Of a stretch of 64,000 nucleotides of DNA, positions 1 through 64,000 are shown one piece after another. The notes beneath the pieces are model-generated. The model was not told where the DNA came from. It saw nothing but the letters and a program-made list of their open reading frames with translations, and did no database searches. The stretch is from Malacoraja senta (lineage: Eukaryota), in contig CM075988.1 of assembly GCA_038087875.1 (NCBI GenBank), positions 6,822,001 to 6,886,000 on the forward strand, written 5' to 3'. The position numbers and the translations under genes were made by a program. Numbering within the stretch: the first letter of the stretch is position 1; every line of letters begins with the position of its first letter.

Positions 1-385
1 TTGGCACCTTCTGGAGGCCTGCCAGGCCCCAGATGCCAGGCCCCAGATGCGGAGCCCGCATCTGGGCCTGGCTTGGCGTCATGGAGGCGTCTGGAGAGGA
101 CCCGGCAGCGATAGTGGAGATGTCGATGCGGCACTCGATGATGGCGCCACGACTGACGGACGAGGAAGTGACGAGGCCGCTGCCGGGGGAAGGAACAAAG
201 GAGGACCCCGTGTGGACCGTCCGCCGTGAGGGAGGGGGGAGAACAATGGACAATGGGGGACCCAGCAGGGGGTACTTTGTAACTTTGTCAGCGGCCTTTA
301 TGGGTGACTACTTGCATACCTTGGATATGCAAGCAAAGAATTTCACTGTGACCTATGACATGACAATAAAATATTCATTCATTCA
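1..385 (+). mobile_element. 3' part of an unclassified non-LTR retroposon (GC-rich body, GAATTTCACTG..TGACAATAAA, (ATTC)n tail)
   Basis: Homologous to the minus-strand copy at 26650-27300 (shared ..GGACCCAGCGGCGATAGTGGAGA.. body and tail). Confidence 0.7.
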
Positions 386-489
386 AGGATTTAAGCATCT
401 GTATGAATACTTGAATCACCCAAGGCACAGAATACTATGGACTCAGTGCTGGTCAATGGAATTACTCTATAATACCCCCTCCCCAGGCT

Positions 490-1220
490 TTAGTTTAGTC
501 TATTATCGCATGTACCGAGGTACAGTGACATTTTTTGCAGCATGCTATCCAATCTGCTGAAAGACAATACATGATTACAATTGTGTACTAAAGTCAGGGG
601 CTGGGGGGGTGGGGGTATCATAAAATCATTGAACACTTCAACCCGCCATGTCCATGCCGACCATTAAGTGGCCATCTGCGCTATTCCCATTTACCGTGCA
701 TGGTGTATAGATACATGATAAGGAAAATAATGTTCTAGTGCAAGATAAAGTCTAGTAATGTCTGTTTAGAGATAGCCCGAAGGTCCCATTAGGTAGATAT
801 TAGTTCAGAACTACCTCTCTAGTTGTTGGTAGAATAGTTCAGTTGCCTGATAGCAGCTGGGAAAGAAACTGTCTCTGAATCTGATGGTGTGCGTTTTTCA
901 CACTTCCTGTACCTCTTGCCTGATGGGAGAGGGGAGAAGAAGGAGTGATCGGGTTGAACTCATCCTTGATCAAGCTGGTGGCCTTGCTGTGGCAGCCTGA
1001 AGTGTAATTGAGTTGAATTGGAAGGGAGGTCGGTTTGTGTGATGGTCTGGGCTGCATCCACAATTCTCTGCAATTTCTTGTGGTCTTGGATGGAGCTGTT
1101 CCCAAACCCATGCTGTGATGCATCCCGACCAAATGCTTTCTATGGCGCATCTGTAGAGTTGGTGAGAGTTGACGGGGACATGCCAAACTTCCTAAGCCTT
1201 CTAAGGAAGTATTTGCATTA
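490..1220 (-). mobile_element. Rex1-clade LINE 3' fragment (degenerate ORF2 C-terminus and 3'UTR)
   Basis: Minus strand gives frameshifted YFLRRLRKFGMS..FYRCAIESI..WFGNSS-type peptide and (CTAAA)n tail. Same family as 45170-45965. Confidence 0.8.
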
Positions 1221-1724
1221 AACAGCATTGATGGTAGAGTTGCAGAAAAGCAGCTCTATCTGCAAAATTTAATTCATAATTACTAGCATTGGCTTTCCAT
1301 AGCCAGCTCTGCCTCCCTCGGGGAGGCCAGGCTGTTGGACGGACCTTCTGTGTCATAAATTCTTCACGTGGGTAGATTCAAAACAAGTCATAAAATATAA
1401 AGTTGGCTAAGTCTGAGCTGTAATCTGAGTCCCGCTGCCAAATCGAACCTTGCAGACCGAGCAGTCTTCCCCACTATCCCCAAGGGCTCCAATGCTGCCA
1501 AGAGCAGTGACTGGTCGAGAATAAATCTCCACCTCTGTTGTCGCCAAGTCACATCGCAGAGAAACACTGAGAAACAGAGTAGTGCGTGTATATAGTATAC
1601 ACTGGTTTCTGCTCTGTGTTAGATGGCCTCTCGTGCATATTTCAGCCATATTTAGATGTGGAGTCGAGGCTCGGAGCTTTAATAAAGAGGACGCATAACG
1701 AGGTAAATGTTAGTCTCACTTACA

Positions 1725-2032
1725 CCTGGTAGAGCTGCTGCCTCACAGCGCAATCGATCTGGGTTCGTTCCTGACCTCGAGTGCTGTCCATGTGGTGATT
1801 GCACGTTCTCCCTGTGACAACATGAGTTTCCTCTGGGTGCTCCTGTTTCCTCCCACATCCCAAAGATGTGCAGGTTTTGTAGGTTAATTGGTCCTCTGTA
1901 AAATTACCCGCGGGTGTGTCGGAAGTGAATGAGAAAGTGGATAACCTAGAACTAGTGTGAGTGTGTGATTGATGGTTGGTGTGGACTCATTGGGCAAAAG
2001 GACCTGCTTCTATGCTGAATCTCTAAACTAAA
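1725..2032 (+). mobile_element. HE1-like tRNA-derived V-SINE
   Basis: tRNA-like head (TGGTAGAG..GGTTCG), V-core GGGTGCTCC.GTTTCCTCCCACA and CR1-like tail ending (CTAAA)n. Confidence 0.85.
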
Positions 2033-2267
2033 CACAATTAGCTTATAATACTGGTGGAAGAAATATCTGCCAATCCCTGGTTATGTCAATGTGGCATTTA
2101 GAATTTATCTTCAAGATGTGGCATATGTTGGACTAACTATACTGAGCAACATCAGCAAAGATGATTTGAAAGTGTTTCATTGATATATTGAATGAAATGT
2201 GAAATGCTTTACATATGAAAGAAACTTCATTGGTAAATCAAGTAGTGAGAGTTGGTGTGTCATTCAG

Positions 2268-2580
2268 GTTTAGTTTAGTTTAGTGATACAGAGCGGATCA
2301 GAACCTTCGGCCCACTGAATCCACGCCGACCTGCGAACACGCACACTAACACTGTCCTACACACACGAGGGACAATTTACAATTTTACCAAAGCCAATTA
2401 GCCTACAAACCTGTACATTTTTGGAGTGTGGGAGGAAACTGGAGCGTCTGGAGAAAACCCGCGCTGGTCACGGGCAGAACATACAAATTCCGTACAGACA
2501 GTACCCGTCATCAGGATCGAACCTGGGTCTCTAGTGCTGTAAGGCAGCAACGCTACCGCTACGGCACCATGCCGCCCCAT
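2268..2580 (-). mobile_element. HE1-like V-SINE
   Basis: Full-length reverse-complement copy with (TTTAG)n tail. Confidence 0.9.
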
Positions 2581-3169
2581 GCAAGACCTGCTGTGTTGTC
2601 TGAAATATCTTCAGTCTGAAACACAATGAAAATCTACCCCATGCTTTAGAATTTGATGCCCTCTGTGCTTTTAGAATCAATTACTGTGTGACAGTAGGAA
2701 AGTGCGTTAACTTCCGATTGACATCACTGCACTGTGCTGCCATGTCTCCAGTGACATGGGGATATTTTGGATTAAATGTCCAGTGCTTTATCCTCAATCC
2801 CGAGCTGAATTTCAATTCGTACTGAAGGAAGTCTCTAGTTTGTGGGCAGTCGGAATGACTCACTGTATTGAGCATCTTCACTCAACCTCAGGTAGTTGAG
2901 GCAGGTAATATCACAACGTTTAAAAAACATTTGTACAGGTACATGGATAGGAAAGGTTAGGCGTGTTATGGGCCAAATGCAGTCAGGTGGGGCTAGTATA
3001 GATGGGGTATGTTGGTCAGTGTGGGCAAGTTGGGCATAGGTGTCTATGCTTCAAAGGAGACATCTGCTCAGGCGGTGCACTGTTGTGTTATGAACCTGAC
3101 ACTCTGCTGGTGCTGCTGAAGCGAGGATATTGGCATCTCAACACTGCACATAGTTACGCGACCCCCGAG

Positions 3170-3500
3170 CAAATATAATGGTTCAGAAATAGGTGACTGG
3201 GGGTAGGATTATCAAATAGACTTATCGCTTTCAATCTCCTTTCCTCTTCTCTTTTGTTTCTCTTTTCTTTCTTTCTTCTCTTCTCTTATTCTCTTTTTTT
3301 TTCTAGGGCTATTTTGCTATCTCACGCAACACTTCATCTCAATCTTTCCTTTTGTAATCTTTAATTTCTTATTTTGCTTCATTATTAAATTAAAAATAAG
3401 AAGTTGTATATGAAATGTAATATGTCAATAAGTATTAGGTACTTTGGTACCACATTATTGTACTTCTAAAAAATAAATTAAAAAAAACACAAACAAAAAA
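3170..3500 (+). mobile_element. L1/Tx1-type LINE 3'UTR fragment
   Basis: Pyrimidine-rich 3'UTR and TTGTACTTCTAA..AATAAATT A-rich end resemble the 3' end of the element at 7100-8460. Confidence 0.5.
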
Positions 3501-4103
3501 ACACTGCGCAGCTGGTAGTGAAGCGCAGAGGCCACATGCAGAGGCTGCACCTGAGGCCTGGTGTGGGATGGGCTGACGTGAATGGTACAGCTGCTGAGAG
3601 CCGGGATGTGGGGCTCAGGTCTGGACCCTGGCTGGCACAGTGAGCGCAGCTATCACCTGCTGGAGATGGTGGGACCTGTGGCCTCTCCTCAGCCTGGGGA
3701 CTACTCTCTGGTAACAAGCACAACACTGGTCAGTGGACACTTGAGAGGACTTTGGTTTCACTCACCACATAAAACAGGCATTTCTGAAATTCCTTCAGTA
3801 CTGTACAGCTCAGGTTTGGGATAAGTTTGGACCAACAACCTTCTGAGTCAGAAGCAGGATCTAATACTGAGGCTAGATGATTTTCCTTCAAATTTTATAA
3901 ACCTGATCACTCAACTAATAAGCTAGTTCTGGGGTTTTTCACTATTTAAATCAATTGATTGATTACAAAATAACATGGAAACAAGCCCTTCGGCCCACCG
4001 AGTGTTTGCCGACCATCGATCATCCATTCACACGAGTTCTATGATATCCCACTTTTACATTCACTCCCTGCACACTGGGGGTAATTTGCAGAGAGTCAAT
4101 TAA

Positions 4104-4480
4104 CCCAGCGAGCAGCTGCGAACAGGCCCGACTCACCCGCACTCTCGGATGACAGACGAGGTCTCGGCCCACTAGCGAAGGGTCGAGGTCGGGCCGGGCC
4201 GGGCTGAGGACGAGGATGGGTCGGAGCCTCAAGGTCAAGCCGAGGTCAGTTCCAGGCTGAGGTCATGTTGGGCTGAGGACAAGGTGTCTCGAGGCCGGGC
4301 CGGATTGAACGGGCCACATCACCGAGAACTAAGGGGGACCAAGAACGGATGAGCACTTTTTGTAACTTTGTCAGGGCCACTCTCTGTGGCCACTCTTTTG
4401 TGTACTTTGCATGCAAAAACTACGTATTTCACTGCACCTAGCTCGGTATAAGTGACAATAAAGTATCATCATCATGATTA
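4104..4480 (+). mobile_element. GC-rich non-LTR retroposon 3' end inserted into an HE1-like SINE
   Basis: Ends ATTTCACTGCAC..TGACAATAAAGTATCATCATCAT. Flanked by SINE pieces (3977-4103, and AACCTACAAACC at ~4483). Confidence 0.6.
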
Positions 4481-4663
4481 TCAACCTACAAACCAAGGAA
4501 CGTTTTGGTATTAGGGCATCTAGGAGGGATGTGGTGCATAAATAAAACCAGAGAGATTCTACAGCACAGTACAAATTTAGCTCCAATTAGTTTTGGAACA
4601 ATGCCCTGCACTGTGAGATAGCCGGTAGTGTAAATGCTGCCTCATCCAAGGCTTCAGCGTTAC

Positions 4664-4763
4664 CTCCATGTTGGTGAGGTTCATGTTGAGCTCCTGGAGT
4701 CGTGCTGTCCGCCAGTCCTCAGCTGTGCTTGTTATGTAGTTGTCAGTCAGAGCATCCCAGATC
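4664..4763 (-). CDS. FEZ1: FEZ family gene, second coding exon (100 nt)
   Basis: Acceptor TTGTTGCAG|G and donor GAG|GTAACG. Its first G completes the GA|G (Glu) codon from the 21079 exon. Encodes IWDALTDNYITSTAEDWRTARLQELNMNLTNME, similar to FEZ1 VWDALTDNYIPSLSEDWRDPNIEALNGN. Confidence 0.92.
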
Positions 4764-5009
4764 CTGCAACAAACAAGGTCATTGTTAGTGGTCAGCAGCC
4801 CACGGCCTAGCCCCACGCCGGGATCACAAGTGCCCATTGTCACTGCACAGAGGAGCTGCATCCACGGCCACAGGCAACTGCGCCTAACAATCAGCACCTT
4901 TAATCCGACTGCCAGCAACGTTTCTTTCCCTCATCCAAAGTGGGGCGCCGCACCTCGATCTCAGGTACAATAAGCAGGAGGAAAGATCGCATCCAACAGC
5001 TTATCGCTG

Positions 5010-5245
5010 ACAAAAAAGGACACAAAGTGCTGGAGTAACTAAATTGGTCGGGCAGCATCTCTGTGATAAATAACGTTTCAGATCTTCTTCAGCATCTGAA
5101 GATCTGAAAATCATTCGTGAGCGTCTGAAAAAGAAACGTCACCTATCCATATTCTCTGGAGATGCTGCCTGACCCGCTGAGTTACTCCAGCACTTTGTGT
5201 CCTTTAGTGTACTAACCAGCATCTGCAGCTCCTGGTTTCTACATT
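5010..5245. mobile_element. Palindromic Penelope-like pLTR cassette (degenerate hammerhead)
   Basis: Inverted arms GACACAAAGTGCTGGAGTAACT / AGTTACTCCAGCACTTTGTGTC. Confidence 0.7.
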
Positions 5246-5449
5246 ACTAACAAAGACTATCTTTCTGCTCTAACCCACCCTTCGTGCTCTCCACCTCTCT
5301 CACTTCCTGTCTTACTCTACAGCTTCCCCTGCCACTCCCTGTGCCAGTCCCCCTCTACTCCACCCCAAATCTATTCAACTTTCTCCCCCATGCAAATGGC
5401 TCCAACGCCACACTTGCAGGTTTATTCGTCGACTTCCTCCGTCTTGGTT

Positions 5450-5745
5450 TGTTTTTTAGTATAGAGATACAGCACGGAAACAGGCCCTTCGGCCCACCGA
5501 GTCCGCACCGACCAGCGATCCCCGTCTATCCTACGCACACTCGGGACAATTTACATGAATAGCGAACCAATTAACCTGCAAACCTGTACAGCTTTGGAGT
5601 GTGGGAAATCTGGAGCACCCGGGGAAAACCCACGCAGGTCACGGGGAGAACGTACAAACTGCGTACACACGGCACCCGAGGTCAGGATTGAACCTGGGTC
5701 TCTGGCGCTGTATGGCAGCAACTTTTCATCTGCCCCACCATGCCA
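5450..5745 (-). mobile_element. HE1-like V-SINE
   Basis: Reverse-complement copy of the SINE consensus. Confidence 0.88.
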
Positions 5746-6403
5746 CTCTCCAGTCCATGCTGCTAAGGCAAAGATCTGACCGTTTGTGGGCTGCTAGTTT
5801 CAAACTGATAGATAGCTCGAGGATGGAAAGGATTATTCCTCCCCCCACCCCCCCCCCCCCACTCCAGTGCAAGATGCTACCTCCGTACCTCCACCGCCCC
5901 TTGTTCCCGCATTGCCCATTCTGACTTCATGCTATTTCTCCACCTAATATCTTTAAGGTTCAGTAGTTGCCGATTTATTTTTTTGCTGGCAACTTCTTTT
6001 AAACACAACTACGTTCTTGGTATTTCGATCTTCAGAGTAACAGACCGGTTCCCTTCCCAAAGCACAAAACAAAATTAACTAGGCTCAGATGATCAATTAA
6101 CCATAAGCATCAGGCGCTATGTGTCTTCAGCATAAAATCTCTTGTTAATGTTATCTTTTAAAACAAGCTCCGAGCAAAGTGCACTCTTAATCCCTCCACA
6201 TGCCTGCCTTGGATCCTCACACAAGCAGTTGTTGTTGTACCTCACAAAATATCCTGGGGCATTTCAACTCCGCAATATGAAAAATAATTGCGCTTCTCTG
6301 CATGAAATTATGAATTTCTATAAACTGTGACTTTGGTTGCATATGGGCCTCTGTTTGTGCACTATTATGGCCACCCGGTATACTGTTATTATACCTAGGA
6401 TAC

Positions 6404-6770
6404 GGCACAGTGGTGCAGCGGTAGAGTTGCTGCCTCACAGCACCAGAGACCTGGGTTCGATCCTGACTGAGGGTGCTGTCTGTATGGATTTTATATGTTC
6501 TCCGGGTGACTACGTGGGTTTTCTCCGGGTGCTCCGGTTTCCTCCCACGCTCCAAAGACATACATGTTTTTAGGTTAATTGGCTTCTGCAACTTGCCCTT
6601 AGTGTGTAGGATAGAAATAGTGTCACCTCGGACCCTGTGGATTAAAGGGCCTGTTTTCTTGCTGTATCTCTGAACTAACTTAAACTGAACTAATGTACGG
6701 ATGATTGTGTGCCAGCAAGGACTTGGTGGGCTGAAGGGCCTGCTTCCACGCTGTATATCTAAACTAAAGT
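6404..6770 (+). mobile_element. HE1-like V-SINE with duplicated 3' tail
   Basis: Head GGCACAGTGGTGCAGCGGTAGAGTTGCTGCC. Two successive AAGGGCCTG..GCTGTAT tails (~6645-6690 and ~6730-6770). Confidence 0.85.
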
Positions 6771-7099
6771 AATTAGGGTATTGTTTTTTTTGTTAATGAT
6801 TACGTTTTATCTGGGTCTATTGCATTTACAGTCCTGCTCTGCTTCCAAGTAAGAGTTTCACTGTTCTGTTGTTGGTACATATGATAATGAAACTCTCTTG
6901 ATATGACTCTCGGTAAGTTTTAGAAGGCAAGATCATATGGCTGTCATTTCAACAACATGCGATTAATTTAATGTGAGGTTAAGCATAACGGTTAACTAAC
7001 ATTCAGAACATAGTTCGTGCAGCTCTTTGAACAAACCACTGTCAGAAAGTTCTGTCAATATCTCAATATTATTAACAATGGTTTCAGATTCCACTCTGC

Positions 7100-8460
7100 A
7101 TTTTTCTTTTACTTCTAGATTCTTTTTTTTATTTTAATTTTAATTTTATTAGAAGTAAGTACAATTGTATACAATCATATTTTCATAATGCAAATTATGT
7201 ACAGCTTCTTATTTTTATAATAAAGGAGAAAAAGAAAAATAAGTTAGATAATGAAAAATAGAAAAATGTGAGATATATAGTGTGTGAAAAAGAAAAATAG
7301 AGAGTGAAAGAAGAAAATTAAGAAATAGAAAATAGAAAAAATAAAATAAAAGAAGAAAAAGAAAGAAAAAGAGAAGTAAGGAGATCTTATTTATAATCTT
7401 GACCATCCCTCGCCCAGTCACGAATTAGCTTTTACAATTGTGTTGCACCACATGATTCCAAAAAGACGACAAATGGAGACCAACTCGTTGTGAATTGGTC
7501 AAATTTATCTATTAGGAGGAATCGCATTTCCTCAAGATGTGCGGTGTCCAACATACTTGCAATCCACATTTTGAGCGTTGGTATTGGTGTATTTTTCCAA
7601 AATTTCAATATTAATTTTTTTGCGATTATTAAACCATAATTAAAAAATAATTTTTGAGATGGATTCAATTTATTCCCATCTTCTATTACCCCAAATATAA
7701 TCAATTCATTATTAGGTTCCATTTTTATCTTAAATAATTTTGTGAATATTTCAAAAATATCACTCCAAAATCTATGAAGTTTTATACAGGAAACAAAAGA
7801 GTGTGTTATAGTTGCATCGTGGGTTAAACATTTATCGCAAGTGGGGGATATATTTGGATAAAATTTATTTAATCTTGTTTTTGAGTAATACAATCTATGT
7901 AAAATTTTAAATTGAATTAGATTATGTCTTGCATTAATCGAACATTTGTGAATGTATGTCAAATACTTTTCCCATGTAACCTTCGTAATTTTTATCGTTA
8001 ATTCCCGTTCCCACTCTTCTCTAATTACCTCAGTCGCAGGTAAATCTATATTTAAAATACTATTATATAAATATGATATTCATTTTTGTGTATCAGCTGT
8101 AATATTCATTACTTCTTCCAATAAATCAGGAGTTATTTTTTGATATCCCTGTATATATGTCTTCAAAAAATTGCAAATCTGAAAATATTTAAAATAATGA
8201 TTGTTTTTCAGTTTAAATTTTAATTGTAATTGTTGAAATGATAGTAAATCTCCCATTTCATACATGTCCCCAATCCTTTTAATTCCTAAACTTTCCCATT
8301 GATTATATGTTTTGTCCATCATAGATCGTTTAAATAAAGGATTATTCGCTATCGGTGTTAACAATGATAGGTTTCTTAATTTTAAGGATAATTTTATTTG
8401 TTTCCATATTCTTATTGTATCTTGTATAATTGGGTTCTTCTTATATATTGTATCTTATAT
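7100..8460 (-). mobile_element. L1/Tx1-clade LINE, 5'-truncated (ORF2 C-terminus, 3'UTR, A-rich tail)
   Basis: ORFs 8080-8364 and 7432-7962: LIQFKILHRLYYS..PTCDKC..ITHSFVSC..FW zinc knuckle and LILKFWK, typical of fish L1 ORF2 ends. Confidence 0.88.
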
Positions 8461-10699
8461 ATTGTATTGTTCATTTTTTTCGGGGAGAAGAGGATCGTTC
8501 CTATATTACAAGGGTAACAATCCTCTTTCTCCTTCTGAACTGAATCACACGGCAGCTGCAGACTTCAACTCACTGACCTGGTTTCTACATTAATTATCTT
8601 CTCAAAAGTACCATAATAGGTCCCTGTGGGCTGATGAAAATCTTGTCCAATAAATATGTGGATTCAGTCCCCTGGGTGTCTAGTATAAGCTCCGTGAATC
8701 CCACCAGTAACTACCATCTTTGTCAGCAGGGTTCAGGCACTTGTTCGTACGAACATAAACAACTGGTTTCCCACCGGTGTTGGTGGTGACTCATTTCAGG
8801 GGTGAATTCCCAGTCATCCGATCCAAGGCAACCACCAAAGTCTGCTTTGAAACAAACACAGCAAAGGTTCAGTCTGAAGAAGAGCCATGACCAGAAATGT
8901 CACTGGTCCAAGTTCTCCAGCGATGCTGCCTGACCTGCTGCGATACTCCAGCACCTTTTGTCCCCCTGTGTAAACCAGTGTGTGCAGTTCCTTGTTTCCA
9001 CATAAAGGGTGCAAATATTCAACATTTGTGGGGAATAACTTGCATATTGACTGGAATGACATTCTGTAGTTGGTTGGGGAGAGCTACAACATGGGGTATA
9101 AACTCTGAAGTTAGGATACTTAAAAAAAAAGATTAACTGCGATGAAGTCAGTCTGTTTGAGACTGTGGATGGTGACGTTCCTGTGACACAAGGCAGTAAC
9201 CTGGGGACAGGTAGGATAGCGAGGGCCAGGATCAGATGGGGAGCTGTTGAAGGGCATTTGGAGGCAAGATAAGGCTGTGATGAACGTGGCGATCCCATGG
9301 TTAAAGGTCGCAGGTGGTTGGGAAGAGAACAGAGGGTGGTGCAGATTGGTGGAAGAGATCCAGATTTGGGGAAAATATTAGACACCAGAACTAAGCAAAT
9401 GATGAATAGTAGGTTGGTGTGAGGCACCACGAGTCACAGGCGGGAATTAAAAAATAGAAAGTGAGATTATATTGGATTAATGGGTGATCGATGGTTGTCA
9501 CAGACTTGATGGGCTGAAGGGTCTGCCTCCGTGCTGTATCTCCAAGACTCCAAAGCACAGAAGGCTGTGGAGGCCTAGTCAATGGATATTTTTAAGGCAG
9601 AGATAGAGATATTCTTGGTTATTACGGGTGTCAGGGGTTGTGGGGAGAAGGCAGGAGAATGGGATTGAGAGGGAAAGATAGATCAGTCACGATTGAATGG
9701 CAGAGTAGACTCGATGGGCCGAATGGCCTAATTCTGCTCCTATCACTGATGAACTCAATATCTTCCTGATTGCCTTCCTAAATGGCCTGGCTCACGTTTT
9801 AAGATTGCATTGTTCATTTGTGAACTTTCCCATCAGAGAATTAGTTGCATTTACAGTATCCTATCAAAACCTTTTAATTGCTTCGCCCATCAGTCAGTCT
9901 CCTGTTCTCCAGGGCATAGCAAGCATGTTTATGCAAATGTTTATTGCTCAGGTTTACTTAGGGATGATTCTAATTTGGAAAAGTTATCTGGAGGCCACAG
10001 AAAGAGTGAGTCAGCAGAAGCTGACTAATGGGAAATTATGCTTTTGAAGGTCAGCACTTATTGCATTCATTTACTGTCCCTCTGCCCACAGTTCTAATGG
10101 AGATGCTAACTCTCATCAACCTATCCATTAACATAATGGCCAGTGATTCTTCATGCTTTAAGCGTTTGTCACTAATCATTGCTCAGTACAATCTCAAGGC
10201 TTGATGTCCATCAAGCCCATTAAAACACTATTATATTCTCGGTCGTGACAAAGTGCTCTTTACCAACTTGGATTACTAGATCCACAGGAGAAGTAGAAAG
10301 CAGAAGGAAGATGAAGATGAGATTTATTTTTCTTGAAAACGATAGATAAAGGAGAACTGGATGAGTTCCATTACAAAATGCAATAAAATTGTCATTTTTT
10401 ACTCTGGGCAATGCTCCCATCCATAACAACAGGGTTATCTGTCTCATAATATCCTGCTGGCAATTGATAATATCCCAGAACATCATGCGTCCAGCCTTCA
10501 TGTTGACGTTATTAAGAGACAAAAGTTTATTGTTTACTCTCCCTGGACTTTGAATGTCGATTCTGATCCATGTATTAGCAAAAGCTTGAGGCTCGCGTTG
10601 AATTGTTTGAGGAATACATTGGGACATGATCAGGATTTGCCATTCATTTTTGCCCACTCTCTGCAAGGCAGTCCGTCAGGATCGAGGATGAATTGAGTA

Positions 10700-11760
10700 G
10701 AGTCATAGAGTGATACAGTGTGGAAACAGGCCCTTCGGCCCAACCTGCCCACACCGGCCAACATGTCCCAGCTTCACTAGTCCCACCTGCCTGTGCTTGG
10801 TCCATATCCCTCCAAACTTGTCCTATTCTAACTGTTTCTTAAACGTTGGGATAGTCCCAGCCTCAACTACCTCCTCTGGCAGCTTGATCCATACCCCCAC
10901 CACCCTTTGTGTGATGGATGTACAGAAGAGGAATAGTAGCAGAGGAATATCATGATGTAGATTTATAGGACTTTGGCTACAGGAAGACGAGTAATGGGTG
11001 ACCAGAACTGCATGCATTACTCCAAAGCGAGGATGAATTGATCCATGTGAGGAGTGGAAGATGCCCCTATTTGTAAAGAACACAGAGCATAGAAAGGTAC
11101 AACATGGAATCAGGCCCTTCGGCCTGTGCCGAACATGATGCCTAGACCAACCCTTATCTGCCTACACATAATCCACATTCCTCTATTCCCTGCACATCCA
11201 TGTGCTTATCCACAAGTCTCTTAAATGCCACTATCCCATCTGTCTCCACCACTAGCCCATCAGAGAATTCCAGTCACTCACTATCCTCTGTGCAAAAAAA
11301 CATGCCCTGCAATTCTCCTTCATACTTTGCCCCTCTCAACATAAACTTATGCCCTGGTATTTGATATTTCCATCCTTGGAACTAGGTTCTGACTGTCTAA
11401 CTTATCTAATCCTCTCATAATTTAAAAAACTTCTATCAAGTCTCCCAGCAAACTCCGCCATTTCAGAGCAAACAATCTATGTCTGTCCAACCTCTCCCTG
11501 TAGCTAATATCCTCTAATCCAGATATCATTCTGGTAAACCTCCTCTATATCCTTTCCAAAGCCTTCCTGTAATGGATGACCAGAAATGCAAGCAATACTC
11601 CAAATACGGCCTCACCAACGTCCGACAAAGCTGCATCATGATATTCCTCTTCCACTCAATGCCTGACTAATGACGGCAAGCATTCTTCACCACTGTATCT
11701 ACTCGTGCTGCCACTTGCAGGGAGTTATCGACTTGGATCCCACGATCCCACTGTACAACA
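10700..11760 (-). mobile_element. CR1-clade LINE 3' fragments (10700-10910 and 11085-11760)
   Basis: QRVVGVWIKLPEEVVEAGTIPTFKKQL motif and GGCCGAAGGGCCTG tail. Confidence 0.75.
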
Positions 11761-11779
11761 ATGCTTTTACATTCTCTGC

Positions 11780-11977
11780 CTGACCTGTGTGGATTTTCTC
11801 CGGGATCTCCTGTTTCCTCCCACACTCCAAAGCCGTAAAGGTTTGTAGGTTAATTGGCTTTGTAAAATTGTAAATTCTCCCTAGTATGTGTAGGATGGCG
11901 TTAGTGTGCGGGGATTGCTGGTCGGCGCGTACTCAGGTGGCCGAAGGGCATGTTTCCATGTTGTATCTCCAAACTAA
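11780..11977 (+). mobile_element. HE1-like V-SINE, 5'-truncated
   Basis: V-core and tail present. Confidence 0.8.
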
Positions 11978-12809
11978 GCTCTGCTCTAAATGGATGTTGT
12001 TTTTTTAAAGTATGACCCAAATTCTAGATTACCCCATAAATGGAAATATAATTTCCACATCTCAACCATGACACATCAGGATCTCATGTGTTTCCCTCGC
12101 CCTCTTCTAACCAGAGGATGCACGTGCCCTGTCTAGCTCATCCTCCTGAGGCAACCCAGATCCGTTTCGTAAACCCCTGAACTGCTGGTACCTGGTTTAG
12201 CAAAGGAAATATGAACAGCGGTTTCACAAGTAGTTTGCACAGGGCTGTAGCTTCACAACCCTACGATGCAAGGGTCCCATTGGAGAAAGTGCCCGTGTGT
12301 TAATTAATGCATGCCATCAGACAGTATTATTCTCCATTCACGAGCATGACTACAGGTACAGAATCAGTCAGGGCTGGGGAATAGAACAGACTTTGAATGC
12401 CAATCCAAAATTAGTGTTATCAAATCAACTGATCAAGAATCTCTCCTGATTTGGGGAAACTGATGGAGAATTACAATAGTTGACTGATTAAAAATTACTC
12501 ACATTACACGATTCGTTATGGTCCCAATTCCCTCAAATGTGTTGCAGGAACTACCAAATAAAATATTCCCCAGAACATAACTACTGTATCATGACTAAAA
12601 GGCAAGGTGCTGTTGGAACTCAGCTAGTCAGGCAGCATCTGTGGAGGGAAATGGACAGTTGGCATTTTGGTTTGAGACCCTTGGTCTGGATTGAAGGAGT
12701 AGAAAAGAGATTGCTTGATTGAATCGACTGAAAGATTCAGCATGGAAACAGGCTCTTCGGCCCACCCAAGTCCATGCTGACCATCGTTCACACAAGTACT
12801 ATGTATTCC

Positions 12810-13185
12810 CAGTAGCTAGTATAAAGAGGTGATGGAGAAGGCTGGGGCAAGGGCTGGTAGGATGTCGGTGGACCCAAGTGAGGAAGGGTTGATGGCACAT
12901 AGTCAGATGGGAGAGGGAAGGTTTGAGATAGCAACAGAGGTGGGGAGGTGACAAATGGACACACCAAACTGCTGCAATTTTTGGAATCTGACAAGAAAGG
13001 GATGAGGGATGATGATGGAGAGATGCGATCAGTGTCCCCCTCCCTGGCTTGAGTCTGAAGAAGGGTCTCCACTTGAAACATCACCTATTCCTTTTCTCCA
13101 GAGATGCTGCCTGATCTGCTGAGTTACTCCAGCACTTTGTGTCTATCTTCGGTGTAAACCAGCATCTGCACTTCATTCTTACACA
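12810..13185. mobile_element. Penelope-like fragments with hammerhead-like motif at ~13055
   Basis: CTGAAGAAGGGTCTCCACTTGAAACATC followed by AGATGCTGCCTGATCTGCTGAGTTACTCCAGC. Confidence 0.65.
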
Positions 13186-14687
13186 GGGATGGAGGACAGT
13201 TGGGACCCAGGGATATAGTCACATAGGGAAAGCTAATACTAATACTTCCTACTAATGACACTACACAGTCTGATGTTACAATTCTTGCTGCTTATGAAGC
13301 AAAGAGAATTTTCTGATCTGTGACCTGATCTGATCTGGACAGTAATCAAGGTTCAGTACCATGGTTGTATAAAATATCTCTTTCACGTCGAGGAGCATTG
13401 AATGAACAGAGCTCTCCACTTCTCCCCTTGATTACTGGATCACACCAGGCTGCTGGAAAACAGAACCTGAACAAGCGGGAAATGAATTGTCTGCCCAAAC
13501 TAACTAAATAGCTAAACTAACGAACCAAACTAACTAAGGGAGGGAGGGTGGACACAAAATGCTGGAGTAACTCAGCGGGTCAGGCAGCATCTCTGGAGAA
13601 AAGGAATAAGGTGATGTTTCGGTCGAGACTCTTGTTCAGACTATTTTCCCTCCTTGCTCAAGGTCACTCCTCAAAACCTTTAGTTTAGTTTATTATCGTC
13701 CCCGTACTGTACCATGGTACAGTGAGAAGCGTTTATGTTGCGTGTTCTCCAGCCAGCGGAAAGACTTGATTACAATCAAGCCGTCCACAGTGTACAGATA
13801 AAAGAGTGGAGCGATTGTCATGAATGATTGGAGATCCACTTCTGGGACCAACACGCAGAGCGTCACCTGTCCTGGGCACCATCTTGGGAACAACCTGGCC
13901 GAGCTTTTGAAAATTTGTTCTCCCTTCTCCTTTACGTGAAGATGTCAAATTTCATCTGATGTTGTTTTACTATTTTAACGGCACAATACAAATCTTAGCT
14001 GTGAAGATGAAAGCCCTAAAATCTGGCAGCAGAGGTATGAATGACTGGATAAAGATTCCACTCATGAATAATGAACAGAGTCTCTTTCACCTTTGGTAAC
14101 ACTTTGGTTTCAGGAGGTTCACATTGATTTCGAAGAGCAGGGTTGACGATGCTGCATTTGCAGTTAATAAATGGATCGCAAGCGGAAGAGAGGAAGCCCT
14201 CTTCAATTAATTCACCAAATTTTATTTGCATTGAGTGAAGGTTTGGCCTACTGAATTAACTCTTATAGACCTGCTGTAAAGAATTGTATGCACACTACAT
14301 TGTTCAATTCAAAAGTAAAGGCACAGATGGAATGCGGGCACAGAGAATTGAAATAATATAAAAGGGACAAAGCTTATATGTTCAGGCAACATCACTCTAA
14401 TACCAAGGTGCATGGTCAGTGAAATAATCTATATCTTATGTTATTCCAAATAATCGAGGCAGGCGCCCTGTATAGGGACAATTCATCTGTCTTTTTGGAG
14501 GAGCAAACAGATTTCAAGGCATTGTTTAGGAAATGAAGTAGGTTTGATGGGGAGCTTTGCTGAGATATGTGGCAGTCTATCAGCATGTGTAGGAATGTGA
14601 TATTCTGCAACATTGGTTTTTTGGATGCTGACTGAGAGGGAAGCAGCTTACTCACCTATTTCTTTTCAAAATTTGTTCTTGGGACCT

Positions 14688-14980
14688 TTAGTTTAGTTTA
14701 GTTTACTTTAACGATACAGAGTGGAAACAGGCCCTTCGGCCCACCAACTCCATGCCGACTAACATACACTAGTTCTATCCTATACTCTAGGGACAATTTA
14801 CAGAAGTCAATTAACCTATGAACCCACACGTCTTTTGAAATGTGGGAGGAAACCGGAGCACCCAGAGAAAACCCGCGCGGTCATAGGGAGAATGTACAAA
14901 CTCCATACAGACAGCACCCATAGTTAGGGTTGAACCCGGGTCTCTGTAAGGCAGCAACTCTACTTTTGCGCCACCGTGTC
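14688..14980 (-). mobile_element. HE1-like V-SINE
   Basis: Reverse-complement consensus copy. Confidence 0.88.
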
Positions 14981-15236
14981 CATTTGCAAGGGCAGAAGGT
15001 GCCTCAATTTAACCAGTTGATATTTGTCAGCCCCTTCTGGGAACTGCTAATGTCCTCGCGGTTTCATTCAGAGATGAACCGACAGCACAAATTGTAAATG
15101 AAACTCAGGACATTGTAATCTGCATTGCTGCCCAACACTCCAGTTATTCACCGGGTTAATTGATGGGGTCATTTTAACCTGGCTTGGCATGGAGATAACC
15201 TCAGCAGCAGACAGAACACTCATTTTAAATCCCCAT

Positions 15237-16590
15237 CTTCTTCTGTCGTGTGTCTTTTAGACCTGCAGCTCCGTTGAGGCGAGCCAGGCCAACGTGTCAT
15301 CGTCCAGGTCAATCAGACCTCGTTCACCATTCGGTGGCCGGTGTTTGGGTCAACTGGTGACTATGTGCTCCAATGTCTGTGTTGGGTCCCCACACTCTCA
15401 GGAGGCGCTGTCCACGAGGCCCCACCTCTTCATCGCTACTCCATAGCGTCCGATGCCTGTCCTCAAGCGGTTGAGGGTTGTCCACTGCTTTCAGGGCAGG
15501 TCCTGGCCAGGGACGTCCATGGGGTCATCGATGTAATGGTGTAGCCTAGATGGTTCCCCTGACTTCCACTGGTCTCTCCATCTCGTCTTGACCCATAGAG
15601 GACAGCTTCCAGGCAGGGGAGAAGGCTGGGGCTGTCTTCTTGGACCTCACAGCTGCAGATGATACTGTCTGGCTGCGTGGACTACACGTGAAGCTTCTGG
15701 AAACCATCGCAGACAAGCACATGGTGAGCTTCATCATGGAGATGCTGAGCAACTGCAGCTTCAGGCTACACACCAGCAACGGGAAATGCAGCAGGGTGAG
15801 GAAACTTAAGAACGGCGTCCCACAGGGCTCAGTGCTGGCACCAATGCTGTTCAATATCTACATCCATGACCTGCCTGCAACCCAGTCAAAGAAGTATGGC
15901 TATGCTGATGACCTGGCCATCCTACTTAGTAAGCCATCCTGGGAAGCAGCAGAAGAGGGCCTCTCTGAAGACATGAACATCCTGTCTTCATACCTGAGGA
16001 ACTGGCACCTCAAGCTCAGCAGGGGTAAGACAACATCTTCAATGTTCCACCTCAACAACAGGGAAGCGTCCCGCGAGATGAACGTCATGGTGGATAACGC
16101 CCGGTTACGGTCTCAGCCTGTCCCCACGTAACTCGGTGTGAAGCTCGACAGAACGTTGCCATTCAAACAACACCTGGAAGGTGCCAAGGCAAAGACAAGC
16201 GCCCGTGCCGCACTGATTCGCCGCCTAGCCGGCACCACATGGGGAACCACGATGAAGACACTGCGCCTGTCCACAGTGGCCCTGGTGTTCTCAGCTGCCG
16301 AGTACTGCGCCCCGGACTGGTGCCGTAGCCCTCACGCCAAGAAGCTGGATGCTGCCCTCAACAGCACCCTGCGGACTGTCTCCGGATGCCTACGAGCCAC
16401 CCCAGTAAAACAACTGCCCGTCCTCGCTGGCATCGCCCCAGCCAACATCAGACGAGAAGCAGCCACGCTGGCCCTCTCTCGAAAGGCACAGACCAGTGAA
16501 TCCCACCTCCTCCATCAGATCGTCACAGAGACACCACGACGAGTGCGCCTTTGCCACGCAGGCCCAAGAGCTGCTCTGCTCAACACCGGC
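15237..16590. mobile_element. Ingi/Vingi-like LINE relic with inverted 5' part, flanked by a 12-bp TSD
   Basis: Plus strand ~15595-16590 encodes RT (DLTAA.DTVW, NGVPQGSVLAPMLFNIY, YADD). Minus strand ~15594-15237 encodes the C-terminus (WTTLNRLRTG, decayed C-x-C..H..C knuckle) and a (GAA)n tail. TTAAATCCCCAT at 15225-15236 and 16591-16602. Confidence 0.85.
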
Positions 16591-16894
16591 TTAAATCCCC
16601 ATAATCTTACTCGACATTAACTTAAATGGAGAGTAAATGTAAATATAAAGCAAAACCAACTCTACACATGACCTTCACCAGTTAGTTACAATTTTCCCCA
16701 CGAACACTTAAATGATGAAGGATGTGCATCAATTTATTTCACACGTGGTTTAAAGAGAACAAACAGGAAAACATACACTAGCAAACAAAATCAAAACAAC
16801 ATACATTACTTTTGGCACTGAGAGATCTCATTTTTACATCATAGGCTGATTTTGAAGTATAGGGGCTATTAAAAACAAGGGCAAATTGTGCATG

Positions 16895-16996
16895 TTTAAG
16901 AAGGAACTGCAGGTTTCGACCTGAAACGTTGCCTATTTCCTTCGCTCCATAGATGCTGCCTCACCCGCTGAGTTTCTCCAGCATTTTTGTCTACCA
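16895..16996. mobile_element. Short Penelope-like pLTR cassette with 13-bp TSD
   Basis: CAAATTGTGCATG at 16882-16894 and 16997-17009. Contains ..CCTGAAACGTTGCC.. Confidence 0.75.
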
Positions 16997-17064
16997 CAAA
17001 TTGTGCATGCTGCCTGTATTGGGAATTGTTGGTCAGGAGACCTAATGAGAACTCTTTAATTTAC

Positions 17065-17370
17065 TTTAGTTTGGAGGTACAGCATGGAAACAGGCCCTTC
17101 ATCCCACCGAGTCCATGATGACCATCAATCACCCGTTTACACTTAGTTCTATGTTACCCCACTTTTTCATCCAATCCTTACACCTTGGGGCAATTAACAG
17201 AGGCCATTTAATGTACCAACCCGTACGACTTTGGGATGTGGGAGGAAACCGGAACTCCCAGAGGAAACTCACGCGGTCACAGGGAGAACGAGCAAACTCC
17301 ATACGGACAACACCCGGCATCAGGATTGAACCCAGGTCTCCAGCACTATGAGCTATCAGCTGCACCACCC
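17065..17370 (-). mobile_element. HE1-like V-SINE
   Basis: Reverse-complement consensus copy. Confidence 0.85.
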
Positions 17371-17487
17371 TAACCTGGTGTTCTTGAAATAGTTTTGGGT
17401 TTTAAACAGAGCCCCTGGCAGAGGCAGGTGTGCCTGTTTTTGTGCCTCCTTTGAAAGATGCCTTCTATGACTACACAGCTTTGCCTT

Positions 17488-17715
17488 TAACAACTATCAA
17501 CAACTAGAGAGTGAGCCTGAGCTACCTCACTGGAGACTCTCGGACTTTACTGGACTCTATCGGGCACTAAATGTTATTCCCTTTATCATGTGCCTGTACA
17601 CTGTGGATTGCTCGACTGTAATCATGCATAGTCTTTGCGCCGACCGGTTTGCACACAACAAAAGCGTTTTACTGTACCTCGGTACACATGACATTAAACT
17701 AAACTAAACTAAACA
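17488..17715 (+). mobile_element. Rex1-type LINE 3'UTR
   Basis: Same tail as 490-1220 (ACTGTACCTCGGTACA..(CTAAA)n). Confidence 0.65.
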
Positions 17716-18039
17716 GTATACTCAATAGCAAAATCTGGCATTGGATTCAAATCTCTGAGTTAAGGAAATGAAAGCTGCCAACTAAGCCAAGCCAGTTCAT
17801 GTTAGATGATATGTAGATAATTGCAGATTTTTGTTTGAAGTGATGTTAATGCTTGCTTAATTCAGGAAGCTCCAGACCAATTATTGCATTGCCAGGAACC
17901 TTCACATAATCAGAGTATTGATCATTTTGAATTTGATTGCAGGAGTTGAATTTGCAAATCACTTTCCAAAATATGCTAAAGTAATGATGTTGCTGACTAC
18001 AACACTGTTCCATGCACCATCTCCACAGCACAAGAGTAG

Positions 18040-18350
18040 TTTAGGTTAATTTAGTTTAGAGAGACAGCGTGGAAACAGGCCCTTCGGCCCACTGAGTCCG
18101 CGCCGACCAGCGATCACCCCATATACTAACACTATCCTTCACACACTAGGAACAATTTACAATTTTACCAAAGTCAATTAACCTACAAACCTATGCATCT
18201 TTGGAGTGTGGGAGGAAACCCGAGCACCCAGAGAAAACCCACGCAGGTCATGGGGAGAAGGTACAAACTCCGTACAGACAGCACCCATAGTCAGGATCTA
18301 ACTCGGGTCTGGGGCGCTGTAAGGCAGCAACTCTACCGCTGCACTACCAT
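18040..18350 (-). mobile_element. HE1-like V-SINE
   Basis: Full-length reverse-complement copy. Confidence 0.9.
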
Positions 18351-19314
18351 GTATCACTACTATTATTATGGCGTATACACCATAGTATACGAACTATTTT
18401 CCCCATGGCTCATGTTCCTCAAGTGAGCATGTTTCACAAGCGGAAGAACTGATTAACAAAGAACATTAGATCCCGGGCTTCATAAACAAGCATTGAGTAT
18501 AAAAGCAAGCCGATTATGTCAAATCTTTTAAAACATGAATTGAAGGTCACAATTCAGGTATTGTGTCCAATTGTGGCCATTGTTCTTTAGGAAGGATGTT
18601 AAGGTGCTGGAGAGAGTGCAGAGATGTCTTACCATTTATTCTCCCTAGGATCCCCAGAGTTTTCTATAATAAGTTTCCCTCAGTACCGTCTTCTCCAGCC
18701 GCACCTTTGCTCAATGCTACAGTTTTCAAGTCCCGGCAACAGTCTCTACCCACAAATGTGATAAAGGCATACACAATGACAACAGATTTATTCAGATGGA
18801 GAACGCGAGAGGGAAGAGCAGAGGAGAAGCTCTTCCCTTTACCAAAGAAGTCAAGACCGTAGATTTAAAAGATTGGTCAAAGAAGCAAGGGCGAGATGTG
18901 AGAATGTGTTTGTTTTTAACACAGCAAATAATTAGAATGTACAGAAAATGTGACGAATGCAGATTCCATTGTGGATTTCAATGGACCATTTTTTGAAGGT
19001 AAAATAAATTGCAGGGCTATGGAGAAAGAGCAGGTAAATAAGGCTGGACTATATTGAATTAGCAACACTATATTGCACTGATTTGATGGACTGAATGGCT
19101 TCCCTCTGTTGTGTAACACATCTGAAACTGGACCCAGGGCAATACAAATTAAGTTGACTGCGTGTGACATCAAAGTAGGGACCTGCCTTTGTCTTGTACT
19201 GGCACAGAGCAGACATAATGATGTCCCACACGCTCTCAATGACGTGACTGCACATACACCTGCAGGCACGCAACATGACACGTTTCCGCATTACCAGAAA
19301 GTCACTTTCTGTTC

Positions 19315-19660
19315 CTAAGTTATAGGAGCAGAATAAGGCCATTCAGCCCATGAAGTCTATTCCTCCAATCAATCATAGCTTATCTTTCTTTCCCTCTCAA
19401 CCCCATTCTCCTGCCTTCTCCCCACAACCCGATATCTGTACTAATCAATAATCTATCAATCTCCGCCTCGTAAAGATCCATTGACTTGGCCTCCACAGCC
19501 TTCTGTGCCAAAGAATTCCACAGATTCACCACCCTCTGACTGAAGAGATTCCTCATCACCTTTCTAAAGGAACACCCTACTATTCAGAAGCTATGGCCTC
19601 TGGTCCTAGACTCTCCCACTTGTGGAAACATCCTCACCACATCCACTCTATCCGGGCATT
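19315..19660 (-). mobile_element. CR1 LINE 3' end
   Basis: Homologous to the 3' end of 51125-53866. Similar copies at 9560-9750, 29885-30145, 44400-44825, 46150-46370. Confidence 0.75.
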
Positions 19661-20337
19661 TGAGTTGTCTTTGTGCAAAGGGACTCAGAGCAACCATGGC
19701 AGCCTTACTCCAGCACCAGGTATTCCACATGGGTATGCAAGCTGGCAGCCCCCTGGATGTTGGGACTCAGTGCTACAGTCAGTCATGTGTTTACCCACTG
19801 AGCCATTAAGGCAATGACAGTTCCTCTGCATTCCCACTAAATAAAGGCATCTGAATATGAATACAACAAAGGGGCAGACTGCGGCATGCCTGAGACTGAG
19901 GGCACAGATCTCCCATTGAATGTGAATGTAGGGCACAACCTGTCACGTGGATTAACTGCGTCCTGGCATCTTGTGATCACAGTGCACTTTCTCACAGGAA
20001 TGCCAGCCTTTTGCCGAGTCCACACTGGCAGAACCTGCCCTCTCTGTCCTTATGACAAACTGCTTCCCCTCTCCCTGCCACTCAGTCTGAAGAAGGGTCT
20101 CGACCCGAACATCATCCATTCCTTCTCTCCAGAGGTGCCACCTGTCCCGCTGAGTTCCTCCAGCTTTTTGTGTCTATCTTCGCTGTAAACCAGCATCTGG
20201 AGTTCCTTCCTACACAAAATCCAGAGTGGTGGCCAACAGGATCTCATGGTAACCAAGTCACCTCATTGCAGATGAATAAGCTGAGGTCTGGGCTTAGCCT
20301 TTACAACAGCCTGGTGCATTAATTATCTGTGAAACCT

Positions 20338-20433
20338 ATCTCTCTCTCTCTCTCCTCTCTCTCTCTCACCCTCCCTCCCTCCCCCTCCCTCTCCCTCTCC
20401 CACCCCCCCTCTCTCTCTTTCTCTCTCTCTCTC
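20338..20433. repeat. CT-rich polypyrimidine microsatellite
   Basis: (CT)n/(CCCT)n tract. Confidence 0.9.
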
Positions 20434-20636
20434 TGTGTCACCCCTCTGCTTCAATGCATTATCACTACCCGCATGGTTTCCAGCCAGAACTGCTCAATCA
20501 ATCTATTTTTTCAATAATTTACTAAAAATACATTCTGGAAACCTGGAGTTTATTGATATTGCCCACAACCAAATATTTTAATTTAAATAAACTTAAATCT
20601 CATCGCAATGATGGTCAGGATCAGGATAAATAATAC

Positions 20637-20668
<32 letters not shown>

Positions 20669-20686
20669 AATAGTAATAATAATAAT
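20637..20686. repeat. (AAT)n microsatellite
   Basis: Imperfect TAA repeats. Confidence 0.9.
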
Positions 20687-21078
20687 GTTATCTGGTGTTC
20701 GGTTTTTAAATCCCTTTGCTTTCTCTCGGTGGTGTGTAGGTGATGTGCCGAGTGTTGGCTCACAGTGAAAACACATCTAACAAAAGATATCCATGCAGAC
20801 CCGCGATTGCAACGGGCACCAGCGACATTCTTACATAAAGCAGAAAACCGCTTCATTGAATCCAACTCCCGGGATGAATCGACAATGAATAAGATTAATT
20901 CATTCTCAGGGAGATTGAACAATAAAAAAAATACCCCCAAAGCGGCGTGAATATCGATTCAGTAACATGCCTTGTGGCGATGAATGGAAACAGTCTTCAC
21001 ATTTTCTGTCTCACTGTTCATTGTAAAATGTGTTTGTCTCTGAGACGTGTGTGTGTTTTTTTTTTACAAAGCACTTAC

Positions 21079-21422
21079 TCGTCATCCCTGATGAATTCTT
21101 CCTCTTCTTCCGCCGCCTGCTTGATCACCGGGGCCAAATTCTCCGTCTTCTCGTTGTAATTTCGGAAGCAAACGTTGAGCTTCTCATCGAAGTCGTTGAC
21201 CAGGTCTTCCATGGACTTGAAACTCATCATCTCGGTGGTGAAATTGTCCAGCTCGCTCAGCTCCTCCAGGTGGGAGATGCCTGCCGTCCTCACCGACCCC
21301 AGCTCGTTCAGGTTCTCCTCTTCCATCGGCTGCTTCTGCCGTCCCCGTCCCCCGGCTCGCTCGGGCTTCAGCTCGTAGAAATCCTGCCATTCCTCGTCTA
21401 GGGTGACCAGCGGAGCTGCCAT
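21079..21422 (-). CDS. FEZ1: FEZ/UNC-76 family (fasciculation and elongation protein zeta) gene, first coding exon; FEZ1-like, paralog identity uncertain
   Basis: Translates MAAPLVTLDEEWQDFYEL...LSELDNFTTEMMSFKSMEDLVNDFDEKLNVCFRNYNEKTENLAPV...EEEEEFIRDDE, matching the FEZ1 motif SFKSMEDLVNEFDEKLNVCFRNYN. ATG at 21422 in context GCGATGG. Ends GA|GTAAGT (phase-2 donor at 21078). CpG-rich. Confidence 0.93.
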
Positions 21423-21663
21423 CGCGCCCGGGATGCGAGAGGCGAGCGCTCGGAGACTGCGGAGAGACTGCGCATTGAGCAAGGTGAGATCATCACCGCT
21501 CCACCGGGAGGAGAGGAGAGCAGCGAAAATCACAGCACAACCCCACCCTCTCCCCGCCCCCAAAAAGAAAACCTTCCCTCCTTGTCATCACGCCAAAGAG
21601 GAGGCCTTTCGGTCCCTCGGCTCCATTCTAGCTCCCAGCGAAACAAACACCATTGGTTCCAAT
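21423..21663 (-). promoter_or_regulatory. Putative 5'UTR and CpG/GC-box promoter of the FEZ gene
   Basis: CpG-rich stretch upstream of the ATG with a GC box (CCCCGCCCC 21552-21560), a CACCC box (~21541-21548) and CCAAT motifs (21652-21663). TSS not determinable from sequence. Confidence 0.5.
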
Positions 21664-22124
21664 GTGTAGGAAGGAACTGCAGATGGACTCAAAACGCTGA
21701 AGGGTCCCCACCCGAAACATCACCCATCCCTTCTCTTCTGAGATGCTCCCTGTCCCGCTGAGTTACTCCAGCATTTAGTTCCAATCTCCTAATTTAATCA
21801 ATGGTACTTTATTGTCACATGTTGCCAGAATGATGCGCAGGAAGGAACTGCAAGTGCTGGTTCACCCCGAAGATAGAAGAGTGACACAAAATGATGGAGT
21901 AACTCATGAGGGTCAGGGAGCATCTCTGGAGAAAAGAGTTGATGTTGCTTTGGGTTGGATCCCTTCTTCAGACTGAAAGTAGAGGTTGGGGGGGGATAAA
22001 TTGGAGGCAAGAAATGGTGAGTTTATCCCCCCCCCCAACTTAACCCGCTCAATCCAACCTCCAAAATGATGGAGTAACCCACTGCGATACTCCAACATTT
22101 TGTGTCTATTCGACCAGAATGATG

Positions 22125-22570
22125 CCTAGATTGCAGGGTATCACATAAAGGGATAGATTGGACAGACTTGGATTGTTTTCACTGGCAGGTCTGGAGAATG
22201 AGGGCGACCTGATGGAAGTGTATACAATTATGAGAGGCATAGATAGGGTAGACAGTCGGAACCTTTTTCCCCATGATGGTAATATCAAATGCTAGAGGGC
22301 ATAGGTTTAAGGTGAGAGGGGCAAAGTTTAAAGGAGATGTGTGGAGCAAGTTTTGTACACAGCGGGCGGTGTGTGTCTGGAGCCACTGCTGGGGATGGTG
22401 GTGGAGGCAGATACGATAGTGGCGCTTAAGAGGCTTTTAGAAAGGCATCTGGATATTCAGGGGATGGAGGGATATGGATTATGTGCAGGCAGGTAAGCGT
22501 TGGTATCAGGTTTGGCACATATATTTTGGGCTGAAGGGCCTGTTCCTGTGCTGTACTGCTCCATGTTCCA
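22125..22570 (+). mobile_element. CR1 LINE 3' fragment
   Basis: Degenerate RLDRLGLFSL..RGDL..TRGH-like sequence and GGGCTGAAGGGCCTGTTCCTGTGCTGTA tail. Confidence 0.75.
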
Positions 22571-22750
22571 GACCCAATCCTTGTCAATAATTCTCTCCAC
22601 CTTGCCATTGCAGGGTGCTGGTCCATCGGGGAGATTTATATACCAATGGCCCTTCAGCCCATCAGGTCTGTACCTGTTATCAAACACATTTTGCCCCATG
22701 ATGGGTTACAGTTTAATAGGCATTGGATAACACCAGCTGCCTATCCATTT

Positions 22751-23042
22751 GAATGAATGAATGAATGAATGGATAAGTTTATTGGCCAAGTATTCACATA
22801 CAAGGAATTTGTCTTGGTGCTCCGCCCGCAAGTGACAACATGACATATACAGTAACAGTTAGGAACGATACATAAAACATTAAACAGAATTATAAAACAT
22901 TATTGATTAAACATGTGATTTAAATACAAATACCAGAGCAATAGGAGGCTACAGATTTTTGGTTATTGAGTAGAGCTACTACTCATGGAAAAAAAGTTGT
23001 TTTTATGTCTGGCTGTGGCTGCTTTGATAGTCCGGAGTCACC
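22751..23042 (-). mobile_element. Rex1 LINE 3' end with (ATTC)n tail
   Basis: Near-identical to 31428-31723. Confidence 0.8.
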
Positions 23043-23846
23043 CATGCCTGACAAAGTCAACAAGACATGAGGGAAGAGTTGGAGGGAGGGGTTTAAAAAT
23101 AGCCTTCCCCGTTCTCACTAGATCTCACTGCATCGTCCAAAGATCACTGCACAGTGGATAAGTGGAGCAATACTCAACATCTACTCTCCCAAACCCAGAA
23201 GGTCAGAATTTGTTTATCATTGACGTGGGTGCAAGGTGACACAAAACAACTTGCATTTATTTTTTACCTTTAATTTTTTTTAAGCATCCCAAGAAACATG
23301 GAGAGTGTTATCAAAACAAAAGTTGACACCCAACTATATAAAATCGGTGACACAATACCCATTCCCCTCCCACAGTTGGCAAAGTCGCTGCCTCACAACT
23401 CCAGAGACCGGTTCAATCTTGACCTTTGCTGCTGTCAGTGTGAAGTTTGCAAGTTCCCTCTGCCTGGGGTTTCCACCGAGTACTTGGGTTTCACCGCACA
23501 TCCCAAAGGTGTGCATGTGGTAGGTTAGTTGACCGCTCTTGTGTTTAAGTGAGTAGTAGATTCTAAGGGGAGTTGAGGGGGACATGGGGAGAAGAGATGA
23601 ATGAGTGCTTCCTGAATTTGAGTGTATATAAATGCATATGGAGACTTGTGTCAAACTTGGACCATTTTCTCTGGAGTAACAATGGCTGAAGGGTAGCTTG
23701 ATAGAAAATAGATTAAATTGTGAGAGGAATAAACAGTCCTTTTCCCAGGATGGGAATGTCAAATACTAGAGTGCATAGATTTGGGGATGGGTGAATGGGG
23801 AAATTTTTAAAGTAGATTTGCAGGGCAAATCTTATACACAGAGAGT

Positions 23847-24048
23847 TTAAGAAGGAAGTGCAGATGCTGGAAAATCGAAGGTAGACAAAAATGATGGAGA
23901 AACTCAGCGGGTGAGGCAGCATCTATGGAGCGAAGGAAATACGCAACGTTTCGGGTCTGAAGAAGGGTTTCGACCCGAAACGTTGCCTATTTCCTTTGCT
24001 CCATAGATGCTGCCTCACCCGCTGAGTTTCTCCAGCATTGTTGTCTAC
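23847..24048. mobile_element. Palindromic Penelope-like cassette with hammerhead core and 16-bp TSD, inserted in a CR1 relic
   Basis: CTTATACACAGAGAGT at 23831-23846 and 24049-24064. Inverted arms around CTGAAGAAGGGTTTCGACCCGAAACGTT (23957-23984). Confidence 0.85.
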
Positions 24049-25055
24049 CTTATACACAGAGAGTATTGGTTGCCTGGAACGCACTGCTTGGGTGTGGTGT
24101 AAGTAGACACAATAGCAATGTTTAAGAGATATTTAGACAGACAGATTTAAGAGGTAATTGGACAGACACACGGACTAGCAGGGAATAGAGGAATACGGAC
24201 CTCATGCAGAGAGATAGGATTAGTTTAATATACCACCAGGGTTGATGTAGAAATTTCATCCTCTGCTGCACTCTTTTAAGTTTGATGATTTTTATATCAA
24301 AGTAGTATTTTCAAACCCCAATGCATCTCAGAATACTACACAAGGGGAGGTAGTAATTGGGATCCACATAAACTGATCAAAACCAATGGAGTGAGTACTT
24401 ACTAGTTGTGATGATAAGAATAAGGATTAAAAATGTTAGAACATAGGGGAGAAGGCAAGAGAATGGGGTTGAGAGAGAAAGATAGATTAGCCAGGATTGA
24501 ATGGAGGAGTAAACTCAATGGGCCAAATGAATAATTCTGCTTGTGAACTTAGTGAGAATGTCAAGAGCACCTTGGAATAAGAAGCTTTTCAGAGCACAGA
24601 TAATCAGAATGATACCTCGACTCCAAGGGTTAAATTATGAAGTGAGATTCCTTTAACTAAGGTTTCCCAAGGCTAAAGGAAAATTTGACCAAATATATAG
24701 ATACCTCTCATCTCTGCTGAAAAGCTGGTAGGTGAGCTACCTTCCCCAACTTCTGGTCTATATGCATGTTGTACTGCTGCATCCAAGAATTTCATTTCAA
24801 CTGTACCTCACTGTAAGTGTTTATGTGACAGTAAACCTGACTTGATTTGTTCCATTGCAAATCTCCCCTTTTTATTATTCATACATATCTAAACATTTGC
24901 TGACCAAGACCCCTTCACCCACGCTCCTTGTGGACCAGAATCAATATTAGATCTTGATTGAGCTTTACCTTGATTAGAAAACCATGATCCGTGTTCAAGT
25001 CCCTCCGGGAATCCACCAGTCTCTATCGCCGCAAGCTCTCCTAGCCTCTGAGTTA

Positions 25056-25288
25056 AGGGCCTGTCCCACTTCAGGCGACCTAATTCATTACCTTTTTACT
25101 CGTGGACATTTTTCATCAGGCTAGAAAAAATGCCCTGACCTACTTGATGCCACGAGTACCTACGACTAGCACCATGACCTACCTACCTACGACCTCCAAC
25201 GACCTTGTGATGACCATGCTGCGAGTATGAGGTCAAGGGCAAACTCGGCAGAGGTCGTGAATTAGGTCGTGAAAGTGGGACAGGCCTT
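25056..25288. mobile_element. PIF/Harbinger-type MITE (family A)
   Basis: TIR AGGGCCTGTCCCACT / AGTGGGACAGGCCTT, extended inverted CGACCTAATTCA, TTA on both sides. Confidence 0.8.
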
Positions 25289-25292
25289 TTAA

Positions 25293-25719
25293 AGGGCCTG
25301 TCCCACTTAGGAGACCTAAACAGCAACCTCTGGTGACCTTGCCCGCCACCCAAGGTTTCCATGAGGTCACCGGAGGTTTTGGCCACTCTCCCTAATGGTC
25401 GAAAGTGGTTTCCGCGTGGTCGAGGCTTCATCTAGGTTGCTGCTATTTTTTCATCATGATTAAAACGGCCTCGACTAAAATAGGTTGCCGTTTAAAAATC
25501 GATAATTTTTAGTCGCAGGTCTAGTCGAAGCCGGTTGCGACACTAGTCGAAGGTAGTCAAGGGAGGTCGAAGGAGGTTTTCTTCATAGTCGAGGAAGGTT
25601 TTCAACATATGCGTGGGAGGTGGTAGGAGGTTGCAGTCACCTCGACCTTGATTTTTTTTTGGGTGGCGGGCAAGGTCACCAGAGGTTGCTGTTTAGGTCT
25701 CCTAAGTGGGACAGGCCCT
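25293..25719. mobile_element. PIF/Harbinger-type MITE (family B)
   Basis: ~59-bp TIR AGGGCCTGTCCCACTTAGGAGACCTAAACAGCAACCTCTGGTGACCTTGCCCGCCACCC, TAA on both sides. Confidence 0.85.
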
Positions 25720-26649
25720 TAACTGTGCTGCCCTCGATTGCTCTCTTGTGCCTCACGGATTTTAATTGCTCCACAATTGGTGACACCAGTTCAGCAGCAA
25801 TAACATTGAGCATTTGTCGTCCTTTCATACACTTCACTGCTTTGCTACACCCATCTCTTCATTAAACCCATCTCTTTCGCCAATCTTCTGGTCATCCATC
25901 CTAATACCCCAGTGTCAGATTAATTTTATAATCCTTTAGGAACTGTCTTTATACTTCATTAAGAACCTTTAAAAATGGAAGTTATTGTGGCTTTGGATTT
26001 TCAGGTCCACTTTACCATTGATTGTCATATGTACTCGGTTTAGGTTTATTATTGCCTCATGTAGCGATGTACAGTGAAAAGTGTTTGGTAATGCCATACA
26101 TGGATACAGTCAAGACAAACACAAGTGCAAAAGGTAGAGCGAAGTGAAAGATATCAGAAAACGAAACATGGTTCGCAGCGTTGTAGCGTAACAGTTCCAG
26201 AGAAAAAACTGTCCGCAATGAGGTTGGTTGGAGGATCGGGACCGCACCCCCAGCTTTTGGAATGAACTGTTCCAAATTACATTACCCGCCTGCATTACCC
26301 AGTCTGAAGAGGGGTCCCAACCTGAAACATTCAGTCTGGAGAAGAGCCCCGACCCGAACCGTCGCCTTCCATGTTCTCCAGAGATGCTGCCTGACCCGTT
26401 GAGTTTCTCCAGCATTTTGTGTCTAGCTTAGAATTAATCTTTGCCAATATTGCAGGTAGGTAATGTAATTCTGAATAGTTCTGCCAAAAGCCAGGGGTGT
26501 ACTCCCAGCACTTTCTGTCTTTCTTTAGTAAATCAGCATCTGCAGTTCCTTGTTATTTCAATACTAAGCTGTTGTGCTTCCAAACTACAACCTACACTGT
26601 CACGGGAGGCACAGTATGAAAATGGAATATTTGAGAGAGTAAGAGTGTG

Positions 26650-27300
26650 AGCCCATTGTGAATGAAGGAAGGAATGAATGAATGAATGAATGAATGAATG
26701 AATGAATTAAGGAATGAAGGAATGAAGGAATGAATGAAGGAATGAAGGAATGAAGGAATGAAGAATGAAGGAAAGGAATGAATGAAGAATGAATGAATGA
26801 AGGAATGAATGAAAGAATACTTTATTGTCACATGTGACAAATCACAGTGAAATTCTTTGCTTGCATACTCAAGGTATGCAAATAGTCGCCCATAAAGGGC
26901 ACTTACAAAGTTACAAAGTACCCCGACACTAGGTCCCCCTTTGTTCTCCCTCCTCCGCTCCCCCTCCATCACGGTGGTCCAACAATGCCGGACCCTTCAT
27001 TGTTCATCCCCCTTGGTCACGGCGATCCCCCACGCCGGGTCCTCCTTTGTTCCTTCCCCTGGCAGCGGCGTCCTCACTTCCACATGGTCCGTCCTCATCT
27101 GTCGGTCGGCGCCATCATCGACCGCCGCACCGACCTCTCCACTATCGCCGCTGGGTCCCCTCTGGACGCCTCTGTGGCGCCGACCCAGGCCCAGCCGCGG
27201 GCTTCACAGACCCAGGGGCCATTGGCCGCGGGCTCTGCAGACTCGCGAGGCTCCAACCCCAACCCGCGAGGTACCGAAACGCGAGGATTCGGCCTTGGCA
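26650..27300 (-). mobile_element. GC-rich non-LTR retroposon 3' end with expanded (ATTC/CTTC)n tail (26658-26815)
   Basis: Homologous to 1-385, with a long GAAT/GAAG microsatellite at the tail. Confidence 0.7.
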
Positions 27301-27399
27301 TCTGCTGCAGCAGGTTGGAAATGAGACATTGCAAAGAAGACACACCTTTCTGTTTACTGATTTGCATTCAGAAGAATCTGCTGCTCTCAAACATAAAGA

Positions 27400-27665
27400 G
27401 AAAATGGTGAAAACACTCTCCAGGTTTGGCAACATCTGTGGAAAGAGAAACAGAGTTGACAAAGTCTGATGAAGGGTGTATGACCTGAACTGTTAAAGAA
27501 GGGTCTCGACCCGAAACGTCGCCTATTCCTTCTCTCCATAGATGCTGCCTCACCCGCTGAGTTCCTCCAGCATTTCTGTCTACCTGAACTGTGTAGCTCT
27601 TTCCACAGATGCTGCCTGACTTGTTCAGTGTTCCCAGCATTTCTTCCATGTCTTTCTTTCAGCGC
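27400..27665. mobile_element. Older palindromic Penelope-like cassette with a younger one nested inside (27494-27581)
   Basis: ACCTGAACTGT duplicated at 27483-27493 and 27582-27592. Confidence 0.7.
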
Positions 27666-28449
27666 CGGTAGTTTTTTGGGGGTTATTTTTCATCTCTGAT
27701 ATTTCAGCAGATAGAGGGGAGAAGAAGCTCTACTTGACTATATGTTGTAGTTTGTCCCTATATCCTTGCAGATCAAATCCTTGCAGCGTAGAAAATCTTC
27801 AGTACAGCCCCACGTCAGACTTCTCAGTTACCCAAAACATAAAAAGCAAAACATACTGTTGACTATGTGTGAGAGATAGATGTATTATGTATTAATACGT
27901 TGTATTAATGTATTATGTTTAAATCCAGGCACTCCATGCAGAAGGATAATAGCTTCATGGATAAAATACAGAGAAGATTAATTGGGATGATGTTCGGAAT
28001 AGGATGTGATTTCTTCTTCTTAAAGAAGGATCAAGAATCCTTCAGGTTTTCAAAATCACAAAGTGAATTGAGTAATTGTTCAGCAAATGCCCTAACACTG
28101 AATTAACATTGAAATAACACTGAATGCACATTACTGAAGTGCTGGTAAAATTCTCTTCATAGCAAGGGTTATTGTAAAAGTGAATGATTTACCTAAGACA
28201 GAGATTATAAGATCATAAAAAACAGTTTGCACGGAAATAGCACTTTTATTATTGTTAAAGGAAACCTGAGGCATTGACTTGAACATAAACAGATTAAAAA
28301 AAACTTTTTTATTGAAGGCCTCGGCCTTAGCTAGTCACAGAATGCAATATTGTTCAAAATTATGGTCAGAGGAATATCTAGAAAAGGAGGAGAGGGATGA
28401 GGAGGCAGAGGCATTTTAGGTTGTAAGCTTTGTCGACCTGAACTGTTAA

Positions 28450-28744
28450 AGCCCTGTCCCACGATGCGAGTTCACCCAAGAGCTCGCCCGAGTTTAAAAA
28501 AAAAATCAAACTCATGGTACTTCATCACGAGTATTTTTTACTCTTGGAAATTATTCACACTGTTGAAAAAACTTCACGAGTTTCCGCGTTTCCCGGGTAC
28601 CTGCCGTTAGCGTTACGAGCCGCTATGAGATATCCACGAGCTCCGACGTACCCGCTACGTACATTCTACGTACCTACCACGAGTTTGATTTTTTTTTAAA
28701 CTCGGGAGAGCTCTTGGGTGAACTCGCATCGTGGGACAGGGGCT
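28450..28744. mobile_element. PIF/Harbinger-type MITE (family C)
   Basis: Long TIR AGCCCTGTCCCACGATGCGAGTTCACCCAAGAGCTC..AAAATCAAACTC, TAA flanks. Confidence 0.82.
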
Positions 28745-28751
28745 TAACTCT

Positions 28752-29060
28752 GGGTGGCACAGTGGCGTAGTGGTAGAGTTGCTGCCTTACAGTGCCAGAG
28801 ACCCAGGTTCGATCCTGACCATGGGTGCTGTCGGAATGGAGTTTGTACGTTCACCCTGTGACCACATGGGTTTTCTTCGCGTGCTTCAGTCTCCTCGCAC
28901 ACTCCAAAGACGTACAGGTTTGTCGGTTAATTGGCTTCGATGAAAAATTGTAAATTGTCCCGAGCGTGCAGGATAGGGCTAGTGTATGGGGATTGCTGGT
29001 CGGTACGGACTCGATGGGCTGAGTGGCCTGTTTCTACACTATATCTCGAAAGTCTAAAGT
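28752..29060 (+). mobile_element. HE1-like V-SINE
   Basis: Full-length copy. Confidence 0.88.
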
Positions 29061-29579
29061 TTAACGTTGACAGTAGTGGGGTGACGGCGATTGGAGAATT
29101 ATGTTGGAGGAGGAATAAAGTGTTCACAGAGAACTTCAAAGCTAGGTCGGTAGTTAAAAGAGAACTGGAAAATTGATTGAAAAAAATATAAAGGCCAGTA
29201 ACATGGGATTAAAACAATAAACCGCGTATGGCATACTAGCACAGACCTTCTGGAAAATCTAATTTTGTAAAATGCAACTTGGCAGACGGCAAGGTTGCAG
29301 AATATAGGAATATCATATATTTAGTCACAAAATGCTGGAGTGACTCAGTGGGTCTGGCAACATCTACAGAGAACATGGGTAGATGACACTTTTTGCTGTG
29401 ACCCTTCTTCAGACTTTCCAGAAATATTGCCTGACTTGGTGAGTTACTCCAGCACTTTGTGTCTTTCTGTGTACACCAGCATCTGCAGTTCCTAGTTTCT
29501 CTATATATTTAGCTACTGTTTGTACTTCAAGCAAAACACTACCTTTGGGCTTCAGTAATCTCAGACAACCACCATTCCC

Positions 29580-29880
29580 TGACTTCCCTTGATTTCTCTC
29601 TTCCACTTTTCTTCTGTGACATTTGATTATAAGCAGTTTGCACCCCAGCGGTATGAACAATTACTTCTCGAATTTCAGGTAGTCCCTGCTTTCTACTCCC
29701 CTTCTCAGCTCTCCCTCAGCCCACTGTCTCCGCCTCTTCCTTTCTTCTTCCCGCCCCCCCCCCCCCCACCCTCACATCAGTCTGAAGAAGGGTCTCGACC
29801 AGAAACGTTGCCTATTTCCTTCGCTTCATAGATGCTGCCTCACCCGCTGAGTTTCTCCAGCATTTTTGTCTACCTTCGAT
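29580..29880 (+). mobile_element. Penelope-like 3' end (end of GIY-YIG ORF, pLTR with hammerhead motif)
   Basis: ..TTGCACCCCAGCGGTATGAAC.. (LHPSGMN-like ORF end), C-rich tract, CTGAAGAAGGGTCTCGACCAGAAACGTT at ~29782. Confidence 0.7.
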
Positions 29881-30332
29881 TATAAGGTCATAAGCTATAG
29901 GAGCAGAATTAGGCCATTCGGCCCATCAGGTCTACTCTGCCATTCAATCATGGCTGACCTATCTTTCCCTCCTAATCCCATTCTCCTGCCTCCTCCCCAT
30001 AATCCCTGACACCTGTACTAATCAAGAATCTGTCAATCTCTGCCTTAAAAAATATAATCACTGACTTGGCCTCCACAGCCATTTGTGGCAATGAATTCCA
30101 CAGATTCACCATCCCCTGGCCAAAGAAATTCCTCCTCATCTCCTTTTGTTCTTTTATTTATTATTTTGTTATTTTATTTATTATTACTTCTAGCGATTTT
30201 TAAGAAACAATAGGTGTCAGTGTCCGTGGTCAGGGAGGGGGTGAAGCATGTTCCTAACTGGGATTCAGCAACCCCTGCAGGACAGTGTATGCAAGTGCAG
30301 GACGTTTGATTACCGCTTCCTCTTCTTTCTGA

Positions 30333-30993
30333 AGTTAGTTTAGAGATACAGCGTGGAAACAGGCCCTTCGGCCCACCGAGTCTGGGCCGACCAACAATCC
30401 CCATACATAAGCCCATTCTGCACACAGAGACAATTTTTACCGAAGCCAATTAACCTACAAACTTGTTTAAGAAGGAACTGCAGATGCTGGAAAATCGAAG
30501 GTAGACAAAAGTGCTGGAGAAACTTAGCGGGTGCAGCAGCATCTATGGAGCGAAGGAAATAGGCAACGTTTCGGGCCGAAACTTTGGCGTGTGGGAGGAA
30601 ACCAGAGCAACTGGAGAAATCCCACATGGTCCCTACACACTGGGGGGAGTTTAGAGCAACCAATTAAACTACCGACCTCCACATCGTTGGGTTTAGTTTA
30701 GTTTAGTTTAGAGATGCAGCATGGAAACAGGCCATTTGGCTCACTGAGTCCACACCAACCAGCAACCACCCATATACTTGTCATATCCTACTCATGAAGG
30801 GCAATTTACAGAAGCCAATTAACCTACAAACCTGCACGTCTTTGGAGTGTGGGAGGAAACCAGAGCACCCGGGGAAAACCCACGCGGTCACAGGGAGAAC
30901 ATACAAACTCCGTACAGACAGCGCTCATAAACGGGATGGAACCCGCGTGTCTGGTGCTGTCAAGCAGCAACTCTACTGCTACGCCATTGTGCC
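30333..30993 (-). mobile_element. Two HE1-like SINEs (30333-30630, interrupted by a Penelope piece at ~30464-30580; and 30690-30993)
   Basis: Consensus SINE sequence on the minus strand. Confidence 0.82.
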
Positions 30994-31427
30994 TGTTTTC
31001 AAAGAACTATATTGAAAACGTTGCTTCTGTGAGTTTTCAGATTCAGGAATATTATAACAAGGTGGACAAACAATGTTGGGCTTTCATGGAAACTTGTGTT
31101 TTTGTGGAGTGACAGAATTATATTGTTGGGTATTTTATAATTACATCTAATTTGATTTAAATTCATGAACGGACAAAGAAATTGTAACAATACCTGCAGT
31201 CCCTGAAAGTGGCAACACAAGTATATTAGGAGCTGAAGAAAGGTCTGACTTCAGACCCAGTCTGACGAAGCGTCTCGACCCAAAACGTCACCCATTCCTT
31301 CTTTCCAGAGATGCTGCCTGATCTGCTGAGTTACTCCAGTATTTTGTGTCTATCTTCAGTTTAAACCAGCATCTGCACTTCCTTCCTACACATTTCATCT
31401 GCAGTTCCTCCCTACACAAGAAAGGAT

Positions 31428-32742
31428 ATGAATGAATGAATGAATGAATGAATGAATAAGTTTATTGGCCAAGTATTCACATACAAGGAATTTGCCTTGG
31501 TGCTCCGCCCACAAGTGACAACATGACATACAGTGACAGTTAAGAATGATACATAAAACATTAAACATTAACAATAAAACATTATTGATTAAACATGTGA
31601 ATTAAATAAAATACCAGAGCAAAAGGAGGCTACAGATTTTTGGTTATTGAGTAGAGCTACTACTCGTCGAAAAAAGCTATTTTTATGTCTGGCTGTGGCA
31701 GCTTTGACAGTCCGGAGTCGCCTTGCAGAGGGAAGTGATTCAAAGAGTACCCGCTCGCTTCCTGGCCCTTGCAGTGTACAGTTCGTCAATGGAGGGAAGG
31801 TTGCAGTCAATAACCTTCTCAGCTGATCGGACGATTCACTGCAGCCTCCGGGTGTCGTGCTTGGTGGCTGAGCCAAACCAGACCATGATGGAGAAGGTGA
31901 GAACAGACTCTACGATGACCGTATAGAATTGGACCATCATTGCCTGTGGCAGATTGTGCTTTCTCAGCTGCCGCAGGAAGTACATCGAGTCGATGGTAGC
32001 CCCCCAGTTAAGGTCCTTGGAGATGATGGTTCCCAGGAACCTAAAAGACTCCACAGATGTGACTGTGGTGTTGTTGATGGTGAGTGAGGGCAGGGGAGGG
32101 TGAGCTCTCCTAAAGTCTACAATCAATTCCATTGTCTAAGAGCATTGAGCTCCAGGTTGTTGCGATGGCACCAGGACGTCAGCTGTGTCACTTCCTGTCT
32201 GTAGACAGATTCCTCCCCATCCTGGATCAGTCCAATCAGGGTTGTGTCGTCCGCAAACTTGAGAAGCTTGACAGCGGAGTCTGTGGAGTTGCAGTTGTTG
32301 GTGTAGAGAGAGTAGAGGAGAGGGGAGAGTACGCAGCCTTGCGGTGCTCCTACGCTGAGGGTCTGCGGGTCCGAGATGTGCTTTCCCAGCCTCACATGCT
32401 GCTTCCTCTCTGTCAGGATGTTGATGATCCACTGACAGAGGGGTTCAGGCACAGTCAACTCGGAAAGTTTGAAGTGTAGTAGCTCTGGCACAATGGTGTT
32501 GAATGCAGAGCTAAAATCAACAAACAAAATCCTCACACAGGTCCCCTGGTGGTCTAGGTGCTGTAGGATGAAGTGCAAGCCCAGGTTGACTGCGTCATCC
32601 ACAGATCTATTGGCCCGATATGCAAACAGCAGAGGGTCCAGCAGGGGGTTTGTGATATTTTTCAGCTTGGCCAGCACAAGCCTTTCAAGGGTCTTCATGA
32701 CTACAAAGGTCAGTGCGACAGGTCTGTAGTATTTGGCATGCA
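31428..32742 (-). mobile_element. Rex1-clade LINE, 5'-truncated (RT domain to 3' tail)
   Basis: [63 protein letters not shown], with frameshifts and an (ATTC)n tail. Confidence 0.92.
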
Positions 32743-32839
32743 TGCCCTCATAGATCAAGGTAAAGGGTAAAGAATACAAGAGTTGTCATGTCATGTTGTC
32801 ACTTTACAAACCACTGGTCAGACCGCACTTGGAGTACTT

Positions 32840-33561
32840 TACTTTAAACTTTAGACATTCAGCGTGGATGCAGGCCCTTCGGCCCGAGTCCATGCCAACC
32901 AGCGATCACCCCATAGACTAGCACTATCCTATACATATGGGACAATTTTTACAACTTACCAAAGCCAATTAACCTACAAACCTGTATGTCTTAGGAGTAT
33001 GGGAAGAAATCTGAGCACCAGGAGAAAACCCATGTGGTCACAGGGAGAACTTACAAACTCCGTACAGACAGCACCCATAGTCAGGATAGAAGAAAACAGA
33101 CATAAGGGATCTGGTGTTGCAAGCGCTGTAAAACAGACATAATGTGGGCAAAAGGGATCAGTATGGATGGGCATTACTCTCAGCATGGATGTGAGTGGCT
33201 AGAGTACCCCTCTCCCTGCTGTAAGAATCTATGAATTTTTGATCCCAAATAGATACTCTGAGTTTAGTTTAGTTTAGATACAGCATGGAAACAGGCCCTT
33301 TGGCCCATCGAGTCTACACCGACCATCAATCCCTGCACATTAATACTACACTAGGGACAATTTACACTTATACCAAGCCAATTAACCGACAAAACTGTAC
33401 GTCTTTGGAGTGTGGTAGGAAACCGAAGAGTTCCACGGAGAAAAACCATGTGGTCACGGGGAGAATGTACTGACAGCACCCGTAGTCTGGATGGAACCCG
33501 GGTCTCTGGTGTTGCAAGCGCTGTAAGGCAGCAACTCTACCGCTGTGCCACCGTGCTGCCC
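32840..33561 (-). mobile_element. Two HE1-like SINEs (32840-33087; 33262-33561)
   Basis: Consensus SINE sequence. Confidence 0.85.
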
Positions 33562-33704
33562 TAAACTCGCTAGAATGGCTATTAGAAAGGATGAAGTAGC
33601 AGGACATATATATAACATCAATAAGATTGGACAGATGAGTTTCTGAAAGAGAAATTATGTTGTCAAATCTACTGGAGCTTTTGAGGAGCTGACTGGTAGA
33701 AAAG

Positions 33705-34056
33705 TTGGGAGGTCATGTTGCAGTTGTATAAGACGTTGGTGAAACCACATTCAGAATATTGTGTTCAGTACTGGGCACCATGTTATAGGAAAGATATTGT
33801 CAAGCTTGAAAGGGTTCAGAGAAGATTTACGAGGATGTTGTCAGGACTAGAGGGTGTGAGCTATAGGGAGAGGATGAGCAAGCTTGGTCTCTATTCCTTG
33901 GAGCACAGGAGGATGAGGGGTGATCTTAAAAGGTGTATAAAATCATGCAAGGAATAGATTGGGTAGATGCACAGAGTCTCTTGCCCAGATTGGGGGAATT
34001 GAGGACCAGAGGACATAGGTTCAAGGTGAAGAAGAAAAGATTTAATAGGAATCCGA
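33705..34056 (+). mobile_element. CR1 LINE fragment running into the assembly gap
   Basis: LQLYKTLVKPHSEYCVQYWAP.YRKDIVKLERVQRRFTRM. Confidence 0.85.
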
Positions 34057-34256
34057 NNNNNNNNNNNNNNNNNNNNNNNNNNNNNNNNNNNNNNNNNNNN
34101 NNNNNNNNNNNNNNNNNNNNNNNNNNNNNNNNNNNNNNNNNNNNNNNNNNNNNNNNNNNNNNNNNNNNNNNNNNNNNNNNNNNNNNNNNNNNNNNNNNNN
34201 NNNNNNNNNNNNNNNNNNNNNNNNNNNNNNNNNNNNNNNNNNNNNNNNNNNNNNNN
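34057..34256. other. Assembly gap (200 N)
   Basis: Run of N. Confidence 1.
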
Positions 34257-34874
34257 ATTTGACGGAGGAAGCCCTGCAGGAGCCTGGGGTTCACCTGGAT
34301 CAGGAACTGCCCCAGTAGATCGAGTGCGCGGGTGGACCGGACTTTGGACTTTGGAAATGTTGCCAAAACATGGCGCCCGCATGTATAAATATATTTTTTT
34401 AAACGTCACTGTGCAGATTGCACAAGGGACAAATAAAGCACAATTGTAGCATTGAACCGTTGAATCCAACAACAATTGGATACAGTAATTATATCATTGG
34501 TGTATAAAGGCATTTATTAAATTGTGTGAAGAAGAATTCAGCATCAGTTACAGGGATGTGTCGGAGGTGAAACACTGTAAGCTGTGAGTGATCAATTGCA
34601 TTAAATGATATGGTTGAATGATACAGAAATGAAACACAAACCTTCCCTCCAGAACCAAACCACAACAGACGAAGACCTGTTTAATTGTCACAACATATTA
34701 CAAAGTTAATAAGTAACATTGAGTATGGTAATAGAGTTAAGTGGAGGCAGTTCTTTGTTTGCAGGGCAATGCTTCCTGTAGGTATTGTTATACTTTTGAA
34801 GCAATCTTTTATTAAGGTCCATTTGTCTCTCAACAGTTTATCATGGAAGTCACAGTCAAAATTATCTACACAAA

Positions 34875-35037
34875 CGTCACGAGTTTACCGGATTTCACGA
34901 GTACCTACCGTTACTCGTACGAGCCGCTACGTGACATCCACGAGCTCCTACATACCCACTATGTACATTACACGAGCTTGAATCAGGGGGGAACTCGGGA
35001 GAACTCTTAAATTACCTCGTACAGTGCGACAGGCCCT
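34875..35037. mobile_element. Partial Harbinger-type MITE (right end only)
   Basis: Body similar to 28450-28744 and 39512-39831. Ends AGTGCGACAGGCCCT|TAA. Confidence 0.65.
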
Positions 35038-35339
35038 TAAAGGTATGTCCTTTTATTCTGAGACTGTGCCCTTTGGTCCTAGACTCTCCCACTAGTGGAA
35101 GATAATTCTTGACCATTAAACTTTGGGTGGCATTGGTTTGGAAGATTTGGAAGTTTGGAAGATGCTTCTGTATGGCTTCCACTCTGGCCTGCTTCTGAAC
35201 AAGAAGGTTCAGACTGTTCTGTGCACTCGATGATCCAGGCTACACAGGCTGCTGAGAGAAAAAACATCTTGACTGCAGTTCTATTTCCTCTCGACTGATA
35301 TCCCCAACATTAACCAAATATTATGGGAGTATCGTGGAA

Positions 35340-35990
35340 GCATGGAACTGCAGATGCTGGTTTATAAAAGACACAAAGTGCTGGAGTAACTCAGCATGTA
35401 AAGTTGCATCTCTAGAGAACGTGGATAGGTGACTGAAGAAGGTTCCAACCCGAAACGTCACCCATCCTTTTTCTCCAGATGTGCTGCCTGACTCACTGAG
35501 TTACTCCAGCACTTTGTATCTATCCAAGATAGACACAAGATGCTGGATTAACTCAGCGGGACAGGCAGCATCTCTGGATAGAAGAAATGGGTGACGTTTC
35601 GGGTCGAGACCCTTCTTCAGACTGGTCGTGGGGATGGGGGGGCGGGGGGGGGGGTGGAGAAAACTATAATAGACGATGGGAAGACATATTGTGACAGGTA
35701 ATAGGTGAACACAGACGAGAGGGGGGTTTGATAGACAGATGGTTAGACAAAGGCCAGAGATTGAAAGGCAGAATGTGTGACACCTAAGGACTGACGAGTT
35801 GCCAATTGTGAAGCCAGAGGAAGGAATGTGAGTGAAGGGGGGAAATAGTTGCTAGTCAGGGAGGGAGGTGGGAGGGGAAAAGGGGTTATGTGTGGGGGTG
35901 TTAGGGGGGTAGAGGAGGGGGAGTGGGGTTGATTAAGTTTACTTAAAATTGACAAATTCAATGTTCATACAGTTGGGTTGTAAGCAACCC
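35340..35990. mobile_element. Penelope-like cluster: palindromic cassette plus minus-strand 3' end with consensus hammerhead
   Basis: Plus-strand core at ~35433-35460. Minus-strand CTGAAGAAGGGTCTCGACCCGAAACGTC at 35620-35593. GIY-YIG ORF end (GLQPNCMNIEF) on the minus strand at ~35955-35990. Confidence 0.8.
35593..35620 (-). ncRNA. Minimal type-I hammerhead ribozyme motif of a Penelope-like pLTR (representative copy)
   Basis: CUGAAGA-A-GGG(UCUCGA)CCC-GAAAC-GUC: conserved core, short helix II, palindromic ACGU in place of helix III. Activity not shown. Confidence 0.6.
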
Positions 35991-36304
35991 ACGTGGATTG
36001 TTGTATGGGAGCTTGTGGGAGCATCTGATGTGAGGAACCTTTTGCTGAGCCTCTCTGGCATAATTAACAGGAGAGGATGTGTTTACAGTGCAGATGCAGT
36101 CTCTGATCATTCATTTTTTCAATAGTCTTTACCAGCTTCTGCTTCCGAGCACAAGAGAGCCTGAATTAGGTTTAAGGGCTGTTGAGAATGTTTTTCAATA
36201 GCCTAGGCCACTTGCAATAGAAAGTAAGCCTTGGGCATGGATATCCTTAATGACTCTCCCCACTTGCATTGCTTCCCTTGCTCGACTTACCTTGGTTCAT
36301 CTCA

Positions 36305-36680
36305 TCCTGGACTGGAGGGCGGCAGCTTCGGCAGCTTCGACCACCCCGGGCCGCGGAGTTTGAGCCGGCCCGTCGCGGAGCACGGATTCGGCCGCGGGAC
36401 TGGCTTACCGTCGCCCGGCGGGGTCACAGCATCAGAAGCCTGGATCGCCTCAGCGCAGAGGGAGAACAAAGCAGGAAGAGACAGAGACTTTAAGACTTTT
36501 GCCTCCATCACAGTGAGGAGGTGCCTGGTGAACTCACTGTGGTGGATGTTAATTTGTGTTTATTGTGTGTTTTGTCATTTATTATTATATGTATGACTGC
36601 AGGCAACGAAATTTCGTTCAGACCGAAAGGTCTGAATGACAAATAAAGGAATCTCTAATCTCTAATCTCTAATCTCTAAT
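36305..36680 (+). mobile_element. Young unclassified retroposon 3' end with (CTCTAAT)n tail
   Basis: Near-identical to 41490-41798. Terminal hairpin TTCAGACC-GAAA-GGTCTGAA. Confidence 0.75.
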
Positions 36681-36796
36681 CCTCAGCCCCCTAACACTGA
36701 ACCCCTCTCTTTCGTGTGACTTGCCCTCTCCTGGATCTCTGATCCCCTCACTCAGATACCCTTCTGCCCTCCCATGTAACCAATGTGGTTCTTTAT

Positions 36797-37572
36797 TAGT
36801 TTAGTTTAGTCCAGAGATACAGCGCGGAAACAGGCCCTTCGGCCCACTGAATCTACGCCGACCAGCGATCCCTACGCACTAACACTATCCTACACACACT
36901 AGGGACAATTTACAATTTTACCAAGCTAATTAACCTACAAACCCATACATCTTTGGCGTGTGGGGGGAAATCGGAGATCCTGGAGAAAACCCACGCAGGT
37001 TATGGGCAGAACGTACAAACTCCATACAGACAGCACCCGTAGGCAGGATCGAACCCAGGTCTCTGGTGCTTTGAGGCAGCTCACACAGAATACAGCGCAT
37101 TGTCTCCAAGGCCTCTAGGATCATCAACTTTCCCCTCCCCTCAATCCATTCCATTTACCTCCAACGTACCTCAAAACGGGCAACAAAGATCATCTCGGAC
37201 CCCTCCCATCCAGCAAACCACCTTTTCCAGTCTCTCCCTTCAGGGAGGCGCCTTAGGTCACTTGCTACAAAATCCACCCGTTTTAAAAACAGTTTCTTCC
37301 CCTCAGCAATAAGAACACTTAATTCCCTCCAATAACTTTTTGACTTTGATGTATACAGTGTTGTCTATGGTTTTTGTCTGTTCTTTTGCACTATGTATTG
37401 TTGGTGAGATTTGTGATTTGTGATGTGCTTTATTATTATGATCTGTGTTGTTATTAGTGTTAATGTGCTAAAGCAGTGTACCATCATGTACCAAACCCAA
37501 TTACCACCAACCCTGGTCGTGTGGCAAATAAAGTTTCTATCTATCTATCTATCTAACTCTACTGTGCCGCCC
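36797..37572 (-). mobile_element. HE1-like SINE split by a plus-strand LINE 3' fragment (37081-37554, (TATC)n tail)
   Basis: SINE breaks at GAGGCAGC (37080) and resumes with AACTCTACTGTGCCGCCC (37555). Confidence 0.75.
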
Positions 37573-38139
37573 ATTATCACATGTACAAAGGTACAGTGAA
37601 ATTATTTTTTTGCAGGCAGTTTAGTAAAGTATGACCACAATCCCCAATTAAGTACACAGTGTATAGAAACAGTCCACTGCGACTGTGTACAAGAGACGGC
37701 AGGTTTTTGTGCTATTTTCAAAGTCCAGTCTGGTCCACGCACTTGCTCTCATGGAGCGGTGCCCGATCCAGTCGAGCCCCAGGCTGCTGCACGGCCTCCA
37801 GCCATCCCCTCGTCCCAGCTAGCCGCCCCCATTTACTGTACAAAGTGACACGTGGCAAACATTGTCCCAAAGTTCTTAAACAAACTCAGTGAGCCATTAG
37901 ATACACAAATGTATTTTACAGTGTTGACCTGTGACTCTCATAGCAGTGTGCCAACATTTGCTTCAGACCTATGAGTGTGCATTGAAATCAATACTTATGT
38001 TATTGATTTCAATGTAACTTATATTCAACAGTTGGAAATAAAACATTGACTGCAGCCATTCAATAATCTGATAAGCACGTGTCAGTCCCAGCACCGCCTG
38101 TCACCTGTTCTGCATCAAACAACTACAATGAAAAACTTG

Positions 38140-38435
38140 CCCTTTTCCGTGACCGTGCTTTTGCGGTTGCAGCACCTAGACTGTGGAATAGCATCCCGCT
38201 CCTCATCAGAACTGCCCCCACCATCGACTCCTTTAAGTCACGACTCAAAACCTATTTCTACTCCCTAGCGTTTTTTAGCCCCTCTGAGGGGGCGCTGTAA
38301 ACAGTTTATGTATGTATTGTTAGGTCTGTCTACCATTGTATGTATCAAATTAGTACCTGCACTGATGTGAAGCACTTTGGTCAGCGTGAGTTGTTTTTAA
38401 ATATGCTATACAAATACATTTATTATTATTATTAT
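38140..38435 (+). mobile_element. L2-clade LINE 3' fragment
   Basis: DRAFAVAAPRLWNSIPLLIRTAPTIDSFKSRLKTYFY, AAGCACTTTG 3' motif and (TTA)n tail. Confidence 0.8.
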
Positions 38436-38744
38436 TCCGTAGAAACTAGACACGAACAAAGAATATGAGGTAAACTGAAACACTTTTATGAAGGATTGAC
38501 AAGACTGCAGGATCAAAAAACAACATTCTTCTATAACATTGCAACGCAAACCAGACTGTCTTTTTTCCTCTGGTGTTGACATTGTAACTGCAAGTAGAAA
38601 TTGGAGTACCAAAATCTAAAAGAGGAGGATTAAAATGGTTTATCGACTAACTGCAAAGCACGCACGTAACACATAATGCAATGGTAGCAATGCTGTACAA
38701 GTTACATTCAATTACTTCAAGAGTTCTACCAAGTGGGTACATCG

Positions 38745-39063
38745 GTAGCACAGAGGTACAGCTGGTAGAGCTGCTGCCTCGCCACACTGGAGACCCGGGT
38801 TCGATCCTGACCTCGAGGGTTGTCTGTGGGGAGTTTGCACATTCTCCCTGTGATCACGTGGGTTTCCTCTGGGTGCTCCGGTTTCCTCCCACATCCCAAA
38901 GATGTGCGGGTTTGTAGGTTAATTGGCCTCTTGCAAATTGCCTCTAATGTGTAGGGAGCGGACGAGAAAGTGGGATAATATAGAATTAGCGTGAACGGGT
39001 GATCTGTGATCAGGGTGGACACCGTGGGTCTAATTCCATGCTGTATCTCAGAACTAAACTAAA
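38745..39063 (+). mobile_element. HE1-like V-SINE
   Basis: Full-length copy. Confidence 0.88.
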
Positions 39064-39511
39064 CACATTTAAACTTGTGAACATTGATGCCTTGAAGTTC
39101 ATCTTGAGTCCTAGTATCCTAGTATTGCATTGGACCCAACGTTTGCAACTATCCATTGATGTCAATGGAATGAATTTCAGAATCAGAGTACAATTCACTG
39201 ATATGATTATGCATCGTGTTTCTGTTAGTGTGAATTCAGGGAATGGGCTTGCAGTGTTGCTGTGACAAGTCTCAGTATGTTGCCTGTTTCTCTTCCTCGC
39301 TGTGAACAGGCTGCTTAACACTTGGCAGACCGTCAAGAGCTCCCTTATTTCTTTGAACAATGATTGATAACCTCCAGCTTTGCAGACTCTGTTTGTTGAG
39401 AGTAGGACAATTAGTAAAGATTTACTGACAGCTGAATGTTCCAGGGTGTCACAAGGGAGATAGAGGTGGGGGTAAAATAAGACGGAGTGTTACGTTATTG
39501 ATTAAGGTTTA

Positions 39512-39831
39512 AACCCCTGTCCCATGGTACGAGTTCATTCCAAGAGCTCTCCCGAGTTTGCCCTGATTCGAACTCGGAGATTTACGGTAATGGCCACCCG
39601 TCGGTACTCGGGGCTCTCGTGGACATTTTTCATCATGTTGAAAAATCTTCACGAGTCTTCCCGTGCTTACCTGCCGTTAGCGAGTCTTCCCGAGTACCTG
39701 CCGTTAGCGCTAAGAGACGTCCCCTAGCTCCGACGTACCTGCTACGTTCATTCTCCGTGCTTACCACGAATTTGATTTTTTTTAAACTCAGGAGAGCTCT
39801 TGGAATGAACTCGTACCGTGGGACAGGGCTA
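39512..39831. mobile_element. PIF/Harbinger-type MITE (family D, related to C)
   Basis: TIR CCCTGTCCCA(T/C)GGTACGAGTTCATTCCAAGAGCTCTCC, TTA on both sides. Confidence 0.82.
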
Positions 39832-39834
39832 TTA

Positions 39835-40272
39835 GGAGGATGTTGCCAGGACTCGAGGGTCTGAGCTACAGGGATAGGTTGGTCAAGCTAGGACTTTATT
39901 CCTTGGAGCACAGGAGGATTAGAGGTGATCTTATAGGGGCGTACAAGATCATGCACAGTATCATCAGGGTAGATGCACAGAGTCGTTTACCCAGAGTAAG
40001 GGAATCAAGAACAAGAGGACATAGGGTTAATGTGAGAGGGGAAACATTTAATAGGAACCTGAGGGGCAACCTTTTCACTCAGATGGAGGAGGTAGTTGAG
40101 GCAGGCACTGGAACAACATTTAAAGACATATGAATAGGTGCAGGATAGGGAAAATGTAGATGGAAATGGGCCAAACATGGCCAGGTGGGACTGGTATAGG
40201 TGGGGCATCATGGTCAGCATAGACAAGGTGGGCCGAAGGGCCTGTTTTTGTGCTGCATGACCCTATGACTAT
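39835..40272 (+). mobile_element. CR1 LINE 3' fragment
   Basis: MLPGLEGLSYRDRLVKLGLYSLEHRRIRGDLI..TRGH. Tail GGCCGAAGGGCCTGTTT shared with the SINEs. Confidence 0.85.
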
Positions 40273-40946
40273 GAAAGGTTAAGAAACTAGTAATGTTGAG
40301 GGGCATATGTATTTTGCACAGTGAGGACTGATAGTATTTGTTGATCCTTTTGACTTCTGAAAAATGCCAGAGAGACTATATGTGAAATGCAAGTCACAAT
40401 CAGTGTCCTGTGTATTGTGCTACAGCTTAAAAATTGTTTCCAATTTCTGTGTTAGGAAACTGAAGGAAGTATTTGTTGGAATGAAATCTTTATCTGCTTA
40501 AACCTACAGATTTTTTAACCAAAAAATGATGACACACACAATATTTCTGTGAGATATTTGTAGAAGTAGTTCAGCTTTTCCAGTCTTACCTACTTGTGTA
40601 TACCACTCAATGTTTAAATAGCCTGAGGAATGGAGGTGGAGTACAGAGATCCTTTGAGGTGTGGCAATAGCTGATCTCTGGTACACTCGGATCCTGGATG
40701 AACGGTGCAGTGACCTCTTCACTGTCTGAGAAAAATCCAAGAACCCCAGGCGGGTGGAAGGGAAGAAGTCTGAAGAAGGGCCTCAACCCGAAATGTCACC
40801 TATTCCTTTTTCTCCAGCGATGCTTTCTGACCAGCTGAGTTACTCCAACTTTTTGTGTCTATCTTTGGGGGAAGGGAAATATCTGTTGGGTAAGACTCGA
40901 CCCAAGTGGCTCAGCATTTAGGAACATGGCAAAAAAAATCTACACA

Positions 40947-41440
40947 ATAGACAATAGGTGCAGCACCGCCATTCACTGTAATCATGGCAGATCATCCACA
41001 ATCAGTACCCCGTTCCTGCCCTCTCCCCATATCCCTTGACTCTGCTATCTTTGAGCCCTATCTAACTCTCTCTTGAAAGCATCCAGATAATTGGCCTCCA
41101 CTGCCTTCTGAGGCAGAGAATTCCACAGATTCACAACTCTCTGGGTGAAAAACTTTTTCCTCACCTTCGTTCTAAATGGGCATCCCCTTATTCTTAAACT
41201 GCGGCCATTGGTTCTGGACTCCCCCAACATCGGGAACATGTTTCCTGCCTCTAGCGTGTCCAATCCCTTAATAATATTTTATGTTTCAATAAGATCCCAT
41301 CTCATCCTTCTAAATTCCAGTGTGTACAAGCCCAGTCGCTCCATTCTTTCAACATATGATAATCCCGCTATCCCGGGAATTAACCTCGTGAACCTACGCT
41401 GCACTCCCTCAATAGCAAGAATGTCCTTGCTCAGATTTGG
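40947..41440 (-). mobile_element. CR1 LINE 3' fragment
   Basis: FFTQRVVNLWNSLPQKAVEA. Confidence 0.85.
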
Positions 41441-41489
41441 CTGGCTTCATTAGTGTAAAAACAAGGAGAGTCGAGGGAGGAGGTATAGG

Positions 41490-41798
41490 TATAGGATTCA
41501 GCCGCGGGATTGACTTACCATCACCCGGCGGGGTCACAACGTCAGAAGCCTGGATCGCCTCAGCGCAGAGGAAGAACAAAGCGGGAAGAGACAGAGACTT
41601 TAAGACTTTTGCCTCCATCACAGTGAGGAGGTGCCTGGTGAACTCACTGTGGTGGATGTTAATTTGTGTTTATTGTGTGTTTTGTTATTTATTATTATAT
41701 GTATGACTGCAGGCAACGAAATTTCGTTCAGACCGAAAGGTCTGAATGACAAATAAAGGAATCTCTAATCTCTAATCTCTAATCTCTCTAATCTCTAA
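41490..41798 (+). mobile_element. Second copy of the (CTCTAAT)n-tailed retroposon
   Basis: Near-identical to 36385-36680. Confidence 0.75.
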
Positions 41799-42084
41799 TC
41801 ACCTGCGGTTGCAGAGGGAAAGTACCTGGGGAAGGGGTGGTCTGGATGGGAAGGGATGAACCTGGGAGTTGCAGAGGGAAAGGTCTCTGCAGAAGGTGGA
41901 AAGGGGTGGAGATGGGAAGATGTGACTGGTGATGGGATCACATTGGAGGTGACAGAAATGTCGGAGGACAGAAATGTTGGATGGTCCACATTTGTGTTCA
42001 GGCTGCGGTGACTATACATGGTGCATGTTTTCAATTATAAAGGGTGTATGGATTAATGAAAGGAAATCAAAGCAGTATCAAACT

Positions 42085-42920
42085 GAAGACAGACATAAAA
42101 TGCTGGAGCAACTCAGCGGGACAGGCAGCATCTCTGGATACATGGGATGGGTGGCATTTCGGGTCGAGACCCTTTTAGTTTAGTTTTAATTTTAGTTTTA
42201 GAGAAACAGCGCGGAAACAGGCCCTTTAGCCCACCGGGTCCGCGCCGACCAGCGATCCCCGCACATTAACACTATCCCACACCCACCAGGGACAATTTTT
42301 ACATTTGCCAAGACAATTAGCCTACAAACCTGTACGTCTTTGGAGTTTGGGAGGAAACTGAAGATCTTGGAGAAAACCCATGCAGGTCACGGGGAGAACG
42401 TACAAACTTCGCACAGACAGCACCCGTAGTCAGGATCGATTCCGGGTCTCCGGGACTGAATTCCCTGTAAGGCAGCAACTCTACCGCTGCACCATCGTAA
42501 CCACCCTTCTTCTGACTGAGAGTCAAGGGAGAAGGAGACACAGAGATAAGGAAGTGTAAGGTGTGAAAACGAGACATCAAAGGAGATGCAGATCATGGAA
42601 AATGTAGAATCAGACATTGTTAGCTAGGAGAAGGTGACAACAAAGCATACAGAGATAAAATTTAGTCAGGGGGACAGTCAGACTGGTCGGAAAACTAAGA
42701 AGGGGGAGGGATGGAGAATGAGGGAAAGCAGGGGTTATTTGAAGTTAGAGAAATCAATATTCATAGCGAAATATGAGGTGCTGTTCCTCTAATTTGCACT
42801 GGGCCTCACTCTGACACTGGAGGAGGCCCATGATAGAAAGGTCAGTGTTGGAATGGGAGAGGGAGTTAAAGTGCTCAGCAAAAAGGAGGTCAGTAGGTTT
42901 AGGCGGATTGTGCGGAGGTC
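42085..42920 (-). mobile_element. Penelope-like 3' portion interrupted by an HE1-like SINE (42175-42497)
   Basis: GIY-YIG C-terminal relic (SHSNTDLSIMGLLQCQSEAQCKLEEQHLIFR) at ~42760-42860. The hammerhead motif is split by the SINE (..GAGACCCTT | ACCCTTCTTCTGACT). Confidence 0.75.
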
Positions 42921-43599
42921 TTAATAGTGGGACGTGGATTTAATGTATGGATACTTGCTGCCTTAACTGTATCATCACAGTTAGAAAACATACCCACAAG
43001 GGTTTCGCTTAAAGTCATAGACTGCCCTAGAAAATCTCCCAGACTGAAAGCTCCTTACAATTCACATGGAATAAATTGGTTTGCGTTTGAGCTGTTAAAT
43101 GTTCTGTGTGTTGAACTGGCCTTTTGGCTTGTTTGCTCCCAGCCAGTCACTTACGGATCCATTAACCTAATGGGCTGTGTGAAGGACAATATTTGGTTAA
43201 GTGCTGCTCTGAGCCGGGGTTCAGGCTGCTGGAGAAATCAGCGTGACATGGCCACAGGATAAGTATTGAATTACAAACTACAGCAAGCATCCTTCATCCT
43301 ACTTTGTGTTTAAGCAGAAACCTTTCCATCTTATTTATCCATCACCCCGCAGGTTTTATTTTTGACAATAATGGCTAGGCTCTAGTCTCCAACAGAGACT
43401 TGGATCAGATTATGACAGTTACTCATGTGACTCAATGGTAAAGTTTTTAACTGAGAGATCAGAAAGTTCTGAGTTCAAATCTCACTCCAGAGCGATGGTA
43501 CTTAACTTGTTTTGCAGACAGCATCCAAATCACTTCTGAGGGCCACGCATGTGAATCATTTTATTTCAAGCAAACTTAACCAAATACTGATATTTTTTA

Positions 43600-43790
43600 A
43601 CTAGACACAATGTGTTGGGGTAACTCAGCGGGTGAGGCAGCATCTCCGGAGGAAAAGGATGGGTGAGGTTTCGGGTCTGAAGAAGCGTCACTTATCTTTT
43701 TCCTCCAGATGCTGCCTGGCCCACTGAGTTACTCCAGCACTATGTGTCTATCTTCGGTATAAACCAGCATCTGCAGTTCCTTTTTCACAA
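43600..43790. mobile_element. Palindromic Penelope-like cassette with ~12-14 bp TSD
   Basis: ACTGATATTTTT at 43586-43597 and 43791-43802. Confidence 0.75.
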
Positions 43791-43854
43791 ACTGATATTT
43801 TTAATCATGTTCACGAGGACTCAAGTTTATCAACGGTCCGGTTAATTTTGATTC

Positions 43855-44155
43855 AGAGATACAGCGTGCCCACCAAATCCACGCTGACTATCGATCACCC
43901 ATTCACACCAGTCCTATGTTATCCCACTTCCTCAACCACTCCCTACACACTCAGGGCAATTTACTGACGTCAATTAACCCGCAGACCTGCACGTCTTTGG
44001 GATGTGTGAGGAAGCTGGAGCACCCGGAGGAAACCCACGCAGTCACAGGGAGGACGAGCAAACTCCACACAGAGACAGCACCCAAGGTCAGGAAAGAACC
44101 CGGCTCTCCAGGTCTGTGAGGCAGCAGCTTTACCAGCTGTGCCGCTGTGCCGCCC
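43855..44155 (-). mobile_element. HE1-like V-SINE
   Basis: Consensus copy. Confidence 0.85.
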
Positions 44156-45169
44156 ACACTTAGGTTGTGTCTTATTCACGGGTGGTTACTTTGAATCGAG
44201 GAAAACTTGCTGACACTCCAGTTATGAACAGGCTCTGCTGCATGCAGAGGTAGATACCTGTCGAGGCAGGTGGGAGCAGTGACAACCTGTTCAATCCAAA
44301 GTGACCGCACTCCAAAACCAACCTCTCTGATTAAATACTAGGAATTCCTTAACTGCTTCCTTCCAATGGCTGAAGAGCTACTCCACAAATAAGATCATAA
44401 ACATATGTGATAGGAGCAGAATTAGACCATTCAGCTCATCAAGTCTAATCCGCCATTCAATCATGGCTGATCTATCTCTCCCTCCCAACCTCATTCTCCT
44501 GCCTTCTCTCCATAACCACTGACACCCATAATAATCAAGAATCTATCTATCTCTGCCTTAAAAATATCCATTGACTTGGCCTCCACAGCCTTCTGTGCAA
44601 AGATTTCCACAGATTCTCCACCCCCTGACTAAAGAAATTCCTCCCCATCTCCTCCTTAAAGGAACGTCCTTTAATTCTGAGGTTATGACCTCTAGTCCTA
44701 GACTCTCCCACTAGTGGAAACATCCTCTCCACGTCGAATCCATCCAAGCCTTAAACTATTCGGTAAGTTTCAATGAGGTCCCTCCTCATCCTTCTAAACC
44801 CCAGCGAGTACAGGCCCAGTGCCGACTAATAACAGTGGAGATTCCGTCCATTTAGCTCCCATTACAGAGCAACCCCAGGGAAAAATGCAGATTTCACAGC
44901 CTCACTAAAGTCCTTGACTCCGTCAATCATGAGAGATTGTGGAGCAGGTTCCTCAGAGTTGGCCTTCTGCAGAAATTCATCTCCATTTTACGTTTGCTTT
45001 TTGCTGGGATGCAAACCACGATCCTAACCAGCAGAATCATCCCACAGCCCAGCAGCAAACTGGTGTCAAGCAAGGTCACGTCAATGCCTGGTACTTTTAT
45101 CAATCATTCTTGCTGTAGCGGGCACCTCACCTCCTGAAAGATGGTCCCGACCCAAAATGTCACCTATCC

Positions 45170-45965
45170 ATGTTTGAGTTTAGTTTATTGTCAAGTGTAT
45201 TGAGGGACAGAGAAAACATTTTGTTGCATGCTAACCAATCAGTGGAAAAACTATACATTATTACAATCGAGCCATCCACACACAGTGTACATATTCCTGA
45301 TAAAGGGAATAATGTTTATTGCAAGATAAAGTCTAGCCAAATCTGATAAAGATATTCCAAGGGTTTTCATTGAGGTTAATAGTAGCTCAGGGCCAGTCTC
45401 GAGATGTTGATAGGATGGTTCAGTTGTCTGATAACAGCTGGGAAGAAACTGTCCCTGAATCTGGAGGTGTGCATTTTCACAATTTTGTATCTCTTTCCTG
45501 ATGAGAGAGGGGAGAAGAGGGTGTAACCAGGGTGAGACTCATCCTTGATTATGTTGGTGGCCTTACCGAGGCAGCATGAAGTGTAAATGGAGTCAAATGG
45601 AAGGGAGGTTGGTTTGTGTGATGGTCTGGTCTGCGTCCACAATTCTCTGCAACTACTTGTGGTCTTAGATGGAGCTGTTCCCAAACCACCCTGTGATGCA
45701 TCCCGATAAAATGCTTTCCACGGCACATCTGTAGAAGCTAGTGAGAGTTGTTGGGGACATGCCAAACCTCCTAAGCCTTCTAAGGAAGTAGAGGTGTTGG
45801 TGTGCTTTGTTGTCCATTGCTTCAATATGGGTGGTCCAGGACAAGCAGGTGAGATTTATTCCTAGGAACATAAAGCTTTCAACGATTCTTACCGTCAATG
45901 CATAGTGGGGTATGTGTACCGCTTTGCTTCCTGAAGTCGATGACTATCTCCTTTGTCTTGCTGAC
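45170..45965 (-). mobile_element. Rex1-clade LINE 3' fragment
   Basis: VESFMFLGINL..KAHQHLYFLRRLRRFGMS..FYRCAVESILSGCITGWFGNS; TSRFRDSFFPAVIRQLN. Confidence 0.85.
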
Positions 45966-48139
45966 AGCAGGTCAGGCAGCATATTTGGCGAACATGGATG
46001 GTGTATTTTCGGGTCAGGACCCTTCAGTTTGAAGAGGGGTCTCAATCTATTACCTCACCCACCCAAGTTCTCCAGAGATGCTGCTTGGCCCACTGATTTA
46101 CTCCAACACTTTGTGTCTTTCTTTGCAAAATATATTTTGGTTTGCCTTATTCATAAGGCCATAAGGAGTAGGATTAGGCCATTTGGCCCATCAAGTCTAC
46201 TCTGCCATTCAATCGTGGCTGATCTATCTCTCCCTCCTGCCTTCACCCCATTAACCTCTGACACCTGTGCTAATCAAGAATCTATCTATCTCTGCCTTTA
46301 AAATAACCATTGACTTGGCCTCCACAGCCTTCTGTGGCAAAGAATTTCACAGATTGAACACCATCTGACTATTTTCTTTCAAATTTAAAAAAAAACTCCT
46401 GCTTTATTTTCTCCTTACTTAAACTGCTTCATCTATGTTTACTCTTTACTGAATAATTGTCCAGACCTTCATTGGATTTAGGATTGATTTTCTTGGAAGG
46501 AAATCTGTTCCATATGTTAGTCATTACAAAATGGAAAAAAAACCTCTGATATTCTCCAGTGCCCATGGAATCATAACACATCCAAAGAAAAAACAATCCT
46601 TCTCTCTGGTTTCTTTCTGTCCAAACCTGCTGATAAATTACACAAAGTCTCCAATTTTTGTAATGTTTGTAATAAAATATAAAATATATTTCAGATTTTG
46701 TTCAGAGTATTTTTGAAAGAAATGCTGCTTCAAAAGCGGTAATGGAGACACAAGGAACTGCAGACGCCAGGAATCTTGAACAATACATGAAATGCTGTGT
46801 CTGAAGAAGGGACCCAATGTGAAAAGTTGCCTGTCCATCCCCTCCACAGATGCTGCCTGACACACTGAGTAACTCCAGCATTTTGTGTTTTCATTAAAGA
46901 CATTCACTTATTTTTTTGGCAAGGAGGAGGGATGGGATGGTGTCTGGCCATGAAGTAAACGCTTTCCCCCTCCAGAACTTCCACATGTGGTGGCAAAAAA
47001 AAGTACGTCTTGCATAATTTCAGTTTACCTGTACATATCATATTCCACCAGGCACAGTTACCCCCAGAGTTACCCCCAGTTTTACTGAAGGCAAAGTACT
47101 GCAGGTGCTGAAAATCGTCTATTAGGAGCAGAAGATGTTGGAAAGTCTCTTCATTGAGGCAACGTCTTGTGGTTTGAGACCTAGTTTCAGTTTGTTGACC
47201 CTCTGAAGAAAGATAATGGACCTGAAATGTTAATTCTGTGCTGCCTGACTTGCTGAAGACTTCCTGCCTTTTAATACTACATGTAAGTTTCCTGAACATA
47301 ATTAATAATTATAATAATTCATTTTATTTACTGGCGCCTTTCTAAAACCCAAGGACACCTTACAAGGCATAGAATCACAAAAATACAAAACACATAATCG
47401 GAAAAAATTAAATATAAAAACACAATAGTACACAAATCAAGGACAGAATTCAATTTCAAAAGCACAAAAAAAAATAGTCTTGCAATTTCACATATTGGTT
47501 GACAGTGGGGTGATAGATGCTCCAATGTATACAAGGCTGTTACTTCAGTTACTCATGAAACCAGACAGCCTGCTATCTACTTCCTGGTCCTTGTGATCAT
47601 AACAGAGGCACTTTGCAGCTCAGAAACAGACATTGAGAACGTTGGATGTGGCCCGGATATGTCGTGTGTTTCAACTTGTAGGTGAAATAAAACAAAACTG
47701 CAGATGCTAGACGGCTAAAATAGAAACAGAAAATGCTGGAAATACTCAGCAGGCCAGGCAGCATCTGCGGAAAGAGAAACCGAGTCAATGTTTCTGGTGA
47801 AAGGCCCTTCGTCAGAACCGAAACACTGACTTTGTTTCTCTTCCCATAGATGTGGCCTGACCTGCAGAGTATTTCCAGTATCTTCTACTTTTGTTACTAT
47901 CTACTGTTCTATATTTTAGTACTTTGATGGCGCTGTTGGATGGCTTTAATAATTCTCTTGCTGCACAGGGATAATGTCAAAGTCTTCGCCAGTAGTGTGA
48001 AACACAAATGCGTAGGAAGGAACAGCAGATACTGGGGTAAAACATTAAGTTTGCTTCAGAATGAAGAAGGTTCCAACCTAAAACATTGTCCCCCTATTCC
48101 CTCCAGAGATGTTGACTGAGCTGCCAAGTTGCTCCAGCA

Positions 48140-48412
48140 GTGGGCGATCATTTCGTTGAACACTTTCGCTCAGTCTGTCTGGGCCTACATGATCTCCTGG
48201 ATGCAAAACATTTTACCTCCCCTTCCCATTCCCATGCTGACCTTTCTGTCCTGGGCCTCTGTGAGACCCTCTGTCACTGCTTACCCTCTGTGATTCCTGC
48301 TACTGTCTTGCTCCTCAACCATGTTCTGACCCAGACCAGTCTGAAGAAGGGTCTCGATCTGAAGCATCACATGTCCATTCCCGCCAGAGATGCCACCCGA
48401 CCCGCTGAGTTA
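48140..48412 (+). mobile_element. Penelope-like GIY-YIG relic and pLTR (continues at 49113-49165)
   Basis: GDHFVEHFRSV..AKHFTSPSHSHADLSVLGL. The pLTR is broken at GCTGAGTTA by a MITE. Confidence 0.75.
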
Positions 48413-49109
48413 AGGGCCTGTCCCACTTACGTGTCCTTGGCATGCAAATTACGTGACCTCGTCGTCGCGTTGAGGCGCACGGGCATCGTGTGGCCGCGCG
48501 GGACCGGTCCCACTGAGAAGCGCGGAGGGGTATGTAGTTGTGCGCGACATCGCGCAGGGCTCCGAAATTTTTGTAGCAAACTAAATCTCCGCACGCCAAC
48601 GGCCTGTCGCGGAACTGACGGCCAAAGTGGGACAGGCCCAAGACCCTGGCGCGACGCAACGTCTCACCATCAACAGCAGCAGAAGCAGGCAAACGATCGC
48701 CAAGCTCGGCCTGGGGCTCACGGCCGTTGCGGATCCGGATCCGCCCCCACTTCTACTCCCAGAGCGGGGCCAAGAAAATTGAAGATAGACACAAAATGCT
48801 GGAGTAACTCAGCGGGACCGGCAGCATCTCTGGAGAGAAGGAATGGATGACTTTTCGGGTCAAGACCCTTCTTGCAGACTGAAGAAGAGTCTCGACCCGA
48901 AACATCACCCATTGCTTCTCTCCAGAGATGCTGCCGGTCCCGCTGAGTTACTCCAGCATTTTGTGTCCATCTTCAAATGACGTCATGCGCTCCAGACAGC
49001 TGTGCGGGCGCATGAAATCACGCGCGACCTTTGCGGGACCGTTGCTCCTTAACGCGACCACGAGGTCGTGTAATTAGCGTGCCAAGGACACGTAAGTGGG
49101 ACAGGGGCT
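48413..49109. mobile_element. PIF/Harbinger-type MITE (family E) containing a nested palindromic Penelope cassette (48781-48974)
   Basis: TIR AGGGCCTGTCCCACTTACGTGTCCTTGGCA / TGCCAAGGACACGTAAGTGGGACAGGGGCT, TTA on both sides. Confidence 0.85.
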
Positions 49110-49794
49110 TTACTCTTGCATTTTTGTGTTTTTTTCAAGATTCCAGGATCTGCAGTTCCTTATATCACCAATAGTTTGCTGTGGGATGGAGTCAAGGGAC
49201 TCCCATTAAATACAAAGCCTTTATTGACATATGGTCTTCAACATGCCCTTTCCAGCAGGTGCTGACTATTCTCTCTCCTTTACGAGCTCTTCCCTGCTCT
49301 TGGTTTTCACAAAAGCAGCTCGGTGATACACTAGGGACAATTTACAATTTAAAGCAGCCAATTAACCTACAAATCTGTACTTCTTTGGTAGTGTGGGAGA
49401 ACACCGGAGAAACCCATGCGTTCACAGGGAGAACGTACAAATTATAGTACAAGATTCTAGGCAGTAGTTCTACCACTGAGACACTGTGCCGCCCCTTGTC
49501 TGTGCTGCAGTTCATGATGACTCAGCTGAATCGGACGCTAACCAAAACACCAAGTGCTGGAGGAAATCAGCATGTCAGGCAGCATCTGTGGATTGAATGG
49601 ATAGGCGAGATTTTCGGTCGGGTCACCTCTTCACACAGATCACTAACCTTGCTGTAACCAGCCATCTTAAAAGCGTCCAAAGGAATTAGCCTCCACTGCC
49701 TTCTGAGGCAGAGAATTCCACAGATTCACAACTCTCTGGGTGAAAAAGTTTTTCCTCATCTCCGTTCTAAATGGCCTACCCCTTATTCTTAAAA

Positions 49795-49940
49795 GCACTC
49801 CCATACACTTCTACAAAATGGGATCTTTTACCTGAGAGAGCACCAAGGGCCTTGATGGAATATCTCATCCAGATGAATGCAAATTATGAAGCATTCCTTC
49901 ATCATTGCACCAGATTATAAATCTGGATTATTTGCTCCAC
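49795..49940 (+). mobile_element. Ancient DeuSINE-like (SacSINE/AmnSINE Deu-domain) relic
   Basis: TGGGATCTTTTA..CCTGAGAG.GCA..GGGCCT..TCTCATCC resembles the Deu core, from memory of the consensus. Confidence 0.45.
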
Positions 49941-50097
49941 AATAAAAAATCACAGCACACTGAACAAGGAATCCTTTAATCTCCTTAAAATTATGTGCCT
50001 GGAATCGATTGTTTCATCTCCTCTCTGACACAGTATCAATTACCATGAATCACAGTTATAGAATCTTACACATCTTGGCCCATATCCCTCTAAACCT

Positions 50098-50487
50098 GTC
50101 TACAAAGCCCTTAACGGGCTTGCCCCCACCTACATCAAAAGTCTGCTTACCCACCACACCACCTCCAGGTCCCTCAGATCGGCCAACTTGGGGTTACTGA
50201 ACATCCCGCGGTCTAGGCATAAGCTCTGGGGCGACCGCGCCTTTGCGGTTGCAGCTCATAGACTGTGGAACAGCATCCCTCTTCCCATCAGAACTGCCCC
50301 CTCCATCGACTCCTTTACGTCGAGACTTAAAACTCATCTTTACTCTCAAGCCTTTCTTGACGTCCTCTGTACTTAATCTATGAACCAATATTGTATAACG
50401 TTAGTACCTCCACCAATGTAAAGCACTTTGGCCAATGAGAGTTGTTTTTTAAATGTGCTATAGAAATAAAAGTGACTTGACTTGACA
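50098..50487 (+). mobile_element. L2-clade LINE 3' fragment
   Basis: GLLNIPRSRHKLWGDRAFAVAAHRLWNSIPLPIRTAPSIDSFTSRLKTHLY and a (TGACT)n tail. Confidence 0.82.
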
Positions 50488-50646
50488 TGGAAACAGGCCC
50501 TGCGGCCCAACTTGCCCACACCGACCAACATGTCCCATCTACACTAGTCCCACCTGCCTGCATTTGGCCCATATCCCTCTAAACCTGTCATATCAAAGCA
50601 AACCTGATTGATGTCAAACAATTTCTACACTCCACAGTGGCACAAG

Positions 50647-50970
50647 GGGCAGCACAGTGGCACAGCTGGTAGAGCTGCTGCCTCACAGCACCAGAGACTT
50701 GGGTTTGATCCTGATCTTGGGTGCCGTCTGTGTGGAGTTTGCACGTTCTCCCCATGACCACGTGGGCTTTCTCCGGGTGCTCCGGTTTCCTCCCACGTCC
50801 CAAGTATGTGTTGGTTTGTAGGTTAATTGGCCTCTATAAATTGTCCCTAGTGTGTAGGAAATGGATGAGAAAGTGAGATAACATAGAAGCAGTATGAATG
50901 GGTCATATTACAGTCGATGATGGTCAGCGTAGACACAGTGGGCCGAAGGGCCTGTTTCCATGCAGTATCT
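50647..50970 (+). mobile_element. HE1-like V-SINE
   Basis: Full-length copy. Confidence 0.88.
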
Positions 50971-51124
50971 TTCACGCAATCCAATTTATAACAACTTTTA
51001 CCAACTTCTTCCAGCATTCATGTTCTCCCTTGGAAATAATCCCTAAAAAGGAATAAAGTATGGGCAGTTTCAACTGGACTTTTTCATATCTAGCAGGATA
51101 AAGAGATCATCTTTATCCTGCTAT

Positions 51125-53866
51125 ATATGAGGAGGGATAGAGAGAAAGGAAAAGGAGGTGGGGTAGCGTTGCTGGTTAGAGAGGAGATTAACGCAGTGGA
51201 AAGGAAGGACATTAGCTTGGAGGATGTGGAATCGGTATGGGTAGAGCTGCGAAACACTAAGGGGCAGAAAACGCTGGTGGGTGTTGTGTACAGGCCACCT
51301 AGCAGTAGTAGTGAAGTTGGGGATGGCATCAAACGGGAAATTAGAAATGCGTGCAACAAAGGCAAAACAGTTATAATGGGTGACTTCAATCTACATATAG
51401 ATTGGGTGAATCAAATTGGCAGGGGTGCTGAGGAAGAGGATTTCTTGGAATGTATGCGGGATAGTTATCTAAACCAACATGTAGAGGAATCAACGAGAGA
51501 GCAGGCTATTCTAGACTGGGTATTGAGTAATGAGGAAGGGTTAGTTAGCAGTCTTGTTGTGCGTGCCCCCTTTGGCAAGAGTGACCATAATATGGTTGAG
51601 TTCTTCATTAGGATGGAGAGTGACATTGTTAATTCAGAAACAACGGTTCTGAACTTAAAGAAAGGTAACTTTGAGGGTATGAGACGTGAATTGGCCAAGA
51701 TTGACTGGCAATTAGTTCTAAAAGGGTTGACGGTGGATATGCAATGGAAGGCATTTAAAGACTGCATGGATGAACTACAAAAATTGTTCATCCCAGTTTG
51801 GCAAAAGAATAAATCAGGGAAGGTAGTACATCCGTGGATAACAAGGGAAATCAGGGATAGTATCAAAGCTAAAGATGATGCGTACAAATTAGCCAGAAAA
51901 AGCAGCATACCAGAGGACTGGGAGAAATTCAGAGACCAGCAGAGGAGGACAAAGGGCTTAATTAGGAAAGGGAAAATAGATTATGATAGAAAACTGGCAG
52001 GGAACATAAAAACTGACTGCAAAAGTTTTTATAGATATGTGAAGAGAAAGAGATTAGTTAAAACAAATGTAGGTCCCTTGCAGTCAGAAACAGGTGAATT
52101 GATCATGGGGAACAAGGATATGGCGGACCAATTGAATAACTACTTTGGTTCCGTCTTCACTAAGGAAGACATAAATAATCTGCCGGAAATAGCAGGGGTC
52201 AAAGGAGATGGAGGAACTGAGTGAAATCCAGGTTAGTCGGGAAGTGGTGTTGGGTAAATTGAATGGATTAAAGGCCGATAAATCACCAGGGCCAGATAGG
52301 CTGCATCCCAGAGTACTTAAGGAAGTAGCTCCAGAAATAGTGGATGCATTAGTGATAATTTTTCAAAACTCTTTAGATTCTGGAGTAGTTCCTGAGGATT
52401 GGAGGGTAGCAAATGTAACCCCACGTTTTAAGAAGGGAGGGAGAGAGAAAACGGGGAATTACAGACCAGTTAGTCTAACATCGGTAGTGGGGAAACTGCT
52501 AGAGTCAGTTATTAAAGATGGGATAGCAGCACATTTGGAAAGTGGTGAAATCATTGGACAAAGTCAGCATGGATTTACGAAAGGTAAATCATGTCTGACG
52601 AATCTTATAGAATTTTTCGAGGATGTAACTAGTAGAGTGGATAGGGGAGAACCAGTGGATGTGTTTATCTGGACTTTCAGAAGGCTTTCGACAAGGTCCC
52701 ACATAAGAGATTAGTATACAAACTTAAAGCACACGGTATTGGGGGTTCAGTATTGATGTGGATAGAGAACTGGCTGGCAAACAGGAAGCAAAGAGTAGGA
52801 GTAAACGGGTCCTTTTCACAATGGCAGGCAGTGACTAGTGGGGTACCGCAAGGCTTAGTGCTGGGACCCCAGCTATTTACAATTTATATTAATGAGCTGG
52901 ATGAGGGAATTGAAGGCAACATCTCCAAGTTTGCGGATGAGACTAAGCTGGGGGGCAGTGTTAGCTGTGAGGAGGATGCTAGGAGACTGCAAGGTGACTT
53001 GGATAGGCTGGGTGAGTGGGCAAATGTTTGGCAGATGCAGTATAATGTGGATAAATGTGAGGTTATCCACTTTGGTGGCAAAAACAGGAAAGCAGACTAT
53101 TATCTAAATGGTGGCCGATTAGGAAAAGGGGAGATGCAGCGAGACCTGGGTGTCATGGTACACCAGTCATTGAAAGTAGGCATGCAGGTGCAGCAGGCAG
53201 TGAAGAAAGCGAATGGTATGTTAGCTTTCATAGCAAAAGGATTTGAGTATAGGAGCAGGGAGGTTCTACTGCAGTTGTACAGGGTCTTGGTGAGACTACA
53301 CCTGGAGTATTGCGTACAGTTTTGGTCTCCAAATCTGAGGAAGGACATTATAGCCATAGAGGGAGTGCAGAGAAGGTTCACCAGACTGATTCCTGGGATG
53401 TCAGGACTTTCATATGAAGAAAGACTGGATAGACTTGGCTTATACTCGCTAGAATTTAGGAGATTGAGAGGGGATCTTATAGAAACATACAAAATTCTTA
53501 TGGGGTTGGACAGGCTAGATGCAGAAAGATTGTTCCCGATGTTGGGAAGTCCAGGACAAGGGGTCACAGCTTAAGGATAAGGGGGCAATCCTTTAAGACC
53601 GAGATGAGAGAAAACGTTTTCACACAGAGAGTGGTGAATCTCTGGAACTCTCTGCCACAGAGGGTAGTTGAGGCCAGTTCATTGGCTATATTTAAGAGGG
53701 AGTTAGATGTGGCCCTTGTGGCTAAAGGGATCAGGGGGTATGGAGAGAAGATAGGTACGGGATACTGAGTTGGATGATCAGCCACGATCATATTGAATGG
53801 CGGTGCAGGCTCGAAGGGCCGAATGGCCTACTCCTGCACCTACTTTCTGTGTATCTATGTATCTAT
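51125..53866 (+). mobile_element. CR1-clade LINE (HER1-like), nearly complete ORF2 (APE endonuclease and RT) with frameshifts, and 3'UTR
   Basis: GGGVALLV, VGVVYRPP, IMGDFN, ILDWVL, SDHNMV (APE). KSPGPD.LHPRVLKE, NYRPVSLTS, QHGF, GVPQG.VLGP, KFADET (FADD changed to FADE), HLEYCVQFW. Split into three ORFs. (TATC/TATG) tail. Confidence 0.95.
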
Positions 53867-54184
53867 TTTGGATGATAACTTAAAGGATAAGTTTCATCCT
53901 AGAAAGATTTTCCATTAAAATCATTCTTAAGCAGTGATTTTTTGTTCCGACTCCTCTGAAGAGTTAAACATAGATTTTAGAATTTTTAATATTAAAAAAA
54001 GATTCCTTGACATTTGAAAAATATGACAATAATTAAATTATGTGGTAAGGTCTTTAAATGACTCAAGCAGTTTATAGGACAATGATCTGCCATGGACACC
54101 AACAGCAAGGAACATGCGCTGGGGTCCAGTGCATCATGGATAAGGATGATAACTTTGTAATTTGATAATTGATTGATTGAGTAG

Positions 54185-57100
54185 TTTAATTTAGTTTAGT
54201 TTAACGAGGCCTTTTGGTGCACCGAGTCCGTGCCAACCAGCGATCACCCCATAATCTAGCACTATCCTGCACATTAGGGATAATTTTACAATTACTGAAT
54301 TACCAAAGCCAATTATCCTACAAACCCGTTTGTCTTTGGAGTGTGGGAGGAAACCGGAGCACCCGGAGAAAACCCACGCGGTCACAGGGAGAACGCAGAA
54401 ACTCTGTACAGATAGCATGTAAGGAAGCAACTCCACCGCTGCGCCACCGTGCCACCTCCTGCTGATGTTTGCAAACTGTTGGGCAGTTTTGATCCTTCCA
54501 GTGCTTTGTAACTGTGATCATTGGAATGAAATCTCATTGTTAAGGAAGAAAAACAGCGAGGAACAATATGCGTACCGACAAAACAGCTCTGCTTTAAGGG
54601 ATAATCAGAAATAAATCACATAATGCTTCCAGATAGATTCAGTCATTCTAGAGAATGCTGGCAAATGCGGAAATTCACATGTAATAACACTGCACTCTTC
54701 TATCAAGGGTAAGGATTAGAAGCTGTTGATTCTACTGAGCTCTGGTTTAGAAGCAAGTTAGTTACCTCTGTGACTGCAGTATTGCCATTAAGCTGGCGAG
54801 GCGATGGTTGCTCTCCATGTAACTGCCAAAGCTGCTGTTTATTCAGTGGGATAAGGAAAGGTCACCGTGCAGAGTTCCTGTTTATTTTGCACGATAAGGG
54901 CTATTCACTCAACAATTGCATGAGTTGTCATCTTCGTCCTACTTTGAAAGTTATTAATAAAATAACAGTATTTGATGGTGTTGAGCTCCACTGCACGTTC
55001 TGTTATCCAACAGATAGTGTTTCTAATGTCTCTTTCTAAGCACAAATTTCCTAACTGCAAATCTTAAAAGGTTATTTTATCAGCTGCAAATTATTACCCA
55101 CTGCAGCCTGTTGAAAGGAGAGGTTGCTTTATAGTTAGAAAAATTAAAGAATATAAGGAGACTATGTATAGGATTACACAGAACTTTTATTTTGCACTTT
55201 AGACTTTAGAGATACAGTGTGGAAAGAAACCCCTTTGGCCCACTGAGTCCACTCTGACCAGCAATCATCCTGTACCCTAACACTATCCTACACACTAGGG
55301 ACAATTTACAATTTTGCCAAAGCCAATTAACCTACAAACCTGTATGTCTTTGGAGCGTGGGAGGAAACCAGGACACCAGGAGAAAACCCACGCGGTCACA
55401 GGGAGAACGTATAAACTCCATACAGACAGCACCCGTAGTCCAGATTGAACCCAGGTCTCTGGCGCTGTAAGGCAGCAACTCTACCACTGCGCCACCGTGC
55501 CGTCCTACATTTTTCAACAGTATTGTATCTTCCTGTGCAAGGCTGTAGTAGAATCAGGAACTTTGGGACATCCGAGAGTAGTGCAGTTGTAAACTAACAT
55601 GCAGTCGAGAACAAAATGAAGGGGCTCTCGGAGAGGAAGTGAGAGTAGAGAGAGAAAGGCATTTGTAACGTTGGTGACAACAATGTAAATAGAGACATAA
55701 AGAACTAACTTTACCCAAAATAGTAATCTTGTGTGAAGGCATAAAGAACTGCAAATGTTGGTTAACGAAAAAAAGACACAAAATGCTGGAGTAACTCAGC
55801 AGGTCTGTCCGCATCTTTGAAGAACATGGAAAAGTGATATCTCAGGTTGGGACCCTTCTTCAGACGGATCCCGACACCCAGACCTGATGAAGGGTCCTGA
55901 TCTGAAACGTGATCTTGTGTGTTTAGTGTGACTGATCCTTGTACTTAATCTGAAACTGACCCACACTTAATTTGCATTTATTGAACTAGTGAAAGGGAAT
56001 ATTTATTAATAGGCCGTGCAACCTTTCAAACCTGGATTAGGCAAATATAATCAATCTGAAATTGATGTTATATCACATACGGTCGATATATTAGCTTCAA
56101 GCTTGGGAAATTTCGCATCTTGGTCAGAAGGATCATGGTTTAGAACATAGAACAGCACAGCACAAGAACAGGTCCTTCGGCCCACAATGTCTGTGCCGAA
56201 CATGATACCATGACCAAAGATTAACACAGAGTGCTGGAGTAAGAAGTCTGAAGAAGGGTCCCAAAACATCACTCATCCTTTTTCAGATGCTGCCTGACCT
56301 GCTGAGTTACTCCAACTTTGTGTTTAACTTTGGTATAATCCAGCATCTGCAGTTTCTTTGTGTTTAACTTTGGTATAATCCAGTTTCTTGTTTCTGCATG
56401 ATGCGAAGACCATCTCTTTATGTGTCTTGCATATAATCCATATACCTACATTCCCTACATATCTATACACCTATCCAAAAGTCTCTTATGTCATCCCAAT
56501 GCAGTAAAATCATACTGCATATAAGCCCACTCATGCATAAGTACAAGACTGCAATGATATGGCGTAAGAAGAGTAGATTTCTTCTGAGGCAGTTCACAGA
56601 GGCTCCACATTTCTGCCGCCTACTTGTATCCTTCGCATTTCAAGTTCTTAAAAATACCGAGTTGTTTGTTACCCTTTAAGGCCTGTTGTCGTGGCAGTGG
56701 CAGTGGGTCGGTGTTACAGGGGTCAGCCTGGCCTGGCAATGTTGTCAATGTGGACCACCGCATCTGATCTACGTGCTCATCAAATAATAATGTGATCTGC
56801 ATGTTCTTTGAGCAAATAGGAACTGCTGTTAGTCAAGGCAGTCGAAGTTCAACATGTCACTGCGGACGAAGATTTGGGAGTTTTCTTTCTGTCCTGGGCC
56901 TCCTCCTTCAGTTTAGTTTGGTTTAGAGTTACAGTGCGAAAACAGGCCCTTCGGCCCACTGAGTCCGCACCGACCAGCGATCCCCGTACACTAGCACTAT
57001 CCTACAAACAAGGAGCACGTTACAATTTTACTGAAGTCAATTAACCTACAAACCTGTACATCTTTGGAAAGTAGTTGGAAACCGGAGCACCCGGAGAAAA

Positions 57101-57218
57101 CCCACGTGGTCACAGGGAGACGGTACAAACTCCGTACAGACAGCACCCGTGGTCAGGATTGTACCCGGATCTCTAGCGCTGTGAGGCAGCAACTCTACCA
57201 CTGCGCCACCGTGCCGCC
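54185..57218 (-). mobile_element. Three HE1-like SINEs (54185-54455; 55198-55505; 56910-57218); span also contains unrelated sequence
   Basis: Consensus SINE copies at the three listed intervals. Confidence 0.8.
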
Positions 57219-57982
57219 TCTGTTGCTCTATCGTACTTCACAAAGTCAATGAGGATGAATGAGCATTTAATCTGACGGTGTGATTAATCACAAGGGAACT
57301 GTTGGTCTTGAACACAGGCATCACTGCACAGAGTCTTTGAGTGTAAATAACAAAGAGGAAAAAAATAATCAAACTGGACCCACTCTTAGAGTCTAAATAC
57401 AGAATATCAAAATTATTGGAAATACAGGAGAAAACTATTGTGGAGCGGGAAGGAGAGTTAACACTTCTGGTTAATGATCTTACATCAGAAGTGGCAAAAG
57501 TCAGAGATAACAGGCATTTTAAAATGGCAGAGGAGAAGGGAATAAATGTGATTGCATTGAAGGGAGGAGAAATCAGATGGCAGCAAGGGCAGTAGTTGGT
57601 GAGAAAGGTGGTTCTTAGACAAATAAGGAAATATAAGTTTAATTTAGAGGCGGTTGCAGAATAATTACCAGAAGAATATGAGATGAATTCCGGAGATTTT
57701 AAATAAATATCCTCGACATGATTCGGATATGAAACTGTTCTGTCTGGAATGCAATGTGGTTAGCATGTCTTCAGTGGCTGGGACATTGTGACCAAATACT
57801 CCAAGTCTCATCCACAGGCTCATTACTGCCACTGAAAAATGATCAAATAATTATTTTCTATCCTAAATACTAGTTGGTCTTGAAAACAGGCATCATCGCA
57901 CAGAGTCTTTGTAAATTATAAACAGGAAAAAAATAATCAAACTTGACCCACCCTTAGAGTCTAAATACAGAATATCCACCAA

Positions 57983-58232
57983 GATGCAGGACCGAACACC
58001 ACAGGAGATCCTACTACCCTGTGGCTATCAAACTGTACAACTCCTCTCCCTTCTGTCGTGGGGTAGACTGAGACTGAGACTGACTCCCCTCCCCCCCCCC
58101 AATCTTTGCACATTCCCAATCCTTTCCACTCGTCACTTTAATTTCATGTTTCATGTATTTTGCATTTCTTGTGACTGTCGGCAGATCTATTTCCCTCCTG
58201 GGATAAATAAAGTTCTATCTTATATCGTATCA
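57983..58232 (+). mobile_element. Rex1-type LINE 3' end
   Basis: RCRTEHHRRSYYPVAIKLYN ORF end, CCCTCCTGGGATAAATAAAGTT and TATCG-type tail. Confidence 0.65.
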
Positions 58233-59177
58233 TAGTTAAATGCACATTCCCATCGGAGTCAAATCCCCTGGTCAACTTCAGAGTGTTAATTGGAATAACA
58301 TACAAACTGACACGCAATATAAGTATCCAATCGTGTTATGAATGTTTATCATGTTGCTTCTTCAAAAGTAATAGACCCATCACTTGAACAGGATGTTGGT
58401 GAGGCCACATTTGGAGTATTGTGTTCAGTCTTGATCATCCTGCTATCAAAAAGATATTGTGAATCTGGAAAGAGTGCAGAGAAGTTTTACGAGGATGCTG
58501 CCAGGACTTGAGAGGCCCGAGGGTTTTGTACATTGGCCTTCATCAAGGTGTTGAGTATAGAAGTTGGGATGTTATGTTACAGTTATACAAGATGTTGGTG
58601 AGGCCACAATTGAATAATTGTGTTCGGTATCAGACAACCTGCTATAGAAAGGGTGTAAATAAGCTGTAAAGAGTGCAGAGAAAATTTACAAAGTTGTTAC
58701 CAGGACTTGAGGGCCTAAGATATAGGAAGAGGTTGGGCCAAATATGGGCAGATGGGACTAGTGTAGATGAGGCATCTTGGTTGGCCTGTGGGCATGGGCA
58801 AGTTGGGCCGGTGCTGTGTGACACTAGGACTCTATGACAACAGAATAATCAAGATACCTCAGTGATAAGTGGTCGTTATACAGAGATGAGTGGAAGGACA
58901 TGTGAGCAACAATGACAGGAGCTTCCATTGTTACAGCGTTACTGATACTGAAGAATGTGATTCCAGATGGTGCAATGGTTCCGTGGATGTAGCCAAACAT
59001 CTGTAGAACATGGAGAAGAGATGGCTTATGGCCAGAGATTGTGGTCTACATTCAGTGAGTTAAAGGAAGAGTGAGGTCCAGCACACTGATTATTGGGAGG
59101 CAGGGATGCAATTACAAAACATAGCCTCAAAGGGTATAATCTTTGGAATACAGCCAATATTACGGATTCAAGGTTAT

Positions 59178-60335
59178 GATCAAGTCAAGTCAAGTCAACT
59201 TTATTTGTCACATACACATACAAGATGTGCAGTGAAATGACAGTGGCAATGCCTGCGGATTGTGCAAAAACTACAGAACAGAATAGAACAGAATCAGTAT
59301 TTACATGTTAGAAACCCCCCCAGCAATTTTAAAAAGACACAACACAACAGTAAATTAGTCCCTGGTGAGATAAGAGTTTACAGTCCTGATGGCCTGTGGG
59401 AAGAAACTCCGTCTCATCCTCTCTAATTTCACAGCATGACAGCGGAGGCGTTTGTCTGACTGTAGCAGCTGGAACAGTCCGTTGCTGGGGTGGAAGGGGT
59501 CCCCCATAATGTTGCTGGCTCTGGATCTGCACCTTCTGATGTATAGTTCCTGCAGGGGGGCAAATGTAGTTCCCATAGTGCGTTCGGCCGAACGCACTAC
59601 TCTCTGTAGAGCCTTCTTGTTGTGGGCAGAGCAATTCCCAAACCAGATTGTGATGTTGCCGGACAAGATGCTTTCTACAGCCCCTGAGTCGAAGCATTGA
59701 AGGATCCTCAGAGAGACTCTGAATTTCCTCAGCTGCCTGAGGTGGTAAAGGCGCTGCCTTGCCTTACTCACCAGTGCGGCAGCGTGTGATGTCCATGTTA
59801 AATCCTCTGTGATGTGGACTCCCGGGTATTTAAAGCAGCTCACCCTATCCACAGTAGCCCCATTTATCTCCAGTGGCTTATACGTCCTCGGATGTTGTGC
59901 TCTTCTAAAGTCCACAATCAGCTCCTTAGTTTTTATGACATTCAAGAGGAGGCTGTTGTCCTGACACCAGAGTGCCAGATCAGCCACCTCCTCCCGGTAG
60001 GCCTTCTCATTGTTATCGGAGATCAGGCCCACCACCACAGTGTCATCAGCAAACTTGATTATAGAGTTGGAGCTGAACACAGTCATGTGTGTATAGGGAG
60101 TACAGACGGGGGCTGAGGACGCAACCCTGGGGGGATCCTGTGTTCAGGGTGCAGGTGTTCGATGTATTTCCTCCCATCTTGACTACCTGGGGCCTGACGG
60201 TGAGAAAGTCCAGGACCCAGGTGCACAGGGGAGTGTTAAGCCCCAGTTCCAGCAGCTTCTCAGCAAGTCTGGTGGGGACTATCATATTGAAGGCTGAACT
60301 GAAGTCAATGAACAGCATCCTCACATAGATAGTCA
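59178..60335 (-). mobile_element. Rex1-clade LINE, 5'-truncated
   Basis: [58 protein letters not shown]; (CTTGA)n tail. Confidence 0.92.
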
Positions 60336-60530
60336 TCTTTGAATTACTGCTAGTGCCACGGACTGGTGAGAACAGATGGGTGGTGCATACGCAGAAAGAG
60401 CTGGAAGAAGACATCGTGAAGGTGTGAACTATTATGACTTTTACATTACATTTTGTTCAGTTAGACCATTAGGAAATGTTTGGAGGGATATGTGCCAGAC
60501 ACCAGAAAATGGGATTAGCTCATTTCAGCA

Positions 60531-60755
60531 GAAGATAGACACAAAAAGCTGGAGTAACTCAGCATCTGTAACAGTAACAGTATCAGGCAGCATCTCTAGA
60601 GAGAGGAATGGGTGATGTTTCGGGTCGAGACCCTTCTTCGACCCGAAACGTCACCCATTCCTTCTCTCCAGGGATGCTGCCTGTTCCGCTGAGTTACTCC
60701 AGATTTTTGTGTCTTATCTCCGGTTTAAACCAGCATCTGCAGTTCCTTCCTGCAC
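60531..60755. mobile_element. Palindromic Penelope-like cassette with 14-bp TSD
   Basis: AGCTCATTTCAGCA at 60517-60530 and 60756-60769. Head-to-head partial hammerhead motifs at ~60612-60655. Confidence 0.82.
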
Positions 60756-61659
60756 AGCTCATTTCAGCAACTTGGCTCTCATGGACGAATTGAGCACGAG
60801 CCTGATTCCATGCTTCATAGGTCTATTTGTCTACAACTCTTCAGGAAGATAGTGCAAATGAAAGCATGGATAGTTCACGAGGGACACGGAGGGTTTTACA
60901 TTCCTGAAGCATGGGGGGGTGGTGGAGTGGGGGGGGGGGGGGGGGGGGGTGAGGCCAAACCTGCACAAGCATTTCACAGGACCTGGAATAGCCATCTTTG
61001 TGGGGATATTTGCTGGCACCTTTAAACTACCTTAGCACGAGCATGCAAAACTGACAGCAGTTTCAAACAGGAGGGGGACATTAGTCGATTAATGGATTAG
61101 TAAACGGCGCCAGAGTATTGCGACTTTTGCATGTGTAAACTATGCAAAAAGAATTTCACAGTGCAGTGCGCATGTGACAACACACAACCATTGAAGTGGA
61201 AGGTTGCAGTTTAGTGAAGAATGGCACATTTGAGAAGCATCCAGCCAAGCACTTCAATCACAAAGGTTTAGCAAGCTATGAACCTTATGTGGGAAAATGG
61301 GATTAATATAGATGAGTGCAATGGTCAGCATGGATGTGGTGGGCTGAAGGGCCTGCTTCTGTAATGTGCAGCTCAATGAGTGTATAAAATGCAGGGATGA
61401 ATTGGACTAAGAAATGTAGGTTAGTATAAAGTACCAAAATGGTCTGGCAGGGTGTTCTTGAATGCAAATAAATTGAAGGCATTTAACTGAGGGCTCAGAT
61501 AGATTTAAGTGAAGATTGTATTACAGACATTACCAACATGGCAGTGTTGCAGAAATGGGCTACTCAACATTTCTGCTTATAGGGTTTTCAGTCAGGGCAA
61601 AGGGTTGAAGATTGGGTAGGAAGGGGGCAGTGGTTGGAGGAAGGAAGTGGGTTTGATGC

Positions 61660-62335
61660 TATAGTAGGTGGTATTGTGGACAGTGAAGATGGTTATCAAA
61701 AATTACAGCAGGTTTAACAGCTGTGCAAATAGGGTAAAGAATGGCTAATGGAGTTTAATGCAGTTAATTGTGAGGTGTTGCATTTTTGGAAGCCTGGGAA
61801 TGTTGTGGAGCAGAAGTATCTATGAACACAGGAGCAAGGATCACTCTAGATTGAGTGGCAAAGAATGTTTTGGTACATTGGTCTTCATCAGGCAGGGTAT
61901 TGAGTCTGAAGAAAGGTCTCGACCCAAAACATCACCCATTCCTTCTCTCCAGAGATGCTGCCTGTCCTGCTGAGTTACTCCAACATCTTGTGTCTATCTT
62001 TGGTTTAAACCAGCATCAGCAGTTCCTTTTTACATATTGAATATAGAAGTTGGGACATTATGATACAGTTGTACAAGACGTTGGTGAGGCCACAATTGGA
62101 CTATTATGTTCGGTTTTGGTCACTCTGCTATAGGAAGGATGTAGTTAAGCTGGATAGAGCGCAGAAAAAATTATGAGGAAGTTGCCAGGTCTTGAGGGTC
62201 TGAGCTACAGGGAGAGGTTGGGCTGTCTATGACTTTAATCTTTGCAGCGCAGGAGGCAAATGGGTGATCTAATAGAGGTGTATAAAATCATGACGGAAAT
62301 TGATAGGGTGAAACCACAGAGTCTTTTCAGAGTAA
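61660..62335 (+). mobile_element. Degenerate CR1 LINE fragment with a Penelope cassette inserted at ~61904-62034
   Basis: QLYKTLVRPQLDYYVRFWS-like peptide. TATTGA on both sides of the insert. Confidence 0.7.
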
Positions 62336-62850
62336 AGTCGGAGAACTGAATGTTCATACCATTAGGTTGTAAGCAAGTCAAGTGGAATAGAGGTGCTGTT
62401 CCAGCAGTTTGTGTGTGACCTCAGTCTGACAATGGAGGAGACTCAGGACAGAAAGGTCAGTTTGGGAATGGGAAGGGGCATTAAAATGGTTTGCAACTAG
62501 AAGATCCAGCAGGACTTGGTGGACTGAGCACAAGTGTTTGGCAAAATGGTCGCCAAGTCTAGGTTTGGTCCAAGAGGTTGGTACAAGAGGCCACATTGGG
62601 AATACCGGATGCAGTAGACGAGGTTAGAGGAGGTGCATGTGAACATCTGTCTCACCTGGAAGGACGGCTGGGGTCCCTGAATGGAGGTGAGGGAGAAAGT
62701 ATAAGGACAGTTGTTACATCTCCGGTTTTTGCAGGGGAAAGTAACTGGGGAGGGGGTGGTTTGGGTGGGAAGGGATCAATGAACCAAGAAGTTGCGGGGG
62801 GAGCGGTCTATGCGGAAGGCAGAAAGGGGCTGGGATGGGAAGAAGTACCT
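62336..62850 (-). mobile_element. Penelope-like element GIY-YIG endonuclease relic
   Basis: RLGDHFAKHLCSV..VANHFNAPSHSQTDLSVLSLLHCQTE..KLLEQHL..LQPNGMNIQF. Upstream Cys-rich piece (..CIRYSQCGL..). Confidence 0.8.
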
Positions 62851-63174
62851 GTACCTTAGCATATTTGTGCATATGACAACATATTGGGCTGGACCTGACT
62901 TGACCTTTCTCACATTCAACAGGTAGCTGAGCTGTAACATGTAGATGCTATGCCAAACCCAGCTGAATATCTTGCATCTCGGCTGTTCTCACTCGCAGCC
63001 ACGTTTTTTTCGAAAATAATTTTATTTATACATTTAAATTATTCTCAGTTAAATTTTTACAAATATACATAGAAAGAAAACATCAAATAAAAACGAGATC
63101 GTATTTGCAACTCTGCTGAATCTGTAGGTCACCTCCGTCTCTGCCTCTGCTCGCCTGATGTTAGACGTAAAAAA

Positions 63175-63495
63175 AAGACACAAAGTGCTGGAGTAACTCA
63201 GCGGATCAGGCAGCATCTCTGGAGAAAAAGGATGGGTGATGTTTAGGCTCGAGATCCTTCTTCCGACTGCAGAAGAGCCCCTGACCCTAAACGTCACCCA
63301 CCTTTTTCTCCAGAGATGCTGCCTGACCCATAAATTACTCCAGCACTTTGTGTCCATCTTCGGTATAACCTAGCATCTGCAGTTCCTTTTGTACACACGT
63401 CACCTATCCATGTTCTCCAGAGATGCTGCCTGGCCCGCTGAGTTACTCCAGCACTTTGTATCTTTTTGTAAACCTGCAACTGCAGTTCATTGTAT
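63175..63495. mobile_element. Palindromic Penelope-like cassette with an extra tandem arm
   Basis: One inverted arm followed by two direct ACGTCACC..AGAGATGCTGCCTG..TTACTCCAGCACTTTG arms. Confidence 0.75.
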
Positions 63496-64000
63496 CTACT
63501 TTTATCAAAACTAGTCTTGACACGATGACACCCCCTTGGAAACCTACCCAAAGTGGCCCACAGTCCCATGCACAGAGCAAACTTGGTTCCCATTACATTG
63601 GATCCACCCCTGGTGTTTTCAAATCCTCATTCTTGTAATCCCTCCAAACTCACTGTCGCTTTCATTTCCATTCCTAGGGATCTTCCCCGCCTCAATCCCC
63701 CCAGTTCTGTACATCTACAACTTGGATAACTGCAAAAACGAGGACTCGTTTGCTTCTGTCTTTCCCGTCCCTGTGAACCCACCTCTTTGCCCAAGCGTGT
63801 GGTTTTCACTCATGATATTTCCTGGTGTGGCTCGGAGACAGATTTTGTAACAACCCTCCCTTTAAAAAAAAAAAAAAAAACTGCCGCGTGGATGTGTTTT
63901 CCTGGTCAGTTTGAAACGAGGAAATGCCCCCTTGAGTGGTGTGGTGTGGTGAGGTGGGGGAGAGGCCGGGGCATGGGTGCAGGGAACCGGCCGGGAGCGA

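Follow-up and report, generated by a model that had tools for sequence, protein, structure and literature searches.

Mostly decayed hammerhead-tail ends of Penelope-like elements around skate FEZ1 and their probable insertion by priming on both strands

Minimal hammerhead ribozymes are documented in the ends of Penelope-like elements (PLEs) from cnidarians to reptiles, so their presence in a skate is in itself expected. The question raised by the 64-kb window of skate DNA around FEZ1 analysed here is how the repeats that carry the motif were inserted. Their value lies in this insertion anatomy, which bears on whether PLEs come by their inverted ends and one-sided tail through self-priming or through priming at both strands, and on the role of the hammerhead in the PLE cycle. 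We propose, with a probability of roughly 0.7, that the repeats are mostly decayed hammerhead-tail ends of EN+ PLEs, likely inserted via both-strand priming on uncleaved RNA.

A first-pass annotation had listed the motif or variants at 17 positions, and all 17 were recovered within 2 nt of the coordinate given. The exact 28-mer occurs once in the window (35593-35620, minus strand), and with up to three mismatches it occurs at nine sites, versus none in 100 shuffles. The motif forms the 5' portion of a repeat arm 90-135 nt long. With an arm profile built from the window's own copies, whose seeds were picked by the CTGA motif, we obtained 54 matches in 34 clusters, covering 5180 nt (8.1% of window bases); since at least two arms are interrupted by later insertions, the number of distinct arms is slightly below 54. 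By its sequence, the arm represents that end of Neptune-like Penelope elements which is made up of hammerhead and "tail". Several arm subfamilies are present in the window. The FEZ1 intron, which spans 4766-21077 by tblastn exon boundaries, contains several arms, as the annotation had placed copies there.

The Penelope-like origin claimed in the annotation is supported by coding relics. Its four GIY-YIG C-terminal relics are real and all lie on the hammerhead strand, two being strong (42738-42894, tblastn E to 3e-13; 48140-48277, 1e-12) and two short and statistically weak alone (29620-29679 and 35942-36007, E about 0.1). The hammerheads at 29782, 35620, 42514 and 48341 lie 80-330 nt 3' of these same-strand EN relics, with the EN C-terminus followed by a pyrimidine-rich pLTR, the minimal hammerhead and the tail; the tail of 48341 is broken off at 48412 and continues at 49113-49170. 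The longest ORF relic (62334-62889), absent from the annotation, is broken by a stop and frameshifts. Its Zn-finger-like linker (Cys-x4-Cys-x2-Cys) recurs in the relatives P0019, P0038 and P0092, and such an RT-EN linker is described as common to Neptune and Nematis (PMC8557442). The relics match proteins with sub-threshold Pfam GIY-YIG scores (E 6e-4 to 0.09), and a Pfam search of the relics themselves gave no match. Among 107 protein relatives, seven were looked up, and the six named ones are from skates and rays. The window holds neither a full-length element nor an RT core, and the source element and its clade are therefore only inferred.

The main feature of the repeats, missed by the annotation, is a head-to-head, two-tailed, TSD-bounded architecture (Table 1). 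Head-to-head neighbours number 13, against a mean of 0.66 and a maximum of 4 in 2000 random placements. Ten units are bounded by TSDs of 8-16 bp, and 15 other units examined yielded no further TSD; in a flank-repeat search that tried 34 unit definitions, exact repeats of at least 10 nt flank eight units, compared with 5 of 297 random position pairs. Arm 3' ends have a bimodal distribution (24 short, 25 long and 5 other; n = 54), and contigs from related skates likewise diverge in bulk at the short end. The two tail end points lie about 35-40 nt apart, usually one per insertion end, and in seven of the ten units with TSDs the outward-facing tails are of unequal kind, one long and one short. Exceptions to this pairing are 48779-48974, with two short ends, and the solo arm at 40765. 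Within the 11 scored pairs, partners are near each other's best match in four and no closer than average in three.

Table 1 Features of the window, with positions, strand and basis of assignment.
Feature	Position	Strand	Basis
FEZ1 coding exon, downstream boundary of intron	4652..4765	-	tblastn with skate FEZ1 P0110/P0111, E 3e-16
Head-to-head pair, short arm (-) + long arm (+), with a helix II deletion in each 5' half	5009..5242	.	
Solo long arm with mutations in helix II and at 15.2	8871..9002	+	
Three arms 12588-12686(-), 13052-13185(+), 13547-13642(-); both minus cores broken	12588..13642	.	
Inverted 18-nt long-tail stub + short arm; 13-bp TSD	16895..16996	+	
Long arm with ~20 nt pyrimidine-rich pLTR; GAAA minus one A	20084..20218	+	
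FEZ1 first coding exon	21078..21422	-	99% identity to Leucoraja and Amblyraja FEZ1
Inverted long-tail stub + short arm; 8-bp TSD	21664..21777	+	
Long arm with pLTR (-) + short stub (+); 12-bp TSD	21837..22113	.	
5'-truncated long arm (-) + full short arm (+); 16-bp TSD	23847..24048	.	
Tandem cores 26304 and 26336, 32 nt apart, both mutated; tail fragment	26301..26560	+	
Older head-to-head pair; younger short arm 27494-27581 (11-bp TSD) within its helix II	27379..27677	.	
Short arm (-) + 5'-truncated long arm (+); 10-bp TSD	29325..29502	.	
EN C-terminus relic 29620-29679, pLTR, hammerhead 29782 (change at C11.1), short tail	29620..29880	+	
5'-truncated long arm within SINE	30463..30583	-	
Long arm; G12 to A	31259..31392	+	
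Head-to-head: long arm (-) beginning 3 nt upstream of cleavage site, short arm (+)	35336..35524	.	
EN C-terminus relic 35942-36007, ~320-nt pLTR, intact minimal hammerhead 35620-35593, short tail	35518..36007	-	
Solo short arm beginning 5 nt before C3; 9-bp TSD (weak)	40765..40869	+	
Relic of region between RT and Zn-finger linker	41797..41969	-	tblastn E 5e-6
EN relic 42738-42894, ~220-nt pLTR, hammerhead split by SINE (~42175-42502), short tail	42077..42894	-	
Truncated short arm (-) + long arm (+); 12-bp TSD	43598..43790	.	
Arm 45134-45175(+); pair 45965-46126; 46799-46895(+) with inverted long-tail stub; weak arms 47092-47272	45134..47272	.	
Head-to-head pair, divergent subfamily, long (-) + short (+)	47683..47893	.	
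Arm 48062-48141, EN relic 48140-48277, hammerhead 48341 (A15.1 changed)	48062..48412	+	
Near-perfect palindrome, two short arms 92% alike, nested in inverted-repeat element	48779..48974	.	
Solo short arm, broken core	49539..49636	-	
Long arm (-) + core-only arm (+); 10-bp flank repeat, perhaps not a true TSD but derived from the tail	55736..55911	.	
Long arm; inverted short-tail stub 5' of arm	56245..56358	+	
Short arm (-) + 5'-truncated long arm (+); 14-bp TSD	60531..60755	.	
Solo long arm; G12 to A	61903..62037	+	
Longest PLE ORF relic, from the post-RT region through the Cys-x4-Cys-x2-Cys linker to the C-terminus of GIY-YIG	62334..62889	-	tblastn E 3e-36, translation
Head-to-head pair + tandem third arm	63157..63496	.	

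The 5' ends are concentrated at the 5' edge of the hammerhead rather than at the cleavage site, and the templates were therefore probably uncut. Arms beginning at profile columns 0-4 number 33 of 54, a pile-up at column 0 that is partly a model edge because the profile begins only 3 nt before C3; clear continuation into pLTR was seen in 6 of 33 arms inspected. One arm was scored from column 31, yet is readable back to column 28.

The paired long and short tail ends match the Poseidon element PAc of Anolis carolinensis, for which two RT start sites were shown in vitro. In the experiments described by Frangieh et al. (2024, PMC11167929), both target strands were cut and extended, uncut RNA was the main substrate, and the hammerhead was protein-assisted and dispensable for insertion in vitro. 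In PAc as in the skate repeats, a tail follows a hammerhead placed where pLTR and ORF meet. However, PAc belongs to the Penelope/Poseidon clade, the skate relic has an extra Zn-finger-like linker, and no ORF start is evident in the skate helix II, unlike in PAc. The element protein would make a staggered target cut and prime one cDNA at each of the two tail sites, distal and proximal, with 1-7 nt of microhomology joining them. Many templates might also, more speculatively, start at TCAGT, an initiator-like sequence some 3 nt upstream of C3; together with internal priming 95-135 nt downstream, such templates would give mainly mini-insertions, a scenario to which we assign slightly less than an even chance.

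Among known systems, the likeness to Neptune-clade EN+ PLEs (PMC8557442, PMC3846280) extends to an inverted 5'-truncated copy, a 30-40 bp tail at one end, TSDs (8-10 bp in those reports), microhomology joins, and GIY-YIG at the C-terminus, with a Zn-finger-like linker, whereas the skate insertions are mostly 90-280 nt of hammerhead plus tail, lacking an ORF and with little or no pLTR. Non-LTR retrozymes (PMC7229834; bioRxiv 10.64898/2026.07.22.740005), reported in one chondrichthyan genome, are likewise non-coding, PLE-related repeats bearing type-I hammerheads. Retrozymes, however, form head-to-tail tandem arrays whose consecutive units carry complete hammerheads, while the skate repeats are dispersed, inverted and mostly broken. 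We rejected this assignment: the window holds no array of this kind, with two or more complete hammerheads in a row, and none of its four tandem adjacencies has two intact cores.

An alternative is a non-autonomous, SINE-like master RNA, either hammerhead plus tail or the whole palindrome, amplified in trans by PLE protein. The very high density, the common 5' edge and the several subfamilies fit it, as does depth in contigs of three related DNA runs, where that of repeat bins exceeds that of unique bins by about five orders of magnitude, depth not being copy number. We nevertheless consider it unlikely: at four loci this very hammerhead-tail is joined to pLTR and EN, and junctions vary between pairs, which argues against a palindromic master. 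The common 5' edge could instead be a 3' splice site, a pyrimidine tract and CAG ending a pLTR intron, with mini-insertions made from spliced RNA. Such a tract followed by CAG lies just 5' of helix I in five of six pLTR-bearing copies, and the D. virilis Penelope intron is described as running up to the 5' end of helix I (PMC4209133, with the intron itself in PMC2377424). But arms lacking a pLTR have no common upstream exon sequence beyond 0-2 nt, and most keep the AG, leaving splicing a rather improbable origin of the edge.

We regard fold-back self-priming as a distinctly poor candidate. In this scheme, proposed for head-to-head PLE junctions (PMC3846280), a single cDNA, or else an antisense template, folds over at the hammerhead and is copied on itself into a palindrome. 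CAG-N-CTG at the 5' edge is indeed self-complementary, and private changes are shared by the halves of some pairs (48779/48876, 92% alike; both 5009 halves lacking helix II). However, in at least four TSD-bounded units (16895, 21664, 23847 and 29325) the long arm is 5'-truncated and the short arm carries the sequence lying further 5', and a single snapped-back cDNA could not give the distal tail together with the 5' portion that the long arm lacks.

Whether copies in the genome still work as ribozymes, cleaving host or repeat transcripts in dimeric form, for instance within the FEZ1 intron, depends on their cores. The annotated parse (CUGANGA, an extra A, a 4-bp helix II, GAAA, the C/G palindrome and UH) is right, its minimal type-I reading is supported, and the type is the PLE kind already published. 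The metazoan examples (Cervera and de la Pena 2014, PMC4209133) share CUGANGA with one extra nucleotide, G10.1-C11.1, GAAA, a CG palindrome replacing helix III and a short helix I, and they too occur as thousands of mostly solo copies per genome with some opposite-strand pairs; the skate repeats, with a helix II of 4 bp and a helix I of 2 bp, lie near the lower limit of the range given there. A search of supplement file 2 of that study gave no shark, skate, Callorhinchus or Leucoraja entry. The skate density (54 arms per 64 kb) far exceeds the 4,000-9,000 descriptor matches per genome given for coelacanth and Xenopus, although the latter are intact motifs.

In every core column the expected base is the majority state, and all 11 core bases are found in 13 of the 31 core-covering arms. 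The extra A between A9 and G10.1 is present in 38/41; the 10.1-11.1 pair is G-C in 18/39 and G-U in 10/39; the 15.2/16.2 palindrome, with no loop III, is CG in 17/46, with the CpG-decay products CA in 15 and TG in 7. Helix I is 2 bp in most copies (2.1-1.1 paired in 24/28, 2.2-1.2 in 23/23, a third pair in 5/21). Non-CpG core identity is 300/323 versus 55/83 for loop II and 622/878 for the spacer, the CTGA-based seed choice inflating core conservation despite edge trimming; the core thus stands above loop and spacer but is no better conserved than the tail blocks. The covariation sought in helix II did not appear: in this small window sample of related subfamilies, one two-sided change was seen in about 150 cells, at 10.1-11.1 (1 of 39 cells there). 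Set against the annotation's own refuting conditions, these outcomes on core conservation and covariation are mixed. A relaxed descriptor matched six times (shuffle mean 0.52, maximum 3) and one requiring the palindromic helix III three times (mean 0.25, maximum 2), the strict passes being two native copies and a chimeric core at 27466 created by the nested insertion at 27379..27677. Rfam hammerhead covariance models had no match at E up to 1 in the window, which says little on the minimal type because helix III is absent here.

Only the native copies 23957 and 35620 retain every core position (2/31 arms), and losses at G12, C11.1, C15.2 and G16.2 are mostly CpG transitions. Therefore, the annotation's hammerhead-bearing repeat every few kb stands as a repeat but not as intact ribozymes, and a window-wide family of working ribozymes is not supported; by sequence, most copies are dead. 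Minimal PLE hammerheads are reported to cleave weakly as dimers in vitro (PMC4209133), but at these loci there are no same-strand neighbours with two intact cores to support dimer cleavage, both intact copies are predicted by minimum energy to fold into other structures, all three FEZ1-sense arms are broken, which leaves relevance to FEZ1 unsupported, and the Anolis data, as described, show no RNA ends at the cut site (PMC11167929). Genomic copies acting as ribozymes are thus very improbable. The core at 23957-23984 is predicted to be sequestered in a hairpin. The hammerhead is probably selected in source elements, likely for slow dimer- or protein-assisted RNA processing, and would drift neutrally after insertion.

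DNA-transposon MITEs or microRNA hairpins with an incidental hammerhead match, suggested by long hairpins (-164.8 kcal/mol, z -21.8) and weak Rfam microRNA matches, have a negligible probability, because those matches score 34-63 bits against gathering thresholds of 100-200, class II MITEs need equal TIRs and a fixed short TSD whereas the ends here differ by about 35-40 nt with 8-16 bp TSDs, and centres vary, many arms are solo and GIY-YIG relics are directly linked.

Returning to both-strand priming, every event behind these short and very abundant units with TSDs has left a record of its two priming points and its two 5' stop points. Counting alone in a skate assembly could therefore test both the mode of priming and the role of the hammerhead. 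More tentatively, and with odds clearly below even, these may be SINE-scale skate PLE mini-insertions, perhaps 10^5-10^6 copies, each from two cDNAs started at two tail sites on capped RNA beginning about 3 nt before the core. If so, the genome would be a natural deep-sequencing library of the PLE insertion mechanism, pointing to two-ended priming rather than fold-back and to a hammerhead left uncut in transposing RNA.

For annotation, the repeats mimic MITEs and microRNA hairpins, and intronic palindromic copies would be expected to form double-stranded RNA of about 100 bp. In addition, predicted proteins of skates and rays that bear the names of other genes contain EN relics of this family.

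By scanning for CTGANGA followed by GAAA and with a profile built from the window copies, we found the hammerhead motif or a variant within 2 nt of all 17 positions at which the first-pass annotation had claimed a window-wide family of minimal hammerheads in the pseudo-LTRs (pLTRs) of Penelope-like elements (PLEs). The exact 28-mer occurred once, at 35593-35620 (-), and matches with up to 3 mismatches occurred at 9 sites, compared with 0 in 100 shuffles. The longer profile retrieved 54 matches to a repeat of 90-135 nt, termed the arm, which carries the hammerhead in its 5' part followed by a tail. These arms form 34 clusters and cover 5180 nt (8.1 % of the window), at least two being interrupted by later insertions. 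Rfam gave no hammerhead family on the window at E up to 1, and its five microRNA matches, far under the gathering thresholds, were dismissed as palindrome artefacts. The window also holds a 200-N assembly gap at about 34057-34256.

The majority state of the arms is CUGAAGA, an extra A, a 4-bp helix II with a 4-nt loop, GAAA, C/G, UC and a 2-bp helix I, which fits the consensus of metazoan PLE minimal hammerheads in PMC4209133. With CpG columns and alignment edges excluded, and with a bias from choosing profile seeds by motif, identity was 300/323 in the core, 234/285 in helix II, 55/83 in loop II, 622/878 in the spacer 3' of the cut site, and 436/470, 676/762 and 330/368 in three tail blocks. 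The high values of core and tail blocks indicate that both were kept constant among source subfamilies. No covariation was seen in helix II of the window arms, where about 150 cells contained a single two-sided change. All sequence features that could be tested identify the motif as a minimal hammerhead at the end of a PLE, and a putative ribozyme.

Individual copies have decayed: G12, C11.1, C15.2 and G16.2 are CpG positions, altered mostly by transition. All 11 core bases are retained in 13 of 31 core-spanning arms, with helix II and the palindrome also retained at 23957 and 35620 only; a third descriptor match, at 27466, is a chimera produced by nested insertion (descriptor matches in shuffles: mean 0.25, maximum 2). 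Minimum-energy prediction returned no hammerhead fold for 23957 or 35620. Among single-arm folds, four of six were no better than shuffles and in none was the hammerhead the minimum-energy fold, and 0 of 4 tandem adjacencies had two intact cores. In the subfamily of 35593-35620 (-), taken with the next 12 nt, pairing is possible between the core's 5' half and the post-cut spacer, an alternative fold that would hold the ribozyme off. The cores at 26304 and 26336 are spaced 32-33 nt apart, with rare back-joints likewise in other runs; if intact, such cores would be natural candidates for dimers. Dimer cleavage was reportedly studied by Lunse et al. in 2017.

For the Penelope origin, we used a profile from two relics of the PLE GIY-YIG endonuclease (EN), which gave 107 protein matches; a word-indexed search with a 44-aa EN relic returned nothing, and two EN relics scanned with Pfam gave no match. 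Several of the 107 relatives carry a GIY-YIG domain, with Pfam matches under the curated cut-off, together with a cysteine linker and the C-terminus of a PLE-type RT. Seven relatives were looked up, and the six named ones are from Leucoraja, Rhinoraja, Hypanus and Narcine. With nine relatives as queries, the four GIY-YIG relics of the first-pass annotation were recovered, two of them weakly, together with two further PLE relics. In PMC8557442, an extra Zn-finger-like linker marks Neptune and Nematis, and because the 555-nt relic carries a Cys-x4-Cys-x2-Cys linker, we call the element Neptune-like. At four loci, the EN end, a pyrimidine-rich stretch, the hammerhead and the tail follow one another on a single strand. 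The pLTRs of separate copies are alike only by low-complexity C-rich stretches, so that no pLTR reference could be built. Five predicted proteins from the profile search (P0001, P0005, P0014, P0019 and P0031) contain the GIY-YIG relic of this skate PLE family, probably by gene-model contamination or exonisation; four of them, all from skates or rays, bear names such as neuromedin-U receptor 1 or NYAP1-like.

The interest of the family rests on its insertion anatomy rather than on the ribozyme, and the first-pass annotation had overlooked this head-to-head, two-tailed architecture bounded by target-site duplications (TSDs). Thirteen neighbouring pairs stand head to head, joined at the hammerhead or close to it (mean 0.66 and maximum 4 under random placement), those at 27379 and 47092 being weak. 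The 3' ends of the arms are bimodal, with 24 short (profile columns 80-108), 25 long (column 112 or more) and 5 other, and the short end is also where most contigs of related skates depart from the sequence. For 34 definitions of insertion units, we searched for exact flanking repeats, and found 8 units with repeats of 10-16 nt, one with 8 nt and one with 9 nt; only 5 of 297 random pairs had a repeat of at least 10 nt. A one-mismatch search of 15 further units found no TSD. In seven of the ten bounded units one end is long and the opposite one short; both face outward, and the two differ by about 35-40 nt. Junctions are variable, and 23957 and 43677, from different subfamilies, have an identical 3-nt microhomology join. 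Of 11 scored pairs, 4 consist of arms that are close to being each other's best match, and 3 are unremarkable.

These units show the known PLE signature, given in PMC8557442 and PMC3846280 as an inverted 5' copy, a 30-40 bp tail at one end and 8-10 bp TSDs. Their features likewise agree with what Anolis PAc does in vitro, for which PMC11167929 describes cutting and extension of both strands, RT start from two internal sites, one on either side of the tail, use of uncut RNA, and hammerhead cleavage only with protein. We infer that a staggered cut would supply two primers, that one cDNA would start from the distal tail site and one from the proximal, and that microhomology would unite them. Units 16895 and 21664 have a long arm reduced to a stub, with no overlap with the short arm, as expected if one RNA served both primers; overlapping arms would require strand displacement or a second RNA. 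Simple fold-back, as proposed in PMC3846280, could make near-identical pairs such as 48779/48876, but a truncated long arm beside a short arm with more 5' sequence, as at 16895, 21664, 23847 and 29325, is beyond it. Arm columns 50-57 can pair with 78-83 or 108-115, giving two mutually exclusive tail stems with a common 5' strand, each closing near one 3' end point; no covariation was seen, and the stems may be markers of where RT starts at its two sites.

At the 5' side, 33 of 54 arms begin at columns 0-4, at or just before C3, a pile-up to which the profile's own edge adds. None of the 54 starts exactly at the cut site, the nearest being column 28, twice, and the insertion templates were therefore most likely uncut. 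Only 6 of 33 inspected arms continue into pyrimidine-rich pLTR, and many arms end against a partner arm or a TSD. Our preferred reading is that copying stops at this edge because of an initiator-like TCAGT start, which we take to resemble the Inr consensus. Alternatively, the edge would be a 3' splice site: a pyrimidine tract plus CAG is present at this point in 5 of 6 pLTR-bearing copies, and the D. virilis Penelope intron terminates at helix I (PMC4209133 and PMC2377424). As a third reading, joining may be biased towards the self-complementary CAG-N-CTG.

A retrozyme array, a MITE and a microRNA were each rejected as the identity of these repeats; tandem retrozymes are covered for one chondrichthyan in a preprint (bioRxiv 10.64898/2026.07.22.740005), and the window repeats are not such an array. 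Searches of a literature collection with few subscription papers, and with neither Repbase nor Dfam, found no description from cartilaginous fish, including skates and rays, and the family may well be catalogued already. Exact-pattern scans found no further copies in metagenome contigs, viral contigs or prokaryote genomes, as expected of host DNA. In contigs from three DNA runs on related organisms, the depth of the bin holding the 23847 unit exceeded that of unique bins by about five orders of magnitude, a depth that is not copy number and only says that the family is very abundant outside the window too.

The host locus is FEZ1. An ORF at 21078-21422 (-) matches the FEZ1 of both Leucoraja erinacea and Amblyraja radiata at 99 % identity, and the next exon lies at 4652-4765, so that the window probably comes from a skate and 4766-21077 is a FEZ1 intron in minus-strand reading. 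Arms in FEZ1 sense are included in the table.

Table. Window positions of bounded units, FEZ1-sense arms, PLE relics and other repeats.
Feature	Position	Remark
TSD-bounded unit	16895	long + short
TSD-bounded unit	21664	long + short
TSD-bounded unit	21837	long + short
TSD-bounded unit	23847	long + short
TSD-bounded unit	29325	long + short
TSD-bounded unit	43598	long + short
TSD-bounded unit	60531	long + short
TSD-bounded unit	27494	ambiguous
TSD-bounded unit	55736	core-only arm
TSD-bounded unit	40765	solo
FEZ1-sense arm	5009-5092	helix II deleted
FEZ1-sense arm	12588-12686	5' core missing
FEZ1-sense arm	13547-13642	G8 changed, G12 lost
EN relic	42738-42894	confirmed, 9 queries
EN relic	48140-48277	confirmed, 9 queries
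EN relic, weak	29620-29679	E about 0.1
EN relic, weak	35942-36007	E about 0.1
Additional PLE relic	41797-41969	
Additional PLE relic (555 nt)	62334-62889	E 3e-36
About 300-nt repeat	2281-2571	
About 300-nt repeat	5448-5742	
About 300-nt repeat	30695-30994	
About 300-nt repeat	36798-37103	
About 300-nt repeat	42175-42502	
About 300-nt repeat	55209-55502	
LINE-type relic	51094-53768 (+)	
LINE-type relic	32123-32785 (-)	
LINE-type relic	59355-60456 (-)	
LINE-type relic	15592-16620 (+)	
LINE-type relic	7432-8454 (-)	

Other repeats share the window, including several relics of LINE-type retrotransposons (Pfam RVT_1, Exo_endo_phos and zf-RVT). An inverted-repeat element at 48413-49112, presumably a Harbinger-like MITE, shows a TTA duplication and ends in repeats about 30 bp long; it interrupts the 48338 arm and carries the 48779 palindrome. 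In addition, a second abundant family of about 300 nt, which we take to be of the V-SINE/HE1 type, has roughly 20 copies in the window, one of which interrupts the 42503 hammerhead and is accompanied by a short duplication.
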